Below are positions 1-64,000 of a DNA stretch of 64,000 nt, one piece after another (the stretch's first letter is position 1; every line of letters starts with the position of its first letter). The notes beneath the pieces were generated by a model. That model saw nothing but the letters and a program-made list of their open reading frames with translations, made no database searches and was not told where the DNA came from. The DNA comes from an uncultured Gammaproteobacteria bacterium. GTDB lineage: Bacteria > Patescibacteriota > Microgenomatia > CAZETR01 > Amesbacteraceae. The stretch covers positions 93,352 through 157,351 of the forward strand of contig CAZCXU010000001.1 in the NCBI GenBank assembly GCA_964502885.1, read 5' to 3'. Both the position numbers and the translations under genes were made by a program.

Positions 1-636
1 GCTGATGCTATCAACGGGACATTAGTTGCCCCTGGAGAAATTTTTTCGTTTAACAAAACGGTTGGGGAAATTTCAGGTGATACCGGGTATAAACAGGCAT
101 ACATAATTAAGGAGGGAAAAACAATTTTAGGAGACGGAGGTGGAGTATGCCAGGTATCGAGCACTTTATTTCGAGCCGCCTTGAATACCGGACTTCCAAT
201 TGAAGAGCGCACCGCACACGCCTACAGGGTTCACTATTATGAGGAGAAATACCAGCCTGGATTTGATGCAACGGTATTTCAGCCTGCTCCGGATTTCAAA
301 TTTAGAAACGATACGTCGAGACACATTCTTATCCAGACAGTGTTTGATGAAAAAGCAAAATATCTGGCTATTGAAATTTATGGGACAAGCGACGGAAGAA
401 AAGCTGAGGTGTCAAAATCGCGAATTTGGGAAGTTACCCCTCCGCCACCTGACCTATACCAGGACGACCCCACCCTGCCACTAGGAAAGATTGTACAAGT
501 CGAGCATTCGGCATGGGGAGCAAAAGTAGCCTTTGATTGGAAAGTGACCCGCGGAGATGAAGTACTACAACAACGTACGTTTTACTCAAATTACAAAAAT
601 TGGCAGGCTGTGTATCTTCGGGGAACAAAAATATAA
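1..636 (+). CDS. VanW-like domain protein (5'-truncated by window edge)
   Basis: Frame 1 is open from nt 1. Motif GDGGGVCQVSSTLFRAAL is typical of the VanW family. Confidence 0.6.
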   Translation, partial: ADAINGTLVAPGEIFSFNKTVGEISGDTGYKQAYIIKEGKTILGDGGGVCQVSSTLFRAALNTGLPIEERTAHAYRVHYYEEKYQPGFDATVFQPAPDFKFRNDTSRHILIQTVFDEKAKYLAIEIYGTSDGRKAEVSKSRIWEVTPPPPDLYQDDPTLPLGKIVQVEHSAWGAKVAFDWKVTRGDEVLQQRTFYSNYKNWQAVYLRGTKI

Positions 637-641
637 GATCC

Positions 642-1415
642 TTACGGTTGAAAAACTGATTCGGGAAGAATCGTTACATGCTTGACTTCAGGAAACTGCA
701 AGGCGGATTGTTCTAGACGAGTGCGGTGACTCATCTGAAGACAGGAGCCTCCAGAAGTTAAGCCGGGAATTTCTGAAATGACCAGTACCAATTCACCGTT
801 ACGCAAACTGAGCTCTTTGATGGTAAGGCGGGGATCGATTTCGGATAACTGGCGAGAAAGAGTTTCTCTGATCGGAGTTTTTGACAAACCAAGTTGAACA
901 GGACGAGGAGTTACGACATTGCACAGCTCATCTGAGACGTTTTCCTGACGATCAAAAAGATAAGCAGTACCTACCGCTCGCGCGGAAAACTCTACCGGCA
1001 GCTCGTACGATTTCATATTTTCGGCAAGACCACTGGGGTTATCGTTTTGAAACACTAAGAAACCAGACCCGCTAGAGACAGGTAGACCGTAGGATTGAGT
1101 AAACAGAAGCAACTCGTCTTCGCTGGAGGTTGGGGCAGGCACGGGGATACTTCGCGATAGAAGGATCTCCCTGCCTGAACTGAGAACCTGAACCTGAAAT
1201 TGGCCCTCAAATGTCCAGGATTTGGGGACATAGCCCTTTATCATCAGCACTCCGGTCAGAACAGAGGATGGTTTAGGAAGAAGCAACTGAAAAGCGGGCA
1301 TAGTCTCTGATACTGGCGACATGCGCATTCTGGATTCAGGGAGATTGGTGTAAAACAAAAAAGCGATTATTGTACCAACACCAAGCAAAATACCGATTTT
1401 GAGAAGCGCGCTCAT
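642..1415 (-). CDS. hypothetical secreted/membrane-anchored protein (GerMN/Gmad2-like, tentative)
   Basis: 257-aa ORF with an N-terminal hydrophobic anchor. No firm family assignment. Confidence 0.45.
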   Translation of the reverse strand: MSALLKIGILLGVGTIIAFLFYTNLPESRMRMSPVSETMPAFQLLLPKPSSVLTGVLMIKGYVPKSWTFEGQFQVQVLSSGREILLSRSIPVPAPTSSEDELLLFTQSYGLPVSSGSGFLVFQNDNPSGLAENMKSYELPVEFSARAVGTAYLFDRQENVSDELCNVVTPRPVQLGLSKTPIRETLSRQLSEIDPRLTIKELSLRNGELVLVISEIPGLTSGGSCLQMSHRTRLEQSALQFPEVKHVTILPESVFQP

Positions 1416-1429
1416 CGGCTAAAGTATAA

Positions 1430-2485
1430 TTGGCGGGAATGAAACTAGTCAAAGAGACCCAACAGATTATTCCAGAGGCTGTCTCGGTTCTAAATAAAGG
1501 AGGATTGGTAATCTTCCCATGCGAGACGGTGTATGGTGTGGCGGCTGATGCCAGCAACGAGGCGGCAGTGAGAAGACTTAATGCGTACAAACAACGCCCA
1601 ACAGGAAAACCATATGCGATTATGGTTTCGGATATGGCCATGGCGCAACAATATGTAGAAATTAACCAGACTGCCAGAAACTTATATAAAAAGTTTTTAC
1701 CTGGACCGTTAACAATAGTGTCAAAAGGAAAACACAAAGTTGCCTCCGGAGTTGAGTCAGAAAACGGATCCTTGGGAGTGAGAATTCCAGATTACGATTT
1801 TTTACTAAGATTGATTACTTCATTTGGCAAGCCGATAGTCGCAACATCTGCAAACGCCAGTTACAAGAAACGACCTTATAAGCTGGATGATGTTTTTGAA
1901 AATATTTCCCAGGACCAAAAACAACTGATTGATTTGGCTATCGATGCAGGGGAGTTGCCACACAATGAACCGTCTACCGTAGTGGATACGACTTTGGACG
2001 ATGCAACAATACTTCGACAAGGAGAGATCAGATTTTCAGAGGAAAACAGAGTAATAAGCCGAAGCGAAGAGAACACCCAGAATATTGGCAAGGAATTGTG
2101 GCAGAAGTACGAACACTTTTTGCATCAGCGAGCAATCGTATTTGCCCTTTCAGGAGAAATGGGGGCGGGAAAAACGCAACTCACAAAAGGGATAGCCAAA
2201 GCGATGGGAATTACTGACACAGTTGTCTCCCCCACTTTTAGTCTGGAAATCGAATATGACAACTTGGTTCACATAGATGCCTGGAGAATTGAGAACGAGA
2301 AAGAAGTTGAACAAATGGGTTATGTAAAGCGAATTTCGGAAAAGAGCGTCATAGTGATCGAGTGGGCCGAAAAAATCGGAAACTTAATTCGCAGATATGA
2401 TGATGATGCGATTGTGGTTTGGATAAAGATCAAATATGGATTCAGCGAGAATGAACGAATTATCTCCTGGGGGGTTGAGGCTTAA
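1430..2485 (+). CDS. tsaC-tsaE: TsaC/YrdC (threonylcarbamoyl-AMP synthase) fused to TsaE/YjeE ATPase
   Basis: The N-terminal half is YrdC-like. The C-terminal half carries the TsaE P-loop LSGEMGAGKTQLTKGIAKAMG. Confidence 0.7.
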   Translation: MAGMKLVKETQQIIPEAVSVLNKGGLVIFPCETVYGVAADASNEAAVRRLNAYKQRPTGKPYAIMVSDMAMAQQYVEINQTARNLYKKFLPGPLTIVSKGKHKVASGVESENGSLGVRIPDYDFLLRLITSFGKPIVATSANASYKKRPYKLDDVFENISQDQKQLIDLAIDAGELPHNEPSTVVDTTLDDATILRQGEIRFSEENRVISRSEENTQNIGKELWQKYEHFLHQRAIVFALSGEMGAGKTQLTKGIAKAMGITDTVVSPTFSLEIEYDNLVHIDAWRIENEKEVEQMGYVKRISEKSVIVIEWAEKIGNLIRRYDDDAIVVWIKIKYGFSENERIISWGVEA

Positions 2486-2486
2486 G

Positions 2487-3539
2487 ATGAAAACGGCTGA
2501 ACTAATATTGGCTATTGATACATCGTGTGATGAAACAGCTGTATCTGTAACATGTGGCACAAATGTACTTGCAAACATAGTCTGGTCTCAGGCGCAGCAA
2601 CACGCGGAATTTGGCGGAGTGATGCCATCGCTGGCGAAACGGATGCACGCAGAGCGCATCACTGAAGTAACACAAAAAGCTCTGGGCCGGGCAGGTATAG
2701 ACAAAAGAGAAATTGACTGTGTGGCGGTCACTACTGGGCCGGGCCTGGCCATTGCGCTGGAGGTAGGAATTCTGGCCGCAAAAACCATTTCTAATGAACT
2801 CGGAATACCCTTACTGGCGATAAATCACATAGAAGGACATCTATTGAGCAACCTGGCTGTGCCACGCAATAAACCCGCAACCTCTTTTGAATTTCCAGCA
2901 TTAGGACTGGTCATTTCCGGGGGACACACAGAATTAGTACATATTAGGAAATTTGGGCAATATCAAATTCTTGCCCAAACGCAAGATGACGCACTAGGAG
3001 AGGCGCTCGACAAAGCAGCCCGAATGTTGGGATTGGGATATCCGGGTGGAGCTGTTTTGGAAAAGATGGCAAAGTTTGGAGATCCAAAGGCTTATTCCCT
3101 GCCATTACCTATGGCGAGGCAGAGAAATTTTGAGGCGTTTAGTTATTCCGGACTAAAAACAGCTTTTTTCAGGTTAACCAATGAAATCGGAACTAAGAGC
3201 TCAACGAGACAACAAACATACAACCTGGCGGCTACTTTTCAAAATCGCGCCTTTCAGCACCTTGAAAAAGTTTGTAGCGCTCAAATAGAAAGACTTGGCA
3301 ATGAAAAGCCAAAATACTTGTGGGTCGGTGGAGGGGTGGCAGCAAATGCTTTACTGCGCAAAAGACTTAGAAGAATGGCAGAAGACTTTGGACTAAAGAC
3401 CAGATTCCCCTATTCAAAAAAACTGATCGGCGATAATGCGGCAATGATAGGTGTTGCCGCTTATTTACGCCGCACTGCTGGCATTGATGACAATATTATC
3501 CAACCAGACAGACGACCGAGATGGACGATTGGAAGCTAA
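2487..3539 (+). CDS. tsaD: tRNA N6-adenosine threonylcarbamoyltransferase TsaD (Kae1/Gcp family)
   Basis: MKTAELILAIDTSCDETAVSV... The likely start at 2487 sits one nt after the tsaC-tsaE stop. The ORF track starts at 2436 and overlaps the upstream gene. Confidence 0.85.
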   Translation: MKTAELILAIDTSCDETAVSVTCGTNVLANIVWSQAQQHAEFGGVMPSLAKRMHAERITEVTQKALGRAGIDKREIDCVAVTTGPGLAIALEVGILAAKTISNELGIPLLAINHIEGHLLSNLAVPRNKPATSFEFPALGLVISGGHTELVHIRKFGQYQILAQTQDDALGEALDKAARMLGLGYPGGAVLEKMAKFGDPKAYSLPLPMARQRNFEAFSYSGLKTAFFRLTNEIGTKSSTRQQTYNLAATFQNRAFQHLEKVCSAQIERLGNEKPKYLWVGGGVAANALLRKRLRRMAEDFGLKTRFPYSKKLIGDNAAMIGVAAYLRRTAGIDDNIIQPDRRPRWTIGS

Positions 3540-3714
3540 GGCTCTATAATGATGGCAGTATTGACAATTGAGCGGACCAGTCACCCGCGAGTCACGCCGA
3601 AGAACAGGGTCAACAATGTCTCTAAGTAGAACGGCACAACGAGAAGTAAATAAGGTGGTACCACGAGATCCCGCTCGTCCTTATAATGTTGAGGAAGCGG
3701 GTTTTTTGTGAAAT
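3522..3714 (+). promoter_or_regulatory. Putative sigma-70 promoter plus short T-box riboswitch leader of valS
   Basis: Promoter: -35 TGGACG, 17-nt spacer, -10 TATAAT at 3545-3550. T-box motif AAATAAGGTGGTACCACGAG at 3647-3666. The antiterminator has ATAAGG (3649-3654) pairing with CCTTAT (3679-3684) and a UGGUACC bulge. A competing terminator hairpin follows. Confidence 0.55.
3670..3707 (+). terminator. Intrinsic terminator of the T-box leader
   Basis: Stem CCCGCTCGTCC (3670-3680) / GGAAGCGGG (3693-3701) followed by TTTTTT (3702-3707), 8 nt before the valS ATG. Confidence 0.55.
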
Positions 3715-5961
3715 ATGGACAAAGCATACGACCACAAAAAATATGAGGACCAAATCTATGAGATGTGGGAGACTAGTGGGGCATTTAAACCTGCAGCAAC
3801 CGGAACTCCATATACAGTTCTAATGCCCCCACCAAACGCAAATGCATCCCTGCACGCCGGCCATGCGATGTATACCATTGATGACATTGTTACCAGGTGG
3901 AAAAGAATGCAGGGCTACTCGACGGTGTGGATTCCAGGAATGGATCATGCAGGGTTTGAGACGCAGTTTGTTTATGAAAAGAACCTGGCTAAAGAAGGTA
4001 AATCGAGATTGAATTTTGACCGGAAAACCCTATATAACAACATCTTCCAGTTTGTAAAAAACAATTCGGGTTTGATATACAAACAGTTTCGGAAACTAGG
4101 GTTATCCGCTGATTGGGACCGCAGCGTATTTACTCTAGACAGACGTGTAGTCGAACGGGTTTATGAAACTTTTAGACGGATGGAAAGAGAGGGTAAGGTT
4201 TACAGGGACAACTACATGGTGAACTATTGCACACACTGCGGAACTTCCCTGTCTGAACTCGAAGTTGATCACGAGGAAAGAGTGGATCCGCTGTACTACT
4301 TAAGGTACGGCCCTTTTGTGTTGGCCACAGTAAGGCCGGAAACAAAGTTTGGAGATACAGCTGTGGCGGTTCATCCGGGCGACAACAGGTATACAAGTCT
4401 GGTAGGTAAGGAGATTGAAGTGGATGGGTTGATTGGAAAATTCAAGGTGAAAGTGATTGCAGATGAAGCTGTTGATCGGGAGTTTGGAACAGGAGCAGTA
4501 AAAGTAACCCCAGCACATGACCCGACTGATTTTGAGATGGGGAAACGTCACAATCTGGAAATAAAACAGGTAATTGGTCTTGATGGGCGATTAAACGAAA
4601 AGTCTGGTAAATATGCGGGTTTGAAAGTAGCTGAGGCGAGAAAGGCTGTTGTTGCGGATTTGCAGAGTGCTGGCTTACTGGAAAAAGTTGATGAGAATTA
4701 CAAACACGCGGTATCCATTTGCTACAAGTGTAAAAGAACGCTCGAACCCACAATCATCCCTAACTGGTTTGTACGCATAAACGATTTGAAAAAACCAGTT
4801 ATTGAAGCAGTAAATCGTGATGAGGTGAGGTTTTTTCCTAAGAAATTTAAGAGATTAATGTTGGACTGGTTAAAGAGAATGCACGACTGGCCCATCAGCC
4901 GGCAAATTGTCTGGGGAATTCGGATTCCGGTGTGGTATGAGTTGGATTTTCAAAAAGAAAATATTTGGGCGGGATGGCTGGATAAAGAGGGAAAGTTTCA
5001 ACAATCATCTGTTAGTCATGCTCTGAAACAGGGCACTCCCCTATCGGAAATTGTGGACGGGCTGCAATGGATCAGAACCAGCACAGGAGAGTCGGCCCCC
5101 AGATATGTGGTTTCAGAGGAGAAACCCGCGGACGGAAAAATATATTTGCCGGAGACAGACACCTTTGACACCTGGTTTTCCTCCAGCCAATGGCCACTAG
5201 TAACCCTGGATGAACATGAGTTTGCCACAAGATTCCCTTCCGATTTCATGGGCACATTGGAGGATATACTCCCCTTTTGGATTTCACGAATGATTTTGTT
5301 TGGAGAATATGTGAAACAAGGTGTTCCATTTAAACAGGTGTACTTGTGGTCAAAAGTGACTGATAGCAAGGGGCAAAAAATGAGCAAAAGCAAAGGAAAT
5401 GTGGTCAATCCGGTTGATTTTATTGATAAATACGGAGCTGATGCGGTAAGAATGGCTCTTGTTTTTGGTGTCGCTCCAGGGAGCTCAATCCCCTTTTCCG
5501 AAGGCAAAATTAGGGGCATGCGTAATTTTGCTAATAAACTTTGGAATGTGGCACGGTTTGTCTTTACGACTATTCAGGATACTGCTCAAGGAGAAGCAAT
5601 TTCCAACGAAGTACAAGAATCTTTGAATAGCCGTCTGGAGACAATTAGACAAAAGTCGGAGCTGGTTCAAAAAAAGGTCTCATTAAGTTTAGAGCACCTA
5701 CGTTTCAATGATGCTGCAGAATATATCTATGAATACGCCTGGCACGAATTCGCTGACAAAGATTTGGAATTTATAAAGACAAGAATTAATTCTGGAGCAC
5801 GAGTAAATGGCAGGTCAAAAAAGGATCTTACGGCTGCATTAATCAATATTCTGACAAGTGTTCACCCGTTAATGCCGTTTGTTTCAGAGGCAATCTGGCA
5901 GGAGGGTATCAGACAAAATCTATCAGGATTTACAGGAATGCTAATAAGAAAAGTCTGGTAG
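3715..5961 (+). CDS. valS: valyl-tRNA synthetase (short form lacking the C-terminal coiled coil)
   Basis: PPPNANASLHAGHA (HIGH region, ValRS-type PPPN...GSLHMGHA) and KMSKSKGN. 748 aa. Confidence 0.8.
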   Translation: MDKAYDHKKYEDQIYEMWETSGAFKPAATGTPYTVLMPPPNANASLHAGHAMYTIDDIVTRWKRMQGYSTVWIPGMDHAGFETQFVYEKNLAKEGKSRLNFDRKTLYNNIFQFVKNNSGLIYKQFRKLGLSADWDRSVFTLDRRVVERVYETFRRMEREGKVYRDNYMVNYCTHCGTSLSELEVDHEERVDPLYYLRYGPFVLATVRPETKFGDTAVAVHPGDNRYTSLVGKEIEVDGLIGKFKVKVIADEAVDREFGTGAVKVTPAHDPTDFEMGKRHNLEIKQVIGLDGRLNEKSGKYAGLKVAEARKAVVADLQSAGLLEKVDENYKHAVSICYKCKRTLEPTIIPNWFVRINDLKKPVIEAVNRDEVRFFPKKFKRLMLDWLKRMHDWPISRQIVWGIRIPVWYELDFQKENIWAGWLDKEGKFQQSSVSHALKQGTPLSEIVDGLQWIRTSTGESAPRYVVSEEKPADGKIYLPETDTFDTWFSSSQWPLVTLDEHEFATRFPSDFMGTLEDILPFWISRMILFGEYVKQGVPFKQVYLWSKVTDSKGQKMSKSKGNVVNPVDFIDKYGADAVRMALVFGVAPGSSIPFSEGKIRGMRNFANKLWNVARFVFTTIQDTAQGEAISNEVQESLNSRLETIRQKSELVQKKVSLSLEHLRFNDAAEYIYEYAWHEFADKDLEFIKTRINSGARVNGRSKKDLTAALINILTSVHPLMPFVSEAIWQEGIRQNLSGFTGMLIRKVW

Positions 5962-5988
5962 GGAAGAAGGCTGATTTGGAGAGGATTA

Positions 5989-6666
5989 TTATTCCGGTTT
6001 TTCGGCTTCTTTCGTTTGTTCGGTGTTCTTTTCGGGGGCTCCATCTTCGATGGGGGCAACTTCTCCCTCGGCAGGTGTCACGGACGGAACAATCTCTTCT
6101 TTGGCTAAGGCTTCGATCTGCACTATGGTGTTTTCCGGACTTGTCACAATCTTCAAGCGTGTAGTGTCGAGACTGAGGTCTCCTACAGTAATATGAGAGC
6201 CTACCTCAGCAAGACTGGAAACATCGACTTGAATATTCTCAGGCATATCCGCAGGTAAGGCTTCGATCTCTACTTCATGCAGTTGCTGAACCATAATTCC
6301 CAACTTGTCTTTTTCTGCCAAAGACTCCCCCACGAGGACAATCTGAACAGGGGCAGTAACCTTTTGCTTAAGATCTACCTGATGAAATGCAACATGAAGG
6401 ACATCCGAAGTCACAGGGTCTCGTGACACCTGACTTACAAAAACAGGTCTGGGATCTTTTTCGGAATCAATATGCAAATAAGCCAAACTTGACTCCCCCA
6501 CTTTGGCATAAAAAGCGGCAAACTCCTTAGTGTTTACCTGGATGTCCAAGCTGGTTATTTTGTTCCCAAAAACATTAGCTGGAACTGTACCACCTAAACG
6601 AAGACGTTTTACTTTTCGACCGACAAGTTCCCTTTTTTGGCAATTAAGATAGTGTTTTTCGGCCAT
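5989..6666 (-). CDS. rplY: 50S ribosomal protein L25 / general stress protein Ctc
   Basis: N-terminal L25 fold sequence LNCQKRELVGRKVKRLRLGGTVPANVFG, with an acidic C-terminal tail. Confidence 0.7.
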   Translation of the reverse strand: MAEKHYLNCQKRELVGRKVKRLRLGGTVPANVFGNKITSLDIQVNTKEFAAFYAKVGESSLAYLHIDSEKDPRPVFVSQVSRDPVTSDVLHVAFHQVDLKQKVTAPVQIVLVGESLAEKDKLGIMVQQLHEVEIEALPADMPENIQVDVSSLAEVGSHITVGDLSLDTTRLKIVTSPENTIVQIEALAKEEIVPSVTPAEGEVAPIEDGAPEKNTEQTKEAEKPE

Positions 6667-6670
6667 ATAC

Positions 6671-8806
6671 TCAGTTATTCAAGATGAAATCAATGCTAAG
6701 CCTTAGTGGCTTTGAGCTCTGCGTATTATAACTGAGCTCGCCTGCTCTAGCAACTACAGGCGGATAATAGGTTGTCGAGTGCCAACTTGGAGGAAAATTT
6801 ATCGTGGAAGTCAAACGAGAAGTTGATCCTGGCTGATTTAGGAAATGAAGGAGGTAAGTAAATCTGGCAGAAACAGAACTTTTTTCCTCAAATTGAAGTT
6901 GGAACTCTGTGATTGCGTCAAGTTTTGGAATCTTAAACCCAAGCAGACTGATTCCTGACTGAAAATCTGGCTGGGAAACACTAATTGGCCAGGCAACTGA
7001 CCCTGTGAATGATTTTTTAATACTAATATTTTTTGATACTAACACCCAGAAGTACTCATCTCCCAATGCCTTGGACAGGCGGAAGTTGAGGGAGTGGGTA
7101 ATCCCCCCACCGGGCAACAGTACAGTTTCCAAATGATAGTTTGGCGCCATTACTTCAGAAGATGTGGATGTAACTGATGGATAAATTACCGAACTAGCAC
7201 AAGGAAGATGAGAGGTGCAAATTGGCATCGCGACTCCCCCACTCCAATTTATGTGTTGTAAAAGTGTGTCGCTGACGGATTGGTAGGAAATCAGGATGTG
7301 CCGGTTTTCTACCTGTCTGAATAAATAAACCAGGTCTGACATAGTGTCGGGTGTTCCAGTATTTAAATTTGTAAGTTTCTGCCAATCCCCCTCAGACAAA
7401 GAGAATACAAGGTCGGGGGACCAATTTTGAGATTTCTCAACAAACCAGGCGGCATACCTGGCTGAGAGATGAAAATCCGGTGAGTAATTATGATTGGAAA
7501 AATTCCAGATGTTTTTTTCGTAGATATCCTGAAATCCAGCTGGGCTTTGAATCAGGCCATCGATAGACTCAGCTATTTGTTGGGGAGTTTTTTCACTTAT
7601 GACTGAAATGCGGCCAGACATGATTTGCAGTAATTTCAACGACTTTACGATTCCCCCATCTGATGACATGCTGGGGTTTTCTTTTATAAGAGCTAAGACA
7701 TTAATCGGCCGAGATCCGTCAATAATTTGTTGATACGAATTTCCAAGATACACCAACTTACCTATATACGAGAGTATCTCTTTTGTAGTTATTTTGACTG
7801 ACTGCAGACTGGAACTGCTTGAATTGAGCGATGAAACTGTCGAAAGTTTTTCCTGAAAATCTGCAAATGCTGTACGAGCATGTAGTAACTGGCTCATAAG
7901 TGTCTGAGAATTGAATGATTGATTAGTAGCAGCTTGATTGACTTCTCTGATTGACAAATAGGATTGGCTTAATAGGTCAGACAGGTTTTGCGCTAGCGAC
8001 AATGGGAGTGGGTAGTTAAACATCATAGAGAAAAACGGGGAAAGGCCTGACGCTTTTATTAAAGGCCATGATGTTTTTTGGGCCACCGCAGACAACTTGA
8101 GAGCAGATCCAAAATCTGTTTTTGCATAATCGCTCAATGCGAAACCCAAAACAACCTGAAGTGACACTGTGTAGACAAGCAATAGCAATACGAAAACAAC
8201 AAACGACCGAATTATTATTTTTGACCAAGAAATAAATATGTTATGTCTGCGAGGTTTTTCATAAAGTCTTTTTACGAGTACCGGTGATGCCTTAGATGGG
8301 GCAGGAAGTTGTGTCAGGTTGTGCAAATTCTTTTTCAACAATAGCAGCAAAGAGTCCGGAAGTGGATTGTCTGCCGGCACCGGCACCACTTCAAACCGCA
8401 ACGGATACCTGCGGGCAAACTGAGCTACAAACTGAATCGCTGTCTGGACCATATGAGTGGTGGTGCTTTCAACTACCAAAATCAATTTGGCGTTTTGAGA
8501 AACAGCTCCAACGAGTAGGTGATGCAAATATGAAGTGCAGTATATTGACTGATTCAATGAGGGAGGACCAAACCCAACAAAATGATAGATGCACGAGAGG
8601 TGCAGGGGTGTCTGATTTGGAGATGTGCTGCCGATTTCACTGTGAACCTGAATTGTCTGAAGACAGGAAAATTGTACTGCAAGGTTTTTTGAAAGTTGAG
8701 TGACCTCACCAGATATGAGGACTGAATAACGGTTTGTAACTTCATTTGCAACTAATAAATTCTTATGCATTTGTTTATTTATAGCGGGCCATGAAGCGAG
8801 GTGCAA
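6671..8806 (-). CDS. hypothetical membrane-anchored protein with large extracytoplasmic domain (start uncertain)
   Basis: 711-aa ORF with a single TM segment (IFISWSKIIIRSFVVFVLLLLVYTV). The first ~190 aa look non-protein-like, so the true start may be internal. Confidence 0.45.
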   Translation of the reverse strand: MHLASWPAINKQMHKNLLVANEVTNRYSVLISGEVTQLSKNLAVQFSCLQTIQVHSEIGSTSPNQTPLHLSCIYHFVGFGPPSLNQSIYCTSYLHHLLVGAVSQNAKLILVVESTTTHMVQTAIQFVAQFARRYPLRFEVVPVPADNPLPDSLLLLLKKNLHNLTQLPAPSKASPVLVKRLYEKPRRHNIFISWSKIIIRSFVVFVLLLLVYTVSLQVVLGFALSDYAKTDFGSALKLSAVAQKTSWPLIKASGLSPFFSMMFNYPLPLSLAQNLSDLLSQSYLSIREVNQAATNQSFNSQTLMSQLLHARTAFADFQEKLSTVSSLNSSSSSLQSVKITTKEILSYIGKLVYLGNSYQQIIDGSRPINVLALIKENPSMSSDGGIVKSLKLLQIMSGRISVISEKTPQQIAESIDGLIQSPAGFQDIYEKNIWNFSNHNYSPDFHLSARYAAWFVEKSQNWSPDLVFSLSEGDWQKLTNLNTGTPDTMSDLVYLFRQVENRHILISYQSVSDTLLQHINWSGGVAMPICTSHLPCASSVIYPSVTSTSSEVMAPNYHLETVLLPGGGITHSLNFRLSKALGDEYFWVLVSKNISIKKSFTGSVAWPISVSQPDFQSGISLLGFKIPKLDAITEFQLQFEEKSSVSARFTYLLHFLNQPGSTSRLTSTINFPPSWHSTTYYPPVVARAGELSYNTQSSKPLRLSIDFILNN

Positions 8807-8972
8807 CAGATATGCGGGAAAATGCTAGTTAACAATATCTGTGTACTTACACATAATTTATACCTGATACTTACAGTATTTCGAGGCTAAACTTTTCTTG
8901 TTAATGTAAGTACATCAAAAACATGAAAATTCCCGCAAGTTTAATTCGAACTTACCAAATCATTTTGTCAAT

Positions 8973-9404
8973 CTAATTCGCGTCTAAACATCGGTTTACC
9001 AAAGCATCCGGGGCGAAATTCTGTTCACGGGGAATATGGTTAAAACTGACCTGAACATGATGTCTTGTAGAAAGGGAATTCAGCTGGCTTTTGACTTGGG
9101 ACGCTAGTTGCTGCAATGAATGATCTTTGATGCGATAAACCCCATTTAATTGGTTAACTATCAATTGCGAATCCAAATAAATTGAAATGTGTGAAACAGG
9201 ATTTCCCGGTAGAGCAGTGGCCAACCAAGACAGAGCAAGGAGTACGCCGCGATACTCGGCTTGATTGTTGGTAGTTGTACCCAAATATTGATAGTCACTG
9301 AAAATGACTTTTCCGGAGATGTTGGCGGCAACAAAAGCACAGGCTGATGGGCCAGGGTTCCCTCTGGATCCACCATCACAATTTATGGCGATGTGTCCAT
9401 TCAT
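8973..9404 (-). CDS. rnhA: ribonuclease HI
   Basis: MNGHIAINCDGGSRGNPGPSACAFV... matches the RNase H fold motifs. Confidence 0.8.
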   Translation of the reverse strand: MNGHIAINCDGGSRGNPGPSACAFVAANISGKVIFSDYQYLGTTTNNQAEYRGVLLALSWLATALPGNPVSHISIYLDSQLIVNQLNGVYRIKDHSLQQLASQVKSQLNSLSTRHHVQVSFNHIPREQNFAPDALVNRCLDAN

Positions 9405-9508
9405 AGATTTTTCGGCGATCGTACAGTCTCGCTGTGTTTTTTCTGTCGAGATAATATTTTTGATTTTATATTAAAGAGTCAATATATACTGGTCGAAATG
9501 TTATTTTG

Positions 9509-10735
9509 TTATCGGTTAGCTGTTTTAATAGTTTCCTGCTGTTTTGAACCCACGACAGATAAGCCTGTCAGAATCATAATTAAAAGAAAATTTTGATGTG
9601 AGGTTAACCAATAGTGATCAAAAAATCCACTAAAAAGGATGAATGTCCAAGAAAAAAGGTGGTTGACAGATAAATTGTGCATCAGCTTCGCGATGCCCCA
9701 GCATAAAGTGACTATCACCACCAGAAATGGAATAACCCCCAATTCAGTGATTAGCAGTAGATAAGTGTTGTGTATAGGCTGCGAGGACACAGCGTAAATA
9801 TTTGGGAAGGAATTGATTGACACATAGACGTAAGCCCCCAGTCCAGTCCCCCAAACAGGATATTTATTTATCAGGTTTTGCCAAATAGGAAGCTGATTTA
9901 GGCGACCAGATAATGATAGCGGGCGAAGCTGAATCCAAACTTGAACAATAAGACCCAAAACAATCATGCAGACAAAAAGCAATTTGGGACGATGTGTGCA
10001 TGTTAACAAACAAAACGATAATAATGCCGCCACCACCGTACCAAATGACCCAGTCAAAAAAATCGCCAACAGACCCAGCAGAATAACAAAATGAGTAAAC
10101 CCTTTTTTTTGAACCGAATGTGTGTGTTTAGGAAAAAGTAACATCAAGCAGACAGCCAAAAAGCCGGCCAGGGCGTTTGGATGGGGAAATGTGGCGTAAG
10201 ATCGAAGATGTGTACCAAAGTACGGGAGTGTATGTTTGGCGACTGCTGAGGAGGATAATGACAAAGGTCGTTCTCCCAGATAATAGAGAAGTCCACCCAC
10301 TTCACCAGACAAGTAGAACTGAGAGACTGACAATAAAGATAACCAAAGTACTGTAAAGGGCAAGATGCGGAAAAATACTTTTGAAAAATAATCCGCAGAA
10401 AGCACATAGGAATATATAAAGCATAAATACAGGAAAAATATTGTTACCTTGTACAGAGATAACAGAGGCACTCTTGATGTGTTTAATACAAATAGCAGGA
10501 TAGCGATGAACAGTAAAACCACGACTCGAAATCTTTGACGGAAAAAAGTGGGATTACGAGGTAGTCGAATTAAGAGAATTAGCATAACCAAAAGATCGAC
10601 AAAGTAGATAGCAGGCGAGAGATAATCTACCGGAAGGCCGAATGGATGCGAAAAATTTGGCCATAAGTGATAAGCCAACTGAGAAGGAAAAATCAGAACA
10701 AAAAGACCAAACAGAAATCGCTCTAGTTTATACAT
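9509..10735 (-). CDS. polytopic membrane protein, O-antigen ligase/Wzy_C-like (tentative)
   Basis: 408 aa with ~10 hydrophobic segments and a central large loop. Confidence 0.4.
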   Translation of the reverse strand: MYKLERFLFGLFVLIFPSQLAYHLWPNFSHPFGLPVDYLSPAIYFVDLLVMLILLIRLPRNPTFFRQRFRVVVLLFIAILLFVLNTSRVPLLSLYKVTIFFLYLCFIYSYVLSADYFSKVFFRILPFTVLWLSLLSVSQFYLSGEVGGLLYYLGERPLSLSSSAVAKHTLPYFGTHLRSYATFPHPNALAGFLAVCLMLLFPKHTHSVQKKGFTHFVILLGLLAIFLTGSFGTVVAALLSFCLLTCTHRPKLLFVCMIVLGLIVQVWIQLRPLSLSGRLNQLPIWQNLINKYPVWGTGLGAYVYVSINSFPNIYAVSSQPIHNTYLLLITELGVIPFLVVIVTLCWGIAKLMHNLSVNHLFSWTFILFSGFFDHYWLTSHQNFLLIMILTGLSVVGSKQQETIKTANR

Positions 10736-10838
10736 GAATAGGCCGATTATATAGTCATGTCAAAACAGAATGACTACATATCTTACACAAAACGAAAATT
10801 TTGTTTTGTGGTCGCTATAGTCTGAGAGGAAAAAACCA

Positions 10839-11300
10839 CTAAGCCTTGGCTGAAACGATGACACTACGGCTTCGACCAGTACCCTGAGAAGATGTGTCTA
10901 CGCGCGGGTGGTTGGCTAAATACAAATGGACAATGCGGCGCTCAGAAGCGGGCATGGGAGGCAAAGAGTGAGGTTGTCCGGTGGCAATAACCCGAGACAC
11001 TGCAGTATCGGCGAGGGAGTGGAGAGTAAACTGGCGGCGTTCACGATAGTCATTAACATTGACAGAAAGATTAAACCATTGCGAGTATTTGGCATGAAGA
11101 TGTTGGTTGAGAATCAACTGCATCGCACCAAGATTTTCTCCATGATAACCAATAAGAAGAGAAGGATTTTCGGTTTGAAGAAGAATCTGATAGGTGTCTG
11201 TTTCCTTGTCGTAATTCACTGTAGCGGTGACGTCAATAGAAAAGCCAAGATGTGCAAGAAGCTCCTGGGCTTGGGCCAAAACATTCGATGTGTGATCCAT
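10839..11300 (-). CDS. jag: Jag/SpoIIIJ-associated KH-R3H RNA-binding protein
   Basis: Sits immediately downstream of yidC. C-terminal R3H-like GQPHSLPPMPASERRIVHLYLANHPRV. Confidence 0.7.
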   Translation of the reverse strand: MDHTSNVLAQAQELLAHLGFSIDVTATVNYDKETDTYQILLQTENPSLLIGYHGENLGAMQLILNQHLHAKYSQWFNLSVNVNDYRERRQFTLHSLADTAVSRVIATGQPHSLPPMPASERRIVHLYLANHPRVDTSSQGTGRSRSVIVSAKA

Positions 11301-11301
11301 T

Positions 11302-12126
11302 TTAGTCGGCTGATTTTAGCAAATTAAATCGTTTTAGCCAAGGTTTGAGCCCGCCCAATCCCGTGATAGAGTATTGCTGCATTGCTCCGGTCAGGGAAAA
11401 AACAAACCAATAAATTACCAGCCCAGCCTGAAATTGATACCCTACTACGAGGGTCATAAGCGGGAAAAGATAGACCATCTGGCGCTGTGCCTCTACTATT
11501 GCATCGTCGGACGACTCAGGTGTGCCATCGGCAATTTTTTTTGCTTTGGCGACTACAGGGGAAAGCATTAGGGAACTGATCAGTTGAGTGACTGCAGACA
11601 GAAAGAGAAACAGTCCAGGAATCGGGAGGGGGACGCCAGGTATATGAAAGACGTCGGCCCTGGTAAGATCCATATATAAGAAATCAGTAGTAAGCTTAAA
11701 ATCAGAGGGGAGTTGATTGAAGGAATACAACTTATCACCGATTTCTGTCGCAATTTTTGAGGGATCTGCTTTGAGCACGATATTAAATACTGAGAAGAGA
11801 GCAATGAGTATGAGTATCTGAATTATCTGAGGCAAGCAACCTGAAGCTGGATTAAGTCCGTGTTCTTTGAAAAGTTGGGCTTGAGCCAGCATAAGCCCTT
11901 GTTTGTCGTTTTTGTACTTTTCCTTGAGTTTGGTAATTTCGGGGGCCAATTCCTGAGTTTTTTTAGTTACTTTGAGTCCTGGTAAAACTAACGGGGTCAT
12001 CACTATGCGGAGAGCGATTGTAAGCAAAATTATTGCTACACCCAAATTTCCGGTCAGTTGAAGGAAAAAAAATAAGGCGTTGAGCAACGGCTGTGTGAGT
12101 AAAGCGTCCCAAAGAGGTGCAAACAT
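11302..12126 (-). CDS. yidC: membrane protein insertase YidC (short Gram-positive-type form)
   Basis: 274 aa, multi-TM, in conserved rnpA-yidD-yidC-jag synteny. Confidence 0.8.
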   Translation of the reverse strand: MFAPLWDALLTQPLLNALFFFLQLTGNLGVAIILLTIALRIVMTPLVLPGLKVTKKTQELAPEITKLKEKYKNDKQGLMLAQAQLFKEHGLNPASGCLPQIIQILILIALFSVFNIVLKADPSKIATEIGDKLYSFNQLPSDFKLTTDFLYMDLTRADVFHIPGVPLPIPGLFLFLSAVTQLISSLMLSPVVAKAKKIADGTPESSDDAIVEAQRQMVYLFPLMTLVVGYQFQAGLVIYWFVFSLTGAMQQYSITGLGGLKPWLKRFNLLKSAD

Positions 12127-12131
12127 AGTGA

Positions 12132-12338
12132 TTATGGAAGGGGGTCAAATCCGCCAGGGTGCCATGGATGGCAGCGAATAATTCTAAGAACACCCAACCA
12201 AACTCCGTGAAGGATACCATATTTTTCTATGGCTTGATAGGCGTAGCGAGAACAGGTCGGCTGAAATCGACAACCTAACCCTTTATGTGATAGGTATTTC
12301 TGGTAAAAGACTATGGATGAGAGCAGTAATTTGCGCAT
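12132..12338 (-). CDS. yidD: membrane protein insertion efficiency factor YidD
   Basis: [30 protein letters not shown] is the YidD signature. Confidence 0.8.
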
Positions 12339-12624
12339 GGGACAACCTGAGACAGGCTGGTTTGGGATAAATAATAATATCTAAGCCTTGATCTGGAATT
12401 ATTTCTGCAATCTCATGATATAAAATCCGACGAAGGCGATTTCTTTGAACAGCTTTTCTGGCAAGCTTTGCCGAGGTGACAACGCTATAACGATTTTGAT
12501 CTCCTGAATTCAGACCAGTCCTTTTGCTTATCAATAAACTTATCGATGGGAATGAAAGATTTCTCCCTGACGACTTGACCTGCAAAAAACTCTTACGGGA
12601 AAGTCTATAAATTCGAGGAGGCAT
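12283..12624 (-). CDS. rnpA: RNase P protein component
   Basis: 113-aa basic protein in rpmH-rnpA synteny. Overlaps the yidD start. Confidence 0.7.
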
Positions 12625-12633
12625 GCAAAGTCT

Positions 12634-12768
12634 TTAAGCTGTTAGGCGGCGGCGGCCAACTGCGCGACGGCGCTTAAGAACGTTGCGGCCAGTTCGGCTG
12701 CTCATACGACTACGAAATCCGTGCTTTCGGGCACGCTTGATCTTTTTCGGCTGAAAGGTGTGTTTCAT
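12634..12768 (-). CDS. rpmH: 50S ribosomal protein L34
   Basis: Hand translation gives [44 protein letters not shown]. Not in the ORF track because it is under 60 aa. Confidence 0.85.
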
Positions 12769-12886
12769 TGCCATAACGTGGCTATTATATCATTCCAGAA
12801 TCTGGTTATGTCAAAATAGAATAGCCAGATATTTTATATAAAAAATCTGGAATTTGTGTTTGTGCTCGCTATGGTTCTTGACGGAT

Positions 12887-12895
12887 TGTGGATAA
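12887..12895 (-). promoter_or_regulatory. DnaA box (TGTGGATAA = reverse TTATCCACA) upstream of dnaA
   Basis: Perfect consensus 9-mer in the rpmH-dnaA intergenic region. Confidence 0.5.
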
Positions 12896-12916
12896 CTGGT
12901 ATAAGAGTGGCAGTGT

Positions 12917-14275
12917 ATGGATAAGGAAAAAACCTGGACAAGTGTACTCGCGTCCCTAAAAACTGAAGTGTCTGAGGGAATTTTTAACACCTATCTGAAA
13001 AATACTCACATTGTAGACATCCAGGAAAATGATCAACGAACAATTTTTGAAATAGGATGCAACTCCACATTTATAAGAAACACATTAGACCTTCGCTATC
13101 ACGGACAAATTGCTAGGGAATTATCCAGAGTAACAGGCAAAACAGCAGAGGTGGTAATTAAAGTTGCGGAAAAGAAAATTGAACTTGATGAAAAAGGAAC
13201 TCTTTTTGAGACACCCAAGGCCACCGTTTTTTCTGATGCATGGAGAAAGGCCAACCTGAAAGCTGACTTTACCTTTGAAAATTATGCTGTGTCCGGAAGC
13301 AACCAGATGGCGTATGCGGCCGCACAGGCCGTGGCGAAAAAATTGGGAGAAACATACAATCCATTGTTTATATACGGTGGGGTGGGGGTGGGGAAAACAC
13401 ATTTAATGCAAGCGATAGGTCACGAAGCCTTGCGAAATTCAAATGGACAGGTATTGTTTTGTTCCGGAGAGGAATTTACGAATGACCTAGTCGAAGCTAT
13501 TAGATTTAAAACTACGGATAAAGTTAGATCAAAGTATCGCAAAGTAAAACTTCTCATGATTGATGATGTGCAATTTATTGCCGGAAAACCCACAGTGCAG
13601 GAAGAATTTTTCCATACGTTTAACGCTATACAGCGCGACGGGGGTCAGGTCGTTATGACATCAGATAAGCCCCCCGGAGAAATTGCCAAGCTAGAGGAAA
13701 GGCTGAGAAGCCGGTTTGGGGCTGGCTTAATTGTCGACGTAGGGCCGGCAGACTTTGAATTGAGATCTGCAATTGTTCTAATTAAAGCCAAACAAAGAAA
13801 CATGGAAATCTCAATGGAAACAGCTCAAACGATTGCGGCAAATGTTACCGGAGTGCGAGAACTACAGGGGGCATTAATTAAACTGGAAACAGAAGAGCGA
13901 ATTCGGGGAAAAAAATTAGACATGGAGGAAATTTTGAAACTTTTGAATGTTCAAAACGAAGAAGCTATTAAATCCAGATTTATTACTCCAACTGAAGTCA
14001 TAAACCAGATCGGAAATTATTACGGAGTGGGCGTGCAACAACTTAAGGGTGAGAAAAGAACCAAGACGATTGTTTGGCCACGACAAATATTAATGTTTAT
14101 ATTACGCCACGATCTTAAACTACCATTGGAAGAAGTTGGAAGGCTGCTGGGAGGAAGAGACCACACCACAGTATTGCACGCCACAGACAAAGTCCGAGGG
14201 GAATTGGACCAGAACCATAAATTTGCAGCCGAAATGGCGGATGTTAAAAGAAAAATCTTTGGTGGTGGAGCATAA
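12917..14275 (+). CDS. dnaA: chromosomal replication initiator DnaA
   Basis: AAA+ Walker A GGVGVGKTHL, a C-terminal DnaA-box binding domain, and position upstream of dnaN. Confidence 0.9.
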   Translation: MDKEKTWTSVLASLKTEVSEGIFNTYLKNTHIVDIQENDQRTIFEIGCNSTFIRNTLDLRYHGQIARELSRVTGKTAEVVIKVAEKKIELDEKGTLFETPKATVFSDAWRKANLKADFTFENYAVSGSNQMAYAAAQAVAKKLGETYNPLFIYGGVGVGKTHLMQAIGHEALRNSNGQVLFCSGEEFTNDLVEAIRFKTTDKVRSKYRKVKLLMIDDVQFIAGKPTVQEEFFHTFNAIQRDGGQVVMTSDKPPGEIAKLEERLRSRFGAGLIVDVGPADFELRSAIVLIKAKQRNMEISMETAQTIAANVTGVRELQGALIKLETEERIRGKKLDMEEILKLLNVQNEEAIKSRFITPTEVINQIGNYYGVGVQQLKGEKRTKTIVWPRQILMFILRHDLKLPLEEVGRLLGGRDHTTVLHATDKVRGELDQNHKFAAEMADVKRKIFGGGA

Positions 14276-14528
14276 CGACATGAACAATTTGTGGACAAAG
14301 TGTGTGCGGGCAGGGGATGGGAGGAAAAAACTTGTGAATAAACACAATAAGTTGTTCACACCTAGTGGATTTTTTTTAATTTATCCACAATAATGTGCAC
14401 AAGTTTACATAGTAGGTTTTACACAAGAAATTAACCCGAAAGTTGAGTGCGATAATGCAAAATAATCAACTTATCCACAATACCTACTACTGAGACGACT
14501 ATTTTAGATATAAAAATATCGATACCGA
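14276..14528. promoter_or_regulatory. oriC-like dnaA-dnaN intergenic region with DnaA boxes and an AT-rich stretch
   Basis: TTATCCACA at 14381-14389 and 14471-14479. Variant TTGTCCACA (reverse) at 14290-14298. AT-rich TTTTTTTAATTT at 14371-14382. Confidence 0.6.
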
Positions 14529-15647
14529 ATGAAAACAACAGTTTTACAAAGTGATCTGGCAAAATGTTTGGGAACAGTCAGCAGAGTGATACCCAGCAGA
14601 GGGCAGTTGCCTGTGTTGGCAAATGTGCTATTGGAGGCACGCAAAGATGGATTGACCCTAGTAGCAACAAATCTGGAACTTGGAATTCGTGTAATGGTGG
14701 GGGGAAAGATTGAGGAGGAGGGTGACATAACTATTCCGGCGAAAAACTTAACTGAATTTGTATCATCGTTGCCTGCAGGGAGCGTTGATCTATCGACTGA
14801 TGGGGAGAAGATGCTTATTAAGGGCGGAAAGCTATCTGCGACCTTTACAGGGATTTCAGCGATGGAATTTCCGGTGGTACCAAAGATCGAAAGTGTACAA
14901 GGTGGACGAATAGTAAAGATTAAAAGGGCGATGATGGAAAAAGTTGCAAAACAAGTTGCTTTTGCTGCAGCTACAGATGAGAGTAGGCCAGTTTTGACAG
15001 GTGTGGTTTTTATGAGTGAGGGAAATATATTGAAAATTACGGCAAGTGATGGATTTCGATTGAGCAGGAGATTTATTGAGATGGAAAGGGGGTTATGGTT
15101 ATCGGATAAAAGGTTGATTCTTCCGGCAAGAACACTATTGGAGATGTCAAGAATTGCAGCAGAGGGTAAAAAGGAAGAGATTGAGATGGCTGAAATAGCT
15201 GAGAATAACCAGGTTATTATGGCTTACGATGGAATTCAGCTTACATCGCGGATACTGGAGGGTAATTTTCCTGATGTAGAAAAGATTATTCCCGTGGATA
15301 CCAGAACAAAGATTACTCTTGATAGGCAGGAAATGCTGCGGGCGGTTAAGGCAGTGGGGATATTTGCAAGGGACAGTTCGAATATTATCAGGCTTAGAAT
15401 TCAAGATGGCGGGATGATGGTGGAGGCAAGCGCTACTCAGACAGGAGAGAGCACTGTTGAATTGGAAGGGGAGAAGACTGGAGACGATGGACAGATTGCT
15501 TTCAATTACCGGTTTGTGTTGGACTTTTTGAATAGTGTGGATAGTGAGAGAGTTACCTTTGGAATGAATGACAGCCTGGCCTCAGGGTTGTTTGGAATTG
15601 ATGGTGACAATGAATTGCTGCACTTGATAATGCCGGTAAGAGTCTAA
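14529..15647 (+). CDS. dnaN: DNA polymerase III beta sliding clamp
   Basis: 372 aa with the three-domain clamp pattern, directly after dnaA. Confidence 0.9.
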   Translation: MKTTVLQSDLAKCLGTVSRVIPSRGQLPVLANVLLEARKDGLTLVATNLELGIRVMVGGKIEEEGDITIPAKNLTEFVSSLPAGSVDLSTDGEKMLIKGGKLSATFTGISAMEFPVVPKIESVQGGRIVKIKRAMMEKVAKQVAFAAATDESRPVLTGVVFMSEGNILKITASDGFRLSRRFIEMERGLWLSDKRLILPARTLLEMSRIAAEGKKEEIEMAEIAENNQVIMAYDGIQLTSRILEGNFPDVEKIIPVDTRTKITLDRQEMLRAVKAVGIFARDSSNIIRLRIQDGGMMVEASATQTGESTVELEGEKTGDDGQIAFNYRFVLDFLNSVDSERVTFGMNDSLASGLFGIDGDNELLHLIMPVRV

Positions 15648-16150
15648 TGCTCTCTCTCTGAACTATTTATGACGTCCCCTATTGGTGGTGATTGGGCTGG
15701 GGTAAAAGTCATAATAAAAGGTTCCTGAATATTGGGCACACGAAGATTAATCGTGTATTTCTGGTTCAGTTTCCAAGGTTGATTGGGCGTAAAATAAATT
15801 GTCATTCTATTTTTATGAATAATCTTTTTGAATGAAATTCCAGAATTTGAGACGATGATTAATTTGTCTATTTCTGAAAGAGTCAGAGGGCGGTTGAATG
15901 CGTAATATATGGCTGTAGTAGATCCTGCAATGGCGGGTTTGTTGGTTACCGGAGAGGTGTAAGTAAGTTTAAGTGGTATGTTTGGATCGATTGTGGGTGA
16001 AATAGTCGCTTGTGGCGGAGTAACTTGCACATTATTCGGAAGGAGGGAATTGTTGGTGGCAGGCTGAGAATCAGCAAAAAAAGAAGCAATACCAAGAACA
16101 ATGATTATGGTTACTAATGTAGTGATAATTTTTTTGATTTTGGAATTCAT
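15644..16150 (-). CDS. hypothetical secreted protein (T4SS-like locus, distal gene)
   Basis: N-terminal signal/anchor MNSKIKKIITTLVTIIIVLGIASFFA, then a Pro/Thr-rich linker. Confidence 0.45.
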   Translation of the reverse strand: MNSKIKKIITTLVTIIIVLGIASFFADSQPATNNSLLPNNVQVTPPQATISPTIDPNIPLKLTYTSPVTNKPAIAGSTTAIYYAFNRPLTLSEIDKLIIVSNSGISFKKIIHKNRMTIYFTPNQPWKLNQKYTINLRVPNIQEPFIMTFTPAQSPPIGDVINSSEREH

Positions 16151-16161
16151 ATTGTAATATT

Positions 16162-17028
16162 TTAACCACCGCAGAAATAATTTTCAGGACGAACCCAAAC
16201 TCCGTCTATCTGTGCCTCTAGGTGAAGGTGTGTATTGTTTCCCTGATCAAATAGTGCGGTAACAACTGTACCAGATATGGCATCTGTAGCGTAGGAAGAT
16301 GGCACCATAACATGAGTAAGTACTAAGTGGACAGATGTTGTGCCAGACGTTGTGTCGCAGTAGATGGTATTTCCGACTGAACCATTGGCGAATCCGTAAC
16401 GACATGACCAATTTACACTGACACCGTTTACTTGTGGAAGGACCACTCTGGTATCAGAGGAGAATACGTCAGCTGCAAAACCATATTCTGAGCACGAAGC
16501 TCCTCCCCCGGGCTGGTTACAGCGATTTCCATCAGGTGGGGTGGAGGTCCGACAACCGGACCCTTGTGGTATAGAGTAACAACTACCTCCGTATACGTCT
16601 TCCCAGTAATAAGAACTACCGTGTCCTCCCGAGCGATTGTGTTCCTGTGTGGGATTGTAAGAACCAAGAGATATGACTCCTCCAGGGATAGGGCAACTGC
16701 TGGGGTCAGCAAAACCTCCTCCGGGATCAAAAACTCCACCACCTCCAAAGCCGAATCCAAAACGAGAAACCGGAGTTACGAATCCTGAGCTGTTAATTAC
16801 TATTACAGCCATTAGGATGAAGCCAAAAAATATCGCCGTTGCCAACAATGCGATGAAAGCTGTTCCCAGTAGAGTGACTGCGTCGGCAATAAGGTGTTTT
16901 TTGAAATCTGTACCAAATGTTAGAAGTTTGCCGTAAGAAAAGCTTGATATTTTGGTGATATTAATGCTAAAAGCTGATCGAAGGCGACCAATGAGAGGAT
17001 TTATGGGGCCAATAGATAAACTAGCCAT
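16162..17028 (-). CDS. membrane-anchored Gly/Cys-rich protein with C-terminal M23 (LytM)-like peptidase motif
   Basis: TM anchor and a Gly-rich linker. The C-terminus GNNTHLHLEAQIDGVWVRPENYF resembles the M23 G-x-[ST]-G-x-HLHFE...P..Y motif. Confidence 0.45.
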   Translation of the reverse strand: MASLSIGPINPLIGRLRSAFSINITKISSFSYGKLLTFGTDFKKHLIADAVTLLGTAFIALLATAIFFGFILMAVIVINSSGFVTPVSRFGFGFGGGGVFDPGGGFADPSSCPIPGGVISLGSYNPTQEHNRSGGHGSSYYWEDVYGGSCYSIPQGSGCRTSTPPDGNRCNQPGGGASCSEYGFAADVFSSDTRVVLPQVNGVSVNWSCRYGFANGSVGNTIYCDTTSGTTSVHLVLTHVMVPSSYATDAISGTVVTALFDQGNNTHLHLEAQIDGVWVRPENYFCGG

Positions 17029-17033
17029 TATTC

Positions 17034-17321
17034 TTAATGATGATTAATTTCTTCAAGTAATATGAGCGGAAGTTTGAGCAAATGATCCTTTTCTTCCTGA
17101 TAAGGGTCGGAGAAATGTTCATCTGTAGAGTGTGTTTCCACTTCGCGGCGAAGCTCTTCTGTGCTTTTGTGGAGGACCTGCCCAGCCCATTGCCAAAGCG
17201 GGTCAGCGTCTGTTTTGAACTGATCAAAATTATGACAGGAATTACAGATTTCAATTACGGCGTTTTCCAGACTGCTGACGACAGATGGATTTATGTAGTC
17301 AGGGTAGGCAAAAGTGTTCAT
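17034..17321 (-). CDS. small acidic hypothetical protein
   Basis: 95-aa ORF translationally coupled to the upstream VirB4 gene. Confidence 0.35.
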   Translation of the reverse strand: MNTFAYPDYINPSVVSSLENAVIEICNSCHNFDQFKTDADPLWQWAGQVLHKSTEELRREVETHSTDEHFSDPYQEEKDHLLKLPLILLEEINHH

Positions 17322-19183
17322 TTTGATTCAGGAACCAGTATTGGTTTGGTTTGAGTTTCAGCTTGTTTTTGAGCTAATATTTCGGAGGGTTTGGTGGTAA
17401 TTAGCTTGTGTTCGTCCGGGGATGCTACAAAGCGAACAGCTACGTGATTGTTTCCTGCAAAAAACAGACCTTCTCCAACGTTTGCTGACAGGAGAAGGTG
17501 TTTTTCTCCCTCGGAGAGATAGAAGACCTGGGAAATTTTGTCGACTCCCGCTGGTGATTGTTTCATGAGTATTTGTAGGGAAGAACTGGTGACGATGGCT
17601 TTGCCGTAATCAGTGTTCAAAAAGTCTTCTACGTCCTGAGTAATAGTGGTAAGACCGAGAAAATACTTACGAGCGCGTTTGGCGACGCTGTAGAGGAAAC
17701 TGGCTGAGTCGGGATAACGCATGAGATACCAGGCCTCGTCTACCACAAGAATGCGTTTCTTGAGGTCGCGGCGCATTTTTGTCCAGATATAGTCAAGAAT
17801 GAGAAAGATAGCAATGGGCTTGAGAGAATCTTCGAGATCGCGGACAGAAAAAACTGTAAATTGATTTTTTAGTTGAATATTTGATGGCTGATCGACTATT
17901 CCGGTAAAACTTCCCTTTACAAATCGTTCTAGGCGATCAGCAAGAGATAGGGCTATGGGTTCTTCCATGCCAATGAAAGCTTTGTAAAGATCTTCCATTA
18001 GCGGGGGAGTATTTTTTTGTGTAGCGGGATCAGGGGTGATACCTTTCATACGATAAGCGAGATTGAGGGCGCGATCGAGAAGTGCGTCTTCTGTGGGGCT
18101 AAGGTTTCCCATGATGACTTTGAACATGGAATGCAGCGATTGAATTTTGAGATTAAGCTCGTTTTCATCTGAATTTTGGGTAAGAAGGGAAAGATCAAAG
18201 GGGTTGATGCGATTTTGAGAATTGTAGGAGAAATTGATGTAGTCGCCTCCTACGGCATCACAGAGGGCTTTGTATTCGTTTTCAGGATCTATAACGATTA
18301 TTTCTGTACCAAACATCATGGAACGAACCAGTTCAAGTTTAATGGTGTAAGACTTTCCCGCACCGGATTTGGCGAATACTACTGAGTTGGCGTTTTCCAG
18401 AGAGAAGCGATCAAAAATGACCAAACTGCCGTTGTGCTGATTTATTCCATAGAGGATGCCGTCATTGCTGGTGAGCTCTGATGAGGTGAAAGGGAAGGTG
18501 GTGGCCAGAGAGGTGGTGTCCATGTTTCTGGTGACCATAAGATGGTCGATACAGGTGGGGAGGGTGGTTTTGAAACCTTCAGCCTGCTGGAGGAGTGTGG
18601 GTGTAGAGGCCACTAGAAGAGATGAAAGGGAGCTAGTGACCTGTTTACTGGCAGTTTCAAGTTCGGAGGGGGAATCGGCGGGAATGGTGACATAGAGAGA
18701 GAATTGAAAGAAGCGTTCGATGCCTTTGACGAGTTGATCCTGAAGAGCCAGAGCGTCTTCGAGTTTGGCTTGGGTTACAGGATCGACAACGCGGCCGCGT
18801 TGGGCGTCAGTGTTTAGCTCGGCTTCCATTTCGGCAATCTTTCGACGCAGATCGTCGAGCGTGGACTTGCTTTCTACAGGATAGATGAACATGGAAATAT
18901 TTAGTGAATGGTCAAAATTAATGATGGGACTAAGCCAGTTGCTGGAGACGAAGCGGCGGTTTATTGAGGTGAAGTAGGTGCGGAAATATGTGTCGTTGAT
19001 TTTTAATGAATTGAAATCGATGGTAATGTTTTGTGGGGCGATGATATCCTTGACTGTTTTGGCCTGGGATAATTCTTTTTGGGGGAGAGCCATATTTGTG
19101 TCTGGGACGTTACCGGAGACCTGAGTTGCAGGAGTGGCAGTTTTTTTGACGGGGGTAAGGTTAGGGAGTTTTGGTAGCTTCAT
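17318..19183 (-). CDS. VirB4/TraC/PrgJ-family type IV secretion ATPase, C-terminal (ATPase) portion
   Basis: Walker A FAKSGAGKSYT and Walker B LVVDEAWYL. The VirB4 middle-region motif NWLSPIINFDHSLNISMFIYPV is also present. Confidence 0.8.
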   Translation of the reverse strand: MKLPKLPNLTPVKKTATPATQVSGNVPDTNMALPQKELSQAKTVKDIIAPQNITIDFNSLKINDTYFRTYFTSINRRFVSSNWLSPIINFDHSLNISMFIYPVESKSTLDDLRRKIAEMEAELNTDAQRGRVVDPVTQAKLEDALALQDQLVKGIERFFQFSLYVTIPADSPSELETASKQVTSSLSSLLVASTPTLLQQAEGFKTTLPTCIDHLMVTRNMDTTSLATTFPFTSSELTSNDGILYGINQHNGSLVIFDRFSLENANSVVFAKSGAGKSYTIKLELVRSMMFGTEIIVIDPENEYKALCDAVGGDYINFSYNSQNRINPFDLSLLTQNSDENELNLKIQSLHSMFKVIMGNLSPTEDALLDRALNLAYRMKGITPDPATQKNTPPLMEDLYKAFIGMEEPIALSLADRLERFVKGSFTGIVDQPSNIQLKNQFTVFSVRDLEDSLKPIAIFLILDYIWTKMRRDLKKRILVVDEAWYLMRYPDSASFLYSVAKRARKYFLGLTTITQDVEDFLNTDYGKAIVTSSSLQILMKQSPAGVDKISQVFYLSEGEKHLLLSANVGEGLFFAGNNHVAVRFVASPDEHKLITTKPSEILAQKQAETQTKPILVPESK

Positions 19184-19832
19184 TTTTGACTGATGGAACG
19201 GGAACTTTTGGTAAGGTAACGTTTGTTCCCATTACATCCTGATTATAGGAATTAAAAAATAACTGTAATAGTTCATTTGAGGTTATTTGGCGCCCTTTAA
19301 GACCTATGCGAGCGAGAAGTCGCAACAAATGATCTCTTTTGGGAACAAGGTTTGTAATGGCCCGATCAACTATATAGTCTTTGGGGAGAGTGGTATTTGC
19401 TGACTTACCTCCCAGAACTTTCAGCGAAGAACCAACACCTAATTCAAGTGAACTAAATGGCAAAGATATGTAGAATTTTTTATCCAACACATTTCCCTGA
19501 CGAACGATGGCTTTGACGAAGTCGCGATATTTAGTAAGCTGTTCCTTGAGCTTTGATGTGGTGATTTGGGCAAGGTGAGTGTCCAGTTTTTCGATATAAC
19601 TGGAAATATCTTTTCGTTTGCTGATGAGAACGATTTGGATGGAAAAAGTGAGTGAGTTTAGAAGCTGTGCGTAGGCATAAATGGTGGCGTCCTGCTCTCT
19701 TTCTGAAAGAAGACCAAAGTTGACGGCGCTAATTTCCATGACCATACAGGCCGAGCCGTCTTTGAGAATGACGATGTCGTTTTGAATATCTTCAATGTCC
19801 AGATGATCTTGTGTGCGGGGGGGGATAGTCAT
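19161..19832 (-). CDS. VirB4-family N-terminal domain, separate ORF (split gene or frameshift)
   Basis: DIEDIQNDIVILKDGSACMVMEISAVNFGLLSEREQDATIYAYAQLLNSL matches the N-terminal region of Gram-positive VirB4 homologs. The ORF ends 20 nt inside the start of the ATPase ORF. Confidence 0.5.
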   Translation of the reverse strand: MTIPPRTQDHLDIEDIQNDIVILKDGSACMVMEISAVNFGLLSEREQDATIYAYAQLLNSLTFSIQIVLISKRKDISSYIEKLDTHLAQITTSKLKEQLTKYRDFVKAIVRQGNVLDKKFYISLPFSSLELGVGSSLKVLGGKSANTTLPKDYIVDRAITNLVPKRDHLLRLLARIGLKGRQITSNELLQLFFNSYNQDVMGTNVTLPKVPVPSVKNEATKTP

Positions 19833-19839
19833 ACTTTTT

Positions 19840-20931
19840 TTAGGTTTTTCCGTGAATAATAACAGGGCTAATAATACTGCCTTTGGCTTGAATAGAAACC
19901 GGGTCAAAAGTTAAACCTTCCTTTTCGGCGATGACGTTGTAAGTTCCGGCTGGCAAGGGAATGGCAATTTGGAACTGACCGAGACGATTGGTTCTTAGGG
20001 CCCGTGCAGGAATACCTGTCTTGGTATCAATAATCTCTACAGTTGTTTGTGCTAACGGCTGGGAAGCTGCATCTACAACCATGCCGGTGAGAATATTCGG
20101 ACTGGCAGGATTGGGAAGCTGAGTGGTGACTGTAGCAGATGGGGCTGAAGGAATATTTACAGGTTTGGGAAGCGGGGGAGTGTTAGCAACAACAGCTGAA
20201 ACACCAGAGGAGGTGAGAATTGGTGAGGTAGGAGTGGTGGGTGTAGCTAAAACTGTTTGTGGTGACGCTTCGGCGTGGGGTGTGCCTGCCGATGAGAAAG
20301 AGGTTGAGATGGTTGGAGTTGAGGTGGAATTTTTAACTGGAGATGTAAAGACTGGTTGGGCGCGTGCAGGGGAAGTGGGGATAGGTGCAGAAGAAGGGGC
20401 AGATGTAGGGATAATGGGGGGAACAGTTGAATTAGGAGCGGGTGTGGGAACAATGGAGGAAATGGCTGAGTTAGGAGTAGTTGATGGAGGTAGAGTTTTT
20501 GCGGTGGACATCTGCGGTTCAATTTTTATGGCAGCAGGAATTGGTGCCGGAACGGTGGTGACTGGTTGAGGTGTAGGTGGCGACGGTGGAGCGGCTGTTG
20601 CAGTGGGTGTGATTGGTGGGGGTGGGGCAAGGCTCGCAACGATTTCGTCAGAGATCCAGACATACTCAGTGGGAGAATAGATGGCTTTAAAAAAAGCGAC
20701 GAGCCAAGTGGTAAAGGGTCGATTGTTGATAGGGATAAAGGCCATGAGTGCACCCGTGGTGATGGAAATAAAAACCAGCGGGTATTTGATTATGGGGATT
20801 AATTGGAGACGGAAAATGAGCACCCCCACAACAATGCCTCCTGCCAGCTGGAGAAATTGCTTGAGGGTCATATCGCCCACGAGACGGAACTCGTAGGAGG
20901 AAATATTTTGCGGGACAGGGTGGTTATCCAT
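19840..20931 (-). CDS. PrgI/VirB3-like membrane protein fused to a long Pro/Thr/Ser-rich linker and a C-terminal beta-sandwich (CarbopepD_reg-like) domain
   Basis: N-terminus FRLVGDMTLKQFLQLAGGIVVGVLIF...NNRPFTTWLVAFFKAIYSP resembles the PrgI family and sits directly upstream of VirB4. The C-terminus GTYNVIAEKEGLTFDPVSI is beta-sandwich-like. Confidence 0.4.
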   Translation of the reverse strand: MDNHPVPQNISSYEFRLVGDMTLKQFLQLAGGIVVGVLIFRLQLIPIIKYPLVFISITTGALMAFIPINNRPFTTWLVAFFKAIYSPTEYVWISDEIVASLAPPPPITPTATAAPPSPPTPQPVTTVPAPIPAAIKIEPQMSTAKTLPPSTTPNSAISSIVPTPAPNSTVPPIIPTSAPSSAPIPTSPARAQPVFTSPVKNSTSTPTISTSFSSAGTPHAEASPQTVLATPTTPTSPILTSSGVSAVVANTPPLPKPVNIPSAPSATVTTQLPNPASPNILTGMVVDAASQPLAQTTVEIIDTKTGIPARALRTNRLGQFQIAIPLPAGTYNVIAEKEGLTFDPVSIQAKGSIISPVIIHGKT

Positions 20932-21181
20932 AAGCTGGTTTACATTTATCCTACCGCGTGAAAGAGAGTTTGCAAGCTAATGTTTTCACATACTAGAATA
21001 GAGTCATGGTTGAGCAGGGAAACTTCAAAGATAAGGTTGCTTTTGTGTTTGGTGGTGCAATCCTTGGATTGATGGGATTGGTGGCTATAATCTTGAAGAT
21101 TGTGGGGAGGATTTGTGGCTGTTTCTGAATCTATCCTATAGTTGATAATTCGTGGTAAAATGAGAGTGTTATACTAATTTC

Positions 21182-23962
21182 ATGGACGATATGAGCAGCG
21201 AATCTAGACGGTCTGGTAGACTTGATTTTGACTCTGGCTTGGACGCTTCCCAAGTTAACAGAAGTGGGGATGTTGTAGGCCGAAATGTTCAAGAGTGGGG
21301 AGGGCGGGGGAGGCAGGTTGATGCGGAAGATGATAATTTAGAAATTTTCAAAAAAAAGTTGGAAGAAGCGGAGAACTTTTCTAGTATTCAGACTTATGTA
21401 GTGGGATATTTGGAGAGAGCTGAACAGAGAAACATCGTCGAGAGAAACGCAGCTTTGGAATTAATTCTGGAGAGGTCGAGATCATTTAAGGAGGTGGACT
21501 TAGGAATTCAAAGAGCTTTAAAAATCTCTCTAAAGGAGGAAAGGTTTGAAGAGTTGAAACAACTGAAAGACGAACAAGCAGCGTTGATGGTGGTGGCTGA
21601 TTCTTTAGATATGTTTGAAGGGGTAAGGCAGGTGGCTAGAGCAGGCCAGGGGGATTATTTACGAGGGAAGAGAGACGCGGATGAAATCTTTTCTGGAGCT
21701 GTGGGGCCTAATGTGTCAAATATAAGGGGTTCAGAGAAATTGCAAGGAATGGTGGACAGATACCAAGCCACAGCTGTAGGGGTGTGGGAATGGGCAAAAA
21801 GTGTGGCAAAGGGCGCGGATTATGAAGGTCGAACAAAAGAAGGTTTAGAGGCGTTGGGATGGGGAACTATCCCGTTTAGAGAAACATTGAACTTGGCAAG
21901 GGTTATAACGGAAGAAACTGTTTCTCCACCGGAAACTCCCCCCAGAGTTGGTCCATCTGGTGGTGACCCATCTCGAGGACCAGAAAGTGAGATTTTTGCT
22001 GAAAGGGCAAGGAGAGCAGAAGAGTTGTTGATAGCAACGGGATTAAGTAACAATGGTTTGCCAACATCAATTGCTGAGTTGGATGCTATTGAACAAGGGG
22101 CTCCATACATCGAAAAAACAGGCAGACCTTTGTATGGTGGAATTTTGCACAACCTGCTTAATAAATACATGACAGTTTCGGTGACTGAGGGAGAGAAAAG
22201 ATTGGGGTTGGCTAGTAAGGTGGAGGCTAATTTTACTTCTGATGAGTTGCTACTAATTAACGACAGAGATGTGAGGTTTTGGGTTCAAGTGTTTGCCTTT
22301 GGGTTTGGGTTGGGGTCTCGAACGAAAATTAATTCACATTTAAATGAGAATCAGGGTGGTTTTGTGAAGAATGCTTCAGGAGAAGCTCCCATGCAGGGGA
22401 GAAGTGTGGGTGAAATGTTAAATGCAATTGCAGGTAGGGATGTTGAGAATGATGAAAGAATGTGGGGAGAATATCGTATGGAGGCGGGGCGACGGGTGGC
22501 TCCCTCTAAGGATAATACATGGAATAAAGCTTTTGGAAATGTGCAGTATGGTGAATGGGAGGTTTTGCAGGTGGCGATGATGAGAGCAATAGTGTTGCGA
22601 GGGAATCCAGAGATTTCTTCGGATGAACTCGACACAATAATTCGTACTAATAAAAATTTACGTATGGGTTTAGCTGGGGCGAGGATGTATGCAATGGCGA
22701 CACATATGGGAGATCAGTTTGCAGTCGAATCTAAACACTTTTTAGCAACGGCGGCATATTTTGAGTTCCATTTTCAAGCAGCAGCCGTGGATAGATTGGC
22801 AAAATTATCATTACCACACAGGTTTAGGAGTTATATGAATTTAAACTCAGACTTATTTAAGGACTCGCAGGGAAACTGGAGTGATGAAACACTTATGCAT
22901 CGCAGATTATTTGCCCCTGATGTAATGCGATCAGTTATATGTTCTCCTGCTGTGTTTTCGCGAGGAGTACAAGGACCTAATCCGGAAGAATCAAGATATG
23001 AACCACAGGAGACAATCTTAGACTTGGCCATAAGGGGCATAGAAGTTCGACAAGATGCGTTGCAAACAGGGGTAACTCCTACCCGTATTTATAGTTTTGG
23101 AGTAAATGCGGCCGAAAAAATATTTAATTTGGCTTTTGGGGGTGGGACTCCCCCCGAAGGGCCGGATGTAAAGTTTGACAGAGATAAGGGATGGGCGTGG
23201 AATATGGGGCAGGAAATTCTGGCTACAGCGCGGGATTTGGGTTGGATTATGGAATATGAAAATACCATTAAACAAGAAGGGGTGAGTATGACTCCAGCTG
23301 AAGCGTCTCGACGAAGAAGAGCGATAGAACATAATATTCAGAGGTTGGGTATCACTAGGTTTATGGCTGGGTTGGGAATGAGAATAGAAAGAGGCGAAGT
23401 GCACAATTTAACCGATTTGGCGGCTTGGGCGGTGGGGATGGTGCTTGATAGAAGCGCCAAGTTTGTACATCAGATGAATTTGCCGGACGGAAGTGTCAAG
23501 CAGTTGGAGTTTCGCTGGGTATCCAAGGAGGACTCAGAATGGGTTGTAGAACATGGGTTGAATAAAAGAGATGAGAAGTGGGTGGATACGAGAAGCCCTT
23601 GGTCTTATGTTTATGAGTTAGTAACCAGGAGAGCACCTAATCGTAGAGGTGAGTGGGAAACTAAGCAGGGTGGAGAAGATGATTTATTGATTCAGGTATT
23701 GGTAGATAAGGCAGGAGGGGATGCTTCGGAAGCGGCTATGCACAGAAGAGACCAACTGAATCATCGGGTTAGAAAGTGGCGTTGGGGAGTAGGTGACTAC
23801 TTCTTGGGGTGTGGAGGGACTGCTACTAAAGAGGATGTGAGGCTTCGGGAGAGCTTTGAAGAAAAAATTGCGGGTGGTAGGGATATGCCCAAAATAGACA
23901 GGTTAACTCCATATCAAAAGGTGTACAACACATTGGACTTTTCTGATTACGGTAAAAGCTAA
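21182..23962 (+). CDS. large hypothetical cytoplasmic protein (926 aa), no recognisable domain
   Basis: Long ORF with strong purine-rich codon periodicity. No TM segment, signal peptide or P-loop. Divergent from the T4SS operon. Confidence 0.5.
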   Translation: MDDMSSESRRSGRLDFDSGLDASQVNRSGDVVGRNVQEWGGRGRQVDAEDDNLEIFKKKLEEAENFSSIQTYVVGYLERAEQRNIVERNAALELILERSRSFKEVDLGIQRALKISLKEERFEELKQLKDEQAALMVVADSLDMFEGVRQVARAGQGDYLRGKRDADEIFSGAVGPNVSNIRGSEKLQGMVDRYQATAVGVWEWAKSVAKGADYEGRTKEGLEALGWGTIPFRETLNLARVITEETVSPPETPPRVGPSGGDPSRGPESEIFAERARRAEELLIATGLSNNGLPTSIAELDAIEQGAPYIEKTGRPLYGGILHNLLNKYMTVSVTEGEKRLGLASKVEANFTSDELLLINDRDVRFWVQVFAFGFGLGSRTKINSHLNENQGGFVKNASGEAPMQGRSVGEMLNAIAGRDVENDERMWGEYRMEAGRRVAPSKDNTWNKAFGNVQYGEWEVLQVAMMRAIVLRGNPEISSDELDTIIRTNKNLRMGLAGARMYAMATHMGDQFAVESKHFLATAAYFEFHFQAAAVDRLAKLSLPHRFRSYMNLNSDLFKDSQGNWSDETLMHRRLFAPDVMRSVICSPAVFSRGVQGPNPEESRYEPQETILDLAIRGIEVRQDALQTGVTPTRIYSFGVNAAEKIFNLAFGGGTPPEGPDVKFDRDKGWAWNMGQEILATARDLGWIMEYENTIKQEGVSMTPAEASRRRRAIEHNIQRLGITRFMAGLGMRIERGEVHNLTDLAAWAVGMVLDRSAKFVHQMNLPDGSVKQLEFRWVSKEDSEWVVEHGLNKRDEKWVDTRSPWSYVYELVTRRAPNRRGEWETKQGGEDDLLIQVLVDKAGGDASEAAMHRRDQLNHRVRKWRWGVGDYFLGCGGTATKEDVRLRESFEEKIAGGRDMPKIDRLTPYQKVYNTLDFSDYGKS

Positions 23963-24020
23963 TTAAAAAAGTGGTCTGGTGGATGGTTTATTCGGATAAG
24001 TTGTTTATAGAATGCGTAGC

Positions 24021-25751
24021 TTAGGATGTACCACCTGCGGGAGGGACAGGTCTTCGAATGTTGGCTTCTTTGGCTTTGGAGACTTGCTGACCAGCCGAAG
24101 TCAATTGTCCCATGGTGTCTTTGGCCATCTTTTCAACAAAGTCAGAAGGATCTACAGACTTACAGAACATGTTCTTAACCATGGTTGCTATGTTGGGGGC
24201 GAATGACATGGCCCCTACGAAAACTGCATATTGGACGAAAATATTACTGGGCATGTCAAATAAGGGAAAGTTGGCTTGGTTGTTAAAAAAGAAGCCTATG
24301 TCTCCGGCGAATCCTGGGACGGGAGTGCGAGTGTCAAACCCTGCATTAATTAGAATTGCTAAGAGAGCATATGTCACAAAAATTGAGGCATTGCCGATGA
24401 GACAAAGAAGCCATTTTTTAAATCCACCAAAATCAGATTTCTTCGATGGGATAATATCGAAAATAATTATTAGCGGGCCGGCGACAACCAGAAGATTAAA
24501 AGTAATAAAGGCGACCACAAATTGACCAATAATTCTGGCCCAGACGTAAATTGACCAAAGGAAGAAACCAAGAATGAAACCAGCTATGAGAACAACCACT
24601 CCTCCAGAAGCAAGATTAAGCAGTGCAGCTAGAACTATAGTGAGAATTATCAGTACTATGGAAACAACTATCCAAAAGGCAAGGAAATGCCAGACAAAAT
24701 CAAAACCGCCTCCAGCTAAGGTGGACATAGCAAGCGGCAAGTCAGTTATAATTGTCATGCCGATAGCTGTTTGGGCAAAATAAAGCATGCCAATAATTGC
24801 GGAAATGGCTAAGTACATCAGGTCAATTACGAAGCCGGCAATGGCGTATGAAAAGAGAACCAACACAATAGATATGGCAATGCGGGGAATAACCATTTGA
24901 ATTGTTACCGAGACTTGCGGAGATATTTTTGAACGGAACATAACCATAAAACCAGCAATGATGATAATCAGGGTGGTAATTAATAGTGCGATGTTTCGAG
25001 TGGCGATCCAAAATGCTCGGGTAGGAGAGTCTGTCGTTCCGGTACCACCCAAGCCAAGTCTTTCGTAACCACTTCCTTGCGCAAACGTGTCCGAGACAAT
25101 GTTGAGTTTTGAAGCAAGTTGTTTAGTTTCAGACCAGGCTGAGGGGAGGGTGTCAATTTGTGATGAGATATAGTAGGTAAGCTTGAGTACTCCAATATAA
25201 CTTTGACCTATGAATCCATATTTATTAACAAATGCCAGATCAGAAGAAGAAAAATTTTGAGTGACGAGCATGCTGCGGGCAAGATCTATCGCTGTGAGTA
25301 AATCAGTGATGTTTTGCAAAAGGGCTGCTGGATCAGGAGAAGATATAACTGAGGGAAATAACATCGAAGAGAGAGAGTTGAGGATCCAGTTTACTTGAGC
25401 GTAGGTGTAGCGCTCACCAAAAATTTCGTCGGGATTTGTATTGTCGAAAACTTTTTGCTGGAACTCCTGAATTGAAGGATTGTACCAAGGGTGTGGTGTT
25501 ACTTCGGCGAAGAACAAACGGGAGATTTCGTAGATGAGATAGGAGCAACGTGCTGCATCACCGAAAGGGTTGGGGGAAATGGCTTGACAGGCAGCATCTG
25601 CCTGAGCGCACAGCGGCTCGGCGGGATCACAGGTCGGTTGGGCAAGAACCGGTGATGGTGTGATAAATACTGTTAACCCTATGAATAGAAACGAAAGGGT
25701 AAAAAGGTATTTTTTAATCAGCATTGAAAGATGTTTTGTCATGGAAGACAT
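24021..25751 (-). CDS. VirB6/TrbL-like polytopic membrane protein
   Basis: Signal peptide, a ~240-aa extracytoplasmic domain, then at least 6 TM helices. Context with VirB4 and pilins. Confidence 0.5.
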   Translation of the reverse strand: MSSMTKHLSMLIKKYLFTLSFLFIGLTVFITPSPVLAQPTCDPAEPLCAQADAACQAISPNPFGDAARCSYLIYEISRLFFAEVTPHPWYNPSIQEFQQKVFDNTNPDEIFGERYTYAQVNWILNSLSSMLFPSVISSPDPAALLQNITDLLTAIDLARSMLVTQNFSSSDLAFVNKYGFIGQSYIGVLKLTYYISSQIDTLPSAWSETKQLASKLNIVSDTFAQGSGYERLGLGGTGTTDSPTRAFWIATRNIALLITTLIIIIAGFMVMFRSKISPQVSVTIQMVIPRIAISIVLVLFSYAIAGFVIDLMYLAISAIIGMLYFAQTAIGMTIITDLPLAMSTLAGGGFDFVWHFLAFWIVVSIVLIILTIVLAALLNLASGGVVVLIAGFILGFFLWSIYVWARIIGQFVVAFITFNLLVVAGPLIIIFDIIPSKKSDFGGFKKWLLCLIGNASIFVTYALLAILINAGFDTRTPVPGFAGDIGFFFNNQANFPLFDMPSNIFVQYAVFVGAMSFAPNIATMVKNMFCKSVDPSDFVEKMAKDTMGQLTSAGQQVSKAKEANIRRPVPPAGGTS

Positions 25752-25797
25752 TTTTACTTTAGAATAAATAGATCAAACATGCAATAACAGTGGTTGG

Positions 25798-28700
25798 TTA
25801 GGGAAAGGGAAACGGGCAGCTGGGAGCAATCCATTCCCATTTGCCTTGAAGGCCAGGATTTGCGGCGGTACCGTCTCCCAACGCATATAGATCGGATTCG
25901 GCGGTGGGAATGCAGGAGTCACCCACCAGGTATATGGCAGAGAATACCCGTACTCCTCCGTAAGTATTTATTTCAGATGCGCAACGGGATCTGATGGCAT
26001 TTACGGTAAGGAGGTGACCGGTGATTTGCTGATCGAAGTTGTTTGGTGTGTTGTATTGACCGACGTGAACGCCAAAATCTTCTACTGGAGTGTTGGCTTC
26101 GTAATTGCTGGCGTCCGATTCGTTTAACCAAATCAATAGTGAAAGTCCAGGATTTACGCCGGCGGCGTCTGCGCGTGTGACGACGTCGTTGTAGCAAAGT
26201 TCTGCGAAAGTGCCATCCGGAAAATTGGTCCAGCGCCTGGCGATGTCTATGTAGTTAGTGCGATCTACACAGGGTGTGTTGGTTTCGGGAAGATTGGTGT
26301 TGCAGTTTATGCCGCCCGGTGAGTCTATAGGGCTGACTGATCCTACAAAGCCTTTTGGTCGGAGGGCGCGTTGGAGATTGAGGTTTTCACGGGTGGGGAC
26401 ACCAAGAATGTGATCGGCAAGGCTGCCGACCTTGGGAAAATAAAAAGCTCCCCCAGAAGTGCGCAAACCTCCTCCGATACCACCAGAGGCTACATTACGT
26501 CCTGCCGTGACACGGGGATTGATCAAATTTTGCACCTGGCCGTTGTAGGCTGCACTAGTTCCTGCCGGTATGGATACGTCTCTGTTGTTGGTGATGTCGT
26601 AATCGGTTTGTGTGATCTGCCAAATGCAGGAGTAGCCCTGGGATGCCATTGCCTGACAGGCTGTTTCGGTTAATTGGTTAGAACAAATTCCAAGATCTCG
26701 GGGTGAGGTGGTGGTGCAAGCTTCATATGTGCCAGTCAGGGGGAGTTTGGGCATCCAGCGACGAAGGACTGAGTTTGGGCCTGCCACAAGGATGTCATAG
26801 AGCTTTTCGATGTATGGTGTTTTTACAAAAGGATTAACCCGTGCAGCTGATCTCAGGTTGCGGGTTGGCCAGACAGGGCAGTGAGGAGGACGAGGGGCCA
26901 GTGCGGGAGCGGCACGAACAACACGCCACTCACAGTATGGTGACATTCCGGCGGCAGTACACCCAGTTTGGTCCAGGGCCGAACAAACAGAAGCATAACT
27001 ATCGTATCCAGATCTGCTGCGGCAGGCATATTCATCAGTGGGGGCACAACATATTTCGCCAGCATTACCACAATCCAGATCAATTATTTCCCGATTTTCG
27101 CCACATCCGTTTGGACCGGGCGCGCGGCAGTCGTATGTGGAGCTGGCATGGTAGCACTCGCTAATCCAAGGACAGCGTTGTCCGATTTGAATCGTGCAGC
27201 ATTCGCCCCCAGGAAGCTGGTCATTGCATTCATCTCCCTCCAGGGAACAGGGTCTATTGATGCAGTTGCCGGCACCGGCGGGACACGGGTTTGCGTCACA
27301 GCCAATTACGAGTCGGGGTGTGTAGCGGAAGAGCTGACGATATGTAAGATTTCCGTTTAGGACGTTTCCCAGCAGGCGATCTCCGGATGAAGTACGAGTT
27401 TCGGCTTCGTCGCAAGTAAAGTCTGATGGAACATATAACGCAGCGGGCGCAGGTCCGTCAATAATTTCCGTGTTGCGAATGACAGTTCCGCCACCAGAGC
27501 AGCCCCTGAGAATGGAGCCTGCAAAATATCTTTGGCAGAGAACAACTGTTTCGTCGGAGTGTCCTTCGGATGCTCCAAAACCCTGATGGCGGGCAACTCT
27601 TTGGGAAAACATATTGCTATTTTCAGAACTGAACAAGGGAGCGTGTGTGGCGGCAGGGGGTGTTGGCGTTGGAGTAGGTGTGGCCAGAACAACAGTTTGA
27701 CTTGAATAACTGGATCCGGCGAGACGAATACGAATGCTGCCGGGGAGACCGCGACTGACAAACCACTGGCTACTTCCGCCGTAGCGATAATATGAATGAG
27801 GCCATGTAGGTATGATGCCTTCGTAATAGCGTTGCACACTGACACTGGGGTCAACATAGTTACTGAGTGGACCGTAGTCTTGGTTTGTTGTCGGATCAAA
27901 AACATGGAATTGGTTCCAAAGCGCTTCACCCATACCTGGCAAACCGTAATAAACATCTATCAGGTTGTAAGCTGGCAAGTAAAAAGCCCGGAGATAGTCT
28001 GCCGGATTTGTTGATAAAACAGGAGTGGGGATTGGGGGCGGGGGGGGAGGGGCGGTGGGAGGAACAATTACCGGATATGGCTGATGCAAAGCTTGGACGA
28101 GACTTGATAAAGGAACAGCTGATTTCATGTGCGGGAAATAAAGCCGTGAATCAAAGCGGCCTGAAATAAGGGTGGGAAAACTGAGGCCAATAGTGAGAAT
28201 TCGGCCATCGATGTCTACGGGTTGAGCTTCCGGAATAACACTTGCTGTAAACTCACTCACAGTGTCCTCAAGAGTTGAGTAATTGATGTATTTATGTGTC
28301 CAGGTTTCGGTATCGAAATTGCTGGCCACCCAACTAAGGCGGCGACGCAGGGTGCTGCTGACGCAGGGTTCTGCGAGGTCGAGACGTAAAGCTGCAGTGA
28401 TGTTTCCGATGCGACTCAGCAGGTTTCTGCCTAGGGAAAAAAGCATGTTTACATCATCAAGGTTGTTGGCTATCACAGTAAAACCGTAATTTAAAAGTAC
28501 ATTTCTAATTCCGATTGGGTTGAATTGATCGCCCGGAAGTAAGGCAATGTTGACAAGTGCGCCACCAAAATCCTGCATATTATTCATGCCAACTCGACGG
28601 ATGATATCGATCATTCTGACAACATCAAGGAAACTGCCAAATGAGTTTGTAAATATTGCTTCCAGAGCGTCTAAAACATAATCAAAGTCGATGTTCCGCT

Positions 28701-29460
28701 GACAGGAAACCAGATAGTTGTGGTACTGTGACCCTACGTTGTTGCTGGCAACGGTTTCCTTTATGTCATCACGGAAGTCTTTTGGATATAATTTGTTTAT
28801 TGGCCCTGAATAAGAGGTGATGCGTTTAGTGTCGGCCGGATCGAAACCGTTTAAGGGAAGTTTTTCTGACTGGAATACCGTACCATTCAGATACCAATTA
28901 AGATATTGGTTAACTTTGTAATCGTCGGGAATTGCAACTTCGGTCTGGCCGAAAATGGGGAGTTGGGAGTTGGTCGCATTGATAGCGACTGTCCAGCGAA
29001 CTCGTTTGACGTAGCAAATGTCTGTGGATCCTGACTCACAGAGATAGTCGTCAGAACGATCGCCGCCCTCCTGGGTTAGGGGGACACTGATGGGGTTGGC
29101 CGGGAGGACTGAAAGACCACACATGTCAATAACGTCTGAGACCTCATCGTAACCTGAGACATTTAGGGATTTGGCACAATGAAATGAGAGATAGACTTTA
29201 TTGGGATCGTCCGGGGCTTCGGGGACTTTTGCGGGAATGAGGACATCGCAAGGGTTTCCAGGATAGGGTCTTAGCGGATGAAATTCCGGATCGTTTCCGG
29301 TATTTGTGTGGCAAGGATAATTAAATGGAGCCGGCCAGGGGTTACGGGTAAAAAATCCGAGAGTGGGGGTCTGGGCGTGAATAAGATTTAGCCATGGAGT
29401 GATGGCAGAAAAGACTGCTACAACAGAGCTTACTACTAACAACTTAACGGTCGGTTTCAT
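25798..29460 (-). CDS. giant secreted Cys-rich surface protein (1220 aa)
   Basis: Signal peptide MKPTVKLLVVSSVVAVFSAITPWLNLIHAQ. Pro-rich linkers PPTAPPPPPPIPTP and ATPTPTPTPP. The central region is densely Cys-rich (CDANPCPAGAGNCINRPCSLEGDECND...). Confidence 0.6.
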   Translation of the reverse strand: MKPTVKLLVVSSVVAVFSAITPWLNLIHAQTPTLGFFTRNPWPAPFNYPCHTNTGNDPEFHPLRPYPGNPCDVLIPAKVPEAPDDPNKVYLSFHCAKSLNVSGYDEVSDVIDMCGLSVLPANPISVPLTQEGGDRSDDYLCESGSTDICYVKRVRWTVAINATNSQLPIFGQTEVAIPDDYKVNQYLNWYLNGTVFQSEKLPLNGFDPADTKRITSYSGPINKLYPKDFRDDIKETVASNNVGSQYHNYLVSCQRNIDFDYVLDALEAIFTNSFGSFLDVVRMIDIIRRVGMNNMQDFGGALVNIALLPGDQFNPIGIRNVLLNYGFTVIANNLDDVNMLFSLGRNLLSRIGNITAALRLDLAEPCVSSTLRRRLSWVASNFDTETWTHKYINYSTLEDTVSEFTASVIPEAQPVDIDGRILTIGLSFPTLISGRFDSRLYFPHMKSAVPLSSLVQALHQPYPVIVPPTAPPPPPPIPTPVLSTNPADYLRAFYLPAYNLIDVYYGLPGMGEALWNQFHVFDPTTNQDYGPLSNYVDPSVSVQRYYEGIIPTWPHSYYRYGGSSQWFVSRGLPGSIRIRLAGSSYSSQTVVLATPTPTPTPPAATHAPLFSSENSNMFSQRVARHQGFGASEGHSDETVVLCQRYFAGSILRGCSGGGTVIRNTEIIDGPAPAALYVPSDFTCDEAETRTSSGDRLLGNVLNGNLTYRQLFRYTPRLVIGCDANPCPAGAGNCINRPCSLEGDECNDQLPGGECCTIQIGQRCPWISECYHASSTYDCRAPGPNGCGENREIIDLDCGNAGEICCAPTDEYACRSRSGYDSYASVCSALDQTGCTAAGMSPYCEWRVVRAAPALAPRPPHCPVWPTRNLRSAARVNPFVKTPYIEKLYDILVAGPNSVLRRWMPKLPLTGTYEACTTTSPRDLGICSNQLTETACQAMASQGYSCIWQITQTDYDITNNRDVSIPAGTSAAYNGQVQNLINPRVTAGRNVASGGIGGGLRTSGGAFYFPKVGSLADHILGVPTRENLNLQRALRPKGFVGSVSPIDSPGGINCNTNLPETNTPCVDRTNYIDIARRWTNFPDGTFAELCYNDVVTRADAAGVNPGLSLLIWLNESDASNYEANTPVEDFGVHVGQYNTPNNFDQQITGHLLTVNAIRSRCASEINTYGGVRVFSAIYLVGDSCIPTAESDLYALGDGTAANPGLQGKWEWIAPSCPFPFP

Positions 29461-29484
29461 GGGCTACACTATTCTAGCAAATCT

Positions 29485-29880
29485 TTAGGAGCAGCCGATG
29501 CCTCTGGCTATACAGATATCAAATATTCCCAAATTGATACCGAGGAAAGTGCCAATAAGGTTGACTATTACGAATGCTGACAAGGTGATTATTAATCCTG
29601 CAAGAGAAAAGATAATTGTATTTCTTGCTTGTTCGGTTTGGGCTTTGTCTGCTCCTGCAGCTAGATACTTGTATCCACCAATAACCAGAAATCCTAAAGA
29701 AATGAAAACAAAAAGGCTGATGATTGCGGTAATCGCAGCGGCTATTACTCTATTTAGGTTCTGGAGCATTGCGGGCGGAGTAGGGTTTGCAATTGTTGTT
29801 TGAGCTTGAGCGACAGTAGGCCATGCTAATACGAATACAGATGCGGCCAACGTGATCAGTGAGCGAATTGTTGTGTACAT
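29485..29880 (-). CDS. VirB2/TrbC-like pilin paralog 1 of 11
   Basis: Signal peptide ...VAQA, two hydrophobic helices flanking the AAGADKAQTEQARN loop, and a C-terminal Cys pair. Confidence 0.5.
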   Translation of the reverse strand: MYTTIRSLITLAASVFVLAWPTVAQAQTTIANPTPPAMLQNLNRVIAAAITAIISLFVFISLGFLVIGGYKYLAAGADKAQTEQARNTIIFSLAGLIITLSAFVIVNLIGTFLGINLGIFDICIARGIGCS

Positions 29881-29960
29881 CTGTTTTTAATATAGGGCAA
29901 AAAAACAACCCCGGCAAGGGCCCGGGGTTGTTTTGGCCATTTCTGGCCGGTTCCAAAAAC

Positions 29961-30326
29961 TTATGAACCAATCGTTGCGAGATTGAATTCGATAAGGTTG
30001 ACGTTGAAGAGAACACGCAGAATGTACAGTAAGGCGTAAGCAGAGAAGACGATTGCCAAACCGATTAAGGCGGCAGTGATCTTCTTGCGAGCTTTTTCGG
30101 TACCTTCTTTGTCTCCACCAGCGAGAATCCATTGTAAACCACCCCAAAGTAGGATGATAAAGGAAGCTACGCCAGCGATACCCAACATAAGATTCAAGAT
30201 GGTTCTCAAGAAATCTGATGGGGTATAGTTCTTCAAAGTGTCGAAACGTGTATCGACGTTAGCCACGCTACCGACATCCGAGTCTGGAATAGGAAGAGCA
30301 AGTTGTGCAAGTAGTCTCATCATCAA
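29961..30326 (-). CDS. VirB2/TrbC-like pilin paralog 2 of 11
   Basis: Core LLWGGLQWILAGGDKEGTEKARKKITAALIGLAIVFSAYALLYIL. Confidence 0.5.
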   Translation of the reverse strand: MMMRLLAQLALPIPDSDVGSVANVDTRFDTLKNYTPSDFLRTILNLMLGIAGVASFIILLWGGLQWILAGGDKEGTEKARKKITAALIGLAIVFSAYALLYILRVLFNVNLIEFNLATIGS

Positions 30327-30379
30327 ATCTCACCGCCTTTCAGTGGAAAGTATAACATAAAATCAGTGCCGGAGGCTAA

Positions 30380-30754
30380 TTAGAGGGGTGTGATAGTGTA
30401 CTCAATGAGATTGACGTTGAAGAGGGTACGGATGATATACAGAATCGCATAGGATGAAAATACGATAGCCAATCCTATGAGAGCATAGCTGATTTTGCGG
30501 CGAGCTTTCTCGACTGCGTCTTTGTCGGATCCAGCGGTAATCCATTGAAACCCACCTATTAGGAGGAATAAGAATGCGGCAACACCTGACAGGCCCAGGA
30601 GGGCAAGAATCGACGTGCGGATATAGCTGGCGGGCTGAATATTGTAGGTGTTAGCAAAAGGAGAGTTGGGGTCGCGTAGATCTATTAATTGCTGGGCATC
30701 AATAGAAGGAGGAAAGAGAAGCAAGCTTGCCAGGAGAGCGAGAATCAGTTTCAT
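30380..30754 (-). CDS. VirB2/TrbC-like pilin paralog 3 of 11
   Basis: Signal peptide plus core LLIGGFQWITAGSDKDAVEKARRKISYALIGLAIVFSSYAILYII. Confidence 0.5.
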   Translation of the reverse strand: MKLILALLASLLLFPPSIDAQQLIDLRDPNSPFANTYNIQPASYIRTSILALLGLSGVAAFLFLLIGGFQWITAGSDKDAVEKARRKISYALIGLAIVFSSYAILYIIRTLFNVNLIEYTITPL

Positions 30755-30782
30755 GTGAGTTCGAGTTTATAAGAAAGGGTTG

Positions 30783-31454
30783 TCAGTTACAAGGGATGCA
30801 GGTAATCAGGCCACATCCAGTCGTGCCGAGCGGAGTCCAAGAGCCGTTTGATTCGCATCGGAAACATGGACCATTTATGACAGATGTTGATCCTAACGTG
30901 CCTGCCGGAATGCATCTTCCAGTTGCAGATCCGCCACAGGCACACATGCCGGATGGTGGGGTGATGTCGCAGCCGGGATCTGTGGGGTTAGTACAAGGAA
31001 TCCCTGAATCCCAGGGATCACTACCAGGAGCAGGTGGGTTGGGGTCGTTGATCTGAGAGGAAATTTCCCCGATATGTCCGAGGTTGAATTGAATTAAATT
31101 GATGTTAAAGAGGGTGCGGAGAGCAAAAAGGAAACTGTAGGCTGAAAAAACAATTACCAGTCCAATTAAAGCCTGAACAACCTTTCTGCGGGCTTTTTCA
31201 ATTGCGTCTTTATCACCACCAGCCAGTATCCACTGAATACCGCCGATAAGCAGGAATATAAAAGAAAAAACTCCTGCCAGTTGGAGGAGAAGGTTTAGAA
31301 GTGTGGTCAATATCATTGATGGGGTGAGGCTGCGAATTGTCGTAAAATCCGGATCGACGTTTTGTTCTATGCCAATGTAGTCTTGTGCTTTTGCGGTTGC
31401 AGGCATTAAGAACATAGAAATAACTGTGGAGATGTGAACCAGGTGGTTTCGCAT
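30783..31454 (-). CDS. VirB2/TrbC-like pilin paralog 4 of 11 with C-terminal Cys-rich extension
   Basis: Pilin core IQWILAGGDKDAIEKARRKVVQALIGLVIVFSAY, plus a ~100-aa C-terminal tail with 12 Cys. Confidence 0.5.
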   Translation of the reverse strand: MRNHLVHISTVISMFLMPATAKAQDYIGIEQNVDPDFTTIRSLTPSMILTTLLNLLLQLAGVFSFIFLLIGGIQWILAGGDKDAIEKARRKVVQALIGLVIVFSAYSFLFALRTLFNINLIQFNLGHIGEISSQINDPNPPAPGSDPWDSGIPCTNPTDPGCDITPPSGMCACGGSATGRCIPAGTLGSTSVINGPCFRCESNGSWTPLGTTGCGLITCIPCN

Positions 31455-31460
31455 GGGTAA

Positions 31461-31802
31461 TTAGAGGTTTCTTAAGGTGAATCCAATCGGATTTACATTA
31501 AATAGGACACGCAATATATAAAGAATGGCGTAGGAAGAAAAGACGATAACTAAACCTATCAGCGCGTTGATGATTTTACGGCGGGCTTTGTCGATACCAT
31601 CTTTGTCGCCACCGGCAGTAATCCACTGAACTCCACCCCAGAGCAGATAAATAAAGAAGCCAACACCAGCAAGACCCAAGAGAAGACTGATGGCTGTAGC
31701 GACATAAGCGGAGGGTTTGAGGTTTGTAATGTAGTCGTAGTTGCTGTCACCAGAATTGACAGTGATGGGAACAAATTGAGCCAATAGGTGTTGGTTGATC
31801 AT
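31461..31802 (-). CDS. VirB2/TrbC-like pilin paralog 5 of 11
   Basis: Core LLWGGVQWITAGGDKDGIDKARRKIINALIGLVIVFSSYAILYIL. Confidence 0.5.
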   Translation of the reverse strand: MINQHLLAQFVPITVNSGDSNYDYITNLKPSAYVATAISLLLGLAGVGFFIYLLWGGVQWITAGGDKDGIDKARRKIINALIGLVIVFSSYAILYILRVLFNVNPIGFTLRNL

Positions 31803-32131
31803 AGTTCAGGAACGTTGAGGGAGAGAATCGAGACGCCAAATAACACTTCGATTATCCAAATGATTACGAATGAAGAAAGAAGTATGGCAATTCCAATAAG
31901 GGCATTACGAATACGGTGTGTGGCTTTCTGGACGCCTTCCTTATCTCCGCCGGCGGTGATATAGGCAAAACCACCCATTAACAAGTTGACGAAAAAATAA
32001 ATTCCACTTAATCCCATGACGGCATTTAAGACGTTTCTTAGTAGCAACTGGACCATGCTGTCAGCCTCGTTGACGTTGATATTTCCGATTTGACTGTTGA
32101 CCGCAGGGTTGACGATGGTAAACAGATACAT
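31799..32131 (-). CDS. VirB2/TrbC-like pilin paralog 6 of 11
   Basis: Core LLMGGFAYITAGGDKEGVQKATHRIRNALIGIAILLSSFVII. ATGA overlap with paralog 5. Confidence 0.5.
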   Translation of the reverse strand: MYLFTIVNPAVNSQIGNINVNEADSMVQLLLRNVLNAVMGLSGIYFFVNLLMGGFAYITAGGDKEGVQKATHRIRNALIGIAILLSSFVIIWIIEVLFGVSILSLNVPEL

Positions 32132-32134
32132 ATT

Positions 32135-32518
32135 TTAAGGTGAAGCAACAATTAACTGCAATCCGAGACGAAAGATGTCCAATCCCAGGAATCGGCCAAT
32201 GATTCCAATTAGTCCGTATGATCCAACAACTATGAACATACCCAATATGGAAGTGGAAAGACGTTTTTTGCTTACCTCCACGGTATTTTTATCGCCACCG
32301 GCACCAATCCACTGCATTCCGGAAAGGACTATTTGATAGATGAACCAAAGTGACGCGACTATAGTGAGTAAACCGAGGATAGAAGAAACAAATTTTTCCA
32401 ACATATCTCCGGGCCCTCCACCTGTGCCAGTCATAAAAAGTCCTGAATGTCCAAATGTACCCAGAGGTCCGACACCGTCAATGTTTCCCAAGTTGACTTG
32501 AGCTAAAAGGTTTCTCAT
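32135..32518 (-). CDS. VirB2/TrbC-like pilin paralog 7 of 11
   Basis: Core MQWIGAGGDKNTVEVSKKRLSTSILGMFIVVGSYGLIGII. Start set at the internal Met (ATGA overlap with paralog 8); the ORF track extends to 32554. Confidence 0.45.
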   Translation of the reverse strand: MRNLLAQVNLGNIDGVGPLGTFGHSGLFMTGTGGGPGDMLEKFVSSILGLLTIVASLWFIYQIVLSGMQWIGAGGDKNTVEVSKKRLSTSILGMFIVVGSYGLIGIIGRFLGLDIFRLGLQLIVASP

Positions 32519-32874
32519 GGGGTGAATATCCGTGGTGAAATAAGCGTGTTCCATCCATTAATACCATACAGGAAGAGGCCGATGACGCTGGCGATGACTA
32601 ATGATCCGGTGACTATGGCTAGTCCCAGAAAGGATTGCCAAATGCGCTCGTGGGCTTTTTGGACCATTTTGGGGTCGCCATTTGCGCTTAAGTATCCATA
32701 CCCTGCCAAAATTAGATTGATCAATGTGTATATACCAGCCAGGATTATGGAGAGTCGGATGAGGCTGCTAAGAATTAAGATAAGACCTTCGCCCTGAGTG
32801 CCAGCTGCGAGTCTGGGATTGTTGTATCCGGATGTCCCAAATGGATTGTCGATAGTGCCGAATGCTCCTAACAT
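32515..32874 (-). CDS. VirB2/TrbC-like pilin paralog 8 of 11
   Basis: Core LILAGYGYLSANGDPKMVQKAHERIWQSFLGLAIVTGSLVIASVIG. Confidence 0.45.
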   Translation of the reverse strand: MLGAFGTIDNPFGTSGYNNPRLAAGTQGEGLILILSSLIRLSIILAGIYTLINLILAGYGYLSANGDPKMVQKAHERIWQSFLGLAIVTGSLVIASVIGLFLYGINGWNTLISPRIFTP

Positions 32875-32880
32875 AGTTTT

Positions 32881-33231
32881 TTAGACGAATGGCGGGTCAA
32901 TTAAGTTTACACCTGTAATGGTAGATATAATCTGAAGTATAAAATAAGCACTAATGACTAGCAATAAGCCCAGAACTCCATAAGTGACGGAATTTTTTCC
33001 TTGCTGAACACGTTGTGGAGGGTTGATTTGTCCGCCAAAGATAATTAGTAAGTAACCTCCGTGGATGATGAGATAAATGAAATAAAGACTGGCGATTGCC
33101 ATGGCATTGAGGAGTAAGAGAGAGACAATATCGCCCAATTGACCACGGAAAGGGGAGGTGGCCCCAACGTTGGGATGGTTGACGAAAAACTTGTCTTGCA
33201 AGTTTACTGGCGGGTTAAGAAGCTGAAACAT
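32881..33231 (-). CDS. VirB2/TrbC-like pilin paralog 9 of 11 (most divergent)
   Basis: Two hydrophobic helices flank the GGQINPPQRVQQGKNSVTYGVLGLLLVISAYFILQII loop. The C-terminus ILQIISTITGVNLI is shared with paralog 10. Confidence 0.4.
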   Translation of the reverse strand: MFQLLNPPVNLQDKFFVNHPNVGATSPFRGQLGDIVSLLLLNAMAIASLYFIYLIIHGGYLLIIFGGQINPPQRVQQGKNSVTYGVLGLLLVISAYFILQIISTITGVNLIDPPFV

Positions 33232-33234
33232 TTT

Positions 33235-33540
33235 TTAGATTAAGTTGGTGCGGGTAATAGTTTGAATTATTTGCAAAATAAAGAAGGCACTAACTACAGT
33301 AAGGAGGCCAAGAAGCGCGTTGGTGATCTGTCTTTTTATCTGCATGAGTTTGGCTTCGTCGCCCAGGCTTCCCATATATGCGAATCCCGCTGTAATCAGA
33401 TGGTAAAGAAAATAGAGTCCGGCTCCGGCCATGGCAAAGAGAATAGTGCGAGAGGCGATTGTTGAGGGTAGTGTGGCACTGGTCGAGAATCGGCCGGAGG
33501 TGTGGATGAAATCGGGAATCTGAGCTAAATGTGAGTTCAT
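33235..33540 (-). CDS. VirB2/TrbC-like pilin paralog 10 of 11
   Basis: Core FAYMGSLGDEAKLMQIKRQITNALLGLLTVVSAFFILQIIQTITRTNLI. Confidence 0.45.
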   Translation of the reverse strand: MNSHLAQIPDFIHTSGRFSTSATLPSTIASRTILFAMAGAGLYFLYHLITAGFAYMGSLGDEAKLMQIKRQITNALLGLLTVVSAFFILQIIQTITRTNLI

Positions 33541-34055
33541 TAGAGTCGGAAACCAAATAAGGAGAGACCTAAGACGTTAAATCCTAAGAAGTTGAGAACG
33601 ACGATGGCGGAAGTGATAAGAATTAAACCTAGTACTGCCGAGGTGAGTGTGTCTTTGGCGGAATTAATTTTTTTAGGGTCGCCTTCAGCGGTGGCAATAG
33701 TGAAACCCGCATATACGATCAGAAGAAGAGTAGCCAGGCCGGCCAAACCAACTGCCCAAGTAGCAATAATCCAGACTGTATTTTGAGTATCGGAGGTGGG
33801 TATACAACCTAAGGCTGTCCTAATAGCACCAGTGCCTGCACAAAAAGGATTTTGAGCATTACATTCTGCTACAGTGTCGCAACAAAGATGTTCCATAGGG
33901 TTTGCACATTGAGGGCGGGCGACACAGGGACTGTAAGTACCCCATATTGTTCGAGAACGGATTTCACACCAGCTGTAAGTTGGATCTGGGAGGGATAATA
34001 CTGACGTGACAAATAAAAGTGTTGTGATAAGTATTCTAAGTGGTGCAGATTTCAC
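33540..34055 (-). CDS. VirB2/TrbC-like pilin paralog 11 of 11 with N-terminal Cys-rich module
   Basis: Signal peptide, an 8-Cys N-terminal module, then the pilin hairpin GFTIATAEGDPKKINSAKDTLTSAVLGLILITSAIVVLNFLGF. Confidence 0.45.
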   Translation of the reverse strand: MKSAPLRILITTLLFVTSVLSLPDPTYSWCEIRSRTIWGTYSPCVARPQCANPMEHLCCDTVAECNAQNPFCAGTGAIRTALGCIPTSDTQNTVWIIATWAVGLAGLATLLLIVYAGFTIATAEGDPKKINSAKDTLTSAVLGLILITSAIVVLNFLGFNVLGLSLFGFRL

Positions 34056-34080
34056 AGATTAAGTTTAGCATAATTCGGGT

Positions 34081-35868
34081 ATGATAATTGGTATGACGAA
34101 AGTGAGACTTACAATAATATGTTTAATAACGTTTTTATGGATAACCATGACATCTTCGGTGCGGGCAGAGGAGTGTGATAATCCAGGAAGTTTGTCTGAT
34201 CCAGTAACAATAACCAGATGCATAGGCAAATTTAATGGAATATTGGAAGCGATTTCGAAAGCAAATTCTAACAACAAGCAGCAGCTGCAGGGGATGCAGC
34301 AACAGATTGCCAAACTACAAGCGCAAATAAAAGCTTTGGAGATGCAAATCGGGGTGCTACAAAAAGGAATATTTGAAAGAGAAGTACGGGTGGGGGTGAA
34401 ACAGGAACTGTTGTCTGCGAAAGTGAGACGTGACTATGTAGTGAAACGAGATCAGCCAATATTGCAGGTGTTGTTTGCTGCTGATGGGGCAGCGGATTTT
34501 TTTCAAGATATGTTTTTGCGGGAGAAGTTGGCGCGGCTGGACCATGCATTGATTGTGTCTGTGGGGGGGGAGATTAAAAATTTGAATGATCAGGCGCAAA
34601 CTTTATCGTCCCAAAAACAAAAACTGGCGAGTCTTCAGGCGCAAGTAGATAAGCAGGCGGATTTTCTACAGGCGGAAGTCGAAAAAGCCAGTAAATATGA
34701 GTCTGATTTGGGAGGGAAGATCTCAGCATTGACCGCTAGGCAACAGGAATTGCTGGCGGAAAAGACTGGGACTATCGCCACTTCGGTCGGAGATGTACCA
34801 CTAGCTGACGATCCGGCCGCGAGACCGGATTACAATCCAGGTTTTTCACCGGCGTTTGCCATGTTTTCGTTCGGGGCGCCACACTTTAAAGGGATGAGCC
34901 AATATGGGGCTTTGGGTAGGGCCAAGGCAGGCCAGAGTTATGAGACCATTCTTAAGGCTTACTATGGTGATGTGAGGATTGTGGATGTGGGAACGGGTTT
35001 TTCGATAAGGACAAGTGCAGGAACAATGCCAATGGAGGATAGATATATGAAGGGGATAGCGGAGATGCCGACGTCGTGGGCAAATGACGGGGGAATGGAG
35101 GCGTTGAAGGCGCAAGCGATAGCGGCCAGAAGCTATGCGTTGAGTTATGTGGGGTGGCGAATGGGTAAACAATCAGCCGGAGGTTCGATTTGTGTGACGG
35201 AAGCGTGTCAGGTATGGAGATCGTCGAAAGCAAACAGTCCCGGAGCGTGGGGAAGTGCTGTTGATCAGACTAAGGGAAAGATTTTGGTGAGTAACAAAAC
35301 GGGAGAAATTATTAGCGCCTGGTATGCGAGTACGTCGGGAGGTTATCAGGAAAGTTATACCACCTTGGGCCATACTACTCCTGGATTTTGGGACACGACA
35401 TCAAATTGGACGAGGTGGGCAGATGGAGCGTATGAGGTAAAAGCAGGAAGTCCGTGGTTTTATAAAGGCTGGTACAAGACCAGGACAGGAAAAACCTGTG
35501 GCAGGGCACATCCGTGGCTTAACCAGGAGGAGTTCTCAGATATGGTGAATGCTGCCATTGTGGTGGAAAGAGGTGGAGATGTGTCGGGAATTTTTCCTGA
35601 AGATGTGAGGAGTTGTTGGGGTGGAAGTGACAATCCATGGTCAAAAGACCGGTTGGCACAGGAAGCGGACAAGCATGGTGGCCGGGTGACGAGTGTCGGT
35701 AGTGTGAGAGTGGAGCATGGAAACAATGGTATTACAAACAAGGTAATACTTTCGACAAATAGAGGAGAAGTTACGATTACCGGAAGTAATTTCAAACGAG
35801 CATTTAATTTGCGCGCCCCAGGAGCTCTAGCTTTGAAGAGTGGACTTTTTAATATCGAAAAGAAGTGA
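34081..35868 (+). CDS. SpoIID/LytB-domain peptidoglycan hydrolase with N-terminal coiled coil
   Basis: Signal peptide, then a heptad-rich region (QQQIAKLQAQIKALEMQIGVLQ). SpoIID signature EALKAQAIAARSYAL. Confidence 0.6.
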   Translation: MIIGMTKVRLTIICLITFLWITMTSSVRAEECDNPGSLSDPVTITRCIGKFNGILEAISKANSNNKQQLQGMQQQIAKLQAQIKALEMQIGVLQKGIFEREVRVGVKQELLSAKVRRDYVVKRDQPILQVLFAADGAADFFQDMFLREKLARLDHALIVSVGGEIKNLNDQAQTLSSQKQKLASLQAQVDKQADFLQAEVEKASKYESDLGGKISALTARQQELLAEKTGTIATSVGDVPLADDPAARPDYNPGFSPAFAMFSFGAPHFKGMSQYGALGRAKAGQSYETILKAYYGDVRIVDVGTGFSIRTSAGTMPMEDRYMKGIAEMPTSWANDGGMEALKAQAIAARSYALSYVGWRMGKQSAGGSICVTEACQVWRSSKANSPGAWGSAVDQTKGKILVSNKTGEIISAWYASTSGGYQESYTTLGHTTPGFWDTTSNWTRWADGAYEVKAGSPWFYKGWYKTRTGKTCGRAHPWLNQEEFSDMVNAAIVVERGGDVSGIFPEDVRSCWGGSDNPWSKDRLAQEADKHGGRVTSVGSVRVEHGNNGITNKVILSTNRGEVTITGSNFKRAFNLRAPGALALKSGLFNIEKK

Positions 35869-35902
35869 AGAGGTTAGAAGATGTTTGGTGTAAAATCAGG
35901 TT

Positions 35903-36628
35903 GTGACTGATCTATACGTTTCTCAGGATAAACATAAGCAAGCGCATGCACATCCTGCGTCTTCTGCTCATGGGCCGCAAGAGAAGAGCGTGACTGAGGG
36001 TGTGACAGCAGGTCAACATGATCAAGTGAGAACACATATCAATGATGTCTTGAAGCGGGTGGGGGAAAAACCCCGCAAAGAACTAGGAGGAGCCTATACT
36101 GTGTTTCCCGGGGTGAAATTTATCCAAAAACAGCAAGATGAGGAAGTGGTATTGATGTTGCGGGCGCACCCGATCACGAATTTTAAGTGGATTGTTACCG
36201 TGATTTTGGCGTTATTGCTTCCAGAGATTCTCATTGCTTTTGGGGCTTTGGCAGAGATTCCCTTCAGGGTTGTATTTGTAGGGAGACTGGTGTGGTATTT
36301 AATGATGTTGGGCTTTTCATTTGAGAAATTTCTGTCGTGGTATTACTCGGTGTTCATTGTGACAAATGAAAGAGTTATTGATATCGATTTTGTCAATTTG
36401 CTATATAGGGTGGTTTCTTATGCCAATCTGGATCACATTGAAGAGCCGGCGATGGTGGCGGGCGGTTTTATCAGGTCAATTTTTAAATATGGGGACGTGT
36501 CTGTGGCTACGGCTGCTGAAAAGTCGACAATCGAGGCTATGGGAGTGCCGCATCCAGATAAGGTGATACGAATCGTTTCTGAGCTGGCGGAGGATTACGA
36601 AAGAGCTCACGGGAGGAGAGACAAATGA
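35903..36628 (+). CDS. membrane protein with bacterial PH (YdbS/YdbT-like) domain
   Basis: EEVVLMLRAHPITNFKWIVTVILALLL plus two TM helices, the typical bPH_2 architecture. Confidence 0.45.
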   Translation: MTDLYVSQDKHKQAHAHPASSAHGPQEKSVTEGVTAGQHDQVRTHINDVLKRVGEKPRKELGGAYTVFPGVKFIQKQQDEEVVLMLRAHPITNFKWIVTVILALLLPEILIAFGALAEIPFRVVFVGRLVWYLMMLGFSFEKFLSWYYSVFIVTNERVIDIDFVNLLYRVVSYANLDHIEEPAMVAGGFIRSIFKYGDVSVATAAEKSTIEAMGVPHPDKVIRIVSELAEDYERAHGRRDK

Positions 36629-36870
36629 ACGAAACAGCAGGTGTGGCGTGGCTACAGAATTTTTTGGTGAGTGGGCCAGAATTAATTCTTAAGGGGTTTT
36701 TGGTAGTGGGGATGCTAATGTATCTATTTTTTGCGCTGGTGGTAATGAAACAGGTGGCAATTATGACGGAAACCTTTGAATCTGAAGTTAACTCAACAGT
36801 GAAATTGTTTGCATGGGGACATTTTCTGTTGACGGTCGTGATTTTGGCTGTGGTGATAGTGGTACTTTAG
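36625..36870 (+). CDS. small two-TM membrane protein
   Basis: 81 aa, translationally coupled (ATGA) to the upstream gene. Confidence 0.35.
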   Translation: MNETAGVAWLQNFLVSGPELILKGFLVVGMLMYLFFALVVMKQVAIMTETFESEVNSTVKLFAWGHFLLTVVILAVVIVVL

Positions 36871-36913
36871 GAGAGGGCAGAGACTTTTGTTTCTGTGATA
36901 TCCTTTTATTGAT

Positions 36914-38773
36914 ATGGAATTAGCCGTGGGAAAAATTTCCGGTAATATGGGTGACAATTTTTGGGGGCAGGTACTGACTTATGCTCCCAATGAAGAAGAC
37001 TTGAAAAATGTCCGTGGAGAGTTGGTTGTGGTATTGGGTATAGATGGGGAGGGTGGGCAAATAGAAACAATGAAAAAAGGGAGGGAGGTATTGAGTGAGA
37101 TTCAAAATGGGTATTTCTCAGGCAAGAAAGAGTCTAATTTTGAATCTCTGAAGGAAGCGGTGGAAACTGGAGTTTCAGGAGATGCGAGGGTGCAGGTCGG
37201 GTGTGTGGCTTTAGCCAGAGATTGCTGGCAAGTTGTGGTTTGGGGCGGAATGGGTGTATGGGTGCAGAACGGAACTAAAAGTGGGTATGTGGTAAGGCCG
37301 GGGAGGGCTTCGGGAGATTTGATTGCTGTGAGCGGAAAGTTGAGTGTGGGAGGTGTGGTGGTTTTGGGCAATCAAGTTTTTTTTGCGGGAATTTCTGAAA
37401 GCGAACTTCCGAAATTTGTTATCCGTGGGGATGTGGACTTTGCCGCTGAGGCAATGAGGGGGGTTTTACAGAAAGCGAGTGGGGTTGGAGGTGGGTGGGT
37501 GGGGGTTGTTTTGAAACAAAATGCTCATAGGGAGACAAAGAAATTTGAGGTAGTAGATAAACAAAAAGAACTTGTTTCTGAAGGGGCTTTTCGGCCAAGC
37601 TATCCAAGCTATGGACAACGACTGCTTAACAAATTCTTGATGGCGGCATCGAGGATTTATGTCAAAAGGGGAGACAGAGAAGATCAGCGGCGAAAAGTGC
37701 GTTATCTGGGGCTAGGGCTAGTGGCTACACTTTTGATAATGGTGGGGGTGGGACATTTTACCGCGAAGAAAAATGATAATTCAAAAAGCGAATCAGTTTT
37801 TTCGTTTGTCTCGGTTGAAGAAAAAATAAATGAAGCCGCTGAGTTGGCCGATCTGAATCCAGCCAGAACTAAGGAGTTACTGATTGATGTGAAGAGTGCG
37901 ATGAGCAATTTGAAAGGAAATAAGAATGATGTTCAAAAAATAGGGGTATTGGAGACCCGATGGAATGAAATCTGGCAAAGAGCTTCCGGGATAGTAAAGT
38001 TGGAAGTGAAAGAAGTTGTGGATCTGACCTTGGTAAGAGAGGGGATGCAGGGGCGGCGGATGGTGAAAGTAAAAGATAAGTTGTTTGTGTTGGATGGGGA
38101 TTTGGGCAGAGTAGTGGAAGTTACATATGCTAACGGATCGGCTAAGGTGGTCGGTGGAGGAAATCCAATCGCACAGGCGACGTTGATTGCCAATTATCTG
38201 GAACGTGTTTTTGTGATGACCCCCAACGGAATGGTTGAGATCGGAGAATCGGTGGTGAAACTGAAGCCTGGTGAAAGTTGGGGAGCTATTGCTGATATGA
38301 AGTTGTTTGGAGGAAATGTGTATTTGCTGGATAGCGAAAAAGGGGAGGTGTGGAGACATCAGGTAAAAGGAGCTGAGTGGGGAAGCGCTCAAAAGTGGCT
38401 GGCGGATGGGAACGGGGGTGCGGCAATTGTGGGCGCAAAATCTATGTTGATAGACGGCAGTATTTATGTAATAGGAAGAAATGGAATGAGTAAGTTTACT
38501 CGGGGAATAGAAGACAGAGTTGCGGTGGAGGGTTTGGATGAAATGTGGGGCGATGGGGTGGTGGCTTGGACAGGAGAAGATGACGAGAATATATATGTGC
38601 TGGATGGTGACAAAAAGCGGATTGTGGTGATTAGTAAACAGGGGGCGTATAAAAAACAATTTGTAGCAGATGTGTTCGCGGGAGCCAGCGATTTAGCTGT
38701 TGATGAGGATCGAGGCGAGATTTTTGTACTTTCCGGTGGTAAAGTCTGGGCTGCAAAGTATGAAAGTAACTAG
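36914..38773 (+). CDS. hypothetical single-pass membrane protein with C-terminal beta-propeller-like repeats
   Basis: Central TM LGLGLVATLLIMVGVGHF. Repeated motifs IYVLDGDKKRIVV, VYLLDSEKGEVWRH, LFVLDGDLGRVVEV and IFVLSGGKVWAAKY. Confidence 0.45.
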   Translation: MELAVGKISGNMGDNFWGQVLTYAPNEEDLKNVRGELVVVLGIDGEGGQIETMKKGREVLSEIQNGYFSGKKESNFESLKEAVETGVSGDARVQVGCVALARDCWQVVVWGGMGVWVQNGTKSGYVVRPGRASGDLIAVSGKLSVGGVVVLGNQVFFAGISESELPKFVIRGDVDFAAEAMRGVLQKASGVGGGWVGVVLKQNAHRETKKFEVVDKQKELVSEGAFRPSYPSYGQRLLNKFLMAASRIYVKRGDREDQRRKVRYLGLGLVATLLIMVGVGHFTAKKNDNSKSESVFSFVSVEEKINEAAELADLNPARTKELLIDVKSAMSNLKGNKNDVQKIGVLETRWNEIWQRASGIVKLEVKEVVDLTLVREGMQGRRMVKVKDKLFVLDGDLGRVVEVTYANGSAKVVGGGNPIAQATLIANYLERVFVMTPNGMVEIGESVVKLKPGESWGAIADMKLFGGNVYLLDSEKGEVWRHQVKGAEWGSAQKWLADGNGGAAIVGAKSMLIDGSIYVIGRNGMSKFTRGIEDRVAVEGLDEMWGDGVVAWTGEDDENIYVLDGDKKRIVVISKQGAYKKQFVADVFAGASDLAVDEDRGEIFVLSGGKVWAAKYESN

Positions 38774-39203
38774 CAAAAAAGCATATTTTAATTATGAGTT
38801 GGGTGAGCGGATGGAGGCGGGTATTGTGTTGACGGGAGCTGAGGCAAAATCGGCGTTTTTGGGACAAATTGATTTGGATGATGCGTATATTAAAATCCGG
38901 TCGGGGCAGCATAAGGGAATGGAAGCCTGGGTTACCAACATGAAGATATTTCCGTACAAGCATGCGGATAACACCAATTATGATCAGGCGCGGATGCGAA
39001 AACTTTTATTGCATCAAAAAGAGATTCTGGAATTGATGAACAAAATGAAGCAAATGAACAGAATTGTCGTGCCGGTTGCCGCATATACTAAAAGCGGGAG
39101 AATAAAAATTGAGTTGGCGCTGGCTAGAGGCAAAAGAGTTTATGAGAAGAGAGAGAAGATTAAGAAGCGAGATCAGGAAAGGGATGCAGAAAGATTGCAA
39201 TGA
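38760..39203 (+). CDS. smpB: SsrA-binding protein SmpB
   Basis: MKVTSKKAYFNYELGERMEAGIVLTGAEAKS is the SmpB N-terminal signature. Start chosen at the internal ATG (the ORF track begins at 38700). Confidence 0.8.
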   Translation: MKVTSKKAYFNYELGERMEAGIVLTGAEAKSAFLGQIDLDDAYIKIRSGQHKGMEAWVTNMKIFPYKHADNTNYDQARMRKLLLHQKEILELMNKMKQMNRIVVPVAAYTKSGRIKIELALARGKRVYEKREKIKKRDQERDAERLQ

Positions 39204-39841
39204 AAATAGTGGTAGTGCCTGGTTATGGTTTGCCGACTGATATTTTTGCGGATGAAATGTACGAGAAGTATTTTCGGGTAGTAAAGAGAAAGATAAATGA
39301 ATATGGAGATGAAGAGATGCACTTAATTTTTTGTGGAGGAAACACCGATTTGGACCCGCCGTATGTGAGAACTGAAGCGGAAGAAATGAAGAAATTGTGG
39401 GAGCTAAAGTTTGGTAAGCCTAATGTGAAAGTGTGGTTGGAAAAAGAAAGCCTATCGAGTTTAGATAACCAGGTGGGGGCGAAAAAGATAATGGAGACAA
39501 ATGGCTGGAAGGTTTTGCCGCTATTGTTTTGTGAACGAACGCGATTGGAAAGAATTCGGCTGATTGCCAAATGGGTGTATGGGGCTGAAGTGGAAGTGAT
39601 TCCGGTGGATTTATATACTGAAGAGCAATTGAAAGATTTGACGCTGATGACGGCAAAGGAAGAAGCGCAGAAGATGGCAGTACTTTGGGCTATACAAAAT
39701 GAAACGAACTTGAACAAATACAGACAGATGTTTGTGGAGAAATTCAGGATTTTGAGAGAGGCGAAACCGTGGGAGAGGGAAGAAAAATTGAAAGAGATGT
39801 ATGGTGAGATGGCGAGGAATGAACAACCGCAAACCAAATGA
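39200..39841 (+). CDS. DUF218/YdcF-like protein
   Basis: MKIVVVPGYGLPTDIFADEM...IFCGGNTD resembles the YdcF/ElyC fold. Confidence 0.45.
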   Translation: MKIVVVPGYGLPTDIFADEMYEKYFRVVKRKINEYGDEEMHLIFCGGNTDLDPPYVRTEAEEMKKLWELKFGKPNVKVWLEKESLSSLDNQVGAKKIMETNGWKVLPLLFCERTRLERIRLIAKWVYGAEVEVIPVDLYTEEQLKDLTLMTAKEEAQKMAVLWAIQNETNLNKYRQMFVEKFRILREAKPWEREEKLKEMYGEMARNEQPQTK

Positions 39842-39872
39842 GGTGTTTGTTGCGGAAGGCGAAGCCGGAATC

Positions 39873-40166
39873 TTAAATGTCTAGTTTGACGGTGGTATCT
39901 TTTAATGCCTGTTTCATCTGGCTTCTACCAAATCCACTCTTCAGAAATTTTTCCCTTGCTAGAGCGTCCTTTCTGGAAATGAAGTATTCGTAATGAATAA
40001 GTTTTAGTGGTCTTCTAAATTTAGTTGCTGTTACCCGACCTTGTGCGTGGAGAATCAGTCTGTGTTTTAGGTCGGACGTGAACCCAATATACAATCTGTG
40101 GTCTTTTTCACTAAAGAGGATGTAGGTATAAAAACGTTCCTTGGAAACGTCTAACGTTTCACTCAT
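39873..40166 (-). CDS. GIY-YIG nuclease family protein (UPF0213/YhbQ-like)
   Basis: FYTYILFSEKDHRLYIGFTSDLKHRLILH. The ORF track extends to 40202; 40166 is the start inferred from family alignment. Confidence 0.6.
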   Translation of the reverse strand: MSETLDVSKERFYTYILFSEKDHRLYIGFTSDLKHRLILHAQGRVTATKFRRPLKLIHYEYFISRKDALAREKFLKSGFGRSQMKQALKDTTVKLDI

Positions 40167-40240
40167 CAAATATATTATGTGTGTCGCGTCTGACGCGATC
40201 ACCTTGCAAACACGTCTTCTTGCGAAGCCGCGTTTGACGC

Positions 40241-40639
40241 GGTGGAGATGGAGGGAGTTGAACCCTCGTCTGTGTAAGTTTTGAAAACCGGTTTATTACA
40301 AGTTTGTTTGGTATAAAGCTGCCAACAGCTGCTGGTTAGTTGGTCTTTTTTCGATTTAGGATAACCAAAGCCGATCGAAAGCATTCCGATAGGGTTTATC
40401 ACTAAAGAAAAGTTATCGGAAAAACAATTCTTGAGTGTCGGCTTGTCCCTACTTAAGCGTAAAGCATGCGAGGGGCAAACTGAGTGCTGAAGATGGAGTT
40501 GAAAGGATTGACCTTTGCAACAAAACCTTCAACGCGTGCTTTTAAGTTAGCACTTTGTTTTGAATCTGTTTTACGAGTGTGATTCGAACTCGACTTGCCG
40601 ATATTTCAAGGTGCTTATACATCGAAACCCGTCATCCCC
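40241..40639 (-). ncRNA. ssrA: tmRNA (SsrA)
   Basis: Minus-strand 5' end GGGGATGACGGGTTTCGATG and 3' end GAGGGTTCAACTCCCTCCATCTCCACC form the tRNA-Ala-like acceptor with a G3:U wobble, the GGTTCAACTCC T-arm and an encoded CC. An internal short ORF could supply the tag. smpB lies 1 kb away. Confidence 0.7.
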
Positions 40640-40705
40640 GACTAGCCAGGGATTATAGCAATTTGAGGCTGGAAAGTCCAGGCTGCTTGGGTTTATTGTG
40701 AAAGT

Positions 40706-41392
40706 ATGTTGCGGGGGTGGTTGAAAGCACTTTGGGGAGTACTTTTTCCGATCAGGTGTGTGGCCTGTGGTGAGCTGGGGGTTTGGGTGTGCGGGAAGTG
40801 CCAGGTTGGGTTGTGGGAGGAGGAGCAAATTTGCCCAGGGTGCGGACAGGCGAATAAAGGTGGGCTCAGGCACGGGAAGTGTGGCGGACGATCGGACCTT
40901 TTGGGCCTGACAAATATATGGGCGTATGAGGGAATGGCGAAGAAAATAATTACCGTGGCAAAGTATCGAGGTCAGTTCGCGGCCCTGGAGGTATTGTGTG
41001 AATTTGAGATGCAAAGAGATGACTTGGATCGATTCAGAGAGTTTTTGTCCACAAAGCCGATATTAGTGCCTATTCCTTTGTATAAAACCAGGTTTCGGGA
41101 GAGAGGCTTCAACCAGGCGGAAGTGATCGCTGAACTTTTGGCGCAAAAATGGAGTTTGCCTGTAAAGAAGCTGCTAACGCGGGTTCGCGATACTGGGCAT
41201 CAGGCGGGGCGGGAGAGATGGATGAGGATGGTGAGCATCAGGGAAGCATTTCAGGTGAGCGCAAAGGGTACCGTGGCCTCAATAGTGCTGGTAGACGATG
41301 TGTGGACTACGGGAGCTACTATGAATGAGGCGGCCAGAGAGTTGTCGAAAGCGGGTTTTAAACGGATTTGGGGACTTGTACTGGCGCATTGA
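40706..41392 (+). CDS. comF: ComF/GntX-family competence protein (phosphoribosyltransferase domain)
   Basis: N-terminal Cys4 zinc finger CVACGELGVWVCGKC...CPGCG, and a C-terminal PRTase motif VLVDDVWTTGAT. Confidence 0.75.
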   Translation: MLRGWLKALWGVLFPIRCVACGELGVWVCGKCQVGLWEEEQICPGCGQANKGGLRHGKCGGRSDLLGLTNIWAYEGMAKKIITVAKYRGQFAALEVLCEFEMQRDDLDRFREFLSTKPILVPIPLYKTRFRERGFNQAEVIAELLAQKWSLPVKKLLTRVRDTGHQAGRERWMRMVSIREAFQVSAKGTVASIVLVDDVWTTGATMNEAARELSKAGFKRIWGLVLAH

Positions 41393-42560
41393 CGGGTTGG
41401 GTGACAAAAGCCTTGAGGAATGCCAGGGCGAATGGATCTGGCTCCTGAGGGATTGCTCCTTCTGGCAATTGCGGAACAGTGCTTGGTGGTAGCTCGGGAC
41501 GGGGTATGGGGGCTGTCAGTTCCGGAGTGGGGGTAGTGGGGGGTGGTCCGAGCTCGGATGAATTTGATTGAGCAGTTGTAGTGGGGTTGTTTTCGGACTT
41601 GGGATTGTCTGTGGTTGTTGTGGTGGTGGGTTTGGCTTCAGCAGCTGGCGTAGCGGGGGAAGATGCTTCGGATGGTAGAGCCGGAATGTTTGGGATGGTG
41701 ACTTTTAGCCCCAAATCTTCGATGGCTTTCTGGATGCTTTTTGCCCGAAGAATAGTACCAGCTATTTGGGCATATTCTGCACCATTTTGCATTGAGGAAG
41801 CTGAACCTGAGAAGTCTCCTGCAGCGGCGCGGCCTATTGAAGAGATAATTCCAAGTAAAGCAATGAGTAAGAGCATGAGGGCGTAGGCCTCGGCGGATTT
41901 GTAATTTGATTCTGGATCCTTGTTTTTTATGATGTCAGTAAGTGCGCGTACAACCTGATTTTCAGGGGCGGTGCTGTTTTCGGTGATGATGATCACTTGC
42001 TCGGCTACTGCAGGGAGTGCGGCAGCTGCTAATTGGTCCGGGGTGGTTGCTGGGTTATGGTAAATCTCGGTGAGTGAAGAGAGACCGGCGGTAACCGCAT
42101 TGTCCATCTGTGCTTCCGGTATGATGTTAACCACCGACTGGGCCGCAGAATACTCCGCAGGTTTTGGTTTTTTGGCGAGAGAATCATAAGCATTGTTGAT
42201 GATTTTCATGGCCTCTAAAGCTGCTGGGTCGTTATTTGTGTCCGGATGCCAGCGGCGGGCAGCATCGAAAAAGGCTGAGCGTATCTGATCCGTGGTGGCA
42301 TTTTTTGGAAGACCAAGAATCTCATACGGATCTTGGCCATTCAGGTTTATTTCTGGCTTATTGGGTTTTTGAGCTTGTTCCTGGTTGGCGCGAGGTTGAG
42401 ATTCCGGAGTTGGTGCACGTTGTTCTTTTGGTGTAGTTGGATTTTGATTAATAGTGGAAGATTCGATAGGAGGGGTAAGATTTGAAATAGGGGGGGCTTC
42501 AGTGCCGCTGGCAATTTTATTGAGGACATCGGCAATGGCAGGAGGGGGAAACTCACTCAT
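41358..42560 (-). CDS. DnaJ (J-domain) protein with long Pro/Ala/Thr-rich low-complexity regions
   Basis: J-domain DPYEILGLPKNATTDQIRSAFFDAARRWHPDTNND. No zinc-finger or C-terminal DnaJ domains. Confidence 0.55.
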   Translation of the reverse strand: MSEFPPPAIADVLNKIASGTEAPPISNLTPPIESSTINQNPTTPKEQRAPTPESQPRANQEQAQKPNKPEINLNGQDPYEILGLPKNATTDQIRSAFFDAARRWHPDTNNDPAALEAMKIINNAYDSLAKKPKPAEYSAAQSVVNIIPEAQMDNAVTAGLSSLTEIYHNPATTPDQLAAAALPAVAEQVIIITENSTAPENQVVRALTDIIKNKDPESNYKSAEAYALMLLLIALLGIISSIGRAAAGDFSGSASSMQNGAEYAQIAGTILRAKSIQKAIEDLGLKVTIPNIPALPSEASSPATPAAEAKPTTTTTTDNPKSENNPTTTAQSNSSELGPPPTTPTPELTAPIPRPELPPSTVPQLPEGAIPQEPDPFALAFLKAFVTQPVNAPVQVPKSV

Positions 42561-42625
42561 TTATTGATACTAAGTCTAGCATTATTTGGTTTTTGGGGCA
42601 TGATCTGAGAAAATGTGTGGGCTTG

Positions 42626-42709
42626 GAGGATATCCCGAACGGCTGAGGGAATGGTTTGCTAAACCATGAAGGCGCAAGTCTTCGGTGGGTTCGACTCCCA
42701 CATCCTCCG
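42626..42709 (+). tRNA. tRNA-Ser (anticodon GCT)
   Basis: Acceptor GGAGGAT/ATCCTCC, anticodon loop TTGCTAA, long variable arm, T-arm GGTTCGACTCC. Confidence 0.7.
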
Positions 42710-42974
42710 CAAATGAGATTATTAAATAAGAAATCATTATTACTAATATTGCTGGGTGGGATTTTTTACTTGTCATTTTATGTGTTTGGTTTGCTACATC
42801 GTATTGGGTTTCCTATTACACATCCCATTTATGCAGATTGTATTGGACACAAAAGGGTGTTTGAAGATTCAAGGGGTATAAGAAGAGTCGCGTGCTATGG
42901 ATTTATATACAACATCTGGCTTGAGTAAAGGGTTTTTTAGTTGTATTACAATTTGTTGTTTTTGGGGATGTGGG

Positions 42975-43095
42975 CGGAAGGGGCGAATATTGAACTTCGT
43001 TCAAGAATCTCGCAAGACAGCGGAAGGGGCGAGATGGTGTGCGGTGCTTCGCATCCTCCGTTATCTCGCACTCTTTCTTCGCAGCGGAGCTGCTG
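42975..43095 (-). repeat. Two degenerate partial copies of the tRNA-Ser(TGA) 3' end
   Basis: CGGAAGGGGCGA at 42975 and 43011 repeats the tRNA 3' acceptor/T-arm sequence at 43096. The 42975 copy extends to ...ATATTGAACTTCG, against the genuine ...GATTCGAACTCGCG. Confidence 0.5.
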
Positions 43096-43181
43096 CGGAA
43101 GGGGCGAGATTCGAACTCGCGAGGGTGTTGCCACCCTAGAGGTTTTCAAGACCTCCGCACTCGACCACTATGCGACCCTTC
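43096..43181 (-). tRNA. tRNA-Ser (anticodon TGA)
   Basis: Reverse complement GGAAGGGTCGCATAGTGGTCGAGTGCGGAGGTCTTGAAAACCTC...GTTCGAATCTCGCCCCTTCCG, with a long variable arm. Confidence 0.75.
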
Positions 43182-43216
43182 CTAGTGCAAATTAGCCTCC
43201 AAAATTATACCATTCA

Positions 43217-43741
43217 GTGTGCTATATTAGATTTATGGTTGAGGAAAATGTTGTGGAGCAGGAAAAAGTTTTGTTGACTTGGGAGGCAGAGAGTCGACCC
43301 TACAATCCAATTGATGAACAGACGAGGCCGGTAGTGCTCGTGTTGGCGGTGCTAGTAGGAATAGTGCTGCTTTTCACCGGCGAGACTATGATAATGATAG
43401 TGTTGGGATCATTAGCTTTTTTGTATGTGGTCTGGAATAAAAACCCGCCGGAAAAGATGGAGTTTACGATTACAAATAAGGGAATAAGAGCTTTTGATAG
43501 GGTGTATATGTGGTGGGAATTCGGGAGGTGGTGGATTGAAGAGAAGCAGAGCGGCAAAGTTCTGATATTGGAGATGATTTCCGGGTTAGTGGGTAGATTG
43601 TACTTGCCTTTGGAGGAGAGAAAGTCTGAAGATGTTAAAAAAGTAATGTCGAAGTATCTGGTATTTGATCAGCCACAAGATACGGCTGCTGACAAACTAG
43701 CAAGGTGGGTGGGGGAGAAGTTTCCTTTGAGAAATAGTTAG
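43217..43741 (+). CDS. hypothetical membrane protein
   Basis: 174-aa ORF with two TM helices near the N-terminus. Confidence 0.4.
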   Translation: MCYIRFMVEENVVEQEKVLLTWEAESRPYNPIDEQTRPVVLVLAVLVGIVLLFTGETMIMIVLGSLAFLYVVWNKNPPEKMEFTITNKGIRAFDRVYMWWEFGRWWIEEKQSGKVLILEMISGLVGRLYLPLEERKSEDVKKVMSKYLVFDQPQDTAADKLARWVGEKFPLRNS

Positions 43742-43797
43742 TGATCCTAAGTGACAAGGTGGAAGAGGTAGCGCTGATTGTGGGTGTGGGGGTTGTG

Positions 43798-46476
43798 TCA
43801 ATTGACAACAGATGACACATCAACGACGTAAAAGCCTTTCTCGTTTGGTTCAATATTGCCATATAAGGTAATGGGTTGTCCGGAACCATTATTTTTAGTG
43901 GCGGTAATTTTTACTCCAGAGGTTGTTTTTTCTGCTAATAGGTTGTAATTTCTGTCGCCGTTTTTAGAATAGCTGACATATATACTTGATTTGGTCTTGG
44001 TGTTGAAAAAAACGTAAGCATACATTTTGGACACTGCGGGGTTGGAATCGCCAATGATCAGTATTTCTCCTTCTTTCAAAAAGACCGGATAATCCAAACT
44101 TCCCGAGGAGGATGCAATTGGAACATATTGATAGCTTCTATCTCCTTCAAGATATTTGACACCCTTTGTACGGGGGTTGGAGATCAACGGAAGCCAGTTT
44201 CCTTCAGGAAAGTAGACATTCAGACTGTCTGCGTTTTTAACGAATACCGGCCTGACTAACAAAGCCTTGCCAAACATATATTCATTTTTGGGCTGGGAGG
44301 GACTTGTCATTTCACTGTACTGAGCATTAGCTTTGGGATCGTTTGGATAATCAAACACGAGAGGTCTCATTAAGTGAGAGGTTTTCTCTTCGTAGCCCAG
44401 AGAAGCGTAATCAAATGCATAACGTTGGAGGCGCTGTCTCATTTGCATATTCCAAATAACGATATTTTGTAAGTGTGTATCCGGACCAGTGTCGTTTGAC
44501 AGACTGCCAGTTCTAAGCCGCCAGTAGCCAGGGGAAAACATGGTGACGGGAAACCAGGTTGCCAGTTGGTGTTGTCTGACAAAATGGACTTTTTCGTTTT
44601 CGTCATAGTAGTTTGATATCTGGCCGTTGTCATACTTTCCGACAATACCCCAATTTGTTTGCAGGGGAATACCTGATAGGACAGTGTTGATTGCCATGTC
44701 TGTGCAGTACTTGAATTTATAGATATTGGTACTGACGGACGAATAATTCGGATCTGGATAGTGAGGGGCCCAATAGTCTGTCGAGGTGCAAAGATTGTAA
44801 AATGCATCAGTCTGCGAGAACCAGTTGTTTGGAGTAAAGATTAAAAAGTTTGAACCGTATTGTTGATAATAAGTTTCGAATGGGAGTTTGAAAGCGTCAT
44901 CCCTGTCGTTTTTCAGCTTGCTCCTATCAAATATTGGAGTAGGAGTCGGGGTCGGTTTTGCTGAGAGGTGGGCGATATATCCTTTGTTGTCTGAAACGCG
45001 CATATCATCGTATTTAAATCCGCCAAACGTTTTGTTTGGATCTGTCGATCCGTATGCGCTTTTTAGCAGGGACGTCCATTTTGTTACCACGTCCACATCA
45101 AATACGTTTAATTGATAGTGGTATTTTTGCTTGGTCGTCTGGTTGTAGGTGAAGGTATCACCGTTATAGTAAACAGCTGGAGTTTGAGGAGAGTTCGAAA
45201 CGGTCAACAGAGTCTTGTCTATGGGCATACCGAATTTTGAGGAAACCACGGAAATGTTTGAGTTGTTTATGTCTCCCGGTTGTATCTGCGGTCTCATCCC
45301 CAGAATTGGGATTATCCCTTTGCTTCGAATTTTTGAGAATACATCAGCCAGTCCTGATGGGAATCTGGTTGTATTTTGAGCAAAGGCATCTGTTGCGGCT
45401 GTAAGCATTCTTTCGTCTCCACCGAGCCTGCAACCCACTGAAGCGCTATCGCTAATTCCTTTCCACCACCCTGATCCCAAAGTAAGAGTTGAGAGCTTAA
45501 TATTTTTCGAAGAGTAAAGGTTGACTATGCTGTTGCTGGCGTCGATAACAGTGGAGGCTGTTGGAGCGCATCCAAGTTCCTGGAACGTTTCCCAATTGTT
45601 GCCAAACGTCGCGTACTTCGGTTTTACGTTTAAAAAATTATTTCTGTCTAGATAGGCGAAGTATTTTGAGTAGGCATCCGCAAAAGAGGTCCCCTTTATG
45701 ATTACCAGTGGAGCAGATGACCCCTCCGGATAGAGGTGGTGTTTTTTAAATACTAAGCAAGTTTTGCCTTGTGGGCAATTAAACGCCTCACTGGGATTTT
45801 TGTTTACATTGCGTGTCAGCCTTAACATTTTCACTTCTGGTTGGACGTAAAAGATTATGAGAGACGCACTTGGGATGCTAATAATAGGTGTTCGCCCCCT
45901 GATAGCGTCGCCGTTCCATAGTTCCATTGTTTGGGATTGATTGTTGGAAAGACGGTTGGTTATTTCGTGTCCAAAGCCAAAGTTGGTATCAAGGAAGTCG
46001 TCTAGCTCGGCTTTATTTGATTTGAAAGGTGTTACGCCAAGACCAAATATTTTTGCAGTTGTGCCGCTAATGTGGATTTCGTATCTATCCACTTCACATC
46101 CTGTGGAGCCTAACACACAACTGGAGGAGCCGTTTCTGACGATAAAGCTATTGTTTGCTCCCTTTTCTATTGTGGCGGGGGCTTTTAACTCATAGACGCC
46201 GTTATCGATTTTATTAACAATTGTGTTGGGGGGAGGAGTAATGACCGTTTGGGTGTCGAGTTGGGCCTGGTAAATGGTGGAATTACCGGTTATGGCCGCT
46301 TTGGTTTGGGAGTTTGTTTGGTTTTTTATTGAGACAATTGTCGCAACAAATAAAGCACAGAGACCAACCAGCGATACCAGTGAAGCGAACAGAAACTTTT
46401 TCCTGGTTTGTTTGGGGGGAGTTGAGATTGGTTGTGTTTCCTGAAATATTTCTGGTGGGTTTTCGCTTTGATCCAT
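43798..46476 (-). CDS. large membrane-anchored extracellular protein (892 aa), possibly a glycan-active enzyme
   Basis: N-terminal anchor KKFLFASLVSLVGLCALFVATIV. Long Asn/Thr/Ser-rich ectodomain with a PTPTPTP linker. Confidence 0.5.
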   Translation of the reverse strand: MDQSENPPEIFQETQPISTPPKQTRKKFLFASLVSLVGLCALFVATIVSIKNQTNSQTKAAITGNSTIYQAQLDTQTVITPPPNTIVNKIDNGVYELKAPATIEKGANNSFIVRNGSSSCVLGSTGCEVDRYEIHISGTTAKIFGLGVTPFKSNKAELDDFLDTNFGFGHEITNRLSNNQSQTMELWNGDAIRGRTPIISIPSASLIIFYVQPEVKMLRLTRNVNKNPSEAFNCPQGKTCLVFKKHHLYPEGSSAPLVIIKGTSFADAYSKYFAYLDRNNFLNVKPKYATFGNNWETFQELGCAPTASTVIDASNSIVNLYSSKNIKLSTLTLGSGWWKGISDSASVGCRLGGDERMLTAATDAFAQNTTRFPSGLADVFSKIRSKGIIPILGMRPQIQPGDINNSNISVVSSKFGMPIDKTLLTVSNSPQTPAVYYNGDTFTYNQTTKQKYHYQLNVFDVDVVTKWTSLLKSAYGSTDPNKTFGGFKYDDMRVSDNKGYIAHLSAKPTPTPTPIFDRSKLKNDRDDAFKLPFETYYQQYGSNFLIFTPNNWFSQTDAFYNLCTSTDYWAPHYPDPNYSSVSTNIYKFKYCTDMAINTVLSGIPLQTNWGIVGKYDNGQISNYYDENEKVHFVRQHQLATWFPVTMFSPGYWRLRTGSLSNDTGPDTHLQNIVIWNMQMRQRLQRYAFDYASLGYEEKTSHLMRPLVFDYPNDPKANAQYSEMTSPSQPKNEYMFGKALLVRPVFVKNADSLNVYFPEGNWLPLISNPRTKGVKYLEGDRSYQYVPIASSSGSLDYPVFLKEGEILIIGDSNPAVSKMYAYVFFNTKTKSSIYVSYSKNGDRNYNLLAEKTTSGVKITATKNNGSGQPITLYGNIEPNEKGFYVVDVSSVVN

Positions 46477-46587
46477 TTCTTACTTCGGTAAGCTTAGGCG
46501 TTGTTAATTTATATGTCAACCTTCCGCATTATTTGGACAGTAGAGAGTGGCGTATACAATTTGTATTCTAGTTTTGGAGATTGTTTG

Positions 46588-46659
46588 TGCCCTCAGTAGG
46601 AATTGAACCTACATCAACAGTTCCGGAAACTGCTACTCTATCCGTTGAGCTATGAGGGC
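46588..46659 (-). tRNA. tRNA-Arg (anticodon CCG)
   Basis: Reverse complement GCCCTCATAGCTCAACGGATAGAGTAGCAGTTTCCGGAACTGTTGATGTAGGTTCAATTCCTACTGAGGGCA. Confidence 0.7.
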
Positions 46660-46686
46660 CTTTTTGACGGATTACGTTTGATTTTA

Positions 46687-47886
46687 TCAGCATAATCTAT
46701 CGTAAATCTCTTCGAGAGCATCTGTCATGGAGTCAGTGGTATATTTCTGAGCGTCTTTTGCTGCCTGTTGGCCGATGCGTCTTTGTAGTGAGGTGTCGGA
46801 CATGAGTTTTTCAAGAAGGCCGGCAAGGGCTTCGGGGTTTTGTGGATCAACCAGAAATCCGTTGTAGTTGTCTTTGATGTATTCTGTGGGACCTCCGGTG
46901 TTTGAAGAGATTACTACTTTTCCTGTGGCCATCGCTTCCAAATACATGAGGCCGAATGTCTCGTAGAGGGATGGAACACAAACAATGTCGCTGCCAGCGT
47001 AATATTCTGGCATATCGTCGGGATCAATCGTGTCAATAAAACTGACGTTGGATTTGACACCTGTTTTAGAGAGTTGCGTGTCCAGTGAACTTTTTGCGGC
47101 GGCAACCACTTCGTTTCCGTAGACTTCATTGAAAATACTCACAAACTGATAATTGGTGATACCCTTTGTTGCCAAATGTCCGAGGGCATCAAACACTAAT
47201 CGGAGGTTTTTTTGTTTGTTCAGGTTTCCCGTGGTGAGACTGAACAGGCGAGCAGGGCTAAACAGAATGGTTTGATCAGGCAGAGTACGAAATTTTTGCA
47301 TAACGGGTGAAGGAAGAGCCGATGAAAACTTTTTTACATCTATACCGTTATAAACTGTGGAGATCTTTTTCGCATTTGTGCCCAATTTCAACCATTCGTT
47401 TTTTACGAAATTACTGACACAAATCAAGTGATTCCAAGGGAGATCGCGGAGCGGTTTGGTGATTTCAGGATCTTTTAACTGGGCGTTGTGGGCGTGTTCG
47501 ACAATGGGGAGCGAAAACCCTAGTAGATGAGAGAAAATTGTGAGGATATTATCGACACCAATAGATTTGTCTGCAGAGCCGGATGGGTACGAGCCATTGT
47601 GAAAGTGAATCAGGTCCGGTTTAAGCTGGCTGATGATCTTTGAGAGATCGGCACAAGCAGTTGGCTTATCAATGGGATTTCGTGAGTCAATATATTTTCT
47701 ACGAAACACCCTAATGCCAAAAATGTATTTCTCGTTTTCTGCCGCATCGCTAAGGACGGAGGTAAGAACCGAAACATGATGTCCCCGTCTGACCAATTCT
47801 CTGGCTTGGTTAAGAAGAATGGTTTCAGCGCCTCCGACTTTTGGGTAGAACAACCAACCAACAAAAAGGATCCTTTTAGGATTCAT
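46687..47886 (-). CDS. glycosyltransferase family 1/4 (GT-B)
   Basis: 399 aa with an EX7E-type C-terminal motif region (GLMYLEAMATGKVVISSNTGGPTEYI). Confidence 0.7.
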   Translation of the reverse strand: MNPKRILFVGWLFYPKVGGAETILLNQARELVRRGHHVSVLTSVLSDAAENEKYIFGIRVFRRKYIDSRNPIDKPTACADLSKIISQLKPDLIHFHNGSYPSGSADKSIGVDNILTIFSHLLGFSLPIVEHAHNAQLKDPEITKPLRDLPWNHLICVSNFVKNEWLKLGTNAKKISTVYNGIDVKKFSSALPSPVMQKFRTLPDQTILFSPARLFSLTTGNLNKQKNLRLVFDALGHLATKGITNYQFVSIFNEVYGNEVVAAAKSSLDTQLSKTGVKSNVSFIDTIDPDDMPEYYAGSDIVCVPSLYETFGLMYLEAMATGKVVISSNTGGPTEYIKDNYNGFLVDPQNPEALAGLLEKLMSDTSLQRRIGQQAAKDAQKYTTDSMTDALEEIYDRLC

Positions 47887-48450
47887 AATGAAGATCGAGT
47901 TCTATTAAATCATTGTGAGAGAAATCCGGACGCGGCGAATTACCAATTTTTTCGGCTATCAAACGATTAAACATTGCATGACCCACCAATAAAACATTTT
48001 GATTTTTAATTTTTTTCAAAAATTCTTTGAGCTGGTTAATACGACTGATGAGCGTTTGAATATTTTCTCCGCCGGTGAAGCTCCAATCGTCAGAAATCAA
48101 TGATTGGGAGCGGGAATAGTCTTTGGGGAAGGAGTTGGCTGCCGCTGATGGGGTAAGGCCGCTAAGAACTCCAAAATCCACTTCGTTTAGCAAGGAAGTT
48201 TGTTCGATGGGAACACTTTTTTTGTATATTTTTTCCTGCTGGCGCTGAATGATTAATGCGGTGGCCAAACTCCTTTTTAATGTACTGCTGATTATTGTGT
48301 CGAGTTCGATAAACTCGGTAATTTTTTGGGCAAAAACTCTTAAACCCGCGATGCCGGTCGGATGTAATTCGGTATCTAACCTACTACCCGCAAAGACTCC
48401 GTTTAAATTGTGAGTAGATTTTCCATGACGGATCAGGAGAAATGACATTA
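47876..48450 (-). CDS. histidine phosphatase (phosphoglycerate mutase-like) family protein
   Basis: Catalytic RHG motif in MSFLLIRHGKSTHN. The start is taken at the internal Met abutting the upstream stop; the ORF track extends to 48679. Confidence 0.5.
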
Positions 48451-49806
48451 TTCGATTATAGCCAGTAATTCTGCCAGTATTTGGATGGTTTTGTCGGCAG
48501 ATTCTCGAAGTTCCGGCACAGTTGGCCTGTACGCAATACTTAATCCACATCGGGAGAAAATGGGAAGAATTTTGTTGTTTCCTGCTACGAAAATGGTTTC
48601 TGACGCCTTTACTTTTTGTGACTTTATAGCGGTGTCGAAAGCGCTTAGGAAAGATTCCGTGAGATTTCTTTTTAACCACTTTTGCGACTTGCGGCTAATA
48701 GCTCCCGTAAATTTGCCTTGTTTTGTCTCCAATATGACACTGTTCACATAGTGGGCGCCAATCTGTTTGGCAACCGCTTCGGCAATGGGAGAAAAGTTTG
48801 AAGTGATTATGCCGATGCGATATTTGCGTTTGATAAGCGCTCTTGCCACTTCTCTGGCATAACGAATTAGTTGCAGGTCCCTGGTAAGTTCTCTGACTTT
48901 GGAAACCTCGATATCCCTGAACAGGAGCGCGTTTTTTTTCAAGTATTCATCACCAGAGATTTTTTCGGAAATATATAGCTCGTGGTTATTGACAATGTCG
49001 TTGTGAATACCTAACTTGATGAGAAGTTTGCTGAGTGATGGTAGTCTGAGTAGGGTGTTGTCGAGTGTGAAGATAACCAGCTTGTATTTGTGGCGAATGA
49101 GTCCGGCACGGGAAATCATAGTTTCCAAAACTTGTCGACTCATTTCCTTTACTGTCTCGGCTGAATTGGCACGATTTACCAGATGACCAATGTCTACTTC
49201 TACAATGCGTTGCCCGGACTCTATCGCGTCAAAAAGTAGGCCAATGTCAACCCCGTATCGATCTGAGAATTCAGCTGTTTGCAGAAAGCTCTTTTTTGCG
49301 CATATCTGACCACTGATGGGTTGATTGAAATAAATACTTGGAAAAAGTATTTCCATCATGGGTTTGACCGCAAACTCAGTGACCCGACCTCTTTTTCTGC
49401 TAAATGATCCCCGTGACATATCAACTTCGTCTTTGAGAACAGGTTCGACGATTTTGTAGATTTTTTGACTGGTGATGTTGCCAAGATCTGCGTCCAGAAA
49501 AAGAACGACTTCATTTTTTGCTCTTTTTACACCAGCCAGCAAAGCTTTCCCTTTGCCGCGATTTTTTTCCAGTCTGTGGTAGATAAATCTGGGATCGGTC
49601 TGAAACTGCTTTACTGAATTTATTGTATCGTCGGTACTGCCGTCATCAACAAAGATAAGTTCGTCCAGGTAGGGAACTTTTAACAATTCATTGAGAACAT
49701 GGATGAACAGGGGGTTTTCGTTATAGGATGGGACTACCGCAGTAAATTTTGTGTAGATGAGCTGGCTGTCTGTGGTATTTTCTGGTTGGAGCGCTTCATT
49801 TGACAT
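48448..49806 (-). CDS. GT2 glycosyltransferase (DPM1-like) fused to a C-terminal HAD-like phosphatase domain
   Basis: N-terminal GT-A motifs VVPSYNE...FVDDGSTDDT...FLDADL. The C-terminal ~200 aa are HAD-like (KLVIFTLDNTLL). Confidence 0.6.
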   Translation of the reverse strand: MSNEALQPENTTDSQLIYTKFTAVVPSYNENPLFIHVLNELLKVPYLDELIFVDDGSTDDTINSVKQFQTDPRFIYHRLEKNRGKGKALLAGVKRAKNEVVLFLDADLGNITSQKIYKIVEPVLKDEVDMSRGSFSRKRGRVTEFAVKPMMEILFPSIYFNQPISGQICAKKSFLQTAEFSDRYGVDIGLLFDAIESGQRIVEVDIGHLVNRANSAETVKEMSRQVLETMISRAGLIRHKYKLVIFTLDNTLLRLPSLSKLLIKLGIHNDIVNNHELYISEKISGDEYLKKNALLFRDIEVSKVRELTRDLQLIRYAREVARALIKRKYRIGIITSNFSPIAEAVAKQIGAHYVNSVILETKQGKFTGAISRKSQKWLKRNLTESFLSAFDTAIKSQKVKASETIFVAGNNKILPIFSRCGLSIAYRPTVPELRESADKTIQILAELLAIIE

Positions 49807-49949
49807 TGTGGCTAATTATAACAGTGATTTAATTGCATCACTTTTATGGAGTGATGACTAAATGTCTTTTGCTCTATGGGGTGTCCAAGTGCGAAGAATT
49901 TATGATTCTTCAAGTTTTGCGAATGAAGGTTTGTGCTGTGCGGGTACTG

Positions 49950-50037
49950 CGGAGAGGGTGGGATTTGAACCCACGAGGAGGTTTTGCCCCCTACAGCTTT
50001 TCGAGAGCTGCGCCTTCGACCACTCGGCCACCTCTCC
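49950..50037 (-). tRNA. tRNA-Ser (anticodon CGA)
   Basis: Reverse complement GGAGAGGTGGCCGAGTGGTCGAAGGCGCAGCTCTCGAAAAGCTGT...GGTTCAAATCCCACCCTCTCCG. Confidence 0.7.
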
Positions 50038-50099
50038 TGACGTATTGTTCCTTCGACTCCGCTCAGGACTGCGACTTTTTGACTAATCAAAAGTCTTGG

Positions 50100-50171
50100 T
50101 GCACCCGACAGGAATCGAACCTGTATCAACAGTTCCGCAAACTGTCACTCTATCCGTTGAGCTACGGGTGC
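50100..50171 (-). tRNA. tRNA-Arg (anticodon reads GCG; CCA encoded)
   Basis: Reverse complement GCACCCGTAGCTCAACGGATAGAGTGACAGTTTGCGGAACTGTTGATACAGGTTCGATTCCTGTCGGGTGCAcca. Near-identical to the 46588 tRNA-Arg. Confidence 0.6.
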
Positions 50172-50224
50172 AGATTTTGTAACGTAGAGTGAATTTTATC
50201 ATTTCCATAAGTTAAAATTGGCAG

Positions 50225-51724
50225 ATGGGCAAAAAAGTAGTCTTTGGGTTGGGTTTATGGGTGGCGGTGTGGGCAAGCTTTTGGTTTATGGGGTGGAAGC
50301 TAATTGACCCTGATTTTGGCTGGCACTTACAGATTGGAAGAAAGTTTTTAGCGGGAGAAATGGTAAAAACTGATCCTTTTTCATATACCATGCCGAGCTT
50401 TCCGTGGATTGATCATGGGAGGGTAACTGATATGGCGATTGCATTTCTGTACGACGGGTGGGGAATGGGAGTCACGGCGGCGGTGTTTGCAGGGATTGGT
50501 ACGGCTGCGTTGATACTGATTATTCCTGTGGGTTTGTGGGTGTGGAGTGTGGTGCCGCTACTGTTTGGCTGGGGAGTATTGGTGATGCGGTCGGGAGTGC
50601 GGCCGCAGATGGAAGATTGGCTGTTTGTGGCGATTATTTGGCGTGCTGTTGAGGCCGGCAGGTGGAAGTTTTTAAGGTGGTTTTTGCCTGTTCTGTTTGT
50701 CATCTGGGTAAATGTTCACGGGGGCTTTTTGTTGGGGTTAATTATTGTGTGTGCGGGAGTGGCGGGTAAGTGGTGGAAAAAACGAAGAATTGTGATATCT
50801 GATGTGATCGTGTGGATACTTTGTCTGTTGGGGACGGGGATAAATTATTATGGATTCAGAATTTGGGAGGAGATTTGGTTGACGGTTTCGGATACGCATT
50901 TGCGGGGCTCGATTGTGGAGTGGCAACCATTTGTGACTCGGGTAGAACTGGGGTTGTGGTTGCTTGGCGGAATGGTGTTTTTTGCTGGTAAAAAGTTTTT
51001 ACGCAATTTATCTGCGAGCAGGTTATTAATTGTTGCAGCGGTGACGGCTGCCGGTTTATCTTCATTACGGCACGCGCCATTTCTAGTCATGATTCTGGTG
51101 ACTTTGGGGGCAGAAATATTTAAAAATTTTTATGATGAGATTAAGTCTGATAAAGAAAAGGTAAAAAGAGCGAAGGTTTTTTATGGTGTGCTTCTAGGAT
51201 TGGGACTAATAATATTTGCAATGGAGGGGGGGGTGACTTTGTGGAAAGCCGGGCGCGGCAGACTTCTAAATTATCCTGATGGAGCAATTGAATATCTAAG
51301 GAAAAGTGAGATTTCAGGAAGACTTTTTTCCACTTATTCGTGGGGAGGATATTTGATATGGAAGCTGCCGGAGCAGAAAGTGTTTGTGGATGGAAGAATG
51401 CCGAGTTGGAGGTGGAAAGCTCCGGAAGGAGAAAGCGATTGGGCTTTTGTGGACCATGAAAAAATTCAATCAGGGGAAAAAAGAATGGAGTTGTTTGATA
51501 AATATAATATCAAGACCGTGTTGTGGGCGAAGCCGGCAGAGAAAAAGGGGATTACTGCTTGGTGGCAGAAAATGTGGGGAGGGCGATCGCAGGTTGGATT
51601 TGATGAAGCGTTGAAAAGCGAAGGATGGAAAGTGGTGTATGAGGATGCTATATCGGTGGTATTAACCTATCCAGTACCAGTTGACAAAAAAGAGAGAAAC
51701 GAGACAGAGTCCCAGAGCGGATAA
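50225..51724 (+). CDS. polytopic membrane protein, GT-C-like glycosyltransferase (tentative)
   Basis: 499 aa with >10 TM helices and the periplasmic-loop motif IDPDFGWHLQIGRKF. Confidence 0.4.
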   Translation: MGKKVVFGLGLWVAVWASFWFMGWKLIDPDFGWHLQIGRKFLAGEMVKTDPFSYTMPSFPWIDHGRVTDMAIAFLYDGWGMGVTAAVFAGIGTAALILIIPVGLWVWSVVPLLFGWGVLVMRSGVRPQMEDWLFVAIIWRAVEAGRWKFLRWFLPVLFVIWVNVHGGFLLGLIIVCAGVAGKWWKKRRIVISDVIVWILCLLGTGINYYGFRIWEEIWLTVSDTHLRGSIVEWQPFVTRVELGLWLLGGMVFFAGKKFLRNLSASRLLIVAAVTAAGLSSLRHAPFLVMILVTLGAEIFKNFYDEIKSDKEKVKRAKVFYGVLLGLGLIIFAMEGGVTLWKAGRGRLLNYPDGAIEYLRKSEISGRLFSTYSWGGYLIWKLPEQKVFVDGRMPSWRWKAPEGESDWAFVDHEKIQSGEKRMELFDKYNIKTVLWAKPAEKKGITAWWQKMWGGRSQVGFDEALKSEGWKVVYEDAISVVLTYPVPVDKKERNETESQSG

Positions 51725-52852
51725 AATAAAAAGGGGGAGGAAAGTTCGAAGAGAAGAAGTTTTTGTGGCAAGAAATATAAATAAGGGAAAGGAGACGCTT
51801 TGAAAGCGGGTAAATGCGGCCAGATCGCGAACTAACAAGGGGGTAAGAAAGATCGATAAGGATACGCCCCAAAGAACAAGGGGAAGGGTTTTACGGCTAA
51901 GATATAACAAGATGATCACAAAAAAAGCAACGAGGTTGTCAAGCTGGGAAGCGTGAACAGTATGGAAAGGTAGGTCTATTGTTTTCATAAGTAGTATGAG
52001 GTTGAGAATGGGGGCGGGAAGAACCATCGGACTGTACCAAACTGATTGGATGGCGAAGAAATAGATGGGATTATGTGCGGTTAAGTAATTGAATACCATC
52101 CAAACCAACATGGGTAGGCCGATGATTGTCGGATATACAACAGCCGTAAGCGGTTTAATTTTGGTTTCGACTATGGATTTAATCAGAATGAACAGGAAGA
52201 TGAAATTGACCAGAACAACTGTTCCTTTGGTTACATTTATCAGACCCAGCAGGATGGACGCGGGGAGGAACTTCTTTTGTAATAGGAAGTAGCTAAACCA
52301 GACAAGGAACAGCATTAGCAATGATTCCGCGTAATATGAGCGGAAAAAAATGGAAAAAGGGAAGACAAAAAGCAGCCAGGAAGCGCGTATGGCTATTTGT
52401 GGATTGTATAGCCTTGAAATTACAATCATTAAACTGAGAAAATTGCATACAAGAAGGATTTGAGTGAGGATAAAGGCGGCGAGTAACGAGTCTTTGAAAA
52501 TGACTTTGGTGAGCCAGCCTAGTAGTGGAAATGCAGGGAAAAAGGCATACGAAGGATTTTGCATAAGACTTTTGTCGTTGAGTGATTGCTCTGTGGGAGA
52601 AAACGAGTATCCAGAATCAATAATTTTTAAATACCATTGGGCGTCAAACTGGGCCATTCCGTGAAGAAGGTTGAAACCTTTTCCTGTGATGCGGGGATCT
52701 GTGAAGTAGTGGTGGGCATCATTGTGGTATGAAAAGCGGTTGAGGGGGATGAATGTGTGGAAAGTGCCGATAAAAAAGTAAAGAAGTGTATTGAATAGCA
52801 TAAATAACAAAGTGTGGCGAATCAGTATGTGTGGGGTTGGGGGGCCAGCCAT
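51662..52852 (-). CDS. polytopic membrane protein, GT-C/DUF2029-like mannosyltransferase (tentative)
   Basis: 396 aa, multi-TM. The FDAQWYLKIIDSGY motif is typical of GT-C mannosyltransferase loop 1. Confidence 0.4.
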   Translation of the reverse strand: MAGPPTPHILIRHTLLFMLFNTLLYFFIGTFHTFIPLNRFSYHNDAHHYFTDPRITGKGFNLLHGMAQFDAQWYLKIIDSGYSFSPTEQSLNDKSLMQNPSYAFFPAFPLLGWLTKVIFKDSLLAAFILTQILLVCNFLSLMIVISRLYNPQIAIRASWLLFVFPFSIFFRSYYAESLLMLFLVWFSYFLLQKKFLPASILLGLINVTKGTVVLVNFIFLFILIKSIVETKIKPLTAVVYPTIIGLPMLVWMVFNYLTAHNPIYFFAIQSVWYSPMVLPAPILNLILLMKTIDLPFHTVHASQLDNLVAFFVIILLYLSRKTLPLVLWGVSLSIFLTPLLVRDLAAFTRFQSVSFPLFIFLATKTSSLRTFLPLFILSALGLCLVSLFFVNWYWIG

Positions 52853-52885
52853 GATAAAATTCTACAGCAGTGTGGAGTTGGTTTT

Positions 52886-53094
52886 GGAGAGGTCGCATAC
52901 AGGAGCCTCTATCTTCAACCTCGCGGTTGAAGTTTCTCCTGTATTACTTCCTCTCCTCGTTTCACTTGGAGAGGTCGCATATCAAACTTGCAGTTTGATA
53001 TAGCTTGCCGTGCTTTGTCAAAAATTGTAAAAATTTTTGAGTCGCAGGGCGCACTATAGCAAGCTATTTGACCTTATTTGTAATAAAATTTACT
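52886..53094 (+). repeat. Two partial 5' copies of tRNA-Ser(GGA), each followed by a strong hairpin
   Basis: GGAGAGGTCGCATA at 52886, 52968 and 53101 (the gene). Flank GTTTTG is also duplicated at 52880 and 53094. The 52886 copy forms a 71-nt element closed by GGAGAGG...CCTCTCC. The 52968 copy is followed by a perfect hairpin ATATCAAACTTGCAGTTTGATAT. Confidence 0.5.
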
Positions 53095-53100
53095 GGTTTT

Positions 53101-53187
53101 GGAGAGGTCGCATAGTGGTCTAGTGCGCACGCTTGGAAAGCGTGTGTCGCCGAAAGGTGACCGCGAGTTCAAATCTCGCCCTCTCCG
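53101..53187 (+). tRNA. tRNA-Ser (anticodon GGA; CCA encoded at 53188-53190)
   Basis: GGAGAGGTCGCATAGTGGTCTAGTGCGCACGCTTGGAAAGCGTGT...GAGTTCAAATCTCGCCCTCTCCGcca. Confidence 0.75.
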
Positions 53188-53190
53188 CCA

Positions 53191-53465
53191 ATTCGGATTC
53201 GAAAAAAGCTTTTTTAACTCCACTGCTGGTTTGTATTTATGGTGACCGTCGCGTCGAACGCGACTAACGCGCCTCGTCCCGTTAAGCGGGACGCGTGGAA
53301 TCACGAACAAATCTTGCCCTCTTTGGCCAATTCGGATTCGAAAAGAGCTTTTTTAACTCCACTGCTGGTTTGTATTTATGGTGACCGTCGCGTCGAACGC
53401 GACTAACGCGCCTCGTCCCGTTAAGCGGGACGCGTGGAATCACGAACAAATCTTGCCCTCCTTTT
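53191..53465 (+). repeat. 2x tandem direct repeat (~139 bp unit) immediately 3' of tRNA-Ser(GGA); each unit ends in a tRNA-3'-end-like sequence
   Basis: Units 53191-53329 and 53330-~53464 are near-identical. Each contains hairpins GTCGCGTCGAACGCGAC and CGTCCCGTTAAGCGGGACG and ends ...ACAAATCTTGCCCTCTTTGGCCA, against the tRNA 3' end TCAAATCTCGCCCTCTCCGCCA. Confidence 0.6.
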
Positions 53466-53470
53466 AAATC

Positions 53471-53899
53471 ATGTCTGAAGTAAAATTGGAGCATATGCGA
53501 ACAAATGTGAGGGTGGGGGCGATAATTGAGAGGGATGGAAAAATGCTTCTTATTCACCGTTGGAAAAACGGAGATGAATATTGGGTATTGGTTGGTGGTG
53601 GGGTAGAAGAGGGAGAAGATTTGGTTGAGGCGTTGAAACGGGAAGTATTGGAAGAGACCTCTTTGCGGTTGAAGAACTGGGAAGTTGAGATAGAACATGA
53701 AGCAATGGGGATGATGCATAAAATTTTCCGTTGTGTTACTGAAGAAGGGGAGCCTGTATTGGGTGGTCCTGAAAAAGAGGCAGATTCTGATGAAAATAGA
53801 TATGTACTGGAGTGGGTAGATTTTTCTACTATTGCTGAGATTGAGGATATTTACCCGAGAGTCACAAGAGAACTAGCCAGGAAACGCATCGCAAAGTGA
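53471..53899 (+). CDS. NUDIX hydrolase
   Basis: Nudix box GGGVEEGEDLVEALKREVLEETS. Confidence 0.7.
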   Translation: MSEVKLEHMRTNVRVGAIIERDGKMLLIHRWKNGDEYWVLVGGGVEEGEDLVEALKREVLEETSLRLKNWEVEIEHEAMGMMHKIFRCVTEEGEPVLGGPEKEADSDENRYVLEWVDFSTIAEIEDIYPRVTRELARKRIAK

Positions 53900-55194
53900 G
53901 GGGATTGGCCGTAAAATGCATTGAAATGAAGCTACTGACAATTATTGTGCCGGTATTTAATGAGGTTTCCACTCTAGGTGAAGTGAGGAGAAGATTGAAT
54001 GATTTGGTATTGCCTTTTAGTGTAAAAAAACAGATTGTTTGGGTGGATGATAAATCAGCTGATGGAAGCAGGGAAATGCTTTTGAAATGGAAGAAGGAAA
54101 AAAACCGGAAAGAATCTTTTGTGTTTCATCGGAAGAATTCAGGTAAGGGAGCTGCTGTGCAGAGCGGGCTTTTGGAGGCGGTCGGGGATTATGTGGTGAT
54201 ACAGGATGCTGATTTGGAATATCATCCACTTGATATAAAAAAACTGGTAAGTTTAGCAATCAGGAAGAATCTGCTGGCGGTGTATGGGAGCAGGGATAGG
54301 GAGATTAAGAACAAGTATCTCTATCCACATTACTATTGGGGATCACGTTTTTTGTGTTTTTTGATGCGAGTTTTCCATGGCCAGAAACTGACGGATCCGG
54401 AGACTTGCTACAAGCTGATTCATAAAGATGTGCTTAAGTTTATCGGGGTCGAAGAGAAGGGTTTTGGAATGGAGATTGAAATTTCGGCAAAATTGGCCAG
54501 ACTGCGATTGGATATTGGTGAGGTGGGCATTGGATATACACCAAGAAGTTTTTCTCAGGGTAAAAAAATTCGGGCAAAAGACGGGTTGATTGCTATGGGG
54601 CTGATACTGAAGTACTGGCTGTCGGATTTGCATTATGGGTGGTTTGACAGGATTTTGCGAAAATGGCGCAGGGATGCGATTTTTAACGAGTTGAATATTG
54701 ACGAAACTGATGTGGTGATGGATGTGGGCTGTGGAAGGCAGGCTGACTTGGGTTGGAAAATGAGTGGGCAAATAAAACAATATGTGGGAGTGGATATGTC
54801 GGTACCGGAAGTTCGGATCGGCAACATATCTTTACTGAAACGGAATTTAGAAATGGCATTTGTTGTGCCGGATAAAATGCGACCCACGAAGCTGGTTGGG
54901 ATGGCAATTTTGGAGCACCTGAAACATCCGGAAAGTTTCTTAAAAAACTGCCACAAATTATTAAAGCCCGGGGGAATTTTGGCTCTAACCACTCCAGCGC
55001 CACCATTGGCCGATTTAGTTTTGAGAATACTTTCGTGGGTGAAGCTAATTGATGGAGGAGAGATAGACGATCATAAAAAATATTTCGGAATGAGAGAATT
55101 GGAAGAGAAGTTGAAAAGTGCCGGTTTTGAACTGATCAGAAAGAAAAAATTCATAGTGATTTTTAACAACATGGTAATGGCTAGGAAAATATGA
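53896..55194 (+). CDS. GT2 glycosyltransferase fused to a C-terminal class I SAM-dependent methyltransferase
   Basis: N-terminal GT-A motifs (IIVPVFNE, VDDKSADGS, IQDADLEYHP). C-terminal MTase motif I VMDVGCGRQADLG. Confidence 0.6.
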   Translation: MRGLAVKCIEMKLLTIIVPVFNEVSTLGEVRRRLNDLVLPFSVKKQIVWVDDKSADGSREMLLKWKKEKNRKESFVFHRKNSGKGAAVQSGLLEAVGDYVVIQDADLEYHPLDIKKLVSLAIRKNLLAVYGSRDREIKNKYLYPHYYWGSRFLCFLMRVFHGQKLTDPETCYKLIHKDVLKFIGVEEKGFGMEIEISAKLARLRLDIGEVGIGYTPRSFSQGKKIRAKDGLIAMGLILKYWLSDLHYGWFDRILRKWRRDAIFNELNIDETDVVMDVGCGRQADLGWKMSGQIKQYVGVDMSVPEVRIGNISLLKRNLEMAFVVPDKMRPTKLVGMAILEHLKHPESFLKNCHKLLKPGGILALTTPAPPLADLVLRILSWVKLIDGGEIDDHKKYFGMRELEEKLKSAGFELIRKKKFIVIFNNMVMARKI

Positions 55195-56297
55195 AGATGC
55201 TTGTATTGGTGGCGGTGGTGATATGGTCCTTGGTGTTTGTGTATTTTGGTTATTCGGGGATGGTAACGCAGCCGAATGAGGGAGATAGTCTGGCATATCA
55301 TTTGCCGATTGCGCAGATGATTGGTGCGGGTAGCTGGATGGATAGGAGCAACTTTTTGAAACCATTTTATTTTTATCCTGCCATGGGGGAGACGTTTCTT
55401 TCGGGAATAATGAAAGTTGGGTTGCCGGCGAATTGGTTTAACTGGTTGGGGTGGATAATGTGGTCGGGAATTGTCTATGGATTGTTGAGGATGGCCGGAT
55501 TGGGACGGTCTGAAAGTGTGATAGGAGCTGTGGGGGTGGTGATGTGGCCATCTGTGGTGCGACTTATTCCCAATCAGACTGTGGATATATGGATGGGGGT
55601 GTGGTGGGCTGCTGCTGCAAGACAATTGCTTTTACGGGGTAGAAGCTCGCTTTGGGCTGGGATTTTTTTGGGGATTTTGAGCGGGACGAAAGTTTCCGGG
55701 TTGCTGTTTTCTGTTGTGTTGTGGCTTGTGCTCAGCAGGAGCTGTGATAGAAAATTATGGGCAGCTTGGGTGGTAGTGGGAGGTTTCTGGTATATACGCA
55801 ATCTATTACTAACCGGCAATCCGATTTATCCTGCTAGTGTGTTTGGGTTTGTCGGTGATCCCAATTTTCATCTAATGGATTGGTCAGTGGCAAAGACACT
55901 GAGCAGTTTTGCGGGATGGCGATTGTGGAGTAGTGCGTTGATGTCAGAATATCTGGGATGGATGGGTTTGCTTGTGCTGCCCCTGTGGTTGCGGAACAAG
56001 TGGACGCTACTTGGACTTTTGAATTTGGGTGTTTATTTGTTGCTGCCATCGTGGCCGCAAAACATTGTGTCGGATTTGCGATACGCATTTGTGGTGTTTC
56101 TACCGCTGACCGTGGCAATGTGGAAAGAGGTAAAGAAAAGGCGATTAGAAGTGTGGATGGGGCTAATGACGATTTGTATGGCAGTGATGGAATTGACTCA
56201 GCTGGATTTCCGGCCGAAGTTGTTTGTGGTTGGTCTGGCAATTTCGGGATGGGTGCTTTACCGAAGGAGGGTAGATGTGGAAAAGTTTTTGGCATAA
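55191..56297 (+). CDS. polytopic membrane protein (GT-C-like, tentative)
   Basis: 368 aa, ~10 TM helices, ATGA-coupled to the upstream GT2-MTase. Confidence 0.4.
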   Translation: MKMLVLVAVVIWSLVFVYFGYSGMVTQPNEGDSLAYHLPIAQMIGAGSWMDRSNFLKPFYFYPAMGETFLSGIMKVGLPANWFNWLGWIMWSGIVYGLLRMAGLGRSESVIGAVGVVMWPSVVRLIPNQTVDIWMGVWWAAAARQLLLRGRSSLWAGIFLGILSGTKVSGLLFSVVLWLVLSRSCDRKLWAAWVVVGGFWYIRNLLLTGNPIYPASVFGFVGDPNFHLMDWSVAKTLSSFAGWRLWSSALMSEYLGWMGLLVLPLWLRNKWTLLGLLNLGVYLLLPSWPQNIVSDLRYAFVVFLPLTVAMWKEVKKRRLEVWMGLMTICMAVMELTQLDFRPKLFVVGLAISGWVLYRRRVDVEKFLA

Positions 56298-57816
56298 TTG
56301 TGGGCCGATGCTACTGGTGGTGGTGTGTGCTTTGTGGAGCGTGAGGGCCTTCCTGAATTGCCTGGACTGTTTTGCAAACTTTGGCCAGGACGGGTACCTG
56401 ATTGGGTGGATTTTGGACCAGGCAGGTAAAAATCTCTACGGGTTACATTTGGGTGGGTGGCAGCAAATATTTGGGGGTAACATATTTTATCCGGAAACCC
56501 AGGTTTTGCTCTATTCAGACTTATTTATTGTAACTAGTTTGTTGACGTATTACTGGGGTCGATTGGTGAACAATCCGATGATTTTGACAGGACTGGCGAT
56601 TGTGGGGGGGCAAGTATTGGTGATGGGGATATCGTATATATGGTGGAAAAAAATGTGTGGTAAAAAATGGATTGCGGCGTTGGCTGCAATAGCTTTCGGA
56701 CTGTCACAGGTTCGAATGCATTACCAAGTGCATTTGCAAATGTGGAATATGCAGTATTGGTTGCTGGGATGTTATTTGATATGGATGTGGGGACAGAACA
56801 AGCATCGAAATATGTGGTTGATAGCGGGTTTGAGTCTAATTGGTCTTCAAGCATGGGAGAGTGTATTGCCGGTATATTTTGCGATGTTGATGGTCGGGGT
56901 AATGTTGTGGAGTGGAGAAGTGAGAAAACATTGGAAAACTGTTTTTGTCGGTATTGTTGTGATGGGGGTTATCGCGATGATTCCGCTGTTTGGATATTGG
57001 CAGGTGAGCAATACTTATAATTTCCAAAGAACAATAAGAGATGCCGCTGCGGGGGGAATGTCGATTGATGATTTATGGGGAAAGTTTTTTAGTCCTGGGT
57101 TACTTATACTGGCTTTGATTACTGGTGTTTCCGGATGGAAAATGAGAGGAACTATTGGGAAGCTAAAGGAAATGAAATGGTTGGTGGTGGTGAGTGCGAT
57201 AAGTTTATTGTTGGCGATGGGGCCGGTGTTGAAGTGGGGCGGAAAGACGGTGAAGTTTAATGGGTGGGCGATTCCTCTACCGTATGCTGCCACATATTAT
57301 GTGGTACCGGGGATGGAAGCGTTTCGAACCCCTTCGCGCTGGATTTGGGTCGCCGTCTGGAGCGGGACGGCATTGGGGACGATAATTTTGGCAAATGTAA
57401 AAAATAAGCGATATATTTATTTGCTTATGTTGTTATCCTTATTTTTAGGTTCGAGTATTAATAGTGTTCGACGGTTTCCAATGAGAAAGGACGTTCCGGA
57501 AGTGTATAAATGGTTAACGGGCCAACCTGATGGTGTCGTGGTGAATTATCCGATGATAGTAGGAGAAGATGCGGCTGTGGAGATGAGCTACAGTATTTAT
57601 CACAAAAAGACATTGGTGGAAGGTTTCTCGGGGTTTGCGCCCCCACAGATTTTGTTGATTAGGAATGAAGTGAATGAGGCTTCTGACAGCGGGAAACTAT
57701 TGGAGATTTCAAAAAGGGTTGGGGCAACATATCTGATTACAAACAAACGGGAAATAAATAACGATGTAAATAAGATAGTCTATGAAGATGATATGAACAG
57801 AGTTTATAAGCTGTAG
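56275..57816 (+). CDS. polytopic membrane protein (tentative glycosyltransferase/YfhO-like)
   Basis: 513 aa, multi-TM, overlaps the upstream gene by 23 nt. Confidence 0.4.
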   Translation: MWKSFWHNCGPMLLVVVCALWSVRAFLNCLDCFANFGQDGYLIGWILDQAGKNLYGLHLGGWQQIFGGNIFYPETQVLLYSDLFIVTSLLTYYWGRLVNNPMILTGLAIVGGQVLVMGISYIWWKKMCGKKWIAALAAIAFGLSQVRMHYQVHLQMWNMQYWLLGCYLIWMWGQNKHRNMWLIAGLSLIGLQAWESVLPVYFAMLMVGVMLWSGEVRKHWKTVFVGIVVMGVIAMIPLFGYWQVSNTYNFQRTIRDAAAGGMSIDDLWGKFFSPGLLILALITGVSGWKMRGTIGKLKEMKWLVVVSAISLLLAMGPVLKWGGKTVKFNGWAIPLPYAATYYVVPGMEAFRTPSRWIWVAVWSGTALGTIILANVKNKRYIYLLMLLSLFLGSSINSVRRFPMRKDVPEVYKWLTGQPDGVVVNYPMIVGEDAAVEMSYSIYHKKTLVEGFSGFAPPQILLIRNEVNEASDSGKLLEISKRVGATYLITNKREINNDVNKIVYEDDMNRVYKL

Positions 57817-57845
57817 TCGTCGCAAATACGCTATACAATAATTGT

Positions 57846-59279
57846 ATGAAGCAAACAGTAAAACTGTGGTTTGTGTGGATGGTTGGGGCGGTCATGGTCT
57901 TTGCGGTAACAATGGGCGGGTGCGGATTGGTCGGATACCGATTAATGAGGGCGATATATGACGATCGGCGAGATTCGTTCGCAAAGTATTACCAGGGAAC
58001 CGCCTGGTGCGGAAAAGGGCTGCCATTTTTTGAGCATCTTAAAAAAATATTTGATGGAAAGTATGTAGTATTGCTGCAAAACAATTATGAATTGAGGCCT
58101 ACCGGGGGATTTATGGGAAGCTTTGCAAAAGTGGAATTTCGTGAGGGGGGATTGAAAAATATTTCGGTACAAGATATTTATGAGTTGGATGGAAAACTGC
58201 CCGGACATGTGGAACCTCCGTATCCGGTTCAGGAGGCGTTTGGGCAGGGATGGTGGAAGCTTCGTGATGCCAATTGGGACACTGATTTTGCGACAACGGC
58301 GGCGACTGTGTCCTGGTTTATGGAGCAGGGGGGCGAGAAAGAGATTGACGGAGTAATAGGGATAAATTTGTTTTTGCTAGAAAGGATATTGGCAGCTGTG
58401 GGGGGAGTGGAGGTTACGAGTTATGGTGAGAGGGTTACTGACAAAAACTTATATTCGTTGGCGCAAAAATATGCTGAGACACGCACGCAAGGGAACAAGA
58501 CTGACAAGCGGGGGTTTTTGGGGGCATTGGGGACAGCTCTTTTGGAGAAGCTGAGAGCAGTAGGACTACGAGAGTGGTTGTCTGTGGGGTCTGTGTTGTG
58601 GGGGGAACTGAATCAGCGACAAGTGTTGGTGTGGATGAAAGATGCGGCAATACAAAAAGATGTAGAAAGAATGAGGTGGAGCGGTGGTTTGTCTGAGGGG
58701 TGGGGAGGGGCAGGAGATTATGTATATATAGTAGACAGTAATTTGGGGGCAAATAAATCGGATTGCTGCATCAAAAGAAAACTTATACAGGAGGTGGATA
58801 AGAATGGTGATGGTGTAACAGTGAAGCTGAAACTGGAATGGAAAAATGAAAATGATTTTGAGGTTCCCAAACCGCCAATTTTCTGGGGAGGTAATTACTT
58901 GTCATATACGCGAATAGTGCTACCTAAAGAAGCGGTGAAATTGGTGGATGTCACTGTCGGAGCTGAGAAATTGCGACGAGGAGACGAGAAAGATTTTTTG
59001 GTGAAAACATCATTGCGTAGAGGAATTTCCAAGGAGATATATAAAGTTTCTGAGAGACAGGGTTTTGTGGAAGTCGGTTTTTGGGTAATGGTAAAGGCAC
59101 AACAATTGCAGACTGCCGAAGTGGTATTTGAAAGTGGTAGAAGTCCACGGAGACAATATGAAACGTTTGTGAGAAGACAGCCGGGAATAACTGGTTTTGA
59201 CTATTTGTTGAAGATGGGGGAGAAGGTGCGGGTGGTCACGTATATAGACAAAGATAGTCAATTTAAGGTATTGTGGTAG
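57846..59279 (+). CDS. hypothetical membrane-anchored extracytoplasmic protein
   Basis: 477 aa with a single N-terminal TM helix (LWFVWMVGAVMVFAVTMGG). Confidence 0.45.
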   Translation: MKQTVKLWFVWMVGAVMVFAVTMGGCGLVGYRLMRAIYDDRRDSFAKYYQGTAWCGKGLPFFEHLKKIFDGKYVVLLQNNYELRPTGGFMGSFAKVEFREGGLKNISVQDIYELDGKLPGHVEPPYPVQEAFGQGWWKLRDANWDTDFATTAATVSWFMEQGGEKEIDGVIGINLFLLERILAAVGGVEVTSYGERVTDKNLYSLAQKYAETRTQGNKTDKRGFLGALGTALLEKLRAVGLREWLSVGSVLWGELNQRQVLVWMKDAAIQKDVERMRWSGGLSEGWGGAGDYVYIVDSNLGANKSDCCIKRKLIQEVDKNGDGVTVKLKLEWKNENDFEVPKPPIFWGGNYLSYTRIVLPKEAVKLVDVTVGAEKLRRGDEKDFLVKTSLRRGISKEIYKVSERQGFVEVGFWVMVKAQQLQTAEVVFESGRSPRRQYETFVRRQPGITGFDYLLKMGEKVRVVTYIDKDSQFKVLW

Positions 59280-60130
59280 TAATGAAGCAATTGTTTAAGC
59301 TGCTTACCGCCAGTTTTTGGACGTTTGCGACGACGCTTCTGGTAGTGATGGTGTTTTTTGCAGGTTTCAGGACGGTGGCTGCAGGAGAAGTGGCGGTGGT
59401 GACCAGATTTGGTGAAGTAACAGGTAGGGTGCTTTCTCCGGGAGCAAATTTCATAGTGCCATTTTTTGAATCGACTTTGTATTACAACACTAAAAAGATT
59501 AACTATGAAACTGCTCCGGCAGAAAAGTCACTGAGTTCAAATGCTGACTATCGGGATATTCCCGTAGATACAAACACCAAGGATGGACAGCCTGTGGATA
59601 TCAGCTATACAGTCAGATTTTCTGTTGATCCCACAAAAGCAACTTGGGTGGCACAAAACATAGGCAGCGAACAAGCTTTGATTGAAAAAATTGTAAAAAC
59701 GGAGTCACGTATCTGGACGAGAAATGTCCCGAGAGGATTTTCTGCCGAAGATTTGTATACGGGAGAAGGGTCTTTGCAGGTGCAGCAGGCGATATTTGAA
59801 AAACTGCGGCCGGTATTTGAGTCAAATGGTTTGATATTGGATACGGTGGGGGTCCGGGAAATAACTTTTGACAGGTCTTATGTAGAGGCGATTAAAGCAA
59901 AACAAGTAGAACTGGTGAAAATTGAAGTGGAGAAGAATAAAGCTGCGCAGGAAGAATTTAAAAAGGAACAGAGGATTACCGCTGCAGAGGGACAAGCTAG
60001 AGAACAGGAATTGCAGAGAAGCACAATTTCTGAGGCACTGCTTCGCAAGATTTGGATAGAGAAGTGGGACGGGAAACTGCCCAACTATGTGGGTGGATCT
60101 GATGCCAGTACACTATTACAGATTCCTTAG
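59273..60130 (+). CDS. SPFH/band-7 (prohibitin/HflC-like) domain protein
   Basis: N-terminal TM, then the SPFH core AAGEVAVVTRFGEVTGRVLSPGANFIVPFFES and a C-terminal coiled coil. Confidence 0.7.
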   Translation: MVVMKQLFKLLTASFWTFATTLLVVMVFFAGFRTVAAGEVAVVTRFGEVTGRVLSPGANFIVPFFESTLYYNTKKINYETAPAEKSLSSNADYRDIPVDTNTKDGQPVDISYTVRFSVDPTKATWVAQNIGSEQALIEKIVKTESRIWTRNVPRGFSAEDLYTGEGSLQVQQAIFEKLRPVFESNGLILDTVGVREITFDRSYVEAIKAKQVELVKIEVEKNKAAQEEFKKEQRITAAEGQAREQELQRSTISEALLRKIWIEKWDGKLPNYVGGSDASTLLQIP

Positions 60131-60134
60131 AATT

Positions 60135-60488
60135 ATGGCCAAAGGTAGGTATCATGTGGATGAAATGGAAAGAAAGTGGCTATTGATATGCATAATGATG
60201 GGGGTGGCTTTGTTTTTGGGATTGGTGGCGTGGCAGATGCGGGTGGATAAAATCAACATGTGGTATGACTCCTTGATTGAGAGGGGGAAAACAGCGGAGG
60301 CCACGGAATCAGCAAAACCCAAAGTGGTCGATTTTTTTGCTTGTGGAGACAATTGCCCGGGGCCGGAAAGTAAGTATACGGTGAAAGTGTATGAGGGGGT
60401 GACTTCGAGTGAAGAATGTGCAAAGTGGGGAGGAAGGTGGAAGTCGTTTGTGGGGTGGGGAACAACATACTACTGTCAGGCGCGGTAG
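60135..60488 (+). CDS. small membrane-anchored protein downstream of the SPFH gene (possible NfeD-like partner)
   Basis: Start taken at the internal Met after the SPFH stop. One TM (LLICIMMGVALFLGLVAW). Cys-containing C-terminus. Confidence 0.3.
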   Translation: MAKGRYHVDEMERKWLLICIMMGVALFLGLVAWQMRVDKINMWYDSLIERGKTAEATESAKPKVVDFFACGDNCPGPESKYTVKVYEGVTSSEECAKWGGRWKSFVGWGTTYYCQAR

Positions 60489-60520
60489 CCACAATTTAGT
60501 GTGATATTATCGGGGGGAAT

Positions 60521-62269
60521 ATGGATCAGGTTGAAGACGTAAAAAGTAAAGTAGACATGGTGCAGTTGGTGGGGGAATACGTGAAACTTAATAAAGCGGG
60601 GAGAAACTATAAGGGATTGTGCCCATTTCATGGGGAAAAAACACCATCATTTATGGTGAATCCGGAATTGCAAATATATAAGTGTTTCGGATGCGGCGAA
60701 GGGGGAGATGCATACCAATTTATACAAAAGATGGAGGGAGTGGAATTTGGCGAGGCATTGAAAATGCTTGCCAAGAGGGTGGGGGTGACTTTGCAAAGCT
60801 ATACGCCCACTAAAGGAGAAGAGCAGCGGGAGAGGTGGTATGGAATAAACCAGATAACAGCTGATTATTATCACTATTTGTTGACCAAGCATGAGGTGGG
60901 TAAACTCGCTCTGGAGTATTTAACAAAACGGGGTATCAGCGAACAATCGATAACCAGTTATCGATTGGGATATGCGCCGGATGGCTGGGACTTTCTGATT
61001 AAGTATCTGGTTTCAAAAAAAGGCTACAAAGTTGAAGATTTAGAGAAAGCCGGATTGGTAGTGCCAAGTCAAAAAGGGGGGTATGACCGGTTTAGGAATC
61101 GGGTAATGTTTCCACTAACCAATCATCGCGGACAGGTGGTTGGGTTTGCCGGCAGAGTGATGCCGGGAGCTGATGAGAAAGCAGGTGGGAAGTATGTTAA
61201 TACACCGGAAACAGAGATCTACCACAAGGGAGATTTGCTTTACGGGTTGGATCAAAATAAAGTGGAAATTAAAAATGCGGGATGGGTGGTGATAGTGGAG
61301 GGGGAGGTGGATTCGATAGCAAGCGTACAGGCGGGAATTAAAAATGTAGTGGCCATTAAGGGATCGGCTTTGACAGCAAGGCAAGTGGAGATATTGAAGA
61401 GATATACAGACACTTTGGTGCTGGCATTGGATGCAGATTTGGCTGGTGATGCTGCGGCGCGGCGGGGAATTGAGATTGCGCAAAAGGCGGGAATGATTAT
61501 CAAAGTTGTCGAATCAGGGTCTTTGGCGGTGAACCCAAATAAATATAAAGATCCAGGAGAATGGGCGATGGCTGACGCGCTTGGTTGGGGTGCGGCTGTT
61601 GCGGCAGCGGTACCAATCTATGACTTTTATATCGAATCGGCGATTGAGAGATATGGATTGGATGTAGTGGGTAAAATGCGGGTAAGTAAAGAAATTTTGC
61701 CGTTGCTTTTTCGTATAGATGATGAGATTACGAAAGGGCATTATATTAAGAAGCTGGCAAAAGTTTTGGATGCTGCGGAGGATGATGTGCGAAAACAGAT
61801 GGGGAAGTTGTCATTTGGCAAAAGTGAAGAGGTGTTGGATGGGCAAGGCGGAGCAAAAACCGGACCGAAGACACGAAGAGAAGTCAAAGAAGAATATGTG
61901 GTGGGGCTGGCGCTGCGGTCTGATTTGACTGAAAAGCTGCTGGCGCCGGAAGTGGTAAATTTGTTTGAAAGTGGAATCTGGAAGCGAATAGTCGATGAAG
62001 TGGGAAAGCATTACCAGCCGGGTATGAAAGTGCGGGATTTGATAGATAGGTTTCCTGCGGAAATACGACAAAAGGCGGAGGAGATAGTGCTGGCGGTCGG
62101 AGAGAGTATCAAAGAGGGGGATTTGGAAAAAGAGTGGGAAACGGCAGTCAGGCTACTTGAAGAGGCGGTCTTGAGGGAAAAGATAGCCAATCTCAGGGGC
62201 AGGGAAGGTAAGGAGGCTGAGGTGGCCAAGCTGGTGGTGCGATTAAACGAGTTGACGCGAGTCGATTAG
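60521..62269 (+). CDS. dnaG: DNA primase
   Basis: Zinc-binding CPFHGEKTPSFMVNPELQIYKCFGCGEGGD, and a TOPRIM region (EGEVDSIA...DADLAGD). Confidence 0.85.
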   Translation: MDQVEDVKSKVDMVQLVGEYVKLNKAGRNYKGLCPFHGEKTPSFMVNPELQIYKCFGCGEGGDAYQFIQKMEGVEFGEALKMLAKRVGVTLQSYTPTKGEEQRERWYGINQITADYYHYLLTKHEVGKLALEYLTKRGISEQSITSYRLGYAPDGWDFLIKYLVSKKGYKVEDLEKAGLVVPSQKGGYDRFRNRVMFPLTNHRGQVVGFAGRVMPGADEKAGGKYVNTPETEIYHKGDLLYGLDQNKVEIKNAGWVVIVEGEVDSIASVQAGIKNVVAIKGSALTARQVEILKRYTDTLVLALDADLAGDAAARRGIEIAQKAGMIIKVVESGSLAVNPNKYKDPGEWAMADALGWGAAVAAAVPIYDFYIESAIERYGLDVVGKMRVSKEILPLLFRIDDEITKGHYIKKLAKVLDAAEDDVRKQMGKLSFGKSEEVLDGQGGAKTGPKTRREVKEEYVVGLALRSDLTEKLLAPEVVNLFESGIWKRIVDEVGKHYQPGMKVRDLIDRFPAEIRQKAEEIVLAVGESIKEGDLEKEWETAVRLLEEAVLREKIANLRGREGKEAEVAKLVVRLNELTRVD

Positions 62270-62307
62270 CAGTGTATATTCTAGGATGTTTCGACCATGA
62301 CGCTTGT

Positions 62308-62336
62308 GGTTGTCCCAATTTTAGATTCGGACAACC
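62308..62336. promoter_or_regulatory. perfect 8-bp inverted repeat GGTTGTCC-N13-GGACAACC between dnaG and rpoD
   Basis: Seen directly. Sits just upstream of a TTGACA hexamer (62342-62347). Confidence 0.25.
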
Positions 62337-62360
62337 CTCGTTGACACAGGCCGTTTTTAT

Positions 62361-63470
62361 ATGGGAAACCAAGATAAAGAAAAAGATAAAGGTGCGCAGG
62401 CTGTGGCGAATCTGATCGCAAAGGGAAAGCATCAGGGGTACCTGACCTTGGATGAAATTTTGGAAGCTTTTCCAGATGCTGAGGATAGAATCGAAGAGCT
62501 GGACGCGATGTTTGCCAAGCTGATTACGGCAAGTGTGGATGTCTTTGAAACGGTTACTGAGAGGGAAGAGGAAGATGAGGAGCGTTCAGTTGCTGATCTG
62601 GAGAAAGAGATTGAGGCATTGACCAAGGTTGAGGGAGTGGTGACTACTGATCCGGTAAGAATGTATTTGCGAGAAATAGGAAAGATCCCACTTTTGAAGC
62701 CAGTGGAAGAAATTTCTTTGGCACAAAAGATTGAAAAAGGTGATAGGAAAGCAAAAAAGAAGCTTACTGAGAGTAATTTGAGGTTGGTGGTGTCAATTGC
62801 AAAAAAATATGTGATGAGAGGTTTGTCGCTGTTGGATTTGATCCAAGAGGGAAATCAGGGGTTGATTCGGGCTGTGGAGAAATATGATTGGCGCAAGGGA
62901 TATAAGTTCTCAACATATGCGACTTGGTGGATCCGCCAGGCTATTACCCGGGCAATTGCTGATCAGGCGAGAACAATTCGTATTCCTGTACATATGGTGG
63001 AGACCATAAATAAGTTGATCAGGACTCAGAGACAACTGATGCAGAGTTTGGGTCGTGAGCCAACAGCGGAAGAAATTGCGACCACTATGGGTGAAATGAC
63101 GGCACATCGCGTGAGAGAGATTCTTAAAATAGCTCAGGATACAACCTCACTGGAAACACCAGTCGGAGATGAAGAAGACTCGATGCTTGGTGATTTCATC
63201 GCGGACACATCGCAACCGTCTCCTATAGAAGCTGCGTCGCGTGAACTTTTGAAAGAAAACATTGAGGAGGTGTTGTCATCTTTGACAGATAGAGAGGCCA
63301 AAGTTTTGCGGATGCGATTTGGTTTGGATGGCAAGAATCCGATGACTTTGGAAGAGGTGGGTCGAGAATTTGGAGTGACACGGGAAAGAATTCGTCAGAT
63401 AGAAGCTAAAGCTTTGCGAAAACTGAAACACCCGTCACGCAGGAAGAAGCTGCAAGACTATCTGGAGTAA
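62361..63470 (+). CDS. rpoD: RNA polymerase primary sigma factor (sigma-70 family)
   Basis: Region 2 [24 protein letters not shown] and region 4 [25 protein letters not shown]. Adjacent to dnaG. Confidence 0.85.
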
Positions 63471-64000
63471 CCGTTGGGGTGAGTACTGTGCCACCTGTAG
63501 GCGTGAGAGATGATGGTAGCAATATCAGAACTGGTGGGTGTCCAATTAAGCCGTTTTTGAAGTTTGGTGGAATCGGCTACTAACTCCGCAGGGTCACCTT
63601 CGCGGCGAGGCCCAAAGTTGATGGGAAATTCTGTGTGGGTAACATCCTTTACGGTATTGGCGATTTGAAGATTGGAGGTACCTTTTCCGGTACCGACGTT
63701 GAAAACATCTGTCTGGTGACCATTTTTCAGCGCGTCGAGGGCAAGTGAGTGGGCGGAACAAAGGTCGTCAATGTGAATGTAGTCACGAATACAAGTGCCA
63801 TCGGGAGTGGGGAAGTCGTTGCCAAAAATGGTGAATTGTTTATTTTGCATGGCCATCTTGATGGCGATGGGGATGATGTGCCCTTCCGGCTGATGATCTT
63901 CTCCGTAATTTCCATCGGGACTGGCGCCACAGGCATTGAAGTAACGCAAGGAGATAGATTTGATGCCAAATTGGCGGTCATAGTAAGAGAGAAGCTGTTC
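63458..64000 (-). CDS. galE: UDP-glucose 4-epimerase (N-terminus lies beyond the window end)
   Basis: [13 protein letters not shown]...[12 protein letters not shown]. The frame stays open upstream to nt 64000; the ORF track picked an internal TTG start. Confidence 0.7.

Follow-up and report, generated by a model that had tools for sequence, protein, structure and literature searches.

A probable chromosomal, origin-proximal Patescibacteria-type T4SS/pilus machine in a Candidatus Amesbacteria-like genome

Introduction

Directly downstream of dnaN in the window, the whole 64-kb stretch of DNA analysed here (64,000 nucleotides of a 159-kb contig; coordinates throughout count from the first letter of the window), lies a T4SS-like block of about 23 kb (15644-38773), and the question is whether it is a conjugative element or a machine fixed in the chromosome for another use. 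The sequence-only reading proposed that a bacterium with a small genome and an episymbiotic life keeps here a chromosomally fixed, non-conjugative machine of T4SS-like type for DNA uptake or host-cell contact. The components named in that reading, i.e., VirB4, PrgI/VirB3-like, M23-like and SpoIID-like proteins, a secreted giant and 11 pilins, were all found again at the same coordinates, with the VirB6/TrbL-like channel protein supported at the level of structure; two further genes had escaped it, a TrsD-like split VirB4 N-domain and a 926-aa soluble ORF. Full-length ORFs occur throughout the block, which is a real, complete T4SS locus and not a conjugation apparatus.

Chromosomal position and flanking genes

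The spacer between dnaA and dnaN (14276-14528, no strand), two genes assigned by Pfam, contains a cluster of DnaA boxes at a distance of about 1.2 kb from the start of the block. Two boxes of this spacer are perfect (TTATCCACA; 14381 and 14471) and two carry one mismatch (14290 and 14333), while a further perfect box is located upstream of dnaA at 12887; judging by these boxes, the spacer is likely oriC.

Among the 30 ORFs that flank the block in the window, none gave a domain match for VirD4/coupling protein, relaxase, integrase or transposase, in agreement with the earlier reading, which had described the block as lacking VirD4, relaxase and mobility genes. The tRNA gene nearest to the block is at 42625, and none was detected inside or beside it. 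Neither a VirB8-like protein nor VirB5, VirB7, VirB9, VirB10, VirB11 or VirD4 was identified in the block. A VirD4-like T4CP may be encoded elsewhere in the genome, outside the window: according to Quinonero-Coronel et al. (2025, Microb Genom, PMC12102498), such homologues are present in most Patescibacteria genomes at a distance from virB4. The comF gene, placed 2 kb away by the sequence-only reading, corresponds to a comF-like gene (40706-41392) 1.9 kb beyond the block, separated from it by smpB, the tmRNA gene and one gene each of the DUF218 and GIY-YIG families.

Motor and core components

The core of the block is of the monoderm (MPF_FATA-like) type and consists of a TrsD-like N-domain, VirB4 ATPase, PrgI/VirB3-like anchor and VirB6-like channel protein. 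The VirB4-type ATPase (17318-19183, minus strand) represents the C-terminal motor part and is matched by Pfam P-loop_TraG (E 2.5e-29) and AAA_10 and by NCBIfam conju_CD1110 (377.5 bits, cutoff 325); because the latter alignment covers only positions 183-734 of the 752 in the profile, the ORF is read as devoid of the N-domain. In the translation both Walker motifs, A (GAGKS) and B (VVDEAW), are intact. Among 422 relatives the closest one, from Candidatus Amesbacteria, is 90% identical, while the similarity to archaeal CedB is weak (E 5e-11; 41.9 bits against a cutoff of 700).

The upstream gene g248 (19161-19907, minus strand; true start probably the ATG at 19832) has two NCBIfam matches that fall short of the curated cutoffs, one to TrsD (E 8.9e-6) and one to positions 83-229 of the 894 in VirB4_plasma (E 2.7e-9), and its homologues carry PF26593 (TraC-like). 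Since these matches concern the N-domain and since g248 and VirB4 form a single in-frame ORF of 787-822 aa in four loci (L005, L011, L012, and L013), g248 is considered a TrsD-like, split-off N-terminal domain of VirB4.

The PrgI/VirB3-like membrane protein (19840-20931, minus strand) exceeds the gathering score of PF12666 (33.6 bits against 27; E 5.7e-8) and possesses two hydrophobic helices, a linker rich in Pro, Thr and Ser, and, at the C-terminus, a CarboxypepD_reg β-sandwich (PF13620, E 6.7e-9). Both Pfam families recur in the protein of the related locus L081, and the related locus L082 encodes a full-length homologue with a weak CarboxypepD_reg match. The polytopic protein g576 (24021-25751, minus strand), whose N-terminal part forms a helical, extracytoplasmic domain (about 230 aa), resembles TrwI in structure (Foldseek E 0.07), which gives moderate support to its identification as a VirB6-like channel protein.

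Wall hydrolases, pilins, and the SpoIID operon

To this core are added 11 distinct VirB2-like pilins and two enzymes that cut the wall, one an M23-like peptidase and the other a SpoIID-like transglycosylase. Directly downstream of VirB4 lies g95 (17034-17321, minus strand), a small soluble protein with no family match in searches including Pfam and NCBIfam, which is conserved in position in seven loci and in L081 (43-59% identity). It is followed by g288 (16162-17028, minus strand), which spans the membrane once and has a peptidase domain of divergent M23/LytM-like type. The protein itself has no Pfam match, while its homologues in L081 and L082 carry PF01551. Its family profile (A4) retrieved from PDB only M23 peptidases (best 3slu, E 2.3e-3), with lysostaphin, zoocin A, ShyA, and SpoIIQ also matched, and the invariant residues are H136, D187, H239, and H267-L-H269-x-E271. 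In other Amesbacteria the same domain terminates proteins of 641-1917 aa, likewise encoded downstream of VirB4. The profile similarity, of moderate strength (E 2e-3), points to an M23-like peptidoglycan peptidase with a VirB1-type role. The last gene of the VirB4 operon, g168 (15644-16150, minus strand), encodes a membrane-anchored or exported Ig-like protein (PF13205 Big_5, E 7.6e-7) with a hydrophobic N-terminal helix and has homologues in the same place in L003 and L004.

The 11 pilin genes (29485-34055, all on the minus strand) occupy positions 29485-29880, 29961-30326, 30380-30754, 30783-31454, 31461-31802, 31799-32131, 32135-32554, 32515-32874, 32881-33231, 33235-33540, and 33540-34055. 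Each product forms a two-helix hairpin and matches PF18895 (T4SS_pilin), seven of them above the gathering score, and the TrbC/VirB2 profile matches four weakly. The paralogues share 28% identity on average and 58% at most, and those of 223 and 171 aa bear Cys-rich extensions. All 11 have colinear reciprocal best hits in L081 (41-69% identity) and thus form an old set with one-to-one orthologues in a relative.

The gene of the secreted giant g1220 (25798-29460, minus strand; 1220 aa, 40 Cys, N-terminal hydrophobic segment) always has the pilin array on one side and the VirB6-like gene on the other. It has only 14 homologues, all hypothetical; neither fold nor sequence searches gave a match, and the AF2 model was poor (pLDDT 44.8). 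The protein is a candidate surface, tip, or host-contact protein.

Divergent from the pilins is the SpoIID-like lytic transglycosylase gene (34081-35868, plus strand; PF08486, E 1.2e-14), whose product has an N-terminal anchor and a coiled coil; the gene is placed in the same divergent way beside the pilins in L081, L082, and L064. It heads an operon conserved beside the pilin array, with three more plus-strand members: g241 (35903-36628), a membrane protein with a weak bPH_2-like C-terminus (E 0.015) and no significant family match, 67% and 40% identical to its counterparts in the same place of L081 and L082; a small DUF5657 membrane protein (36625-36870; PF18901, E 1.2e-16), also in the same place in both loci; and, as the last gene, g619 (36914-38773), a single-pass membrane protein (hydrophobic helix 262-280) with no significant family match (NHL, weak, E 0.022), a C-terminal half of repeat-rich appearance, and homologues in the same place in L081, L082, and L064. 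The 3′ end of the g619 ORF overlaps the smpB ORF. Alternatively, the operon could serve the cell wall or division and be merely syntenic with the T4SS.

A hypervariable slot between VirB6 and PrgI

Between the VirB6-like gene and PrgI the opposite (plus) strand encodes g926 (21182-23962), a large soluble acidic protein without transmembrane segment, signal peptide, or Walker A motif and without Pfam, NCBIfam, or PDB matches. Only two relatives were detectable among 1.84 billion protein representatives, and a word-index search returned nothing besides g926 itself. A large opposite-strand ORF lies immediately upstream of PrgI in 37 of 45 loci, and these ORFs fall into eight clusters and 12 singletons, with no profile-profile link above 52%. 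The slot is thus fixed in position, almost devoid of sequence conservation, and usually occupied by an ORF of the opposite strand. If the machine has a lineage-specific substrate or specificity factor, the slot product is the best candidate.

Conservation among relatives

The closest relatives belong to Candidatus Amesbacteria (Microgenomatia). In 80 related loci, where neighbours were counted around VirB4, the gene order is conserved, and the same order at the same chromosomal place, yidC-rnpA-dnaA-dnaN-[M23]-VirB4-TrsD-PrgI-...-VirB6-giant-pilins, returns in Amesbacteria as well as in other Microgenomatia. The TrsD-like gene is present in 75 loci and PrgI in 73; dnaN or dnaA is located beside VirB4 in 58-60 (dnaN in 60), and the entire 23-kb architecture was found again in L081 and L082. 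Median identity is highest for VirB4 (80%), followed by TrsD (63%), PrgI (62%), and DnaA (59%), and lower for M23 (36%), the giant (34%), and the VirB6-like protein (32%), with g926 undetectable. The Cys-rich giant and the ectodomains of VirB6 and PrgI are the fast-evolving exposed parts, and this gradient agrees with a machine whose motor is conserved and whose exposed parts face the host. In none of the 80 loci was comF detected at 10 kb or less from VirB4, nor does it lie beside the block in L081 or L082, and, considering also the four intervening genes, its adjacency in the window looks incidental.

Proposed function and alternative explanations

According to these data the block is very probably a chromosomal, origin-proximal Patescibacteria-type T4SS/pilus machine of a Candidatus Amesbacteria-like (Microgenomatia) genome and a gene-for-gene counterpart of the Southlakia epibionticum cluster. 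In such a machine the M23-like and SpoIID-like hydrolases would open the parasite's own wall, VirB4/TrsD seated on PrgI and VirB6 would power the extraction of pilins from the membrane, and these would be assembled into a putative pilus or tube. The tube, with the giant at its tip or as decoration, might touch the host cell envelope and serve as a conduit for macromolecules between host and epibiont in either direction. A 2026 preprint describes tubular structures where parasite meets host (bioRxiv 10.64898/2026.06.21.733656).

The same genes could be viewed as a decayed integrative conjugative element, a remnant Gram-positive-type module that lost relaxase, coupling protein, and integrase, since the top-scoring VirB4 family is conjugative (CD1110 of Clostridioides transposons) and an ancient transfer from elements of monoderm bacteria was inferred in PMC12102498. 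This explanation is highly improbable: the same order stands beside dnaN, dnaA, rnpA, and yidC across many Microgenomatia lineages, VirB4 is conserved beyond DnaA with its ATPase motifs intact, the ORFs are all full length, the window contains no integrase, transposase, or relaxase and no tRNA gene in or next to the block, and the orthologous Southlakia cluster is essential (PMC10633639). A dedicated ComB/Ced/Ted-like machine importing host DNA as a nucleotide source together with ComF/ComEC is somewhat less remote but still unlikely. The proximity of comF and the weak CedB similarity, far under cutoff, agree with it, and PMC12102498 proposes import of DNA or other macromolecules and notes for class ABY1 that comF, recG, and radA are neighbours of the T4SS; however, the comF adjacency has no parallel in the 80 loci, growth of Southlakia depends on the T4SS but not on comEC, which is needed for transformation (PMC10633639 and the review PMC12857230), and the 2026 preprint favours host RNA, not DNA, as nutrient. 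The first reading of the locus as a chromosomally fixed, non-conjugative machine is thus supported, while the comF neighbour lends DNA uptake no support.

Export of lineage-specific effectors into the host bacterium, with g926 as cargo, overlaps with the preferred host-contact machine and does not exclude it; as an account of the locus it has a low probability, though a higher one than the other two. Slot products are soluble, acidic, extremely divergent, and devoid of Sec signals, their position is conserved, and their last 20 residues are unusually basic (net charge +1.8 against +0.46 in the other ORFs of the same loci, p = 4e-6). Such tails recall the charged C-terminal signals of VirB/D4 substrates. 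The g926 tail, however, is only +1, no toxin or enzyme domain was found in this protein in Pfam, NCBIfam, or PDB, the cluster has no T4CP to recruit substrates, and the fast evolution could also mean a scaffold under relaxed constraint. Protein export is offered as an option by Wang et al. (PMC10633639), but the Southlakia slot gene SEML1_0011 is essential, lies on the operon strand, and bears a permease-type KEGG label, so that a structural part fits better than cargo.

Comparison with known systems

With diderm VirB/Trw systems (Agrobacterium VirB, R388 Trw) the block shares VirB2-type two-helix pilins, a VirB6-like stalk/channel, and the VirB3/VirB4 pair, but it differs in the absence of VirB5, VirB7, VirB9, VirB10, VirB11, and VirD4 and in 11 pilin paralogues instead of one. 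Like the T4SS-derived importers (Helicobacter ComB, archaeal Ced/Ted) it has a relaxase-free core for non-conjugative use, while ComB- or Ced-specific partners are absent from the window (CedB 41.9 against 700 bits), and the Southlakia T4SS is reported to be essential independently of the competence channel ComEC (PMC10633639 and PMC12857230). Gram-positive conjugative systems are closer, with VirB4 of the conju_CD1110 family (above cutoff), TrsD, PrgI, a wall hydrolase that is anchored in the membrane and encoded downstream of VirB4, and no outer-membrane core in common; however, they are located on plasmids or ICEs and have no VirB2-like pilins, whereas the present block keeps a fixed chromosomal place at the origin, has such pilins, and is without T4CP, relaxase, oriT, or PrgB-type adhesin in the window.

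The closest experimental reference is the Southlakia epibionticum ML1 cluster SEML1_0006-0019, found essential for epibiotic growth by Tn-seq and described as a T4SS in which neither coupling nor relaxase proteins could be recognised (Wang et al. 2023, Cell, PMC10633639); this Saccharimonadia species is the only one for which essentiality is shown. SEML1_0004-0019 follows the same order from dnaA, dnaN, and recF, with an exported Ig-like PEGA protein (SEML1_0005, the counterpart of g168), wall hydrolases, VirB4, TrsD-like protein, PrgI, a large protein, VirB6, and pilins. The two loci differ in pilins (six on the opposite strand in Southlakia; 11 co-oriented with VirB6 here), in VirB6 (1088 aa against 576 aa), in hydrolases (lysozyme and DD-peptidase types against M23-like and SpoIID), in the slot gene (operon strand against opposite strand), in the NTF2-like (VirB8-like) gene, present in Southlakia and not found in the window, and in the 1220-aa Cys-rich giant of the window.

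The census of 3,035 genomes by Quinonero-Coronel et al. (PMC12102498) describes a Patescibacteria VirB4 clade, TrsD, PrgI, VirB6, arrays of 2-11 VirB2 genes, and no relaxase, situated near dnaA/dnaN and rnpA, with pilin arrays especially in Microgenomatia. The window has the same components and place, likewise without relaxase, stands at the array maximum, and differs in nothing of kind; paralogue identities are also close (about 25% on average and 54% at most there, 28% and 58% here). The massive pilin array is therefore unusual against classical T4SSs, as was first supposed, but not within Patescibacteria. VirB6 is given in this paper as scarce or undetectable by HMM in Microgenomatia, and the positional candidate here appears VirB6-like by structure. 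The hypervariable opposite-strand ORF, the Cys-rich giant, one-to-one pilin orthology, and the adjacent SpoIID operon were not seen in the sections of this paper on VirB4 phylogeny, gene repertoire, chromosomal context, and conclusions. In summary, this kind of system, including its position, pilin arrays, and missing conjugation genes, was already described in 2023-2025, so that the finding is a correct rediscovery, to which the slot with its hypervariable ORF, the old colinear pilin set, and the SpoIID operon add details beyond the covered parts of Quinonero-Coronel et al. 2025 and Wang et al. 2023.

Components of the T4SS-like block

The T4SS-like block (15644-38773) is built around a virB4 gene (17318-19183, - strand) whose product matches P-loop_TraG (E 2.5e-29) and AAA_10 and has conju_CD1110, an MPF_FATA-type family, as its best NCBIfam hit (377.5 bits; cutoff 325). 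The match spans profile positions 183-734 of 752, and because it starts only at position 183 the usual N-terminal domain is absent from the VirB4 ORF. This missing domain is supplied by the gene directly upstream (g248, TrsD-like; 19161-19907), which in NCBIfam matches positions 83-229 of the full-length VirB4 model (E 2.7e-9) as well as TrsD (E 8.9e-6), and whose homologues bear PF26593 TraC-like. In four Amesbacteria-like loci (L005:390-2831; L011:9278-11743; L012:9344-11716; L013:7477-9837) the two are joined in frame into one ORF coding for 787-822 aa. They are distinct genes in the window, with a 23-nt overlap, and in the majority of the remaining loci; even between close relatives the arrangement switches between split and fused. 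The g248-family profile gave a marginal match to the "DciF" structures 9vtc and 9lwv in PDB (E 0.024, about 120 aligned positions). Directly adjacent lies the PrgI gene (19840-20931), the product of which scores above the PF12666 gathering threshold and also contains a linker rich in Pro, Thr and Ser as well as a CarboxypepD_reg domain. A 1166-aa VirB4 in one related contig (L082:18399-21899) has its ATPase domain interrupted by an intein that includes a LAGLIDADG homing endonuclease (Intein_splicing, LAGLIDADG_3), and the window VirB4 aligns on either side of this insert.

The polytopic membrane protein g576, encoded near virB4, had been read as VirB6/TrbL-like. It has no PF04610 (TrbL/VirB6) match, only 2 of 20 relatives match that family (at E of at least 5.9e-4), and the profile of its family found nothing among PDB sequences; its resemblance to VirB6 emerged from structure comparison alone. 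The structural part of the assignment is retained and membership in the sequence family is not, so that g576 is a VirB6-like candidate outside the recognised Pfam family.

Two peptidoglycan hydrolases are encoded in the block. The SpoIID-like protein (34081-35868) has a clear Pfam assignment. The second, g288, was proposed to be M23-like and has no Pfam match of its own; the profile of its family matches only M23 peptidases in PDB (best E 2.3e-3, over the C-terminal half only), and its homologues in L081 and L082, two longer related contigs, pass PF01551. The family shows an HLHxE motif with a preceding invariant His and Asp, and the canonical HxxxD spacing was not seen in it. From the PDB matches and the homologues, g288 is a putative M23-like peptidase. 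In relatives the M23-like domain forms the C-terminus of proteins of 641-1917 aa that are likewise encoded downstream of VirB4, and the hydrolase at this position differs in length between relatives, the 288-aa window protein being a minimal version.

The giant protein g1220 (25798-29460) possesses an N-terminal hydrophobic segment and 40 Cys. The profile of its family gave only noise against PDB, and Foldseek found no match for its AF2 model, which was poor (14 sequences, pLDDT 44.8). From a "WLNESDAS" motif one might guess that the C-terminus is a lytic transglycosylase candidate.

The pilin array comprises 11 ORFs (29485-34055), each with a two-helix hairpin and each matching PF18895 T4SS_pilin. 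The sequence-only reading is confirmed in the parts it lists, among them the VirB4 ATPase, the PrgI/VirB3-like protein, the SpoIID-like hydrolase, the 1220-aa Cys-rich secreted giant, and all 11 VirB2-like pilins. The mean pairwise identity of the window paralogues is 28% (maximum 58%). Each of the 11 pilins finds a reciprocal best hit in L081 (VirB4 84% identical to that of the window), with the gene order unchanged, and these orthologues share 41-69% identity, well above the paralogue level. Since colinear orthologues are more alike than paralogues, eleven distinct roles are indicated rather than recently amplified interchangeable variants, and the sequence comparison argues for an old fixed set. 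Two pilins (30783-31454 and 33540-34055) have Cys-rich extensions: one is extended at the C-terminus by 110 aa containing 10 Cys, the other at the N-terminus by 80 aa containing 8 Cys, and the L081 orthologues share both extensions. These two proteins are possible tip or minor pilins, or could connect to the Cys-rich giant.

Variable protein between the VirB6-like gene and PrgI

The position between the g576 gene and PrgI, designated here as the slot, is occupied in the window by g926 (21182-23962). Among the 45 related loci with enough sequence, 37 have their largest ORF directly upstream of PrgI on the opposite strand; these ORFs encode 300-2122 aa (median 802 aa). The slot, usually divergent from the VirB4 operon, specifies a soluble, acidic product of 500-1300 aa, which is replaced, or has diverged past recognition, between genomes with VirB4 75-90% identical. 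The ORFs make up 8 small clusters plus 12 singletons, and in hhalign comparisons of the seven main clusters no probability exceeded 52%. The tails of slot proteins tend to be basic, the last 20 residues carrying a net charge of +1.8 vs +0.46 in other ORFs (p = 4e-6), although the tail of g926 has only +1.

The g926 sequence shows neither a transmembrane segment nor a signal peptide nor a P-loop, and it matched no entry in Pfam, NCBIfam or the PDB sequences. A word-index search returned only the protein itself, phmmer against 1.84 billion representative proteins returned only 2 partial relatives, and jackhmmer on the ORFs of the loci went no further than the same two. Hardly any columns are conserved when its 12-member cluster is aligned, and for this reason the alignment was not used as a profile.

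One proposal, to which we give a low probability, is that slot proteins are lineage-specific T4SS substrates or host-specificity factors, and that alongside them the 11 pilins are non-interchangeable orthologues building a hetero-oligomeric pilus, not antigenic-variation cassettes. If the slot part of it were true, these proteins would be the first concrete cargo candidates for Patescibacteria T4SS, and the question of import or export would become experimentally approachable.

Genomic setting and likely origin

Judged from its ORFs, the large ones all scanned with Pfam, the window is a housekeeping chromosome segment. The block starts where dnaN ends and is flanked on one side by jag, yidC, rnpA, dnaA, and dnaN and on the other by smpB, the tmRNA gene, a comF-like gene, tRNAs, glycosyltransferases, dnaG, and rpoD. 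Perfect DnaA boxes are located at 12887, 14381, and 14471 and near-perfect ones at 14290 and 14333, with a cluster at 14290-14479; the dnaA-dnaN spacer is therefore the likely replication origin. GC skew is above 0 in every 2-kb bin of the window (1-64000), amounting to 0.3-0.45 over + strand genes vs about 0.1-0.2 over - strand genes. It does not change sign at the DnaA-box cluster, so that the skew here reflects coding orientation to a greater degree than the direction of replication. A promoter/terminator scan gave signal no better than shuffled sequence.

Several further genes were noted in the survey. A stand-alone GIY-YIG nuclease-domain ORF of 109 aa abuts the tmRNA gene (39873-40202 and 40241-40639, respectively, both on the - strand) between the block and the comF-like gene, and a copy with 46% identity lies near the block in L082. 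A compact t6A-synthesis module consists of a 351-aa ORF (1430-2485) that joins Sua5/YrdC to TsaE and of an overlapping TsaD gene behind it. Two DUF4012 proteins (6671-8806, 711 aa; 57846-59279, 477 aa) and four large ORFs with no family match (50225-51724, 51662-52852, 55191-56297, and 56275-57816) are encoded amid glycosyltransferase genes and resemble envelope or glycan genes.

Relatives, conservation, and mobility

The search for VirB4 relatives in species-representative genomes gave 422 sequences, all from Patescibacteria MAGs save mislabelled records. The closest belong to Candidatus Amesbacteria (78-90% identity); next come Shapirobacteria, Curtissbacteria, Beckwithbacteria, and Woesebacteria, and each of these groups falls in the class Microgenomatia. 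Many of the 80 loci fetched from this set are titled "uncultured Gammaproteobacteria", "Pseudomonadales", "Bathyarchaeia", "Clostridia" or "Nevskiaceae"; since these records bear the Microgenomatia-type dnaA-dnaN-VirB4 locus, with VirB4 62-84% identical, their titles look like taxonomic mislabels.

In the 80 loci VirB4 adjoins the TrsD-like gene (75), PrgI (73), dnaN (60), and dnaA (58), and the recurring order is yidC-rnpA-dnaA-dnaN-[hydrolase]-VirB4-TrsD-PrgI-...-VirB6-like-giant-pilins. The whole 23-kb block is present again in L081 and L082, which were centred on giant homologues and also share, beside the pilin array, a divergent operon of SpoIID, g241, DUF5657, and g619. Median identity to the window over the 20 closest loci was 80% for VirB4, 63% for the TrsD-like protein, 62% for PrgI, 59% for DnaA, and 54% for DnaN; the M23-like protein (36%), the giant (34%), and the VirB6-like protein (32%) had the lowest values. 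These comparisons show the block to be no mobile element but a core machine passed on vertically, the exposed parts of which evolve fast.

The sequence-only reading had argued for a chromosomally fixed, non-conjugative locus with no coupling protein, relaxase or integrase. The Pfam results agree: scanning of 57 ORFs from the 64-kb window of the 159-kb contig revealed no relaxase domain, no coupling protein (VirD4/TcpA) was found in the same window, and no integrase or transposase in the flanking ORFs, VirB4 itself being the sole VirB4/HerA/FtsK-like P-loop protein. Together with the constant location in 58-60 of the 80 related loci, this leads to rejection of an integrative conjugative element (ICE) as the explanation. 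DNA uptake, one of the functions that had been suggested, gets no support from the comF neighbour: in none of the related loci is comF linked to the system, and its proximity in the window is regarded as incidental. The assignment to T4SS-type DNA importers (ComB/Ced) was also rejected, as VirB4 reached 41.9 bits against CedB (NCBIfam cutoff 700) and no block ORF matched the partner families ComB2-10 or CedA/A1/A2 in Pfam or NCBIfam.

Comparison with known Patescibacteria systems

The analysis shows directly which parts are present, that VirB4 is split, that a VirB6 is recognisable by structure, that the operon architecture is conserved, and that the window lacks conjugation genes. If VirB4, VirB3, VirB6, VirB2, and VirB1 act as established for other T4SSs, the hydrolases would breach the wall, VirB4/TrsD seated on PrgI and VirB6 would drive pilin extraction and polymerisation, and the pilus with the Cys-rich giant would contact the host and form a conduit. 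In a 2025 review (PMC12857230) these systems are treated as a new T4SS type, the only one so far shown to be essential to its own carrier bacterium, with a pilus conduit for uptake or signalling as a speculation; a 2026 preprint (bioRxiv 10.64898/2026.06.21.733656) describes tubular structures at a parasite-host interface that may be T4SS pili.

The variable slot, the fixed pilin set, and the hydrolase length variation were not found described in the accessible parts of PMC12102498, PMC10633639, PMC12857230, or the 2026 preprint, and modest residual interest attaches to the first two. The leads are a structural VirB6 candidate in a class where HMM searches found VirB6 scarce (PMC12102498), 11 pilin orthologues kept as a fixed set in colinear order, and a positionally conserved, hypervariable soluble protein as possible cargo or specificity factor.

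In the study by Quinonero-Coronel et al. (2025; PMC12102498), covering 3,035 Patescibacteria genomes, VirB4 was found in 2,417 and formed a clade nested in MPF_FATA. It co-occurred with TrsD, PrgI/VirB3, VirB6, and VirB2-like pilins; 441 pilin arrays of 2-11 genes were recorded, especially in Microgenomatia and Saccharimonadia, with mean pilin identity of 25% (maximum 54%); relaxases were nearly absent, and the system was located near dnaA, dnaN, and rnpA. The block has the same features: a VirB4 that, by its family match and relatives, appears to belong to this clade, TrsD and PrgI beside virB4, a VirB6-like protein, a pilin array, no relaxase nearby, and a chromosomal position next to dnaA/dnaN. 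According to Wang et al. (2023; PMC10633639), the homologous cluster of Southlakia epibionticum ML1 (SEML1_0004-0019) is essential for epibiotic growth by Tn-seq and likewise adjoins dnaA, dnaN, and recF. Its order is that of the window: Ig-like exported protein, hydrolases, VirB4, TrsD-like, PrgI, large protein, VirB6, and pilins. The slot gene SEML1_0011 (998 aa) is also essential there, but it lies on the operon strand and has a permease-type KEGG label, so the analogy to the window slot is positional only. Comparison with both studies upholds the interpretation of the locus as a T4SS-like machine of the kind proposed for episymbiotic small-genome bacteria. The block is a correct rediscovery of the published system and adds no new kind to those already known, standing as a clean and complete Microgenomatia example of it.

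What the first reader, a model, noticed from the sequence alone, without database searches (positions are those of the whole stretch)
25798..29460. 1220-aa Cys-rich secreted giant immediately upstream of the pilin array
The protein has a signal peptide, two Pro-rich linkers and a central region packed with Cys in EGF/knottin-like spacing. It sits between the VirB6-like gene and the pilins, the position usually held by a surface adhesin or substrate (PrgB/PrgC-like). No recognisable catalytic motif was found by eye.
Basis: partly seen in the sequence, partly recalled or inferred. Interest (0 to 1): 0.55.

Follow-up and report, generated by a model that had tools for sequence, protein, structure and literature searches.

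The report
Secretion-pilus protein carrying a cell-wall cutter
The 1220-residue protein is a previously undescribed, conserved extracellular part of the type IV secretion machine of ultrasmall Patescibacteria. It has a new core, variable cysteine-rich inserts and a C-terminal lysozyme-like domain that most likely cuts cell wall.

Summary
The ORF is real: 25798-29460, minus strand, 1220 aa. It has a signal-peptide-like N-terminus, two proline linkers and 40 Cys, 24 of them in aa 721-861. It lies in a chromosomal Patescibacteria T4SS locus beside dnaA/dnaN.

It is transcribed after 11 VirB2-like pilin genes and before a polytopic VirB6-like gene. That order held in all 16 related loci examined.

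It has no Pfam, NCBIfam, PHROG or PDB sequence match. A profile search nevertheless found 809 cluster representatives.

The family has a conserved core of about 650 aa (D1, D3, D4, D5). The N-terminal half of the protein (aa 28-605: D1-D3 and the INS insert) has no solved-fold match; no other part of the model gave a PDB match apart from the C-terminal tail.

After a conserved NLQRxLRPxG junction comes an exchangeable enzyme tail:
- In relatives it is SLT_3 or peptidase M23, with GDSL, SASA, NAGPA or GH5 add-ons elsewhere.
- Here it is a confident helical domain whose weak fold hits are almost all GH23 lysozymes or lytic transglycosylases. Glu1114 is invariant.

Best reading: a pilus-linked wall-breaching hydrolase on a new scaffold. 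It is not a PrgB/PrgC-type adhesin. Catalysis, location and target (own wall or host wall) are inferred.

The parts
25798..29460 (-). Whole ORF, 1220 aa plus stop; the protein under study.
   Evidence: identical protein P0001 is in the public collection
29374..29460 (-). Signal-peptide-like N-terminus, aa 1-29 (MKPTVK-LLVVSSVVAVFSAI...IHA|Q).
   Evidence: Only hydrophobic segment in the protein. The AHA|QTP motif is conserved in orthologues. Cleavage is inferred.
28705..29373 (-). Core module D1, aa 30-252 (EFHPLRPYP, LPxxGNTE, KVNxYLSWYLNGT, SGPLxKLxP motifs).
   Evidence: Local HMM hits 153 of 156 family representatives. AF2 pLDDT 58-95.
28306..28704 (-). D2, aa 253-385: helical insert found only in close relatives.
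   Evidence: HMM hits 22 of 156. pLDDT above 90, helical.
28066..28305 (-). Core module D3, aa 386-465 (YSTLEDTTSEFT, DSRLYFPH motifs).
   Evidence: HMM hits 149 of 156.
27655..28065 (-). Variable insert INS, aa 466-602: Tyr-rich and bounded by the two Pro-rich linkers.
   Evidence: HMM hits 3 of 156. Length is 2-180 aa among orthologues. AF2 pLDDT below 50.
27301..27654 (-). Core module D4, aa 603-720 (HQG, IRNTE, PAPxPLY, CD..R.N.GD.L, LTYxQLFRYTP motifs).
   Evidence: HMM hits 119 of 156. The model is low-confidence here.
26881..27300 (-). Variable Cys-rich insert, aa 721-860 (23 Cys), including mini-motif copy CSALDQTGCTAAGMSPYCEW (aa 826-845).
   Evidence: HMM hits 14 of 156. Length is 62-196 aa among orthologues.
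26341..26880 (-). Core module D5, aa 861-1040 (CPxWP, LRSAAR..PFTKTP.IEK.YD.LV, RVTAG, LYFPxLGS motifs). It carries a 40-aa Cys mini-domain insert (aa 906-955).
   Evidence: HMM hits 144 of 156. Insert length is 10-50 aa.
26350..26385 (-). Junction motif NLNLQRALRPKG, aa 1026-1037. The exchangeable tail starts after it.
   Evidence: Q[RKC]x[LF]RP found in 71 of 156 by regex; Q1030, R1034 and P1035 are invariant in the alignments. A low-confidence linker follows.
25801..26340 (-). C-terminal 'type A' tail, aa 1041-1220: a divergent lysozyme-like (GH23-like) domain and the putative peptidoglycan glycan-strand hydrolase.
   Evidence: pLDDT above 90, all-helical. Foldseek top hits are g-type lysozymes, MltE, Slt and MltF and phage SLT proteins, but E>=0.1. 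This tail type is found in 91 of 143 tails.
26116..26121 (-). Codons for Glu1114-Ser1115, the putative catalytic Glu plus Ser.
   Evidence: E in 91 of 91 and S/T in 90 of 91 type-A tails. Located at the C-terminal end of helix aa 1104-1115.
29485..34055 (-). Array of 11 VirB2-like T4SS pilin genes, transcribed just before the giant.
   Evidence: PF18895 hits. Sequences listed.
24021..25751 (-). 576-aa polytopic membrane protein (VirB6-like by topology and position), transcribed just after the giant.
   Evidence: About 7 hydrophobic helices. Homologue follows the family gene in all loci long enough to show it. No Pfam hit.
17318..20931 (-). Core T4SS genes: PrgI/VirB3-like (19840-20931), TrsD-like (19161-19907) and the VirB4 ATPase (17318-19183).
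16162..17028 (-). 288-aa Cys-rich single-TM protein downstream of virB4; the positional counterpart of an M23 peptidase in relatives.
   Evidence: no Pfam hit here
34081..35868 (+). SpoIID-domain protein, divergently transcribed from the pilin array; syntenic in relatives.

Best explanation
The protein is a Sec-exported, disulfide-rich extracellular component of the MPF-FATA-derived type IV secretion system of a Patescibacteria (Amesbacteria/Microgenomates-type) chromosome.

A conserved core of about 650 aa (D1, D3, D4, D5) acts as the scaffold. The N-terminal half of the protein (D1-D3) has no solved-fold match; D4 modelled poorly, and no part of the C-half model other than the tail gave a PDB match. 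Because the gene is locked between the pilin genes and the VirB6-like gene, the scaffold most likely couples the protein to the VirB2-like pilus or the VirB6-like channel.

Surface loops of the scaffold carry lineage-variable inserts.

A flexible linker after the conserved NLQRxLRPxG junction tethers an exchangeable envelope-degrading enzyme. In this protein that enzyme is a divergent GH23-type lysozyme-like domain. Its invariant Glu1114 would cleave peptidoglycan glycan strands and open cell wall for the pilus or channel.

What is shown:
- the ORF and its composition;
- the size of the family and its invariant gene order;
- the modular architecture and tail swapping;
- recognised hydrolase domains in relatives;
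- a confident helical model of the tail, with lysozyme-family fold hits and an invariant Glu.

What is inferred:
- signal-peptide cleavage and disulfide formation;
- physical association with the pilus or channel;
- muralytic activity;
- the target wall. I lean towards the partner or host envelope, but the protein's own wall is not excluded.
For: Context:
- Pilin array, then this gene, then the VirB6-like gene, in the window and in all 16 related loci. PrgI, TrsD and VirB4 are nearby wherever the contig reaches far enough.

Family:
- 809 representatives at E<=1e-3 and 439 at E<=1e-30.
- The core modules are found in 119-153 of 156 representatives, the inserts in only 3-22.
- Core identity among orthologues is 53-65%. 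The inserts are 29-38% identical and vary in length.

Tail:
- 143 of 144 proteins with D5 have a tail of at least 100 aa. The tails fall into at least 10 BLAST-unrelated types.
- Pfam recognises SLT_3 (6e-8), Peptidase_M23 (3e-14), GDSL (2e-11) and SASA (4e-14) in tails.
- Pfam recognises GDSL, NAGPA (6e-36), Glyco_hydro_cc and GH5 as further add-ons.
- Type-B tails link to tails with the classical SLT motif by hhalign at 90.7%.

This protein's tail:
- pLDDT above 90 and helical.
- Nearly all of the top 30 Foldseek PDB hits are GH23 lysozymes or lytic transglycosylases. The best is 3gxk, with E 0.13, probability 0.82 and TM 0.48.
- BFVD hits are phage SLT, PRD1 P7 and LT_GEWL proteins.
- E1114 is present in 91 of 91 type-A tails, S/T1115 in 90 of 91, D1128 in 98%, and W1111 and G1130 in 100%.

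Literature:
- The Patescibacteria T4SS has essential pilin arrays and essential locus-encoded lysozyme and peptidase proteins.
- Recognisable VirB1 is mostly missing in these lineages (PMC12102498; PMC10633639 Table S2).
Against: - No sequence method links the type-A tail to GH23 or SLT. Pfam gives nothing at E<=1. PDB profile searches give nothing. hhalign to the other tail types is at most 33%.
- All fold matches are individually insignificant (E>=0.1).
- Nothing here shows where the protein sits or that it contacts pilins.
- The locus already encodes other wall enzymes: SpoIID, and an M23-like protein downstream of virB4. The hydrolase role could therefore be shared or redundant.
Confidence: 0.55

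Rival explanations
1. A self-directed assembly hydrolase only. In this reading the protein is the locus's VirB1/PrgK/TraG equivalent. It cuts the producer's own peptidoglycan so that the channel and pilus can be built, and it has no role at the partner cell.
For: - T4SS-linked lytic enzymes are the established precedent (VirB1; PrgK and TraG in monoderms, as summarised in PMC12102498).
- In this lineage the gene downstream of virB4 is only an M23-type endopeptidase. A glycan-strand cutter elsewhere in the locus would complete the pair.
Against: - Other loci with the same family also carry a CHAP-containing protein of about 780 aa right after virB4, which would be the classical VirB1-like enzyme.
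- Tail types switch among close Amesbacteria orthologues.
- The add-on modules include acetylesterases, a phosphodiester glycosidase and GH5. That range is broader than one's own wall should require.
- The cleavable-looking signal peptide differs from the TM anchor of PrgK and TraG.
Confidence: 0.25
2. A non-catalytic adhesin or pilus-tip protein. The Cys-rich and Pro-flanked inserts bind the partner surface, and the C-terminal domain only binds glycan.
For: - Variable, disulfide-rich surface inserts and a recurrent mobile Cys mini-motif.
- The gene position mirrors virB5 next to virB6 in Gram-negative systems (my knowledge).
- No adhesin has been recognised so far in Patescibacteria T4SS loci (PMC12102498).
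Against: - Glu1114-Ser and Asp1128 are invariant across 91 diverged tails, and bona fide hydrolase domains occupy the same position in relatives. Both argue for catalysis.
- No LPXTG anchor, adhesin domain or VirB5-like fold was found.
Confidence: 0.1
3. A free secreted polymorphic toxin or lysin. It would be exported by Sec and released to kill or lyse neighbouring bacteria, and it merely happens to be encoded next to the T4SS.
For: A conserved N-terminal region, a conserved junction motif and swapped C-terminal enzyme domains resemble polymorphic-toxin architecture.
Against: - There is no variable immunity-like gene. The downstream gene is the same conserved VirB6-like protein in every locus.
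- The gene order with the pilins is invariant across distant members.
- There is only one copy per locus, and none elsewhere in the window.
Confidence: 0.07

Closest known systems
VirB1-type T4SS peptidoglycan hydrolases (VirB1 of Agrobacterium; PrgK of pCF10, TraG of pIP501, TcpG, CD419/TrsG in monoderms)
   Same: Encoded inside a T4SS locus. Lysozyme-like/SLT-type catalytic module with a Glu at a helix end. The monoderm versions are large and multi-domain.
   Different: - No detectable sequence similarity and no SLT or CHAP Pfam hit.
- A cleavable-looking signal peptide instead of a TM anchor.
- A conserved core of about 650 aa; its N-terminal half has no solved-fold match, D4 was modelled poorly and no core part gave a PDB match.
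- The gene is fixed between the pilin array and the VirB6-like gene rather than beside virB4.
- The enzyme tail is exchangeable.
SEML1_0006 / SEML1_0007 of Southlakia epibionticum ML1 (essential T4SS-locus proteins; Wang et al. 2023, PMC10633639 Table S2)
   Same: SEML1_0007 is 1113 aa, with an unannotated N-terminal region and a C-terminal DD-peptidase/M23-like domain at aa 951-1105. SEML1_0006 has two lysozyme-like domains and a cysteine-proteinase domain. Both are essential for epibiotic growth. The layout 'large unknown part plus C-terminal wall hydrolase' is the same.
   Different: They lie downstream of virB4, not after the pilin array.
VirB5/TraC-type minor pilins (pilus-tip proteins of Gram-negative T4SS)
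   Same: Sec-exported extracellular T4SS protein whose gene lies between the pilin gene(s) and virB6.
   Different: VirB5 is a three-helix bundle of about 220 aa (my knowledge). Foldseek of the N-terminal half against the PDB gave no match to it or to anything else (best E 2.5). VirB5 carries no enzyme domain.
PrgB / PrgC surface proteins of pCF10
   Same: Large extracellular proteins encoded in a monoderm T4SS operon upstream of the VirB6-like gene.
   Different: No C-terminal LPXTG-TM-charged tail, no adhesin or repeat domains, and no sequence similarity.
Polymorphic toxins and phage virion-associated lysins or depolymerases
   Same: A conserved delivery or scaffold region, a conserved junction motif, and swapped C-terminal enzyme cassettes aimed at cell envelopes.
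   Different: No immunity gene. No PHROG, phage or plasmid similarity. Always embedded in a chromosomal T4SS operon.

Membership tests
Lysozyme-like superfamily, GH23 type (goose-type lysozyme / SLT lytic transglycosylases), for aa 1041-1220 | All-alpha lysozyme-like fold | tested here: inconclusive
Lysozyme-like superfamily, GH23 type | Catalytic Glu at the C-terminal end of a helix, usually followed by Ser (the E-S motif) | tested here: met
   E1114 in 91 of 91 and S/T1115 in 90 of 91 type-A tails. The residue sits at the end of helix aa 1104-1115.
Lysozyme-like superfamily, GH23 type | Match to a curated SLT or lysozyme sequence model | tested here: not met
   No Pfam hit at E<=1. No PDB profile hit at E<=10. 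hhalign to SLT_3-type and SLT-motif tails is below 1%.
Lysozyme-like superfamily, GH23 type | Muralytic activity | not testable with these tools
   Needs an enzyme assay.
VirB1 / PrgK-type T4SS hydrolase | Encoded within a T4SS gene cluster | tested here: met
   Pilins, PrgI, TrsD-like and VirB4 lie within 12 kb. Synteny holds in 16 loci.
VirB1 / PrgK-type T4SS hydrolase | Recognisable SLT and/or CHAP/LytM domains; N-terminal membrane anchor in monoderm versions | tested here: not met
   No SLT, CHAP or M23 Pfam hit in this protein. The N-terminus looks like a cleavable signal peptide (AxA|Q).
PrgB/PrgC-like LPXTG surface adhesin | C-terminal LPXTG motif followed by a hydrophobic segment and a charged tail | tested here: not met
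   The only LPLTG is internal (aa 906-910) and not conserved. The C-terminus is ...SCPFPFP, with no TM segment.
PrgB/PrgC-like LPXTG surface adhesin | Adhesin or repeat domains recognisable by profile | tested here: not met
   Zero Pfam or NCBIfam families.
VirB5-type minor pilin | Helical-bundle protein of about 220 aa with the VirB5/TraC fold | tested here: not met
   The protein is 1220 aa. The N-half model has no PDB match (best E 2.5).
EGF / knottin-type Cys-rich domains | Match to EGF, knottin or defensin models, or their Cys spacing | tested here: not met
   No Pfam hit. One relative has a single Toxin_29 hit at E 0.076. One 33-residue defensin fold hit at E 8. The enriched pattern is the family's own C..C..CxW motif.
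Polymorphic toxin systems | Variable C-terminal domain after a conserved junction | tested here: met
   At least 10 tail types follow the NLQRxLRPxG motif.
Polymorphic toxin systems | Cognate variable immunity gene immediately downstream | tested here: not met
   The downstream gene is the conserved VirB6-like protein in all loci.

The most novel reading that the evidence does not exclude
The family is the working head of the Patescibacteria T4SS pilus. It would be a new class of pilus-coupled scaffold that carries interchangeable envelope-degrading cassettes to the host cell: lysozyme-like, M23, acetylesterase, phosphodiester glycosidase or GH5. It would bore through the host wall, and this would explain how these epibionts reach host cytoplasmic resources and why the T4SS is essential. 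Tail type and Cys-rich inserts would then track host range.
Probability: 0.3. Interest if true: 0.8.

Novelty: new variant of a known kind. Interest (0 to 1): 0.6.

Why it matters
The Patescibacteria T4SS is essential for epibiotic growth in the one species tested. Its function is unknown, and published surveys report no adhesin and mostly no VirB1 in these lineages (PMC12102498, PMC10633639).

This work identifies a large uncharacterised protein family with 809 cluster representatives and no Pfam model. The family is always wedged between the pilin array and the VirB6-like gene, and it carries swappable cell-envelope-degrading modules.

That gives a concrete, testable candidate for the step at which the machine breaches a cell wall. 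It also offers a possible marker of host specificity.

Tried and rejected
Searches that found nothing:
- Pfam, NCBIfam and PHROG scans of the protein: no hits.
- PDB sequence-profile searches with the tail (A2, A3, A10) and with the whole-family profile: nothing, or a spurious Vav motif.
- hhalign of type-A against type-B tails: no relation.
- Local hhalign of type A against the other tail clusters: at most 33%.
- Foldseek of the N-terminal half against the PDB: no fold match.
- tblastn against plasmids and phages: no match.

- The exact-match contig look-up for P0001 was not on record, and the cluster look-up gave no name.
- Word-indexed homology searches saw only 14, 11 and 2 proteins. The first impression of a 14-member family was an artefact of that index; the full profile scan corrected it.

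Ideas tested and dropped:
- Promoter and terminator scan: at chance level.
- DNA repeats that would point to a diversity-generating retroelement: only the conserved pilin motif repeats.
- EGF/knottin, LPXTG sorting, VirB5 and classical polymorphic toxin with immunity gene. Details are in the membership tests.


Full report
**Observation.** The window has an ATG-initiated ORF of 1220 codons at 25798..29460 on the minus strand.
- The product has one hydrophobic segment, at aa 5-27, followed by IHA|Q. Orthologues conserve AHA|QTP at that point.
- It has two proline linkers, at aa 466-480 and 594-602.
- It has 40 cysteines, 24 of them within aa 721-861.
- Three details need correcting:
  - On its own strand the gene follows the pilin genes rather than preceding them.
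  - The Cys spacing matches no EGF, knottin or other model.
  - There is a candidate catalytic motif, in the C-terminal domain.

**Context.** The window is chromosomal. It carries dnaA (12917-14275), dnaN (14529-15647), tmRNA, SmpB and tRNAs. On the minus strand, in order of transcription, lie:
- eleven ORFs matching Pfam T4SS_pilin PF18895 (34055 down to 29485);
- the giant, after a 24-nt gap;
- a 576-aa protein with a signal-like N-terminus, about 220 extracellular residues and about 7 hydrophobic helices, after a 46-nt gap. It is VirB6-like by topology only.

Further on are a PrgI/VirB3-like protein fused to a CarboxypepD_reg domain, a TrsD-like protein and a VirB4 ATPase. This is the MPF-FATA-derived Patescibacteria T4SS described by Quinonero-Coronel et al. 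(PMC12102498). That description includes pilin arrays of 2-11 genes in Microgenomatia and proximity to dnaA and dnaN. The closest genomes carrying the gene are Candidatus Amesbacteria MAGs of the Microgenomates group.

**Family.** The word-indexed search found only 14 relatives. A profile scan of 1.84 billion cluster representatives found 809 at E<=1e-3 and 439 at E<=1e-30, with lengths of about 350-1540 aa. No member carries an informative name.

In the window and in all 16 related loci examined, the order is a pilin array of 5-13 genes, then this family, then a homologue of the 576-aa membrane protein. These loci include distant members such as P0026, P0050, P0157 and P0160. SpoIID lies divergently upstream, and PrgI, TraC-like and VirB4 lie downstream wherever the contig reaches that far. 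There is one copy in the window. There is no similarity to plasmids or phages.

**Architecture.** Local HMMs cut from the orthologue alignment define two kinds of region.

| Region | Residues | Found in (of 156) |
|---|---|---|
| Core D1 | 30-252 | 153 |
| Core D3 | 386-465 | 149 |
| Core D4 | 603-720 | 119 |
| Core D5 | 861-1040 | 144 |
| Insert D2 (helical) | 253-385 | 22 |
| Insert INS (Pro-flanked) | 466-602 | 3 |
| Insert CYS (Cys-rich) | 721-860 | 14 |

- Among Amesbacteria orthologues the core is 53-65% identical.
- The inserts are 29-38% identical and vary from 2-180, 62-196 and 10-50 residues.
- A small motif, C-S-x-L-D/T-x3-C-x6-9-C-x-W, occurs 42 times in the family against 2.7 +/- 1.8 in shuffles. 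It sits in different loops in different orthologues.

**The tail.** D5 ends in a strongly conserved NLQ[RKC]xLRP[KQ]G motif (aa 1026-1037 here). A low-confidence linker and then a C-terminal tail follow it. A tail of at least 100 aa is present in 143 of 144 proteins that have D5.

The tails fall into at least 10 types that BLAST cannot connect. Close orthologues differ in type: P0009, P0011 and P0012 differ from P0001.

Pfam recognises several tails and add-ons.

| Domain | Best E-value |
|---|---|
| SLT_3 | 6e-8 |
| Peptidase_M23 | 3e-14 |
| GDSL hydrolase | 2e-11 |
| SASA acetylesterase | 4e-14 |
| N-terminal or extra GDSL | 1e-15 to 1e-16 |
| NAGPA phosphodiester glycosidase | 6e-36 |
| Glyco_hydro_cc | 1.9e-4 |
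| GH5 | 3.9e-7 |

Type-B tails connect to tails with the classical SLT motif by hhalign at 90.7%. The tail position is thus a cassette for cell-envelope-degrading enzymes.

**This protein's tail (type A, the commonest: 91 of 143).** It has no sequence-level link to any known family. The evidence for a lysozyme-like domain is as follows.
- With a 78-sequence alignment, AlphaFold2 models aa 1052-1220 as a confident all-helical domain with pLDDT above 90.
- Foldseek against the PDB returns no significant hit, but nearly all of the top 30 are GH23 enzymes: goose-type lysozymes, MltE, Slt, MltF and a GH23 chitinase. The best has E 0.13, probability 0.82 and TM 0.48.
- Against viral models the hits are SLT proteins, PRD1 P7 and LT_GEWL, at E 0.1-8.
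- Glu1114 is present in 91 of 91 tails, Ser/Thr1115 in 90 of 91, Asp1128 in 98%, and Trp1111 and Gly1130 in 100%.
- Glu1114 lies at the C-terminal end of a helix, as the catalytic Glu does in GH23 enzymes (my knowledge).
That is a lead only.
- I put the lysozyme-like assignment at about 0.7.

**Mechanism.** My best reading is that the protein is exported by Sec and folds with disulfides outside the membrane. Its conserved core associates it with the pilus or the VirB6-like channel, as the fixed gene order suggests. Its tethered lysozyme-like tail then cuts peptidoglycan.

Whether the target is the producer's own wall or the partner cell's wall is open.
- For a partner target:
  - Tail type switches among close relatives.
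  - The accessory esterase and glycosidase modules resemble phage depolymerase repertoires.
  - The surface inserts are hypervariable.
  - Other loci hold a classical CHAP-containing VirB1-like protein beside virB4 alongside this family.
- For a self target:
  - VirB1 and PrgK are the precedent.
  - In this lineage the enzyme downstream of virB4 is only M23-like, so a glycan cutter would complement it.

**Comparison with known systems.**
- It works like a VirB1/PrgK-type T4SS hydrolase but fails their sequence and domain criteria. It has a different scaffold, anchoring and gene position.
- It shares its overall layout with the essential SEML1_0007 of S. epibionticum. Homology to that protein was not tested.
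- It is not PrgB/PrgC-like, VirB5-like or EGF/knottin-like. It lacks the immunity gene of polymorphic toxins.
- The published surveys I could read do not describe this family.

**Verdict.** This is a real, conserved, uncharacterised T4SS component. I class it as a new variant of a known kind: a T4SS-linked wall hydrolase on a new modular scaffold. Interest 0.6.

Noticed in passing
window 29485-34055 (-): There are eleven tandem VirB2-like pilin genes. Pilin 4 (30783-31454, 223 aa) has a C-terminal Cys-rich extension and pilin 11 (33540-34055, 171 aa) an N-terminal one. The only DNA-level repeat in the region is the conserved GGxQWIxAGGDKD motif.
   Followed up: partly
window 21182-23962 (+): A 926-aa protein has no TM segment, signal peptide or Pfam/NCBIfam hit. 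A gene of 670-1190 aa occupies the same position, on the opposite strand, in all long related loci. It may be the counterpart of SEML1_0011 (ARM-repeat 'T4SS protein') of S. epibionticum.
   Followed up: no
window 16162-17028 (-): A 288-aa single-TM protein with 8 Cys lies downstream of virB4 and has no Pfam hit. Its positional counterpart in L002 is a Peptidase_M23 protein, and its C-terminus has an HLHLE (HxH-like) motif. It is probably a divergent M23 endopeptidase.
   Followed up: partly
window 12917-15647: dnaA and dnaN lie directly beside the T4SS locus. This matches the origin-proximal placement reported for Microgenomatia T4SS (PMC12102498).
   Followed up: yes
window 34081-38773 (+): A block is transcribed divergently from the pilin array and is syntenic in relatives. 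It comprises a coiled-coil SpoIID-domain protein, a bPH_2-like membrane protein (35903-36628), DUF5657 (36625-36870) and a 619-aa single-TM protein.
   Followed up: partly
P0001 aa 826-845 and 926-947 (window 26926-26985 and 26620-26685); family-wide: A mobile three-Cys mini-motif, C-S-x-L-D/T-x3-C-x6-9-C-x-W, is inserted in different loops in different orthologues. It occurs 42 times against 2.7 expected by shuffling. Its structure and role are unknown.
   Followed up: partly
L016 9219-9584 (-): A bAvd/23S_rRNA_IVP-family gene sits inside the pilin array just before the last pilin and the family gene. This may hint at a diversity-generating retroelement, but no reverse transcriptase was called within 10 kb.
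   Followed up: no
L004, L008, L012, L013 (record titles): Several MAGs carrying this Patescibacteria-type T4SS locus are titled 'uncultured Gammaproteobacteria bacterium'. This is probably a labelling error in those TPA assemblies.
   Followed up: no
L006 9581-13052: In this Amesbacteria MAG the family gene is split into two ORFs, with D1 in 9581-11827 and D5 plus tail in 12093-13052. The second ORF appears as a separate 275-aa protein, P0162. The cause may be a frameshift, an assembly error or a genuine split.
   Followed up: no
L016 20154-22160, L017 22479-23219: In more distant loci a protein of about 780 aa follows virB4; in L017 it has a weak CHAP hit, while the L016 counterpart has no Pfam hit on record. 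If VirB1/PrgK-like, such a hydrolase coexists there with the giant family.
   Followed up: partly

Follow-up and report, generated by a model that had tools for sequence, protein, structure and literature searches.

Eleven consecutive open reading frames (ORFs), all on the minus strand, occupy positions 29485–34055 of the window, the 64-kb stretch of DNA that was analysed, and encode proteins of 101–223 aa (Table 1), which confirms the count of same-strand genes given in an earlier note on this DNA. The genes are numbered here from #1 to #11 from position 34055 downward. A hidden Markov model built from the 11 proteins recovers exactly those 11 ORFs in the window. The ATGA overlaps noted earlier are found at #6/#7 and, if #5 starts at M13 (32518), with the stop of #4, whereas the overlap at #1/#2 is TAATG; the longest ORF of #5 would begin at 32554, but M13 is also the start chosen by independent gene calling on strain contigs.

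Table 1. Features of the pilin array and its neighbourhood (positions in the window; PF18895 scores in bits).
Feature	Position	Strand	Description	PF18895
#1	33540..34055	-	171 aa; signal peptide, Cys-rich N-terminal domain (8 Cys), then hairpin	37.4
#2	33235..33540	-	101 aa; short MNSHLAQ N-terminus, no signal peptide	18.2 (under threshold)
#3	32881..33231	-	116 aa; no leader; atypical loop GGQINPPQR	27.7
#4	32515..32874	-	119 aa; no leader	20.2
#5	32135..32518	-	127 aa from M13	18.7
#6	31799..32131	-	110 aa	33.4
#7	31461..31802	-	113 aa; in expanded subfamily #7–#10	33.1
#8	30783..31454	-	223 aa; signal peptide, hairpin, 107-aa Cys-rich C-terminal extension (10 Cys)	34.5
#9	30380..30754	-	124 aa; signal peptide (hydropathy)	33.9
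#10	29961..30326	-	121 aa from TTG, or 120 aa from ATG at 30323	42.1
Stem-loops	29898..29948	-	terminator-like, with U-run; between #10 and #11	
#11	29485..29880	-	131 aa; signal peptide; C-terminal CxxxxxxC; strain-variable allele	26.2
1220-aa protein	25798..29460	-	Cys-rich, secreted; directly downstream of array, between pilins and VirB6-like gene	
576-aa protein	24021..25751	-	polytopic membrane protein; candidate divergent VirB6	
PrgI/VirB3-like	19840..20931	-	C-terminal CarboxypepD_reg domain; PF12666 PrgI 33.6 bits	
TrsD-like	19161..19907	-	resembles VirB4 N-terminal domain; NF041427 TrsD E 9e-6	
VirB4-like	17318..19183	-	conjugal-transfer ATPase (CD1110 family, monoderm type); NF045971 377.5 bits, cutoff 325	

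A two-helix hydrophobic hairpin is common to all 11 proteins by hydropathy, and the AF2 model of #10 is a confident helical hairpin (helices 36–68 and 73–107, pLDDT 79), in agreement with the core architecture proposed earlier. The other elements that had been assigned to every member are confined to subsets. A hydrophobic Sec-type signal peptide is present only in #1, #8, #9 and #11, the other seven having either a short M-x(2–4)-(L)LAQ start (#2, #5, #7 and #10) or no leader (#3, #4 and #6); the loop consensus AGGDKxxxxKAxxxI is found, but it is degenerate in #1–#4 and only two Gly are invariant; and only #7–#10 end in a clear LFNVNLIEF-like sequence. The N-terminal regions are highly diverse among the paralogs. 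The predicted topology would place the N-terminal region and the C-tail outward, with the helices linked by the short K/R-containing GGDK loop.

PF18895 (T4SS_pilin) is the only family matched consistently across all 11 paralogs, seven of which score at or above its gathering score. The best NCBIfam match of every paralog is NF045849, a 'pilin-like' family of Mycoplasma ICEs, at 13.5–34 bits (34.1 for #1 and 30.2 for #11) against a cutoff of 40 bits. The earlier designation of the proteins as VirB2/TrbC-like pilins is upheld in that they belong to a type IV secretion system (T4SS) pilin family and lie in a T4SS cluster, but the TrbC/VirB2 family PF04956 itself is matched only below threshold (down to E 1.7e-5; best 25.3 bits, for #10, against 27.9). 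An hhalign comparison with eight genuine VirB2/TrbC proteins gave a probability of 7%, a profile search against PDB sequences gave no match for the pilin family, and fold searches with the hairpin returned only generic helical hairpins, ATP synthase subunit c included, and neither VirB2 nor TraA.

Several genes on the low-coordinate side of the array encode proteins that resemble T4SS components. The VirB4-like ATPase also matches PF19044 and PF12846, and the TrsD-like protein also matches positions 83–229 of NF045975 (VirB4_plasma; E 3e-9). The 576-aa protein, which is conserved downstream of the arrays in 58 of 79 related loci, has no Pfam or NCBIfam match; with its AF2 model (pLDDT 81), the five best Foldseek matches in the PDB, and nine of the best 11, are TrwI/VirB6 chains in the stalk of the R388 T4SS (probability up to 1.0, TM 0.42–0.43, E 0.03–1, the E values not being formally significant), which makes it a candidate divergent VirB6. 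In the 1220-aa protein, a signal peptide is the only recognised feature, with no Pfam, NCBIfam or PDB match, and a large, highly variable protein is matched at the same position in 26 loci. The gene dnaA lies about 15 kb from the array, with dnaN and yidC also nearby, and neither a relaxase nor a coupling protein was found in the 64-kb window.

This context bears on the idea that the genes lie next to a T4SS only by coincidence and code for small two-TM proteins of some unrelated kind (for instance c-ring-like subunits, holins, or bacteriocin or immunity peptides). The generic hairpins returned by the fold searches would fit it, as would the unrelated automatic names that some sources carry for such proteins. 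It is nevertheless highly improbable, given the consistent PF18895 matches, the lack of any match of the paralogs to a holin, bacteriocin or immunity family, and the recurrence, in dozens of species, of VirB6-like, PrgI and TrsD genes linked to the array, which in the present window is also linked to VirB4; in the dataset of Quinonero-Coronel et al. (2025; PMC12102498), 1135 assemblies have a pilin gene close to virB4. The locus is, very probably, a VirB2-like pilin gene array of a chromosomal monoderm-type (MPF-FATA-like) T4SS in a Microgenomatia relative of Candidatus Amesbacteria, the source of the best related loci. The host group is thus Amesbacteria-like, within the ultra-small Patescibacteria (CPR).

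The proteins could also be membrane-resident or short-range T4SS parts instead of an extended pilus, for example accessory subunits inserted by Sec/YidC, or a heteromeric ring or stalk that lines the channel across the cell wall. Pili are normally absent from monoderm T4SSs, and the machinery here is of the monoderm MPF-FATA type; the related NF045849 proteins come from Mycoplasma ICEs, which are not known to make a pilus; most of the paralogs lack a cleavable signal peptide; and neither the PDB profile search nor hhalign could establish homology to pilus-forming VirB2. The filaments characterised so far in a CPR bacterium, moreover, consist of unrelated Ig-like Pam pilins (bioRxiv 10.64898/2026.03.03.709456). 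However, the hairpin and, in several members, a signal peptide ending in AQ mirror VirB2, to which the sub-threshold PF04956 matches also point; the array adjoins a VirB6-like protein, and VirB6 is the pilin-recruitment platform in R388; and #1 and #8 carry large extracellular domains, which imply that they are displayed at the surface. On balance, short-range parts of this kind appear unlikely.

The array was described earlier as exceptional for its 11 members, a claim that does not survive comparison: the 79 related loci, which were retrieved by #7–#10 motifs and ranked by similarity to #10, contain a median of 8 and a maximum of 13 pilin ORFs, with at least six in 74 of them and 9–13 in Amesbacteria, and published arrays have 2–11 genes. 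Gene order is fixed and collinear across loci (1-2-3-4-5-6-[7–10]n-11), class-1 orthologues (those of #1), with large variable N-terminal domains, taking the first place and the '3-4-5' triplet, #3 first, being present in 65 of 74 loci. For #1–#6 and #11, one-to-one collinear orthologues are about 40–75% identical, as against 30–47% between paralogs within a genome; the values are 39–64% against 34% to the best paralog for #4, and 39–54% for the collinear orthologues of #2 in L001–L010. The paralogs are an old, distinct set with a fixed order, not interchangeable variants, and its core is common to Microgenomatia, while the subfamily #7–#10 (57–68% protein identity; 57–67% for #7 against #8–#10) is tandemly expanded in Amesbacteria, with 1 to 5 copies among genomes.

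Nucleotide blocks of about 70% identity had been proposed as a substrate for gene conversion. The motif quoted in that connection occurs 2–3 times against 0 expected by chance, the earlier note apparently numbering from the low-coordinate end, so that its 'paralogs 2 to 5' would be #10 to #7, and such identity is indeed reached locally in #7–#10 (59–65% over the 78-codon core, 60–80% in 45-nt windows), but all other pairs are only 37–52% identical. The proposed substrate is not borne out: the longest exact run between any two paralogs is 14 nt, none of the 55 pairs has a significant shared tract, and synonymous sites are saturated even between the closest paralogs (pS 0.77–0.86). The pN values of 0.19–0.45 lie below the saturated pS, suggesting selection.

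The suggested comparison of strains located a divergent allele in a single gene. Genes #3–#10 are 98.8–100% identical and unrearranged in the strain contigs (an identical #6 protein is present on Logan contigs L090 and L091), and only #11 has a divergent allele: in strain contig L080, its hairpin retains 73% identity and its N-terminus about 50%, with flanks of 99.5–100%, and no donor for it was found elsewhere in the window. This sharply bounded replacement in an otherwise near-identical strain is one of the observations that would suit a variable adhesion or antigenic repertoire, in which recombination or gene conversion between members of the array shuffles and diversifies interchangeable surface variants; the diversity of the outward N-terminal parts, the varying copy number of #7–#10, and the great differences between species in the N-terminal domains of class 1 and in the giant protein downstream would suit it as well. 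For the array as a whole, such a repertoire is improbable, since orthologues are closer than paralogs, signs of conversion are lacking, #3–#10 are stable, and the #11 allele has no donor in the window. In addition, every copy is full-length with a start codon, unlike silent cassettes, and the tight packing and overlap of the genes suggest co-expression.

The most conserved member is #10 (to which P0001 is 100% identical), with orthologues 66–75% identical and the lowest pN (0.19–0.23), although the retrieval of related loci by #7–#10 motifs and their ranking by #10 bias the comparison towards high #10 conservation. The stem-loops that follow it have an MFE of -34.7 kcal/mol (z -3.6), and a strong hairpin (dG <= -20) occupies the equivalent gap in 36 of 56 related loci, compared with 8 of 71 other intergenic regions (p = 4e-10). 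In a site scan, a promoter-like TTGCCG-17-TATATT (29917–29889) overlaps the 3′ side of the stem-loops; promoter- and terminator-like sites in the region show no excess over shuffles. Because of its conservation and the conserved terminator hairpin after the gene, #10 is a candidate major subunit.

Pilin arrays of this kind have already been published (2023, 2025) and are normal for the clade, the present one being a further example. The available text of Quinonero-Coronel et al. (2025; PMC12102498) reports 441 arrays of 2–11 pilin genes in 383 Patescibacteria assemblies, near dnaA and enriched in Microgenomatia, with VirB6 scarce in that class. The present array resembles them in its tandem PF18895/PF04956-type genes near virB4 and dnaA, with no relaxase or coupling protein nearby, and in its mean intra-array identity of about 25%; it stands at the top of their size range, and its maximum paralog identity (57–68% in #7–#10) exceeds the 54% reported there. 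That text does not mention orthogroups or a fixed gene order, nor does it describe a hairpin after the #10-type gene, a strain allele of #11 or a VirB6 candidate in Microgenomatia. In Southlakia epibionticum, a pilin gene series was reported to be essential, as a series and not gene by gene, in the text available (Wang et al., 2023; PMC10633639); the T4SS cluster of strain ML1 is given six pilins in PMC12857230, where a pilus-like conduit was proposed. That chromosomal series likewise comprises sequence-divergent but structurally similar VirB2-like genes with a Gram-positive-type T4SS lacking relaxase and coupling protein, but it belongs to another class (Saccharimonadia), has 6 genes instead of 11, and is the only one of the two for which essentiality has been shown.

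Canonical VirB2/TrbC/TraA pilins (PF04956; T-pilus, F-pilus) are likewise small, with two hydrophobic helices and a short loop, a leader ending in A-x-A-Q (here in some members) and adjoining VirB3, VirB4 and VirB6 homologues; they differ in being encoded by a single gene in a diderm host, and the present proteins have a longer loop with the GGDK motif, lack a signal peptide in seven of 11 cases, miss the PF04956 threshold and align poorly by hhalign. The Mbov_0395 family (NF045849) shares the monoderm MPF-FATA origin and is named alongside the VirB4 family Mbov_0397 (NF045975), which both the VirB4-like and the TrsD-like proteins of the window match, but it is encoded singly on a mobile element and not in a chromosomal array, and the scores stay below its cutoff. 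The virB2 clusters of Anaplasma phagocytophilum and Bartonella, which have been proposed to diversify surface interactions, also consist of tandem, divergent copies beside a T4SS. They are, however, recent lineage-specific expansions in diderm intracellular pathogens and are linked to antigenic variation, whereas most of the paralogs here are ancient, occupy fixed positions and show no sign of inter-copy recombination; the analogy with these virB2 paralogs is drawn in PMC12102498 too. A parallel in logic only is offered by the major and minor subunits of type IV pili and T2SS pseudopili, where non-redundant paralogs share one polymerisation module and a conserved order, one subunit being conserved and abundant and others carrying extra domains; this is not homology, as the fold, assembly ATPase and leader are unrelated and no prepilin peptidase G|F site is present.

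Of the two functional ideas put forward in the earlier note, a multi-subunit filament fits the evidence better than a variable repertoire: a non-redundant multi-subunit set is favoured by the old, ordered paralogs, the absence of gene conversion, the stability between strains, and the conservation of #10 with its hairpin. We know of no filament built of such pilins in any Patescibacterium. For the identity of the array and an ordered multi-subunit mechanism taken together, we estimate a probability of roughly 0.6; the division into major and minor subunits of a heteromeric assembly, taken separately, is tentative, at somewhat less than even odds. In this mechanism, the hairpins would be inserted into the membrane, most of them without a cleavable Sec signal peptide. 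VirB4 would then power their extraction and their assembly into a heteromeric pilus or a stalk-like conduit, with the VirB6-like protein serving as the platform. The #10 type would supply the bulk subunit, and the other paralogs would be low-abundance, position-specific subunits, #1 and #8 displaying extra Cys-rich domains. The following transcription unit would start with gene #11, which has the same orientation as the gene for the 1220-aa secreted protein; as the sole member that varies between strains, #11 may be the one that faces the host.

The region 29485-34055 is filled by exactly 11 consecutive minus-strand ORFs, numbered here from gene 1 to gene 11 in the direction of transcription, and an HMM built from the 11 proteins matched precisely these 11 among the ORFs of the window. 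The array described in the earlier note is thus real, and it was correctly located and, in broad terms, correctly assigned. The genes overlap or follow one another closely, with intergenic distances of -4 to +80 nt; the spacing is tight from gene 1 to gene 8 (-4 to +6 nt), followed by 28, 53, and 80 nt ahead of genes 9, 10, and 11, respectively. The longest ORF of gene 5 begins at 32554, but a start at 32518, which would yield a protein of 127 aa, is more likely because it creates an ATGA overlap with the stop codon of gene 4 and gives the same length as an independent gene call on strain contigs. Two long hydrophobic segments were found by hydropathy analysis in each of the 11 members, and the AlphaFold2 model of the gene 10 product, based on a 60-sequence alignment (mean pLDDT 79), predicts helices at residues 36-68 and 73-107 with the GGDK loop between them. 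The protein alignment has the consensus LAG...GG...I.AGGDKxxxxKAxxxI..AL.GL.IV.SAY, in which only two glycines are invariant and the mean column identity is 25%. The net charge of the loop is 0 to +2, most N-terminal regions are neutral to slightly acidic, and extra Cys-rich domains are present at the N-terminus of gene 1 and at the C-terminus of gene 8. The architecture that the earlier note attributed to all members therefore holds for the two-helix hairpin, but a hydrophobic Sec-type signal peptide is found in only 4 of the 11 (genes 1, 8, 9, and 11), and the LFNVNLIEF-type C-terminus is restricted to genes 7-10.

Coordinates and properties of the array genes and of the associated T4SS features (window positions)
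Feature	Position	Strand	Length	Remark
VirB4	17318-19183	-	621 aa	monoderm CD1110 family, 377.5 bits (cutoff 325)
TrsD-like protein	19161-19907	-	248 aa	resembles VirB4 N-terminal domain
PrgI/VirB3-like protein	19840-20931	-		
Polytopic membrane protein	24021-25751	-	576 aa	follows the 1220-aa gene downstream of the array
Secreted protein	25798-29460	-	1220 aa	Cys- and Pro-rich; directly after the array
Gene 11	29485-29880	-	131 aa	
Promoter-like TTGCCG-17-TATATT				immediately ahead of gene 11
Terminator-like hairpin	29898-29948	-		after the penultimate, gene 10-type gene
Gene 10	29961-30326	-	121 aa	
Gene 9	30380-30754	-	124 aa	
Gene 8	30783-31454	-	223 aa	
Gene 7	31461-31802	-	113 aa	
Gene 6	31799-32131	-	110 aa	
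Gene 5	32135-32554	-	139 aa	as longest ORF
Gene 4	32515-32874	-	119 aa	
Gene 3	32881-33231	-	116 aa	
Gene 2	33235-33540	-	101 aa	
Gene 1	33540-34055	-	171 aa	

Among the members without a Sec-type signal peptide, genes 2, 5, 7, and 10 open with a short M-x(2-4)-(L)LAQ sequence, and genes 3, 4, and 6 are leaderless. The orthologues of gene 10 (proteins P0003-P0085) occur in a long form of 138-141 aa, carrying a full Sec signal peptide that ends in ...FAQA, and in a short form of 120-122 aa that starts with MxxxLLAQ, to which gene 10 of the window belongs. In the window, an in-frame TGA is located two codons upstream of gene 10, and a GGCGGTGA stretch lies ahead of its start. TGA recoding or a missed upstream start was considered for the short N-termini and rejected, as the sequence before the TGA encodes no signal peptide and both forms exist among the orthologues. 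A crude hydropathy heuristic assigned a signal peptide to 74% of class-1 proteins and to only 3-10% of those in classes 2-6; the rarity of predicted signal peptides implies that most members must insert into the membrane without a cleavable leader.

The family to which these proteins belong was examined by profile searches. PF18895 (T4SS_pilin) was the top Pfam match for all 11, and its gathering score (26.6 bits) was reached by seven of them, namely genes 1 (37.4 bits), 3 (27.7), 6 (33.4), 7 (33.1), 8 (34.5), 9 (33.9), and 10 (42.1). Gene 11 (26.2 bits) and genes 2, 4, and 5 (18-20 bits) score below it, but these four have orthologues at collinear positions in the arrays of other genomes. On the sequence evidence, the array thus belongs to PF18895. 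In contrast, the gathering threshold of PF04956 (TrbC/VirB2; 27.9 bits) was reached by none of the 11, the best scores being 25.3 bits for gene 10 (E 1.7e-5) and 21.5 for gene 8, with the remaining paralogs at 16 or less or without a match. The top NCBIfam model for each member was NF045849, the Mbov_0395 family of pilin-like conjugal transfer proteins from Mycoplasma ICEs, at scores below the cutoff throughout (at most 34.1 against 40 bits). An hhalign comparison of the family alignment, A4, with eight annotated VirB2/TrbC proteins gave a probability of 7% over 16 columns, and a remote relation could escape this small reference set of plasmid proteins, all from MPF-T. The family profile detected no pilin among PDB sequences, returning only spurious TM-helix matches, and a tblastn search with gene 10 found no pilin among 72,556 plasmids. 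The predicted hairpin fold is compatible with VirB2 and not diagnostic of it. Consequently, the VirB2/TrbC-like label proposed earlier is best read as PF18895 membership together with a VirB2-like architecture and context; it stops short of the canonical TrbC/VirB2 family, membership of which these searches do not demonstrate. The alternative that the genes encode unrelated small membrane proteins, such as holins, bacteriocins, or immunity peptides, which the earlier note had named as the outcome that would overturn its reading, was dropped because no family match was found for any of them, and it has no support.

The genomic context is that of a type IV secretion system (T4SS). Downstream of the array, the cluster runs in the order gene 11, 1220-aa protein, VirB6-like protein, 926-aa protein, PrgI/VirB3, TrsD-like protein, and VirB4, so that only five CDS separate gene 11 from a virB4 of the Patescibacteria type; the array lies within the ~20 CDS used as the limit for such an association, accompanied by other MPF-FATA-like components. 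No relaxase or coupling protein (T4CP) was found in the 64-kb window. VirB4 itself appears to be split (17318-19907, minus strand), with the TrsD-like ORF overlapping the start of the VirB4 ATPase ORF by 23 nt. The 926-aa ORF (21182-23962) is encoded on the plus strand and interrupts the T4SS cluster; weak similarity to it was found in only two related loci, and neither this protein nor a 288-aa protein has a Pfam or NCBIfam match. On the other side, divergent from the array, the segment 34081-38773 (plus strand) encodes a protein with a SpoIID domain, a two-TM protein of 241 aa that weakly matches the bacterial PH domain, and a 619-aa protein; this block is syntenic with the array in 32-38 related loci and is followed by smpB and the tmRNA gene. 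The pilins, VirB4, and the TrsD-like protein all match families of Mycoplasma ICEs (NF045849, Mbov_0395 pilin-like; NF045975, Mbov_0397 VirB4). These matches suggest that monoderm MPF-FATA systems may have VirB2-like proteins of their own, instead of having recruited them from diderm T4SSs; the 2025 study left this point open (PMC12102498).

Searches of Pfam, NCBIfam, and PDB sequences found no match for the 1220-aa protein, and in related loci the same slot after the array is held by a large, very variable protein; in one of them (L025), the 1248-aa ORF in this slot itself matches the pilin HMM. The 576-aa protein is kept in its position in 58 of 79 related loci, but gave no Pfam match even at E <= 1 (VirB6/TrbL, PF04610, included) and no NCBIfam match even at E <= 0.1. 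Its AF2 model (pLDDT 81) was compared with 350,542 PDB chains using Foldseek, and the best five matches, and 9 of the best 11, were TrwI/VirB6 of R388, from the T4SS stalk. The probability was 0.96-1.0 for the top five, with a TM-score of 0.42-0.43 normalized to the target and E-values of only 0.03-1, which are not significant alone. The model thus makes the 576-aa protein a candidate divergent VirB6, and it may be the VirB6 that has seemed to be missing from Microgenomatia, where homologues are reported as scarce in the 2025 study (PMC12102498); a VirB6-like structure would then exist where the Pfam and NCBIfam profiles saw none.

The locus is chromosomal. The window carries leuS, tsaD, L25, yidC, jag, dnaA (12917-14275), dnaN, smpB, the tmRNA gene, six tRNA genes, dnaG, and rpoD, and the host is a patescibacterium, so that the array matches the published pattern of a chromosomal locus, often near dnaA, without a relaxase. 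The GC skew is positive in all 2-kb bins of 1-64000 and the cumulative skew rises monotonically; no change of sign occurs around dnaA/dnaN (12.9-15.6 kb), and hence no origin is marked by skew in the window. A scan of one genome per species identified 184 relatives. The scan used motifs from genes 7-10, as no stretch of the 11-member alignment was conserved enough, and the related loci were therefore ascertained through gene 10-like motifs. The nearest relatives are MAGs of Candidatus Amesbacteria (66-75% identity to gene 10), followed by Shapirobacteria, Woesebacteria, and other Microgenomates. Typical Microgenomatia arrays with conserved synteny are carried by many MAG records under the title ‘uncultured Gammaproteobacteria bacterium’ and by one each under ‘Clostridia’ and ‘Nevskiaceae’, the records of loci L001, L005, L008, and L012 being among them; such titles look like placeholder or erroneous taxonomy.

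Arrays of this kind have been published. Quinonero-Coronel et al. (2025; PMC12102498) used PF04956 and PF18895 to search 3,035 Patescibacteria genomes, with Amesbacteria on the genome list, and reported 441 VirB2 arrays from 383 assemblies. These arrays comprise 2-11 pilin genes, with a mean identity of 25% and a maximum of 54%, and are often near dnaA and mostly without a relaxase. A 2025 review describes six divergent VirB2-like pilins and speculates on a pilus-like conduit (PMC12857230). The locus analyzed here, with 11 contiguous genes, fits the description of such arrays as at least two tandem or near-tandem PF18895/PF04956 genes (PMC12102498; PMC10633639), and its mean column identity equals the reported mean identity. 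Among 79 related loci searched with the array HMM, 74 have at least six pilin-like ORFs (median 8, maximum 13); the number is 9-13 in the Amesbacteria loci nearest to the window (L001-L006, L009), and typically 6 in Shapirobacteria and 8 in Woesebacteria. An 11-member array was earlier considered exceptional; eleven is in fact the top of the published range, and ordinary for this genus-level neighborhood, so that the array is an instance of a published kind and not a new system.

The history of the paralogs was inferred from their order and divergence. Genes 1-6 and 11 find their best blastp matches in other Amesbacteria arrays at the same relative position, and their identity to these orthologues (~40-64%) exceeds that to paralogs in their own genome (30-47%). 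When every pilin ORF in the 79 loci was labelled by its best-matching window paralog, the Amesbacteria gene order read 1-2-3-4-5-6-[7..10]n-11, and the triplet 3-4-5 was present in 65 of the 74 loci having at least six genes. Genes 7-10 form one subfamily with 57-68% mutual identity, the copy number of which varies from 1 to 5 among genomes, and their sequences identify them as a tandem expansion of the penultimate gene; in the core identity matrix, pairs within this subfamily share 60-68%, and all other pairs 21-47%. The earlier note had reported nucleotide blocks of ~70% identity, which is correct locally for genes 7-10 (60-80% in 45-nt windows, 59-65% over the 78-codon core) but not for most pairs, which share 37-52% over the core. 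The nucleotide motif quoted there is indeed present in genes 8, 9, and 10, where none would be expected by chance; the note seems to number the genes from the low-coordinate end, so that its paralogs 2 to 5 correspond to genes 10 to 7 here. Synonymous differences are saturated (pS 0.77-0.86 among the copies of genes 7-10 and 0.64-0.87 between orthologues), and pN is 0.19-0.45; the dN/dS comparison proposed earlier is thus unusable as a ratio and is reported only as pN < pS. Saturated pS combined with low pN indicates that the duplicates are old and under purifying selection.

These blocks had been regarded as a substrate for gene conversion. The longest exact nucleotide run common to any two paralogs is 14 nt, and a permutation test for conversion tracts was significant for none of the 55 pairs after correction; with the saturated pS added, neither gene conversion nor concerted evolution is supported. 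Antigenic variation of the Neisseria pilE/pilS type relies on one expression locus and silent or truncated donors, with shared tracts and mosaic alleles, whereas all 11 genes here are complete ORFs with start codons, and neither a significant shared tract nor an in-window donor for the gene 11 variant was found.

Strain variation was assessed on short Logan contigs from SRR22184561, SRR22184562, and SRR22184563 that bear the array. Part of gene 3, all of genes 4-8, and part of gene 9 match the window at 98.8-100% identity without rearrangement, and gene 10 is identical at 366/366 positions. Gene 11 is the exception. In the strain contigs L080 and L081 (SRR22184561, SRR22184562), a divergent, gene-sized allele shares 73% identity over the hairpin and only ~50% over codons 1-37, which encode the signal peptide and N-terminus and are effectively unalignable, in between flanks of 99.5-100% identity (spacer 24/24, 5′ end of the 1220-aa gene 378/380, gene 10 identical). 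No donor for the divergent segment was found elsewhere in the window. This pattern represents allelic replacement and not paralog shuffling, although a chimeric MAG assembly could produce the same pattern; whichever explanation holds, two gene 11 alleles exist in closely related populations. Exact-protein look-ups yielded strain contigs from genes 6 and 10 only; those for VirB4, genes 3, 7 (P0111), and 9, and both forms of gene 11 found nothing on record, and the window's own gene 11 allele is absent from the look-up collection. Recombination among paralogs, for which the earlier note proposed to check strain variation, is therefore not seen in genes 3-10. Taken over the whole array, the data contradict the idea of a recombination-driven repertoire for adhesion or antigenic variation, a weak form of it being possible for gene 11 and for the copy number of genes 7-10. 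The age of the paralogs, their fixed order, and the conservation of each of them favor a multi-subunit machine over a variation repertoire.

The spacer between genes 10 and 11 folds into a stem of 13 bp, rich in GC, with a U-run after it, and the 91-nt stretch has an MFE of -34.7 kcal/mol (z -3.6). A hairpin with dG <= -20 follows the penultimate pilin gene, ahead of the last one, in 36 of 56 related loci, whereas only 8 of 71 spacers at other positions have one (Mann-Whitney p = 4e-10); loci with the hairpin in this spacer include L001, L002, L004-L006, L008, L009, L015, L017, L018, L020, L024, L027, and L030. Consensus promoter and terminator sites are no commoner in the region than in shuffled sequences. 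Gene 10 is the most conserved member, with 66-75% identity to its orthologues and the lowest pN, although the loci were ranked by similarity to gene 10. The conserved hairpin and the conservation of gene 10, together with the spacing and promoter signals, suggest that the gene 10 type is the abundant and candidate major subunit, and that gene 11 is the first gene of a second unit, which would also include those for the giant secreted protein and the VirB6-like protein.

These observations are consistent with the following scheme. The hairpins would insert with the K/R-containing loop in the cytoplasm, and VirB4 would assemble them on a VirB6-like platform into a heteromeric pilus or stalk. The gene 10 type would provide the bulk subunit and the other classes would take specific positions, some of them displaying Cys-rich domains (N-terminal in gene 1, C-terminal in gene 8), while the parts that face the host and differ between strains would be supplied by gene 11 and the 1220-aa protein. 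Known T4SS pili are homopolymers of VirB2 with VirB5 at the tip, and we know of no characterized T4SS that builds such a heteropolymer. As a tentative generalization, to which we assign a probability of roughly 0.35, the T4SS of Microgenomatia, and perhaps of all Patescibacteria, would build a heteropolymeric filament or stalk from at least 6-8 non-interchangeable VirB2-like subunits whose genes have a fixed order, with a gene 10-type bulk subunit, position-specific minor subunits bearing extra domains, and a strain-variable terminal subunit (gene 11) co-expressed with a giant secreted protein. Its logic would parallel that of type IV pili, which are composed of major and minor pilins. The subunits may instead form a ring or stalk spanning the membrane or wall rather than an extended pilus, as suggested by monoderm T4SSs that lack pili, by the related proteins in Mycoplasma ICEs, and by the fact that the sole CPR filaments with a structure to date are built from Pam pilins, which are unrelated (bioRxiv 10.64898/2026.03.03.709456).

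Whether pilus or stalk, the pilin array is the oddest feature of the Patescibacteria T4SS. Monoderm T4SSs normally lack a pilin, and, to our knowledge, no T4SS other than the Patescibacteria system has been shown to be essential for the growth of its owner. The window does not reveal a new kind of element, but it provides a clean, large example. What is new here comprises the orthogroups and their fixed order, a candidate major subunit whose gene is followed by a conserved hairpin, a last gene that varies between strains, a VirB6 candidate in Microgenomatia based on structure, and the frequent absence of signal peptides. These points make the hypothesis of a heteromeric machine concrete and testable, with predictions for cultivated Saccharibacteria.
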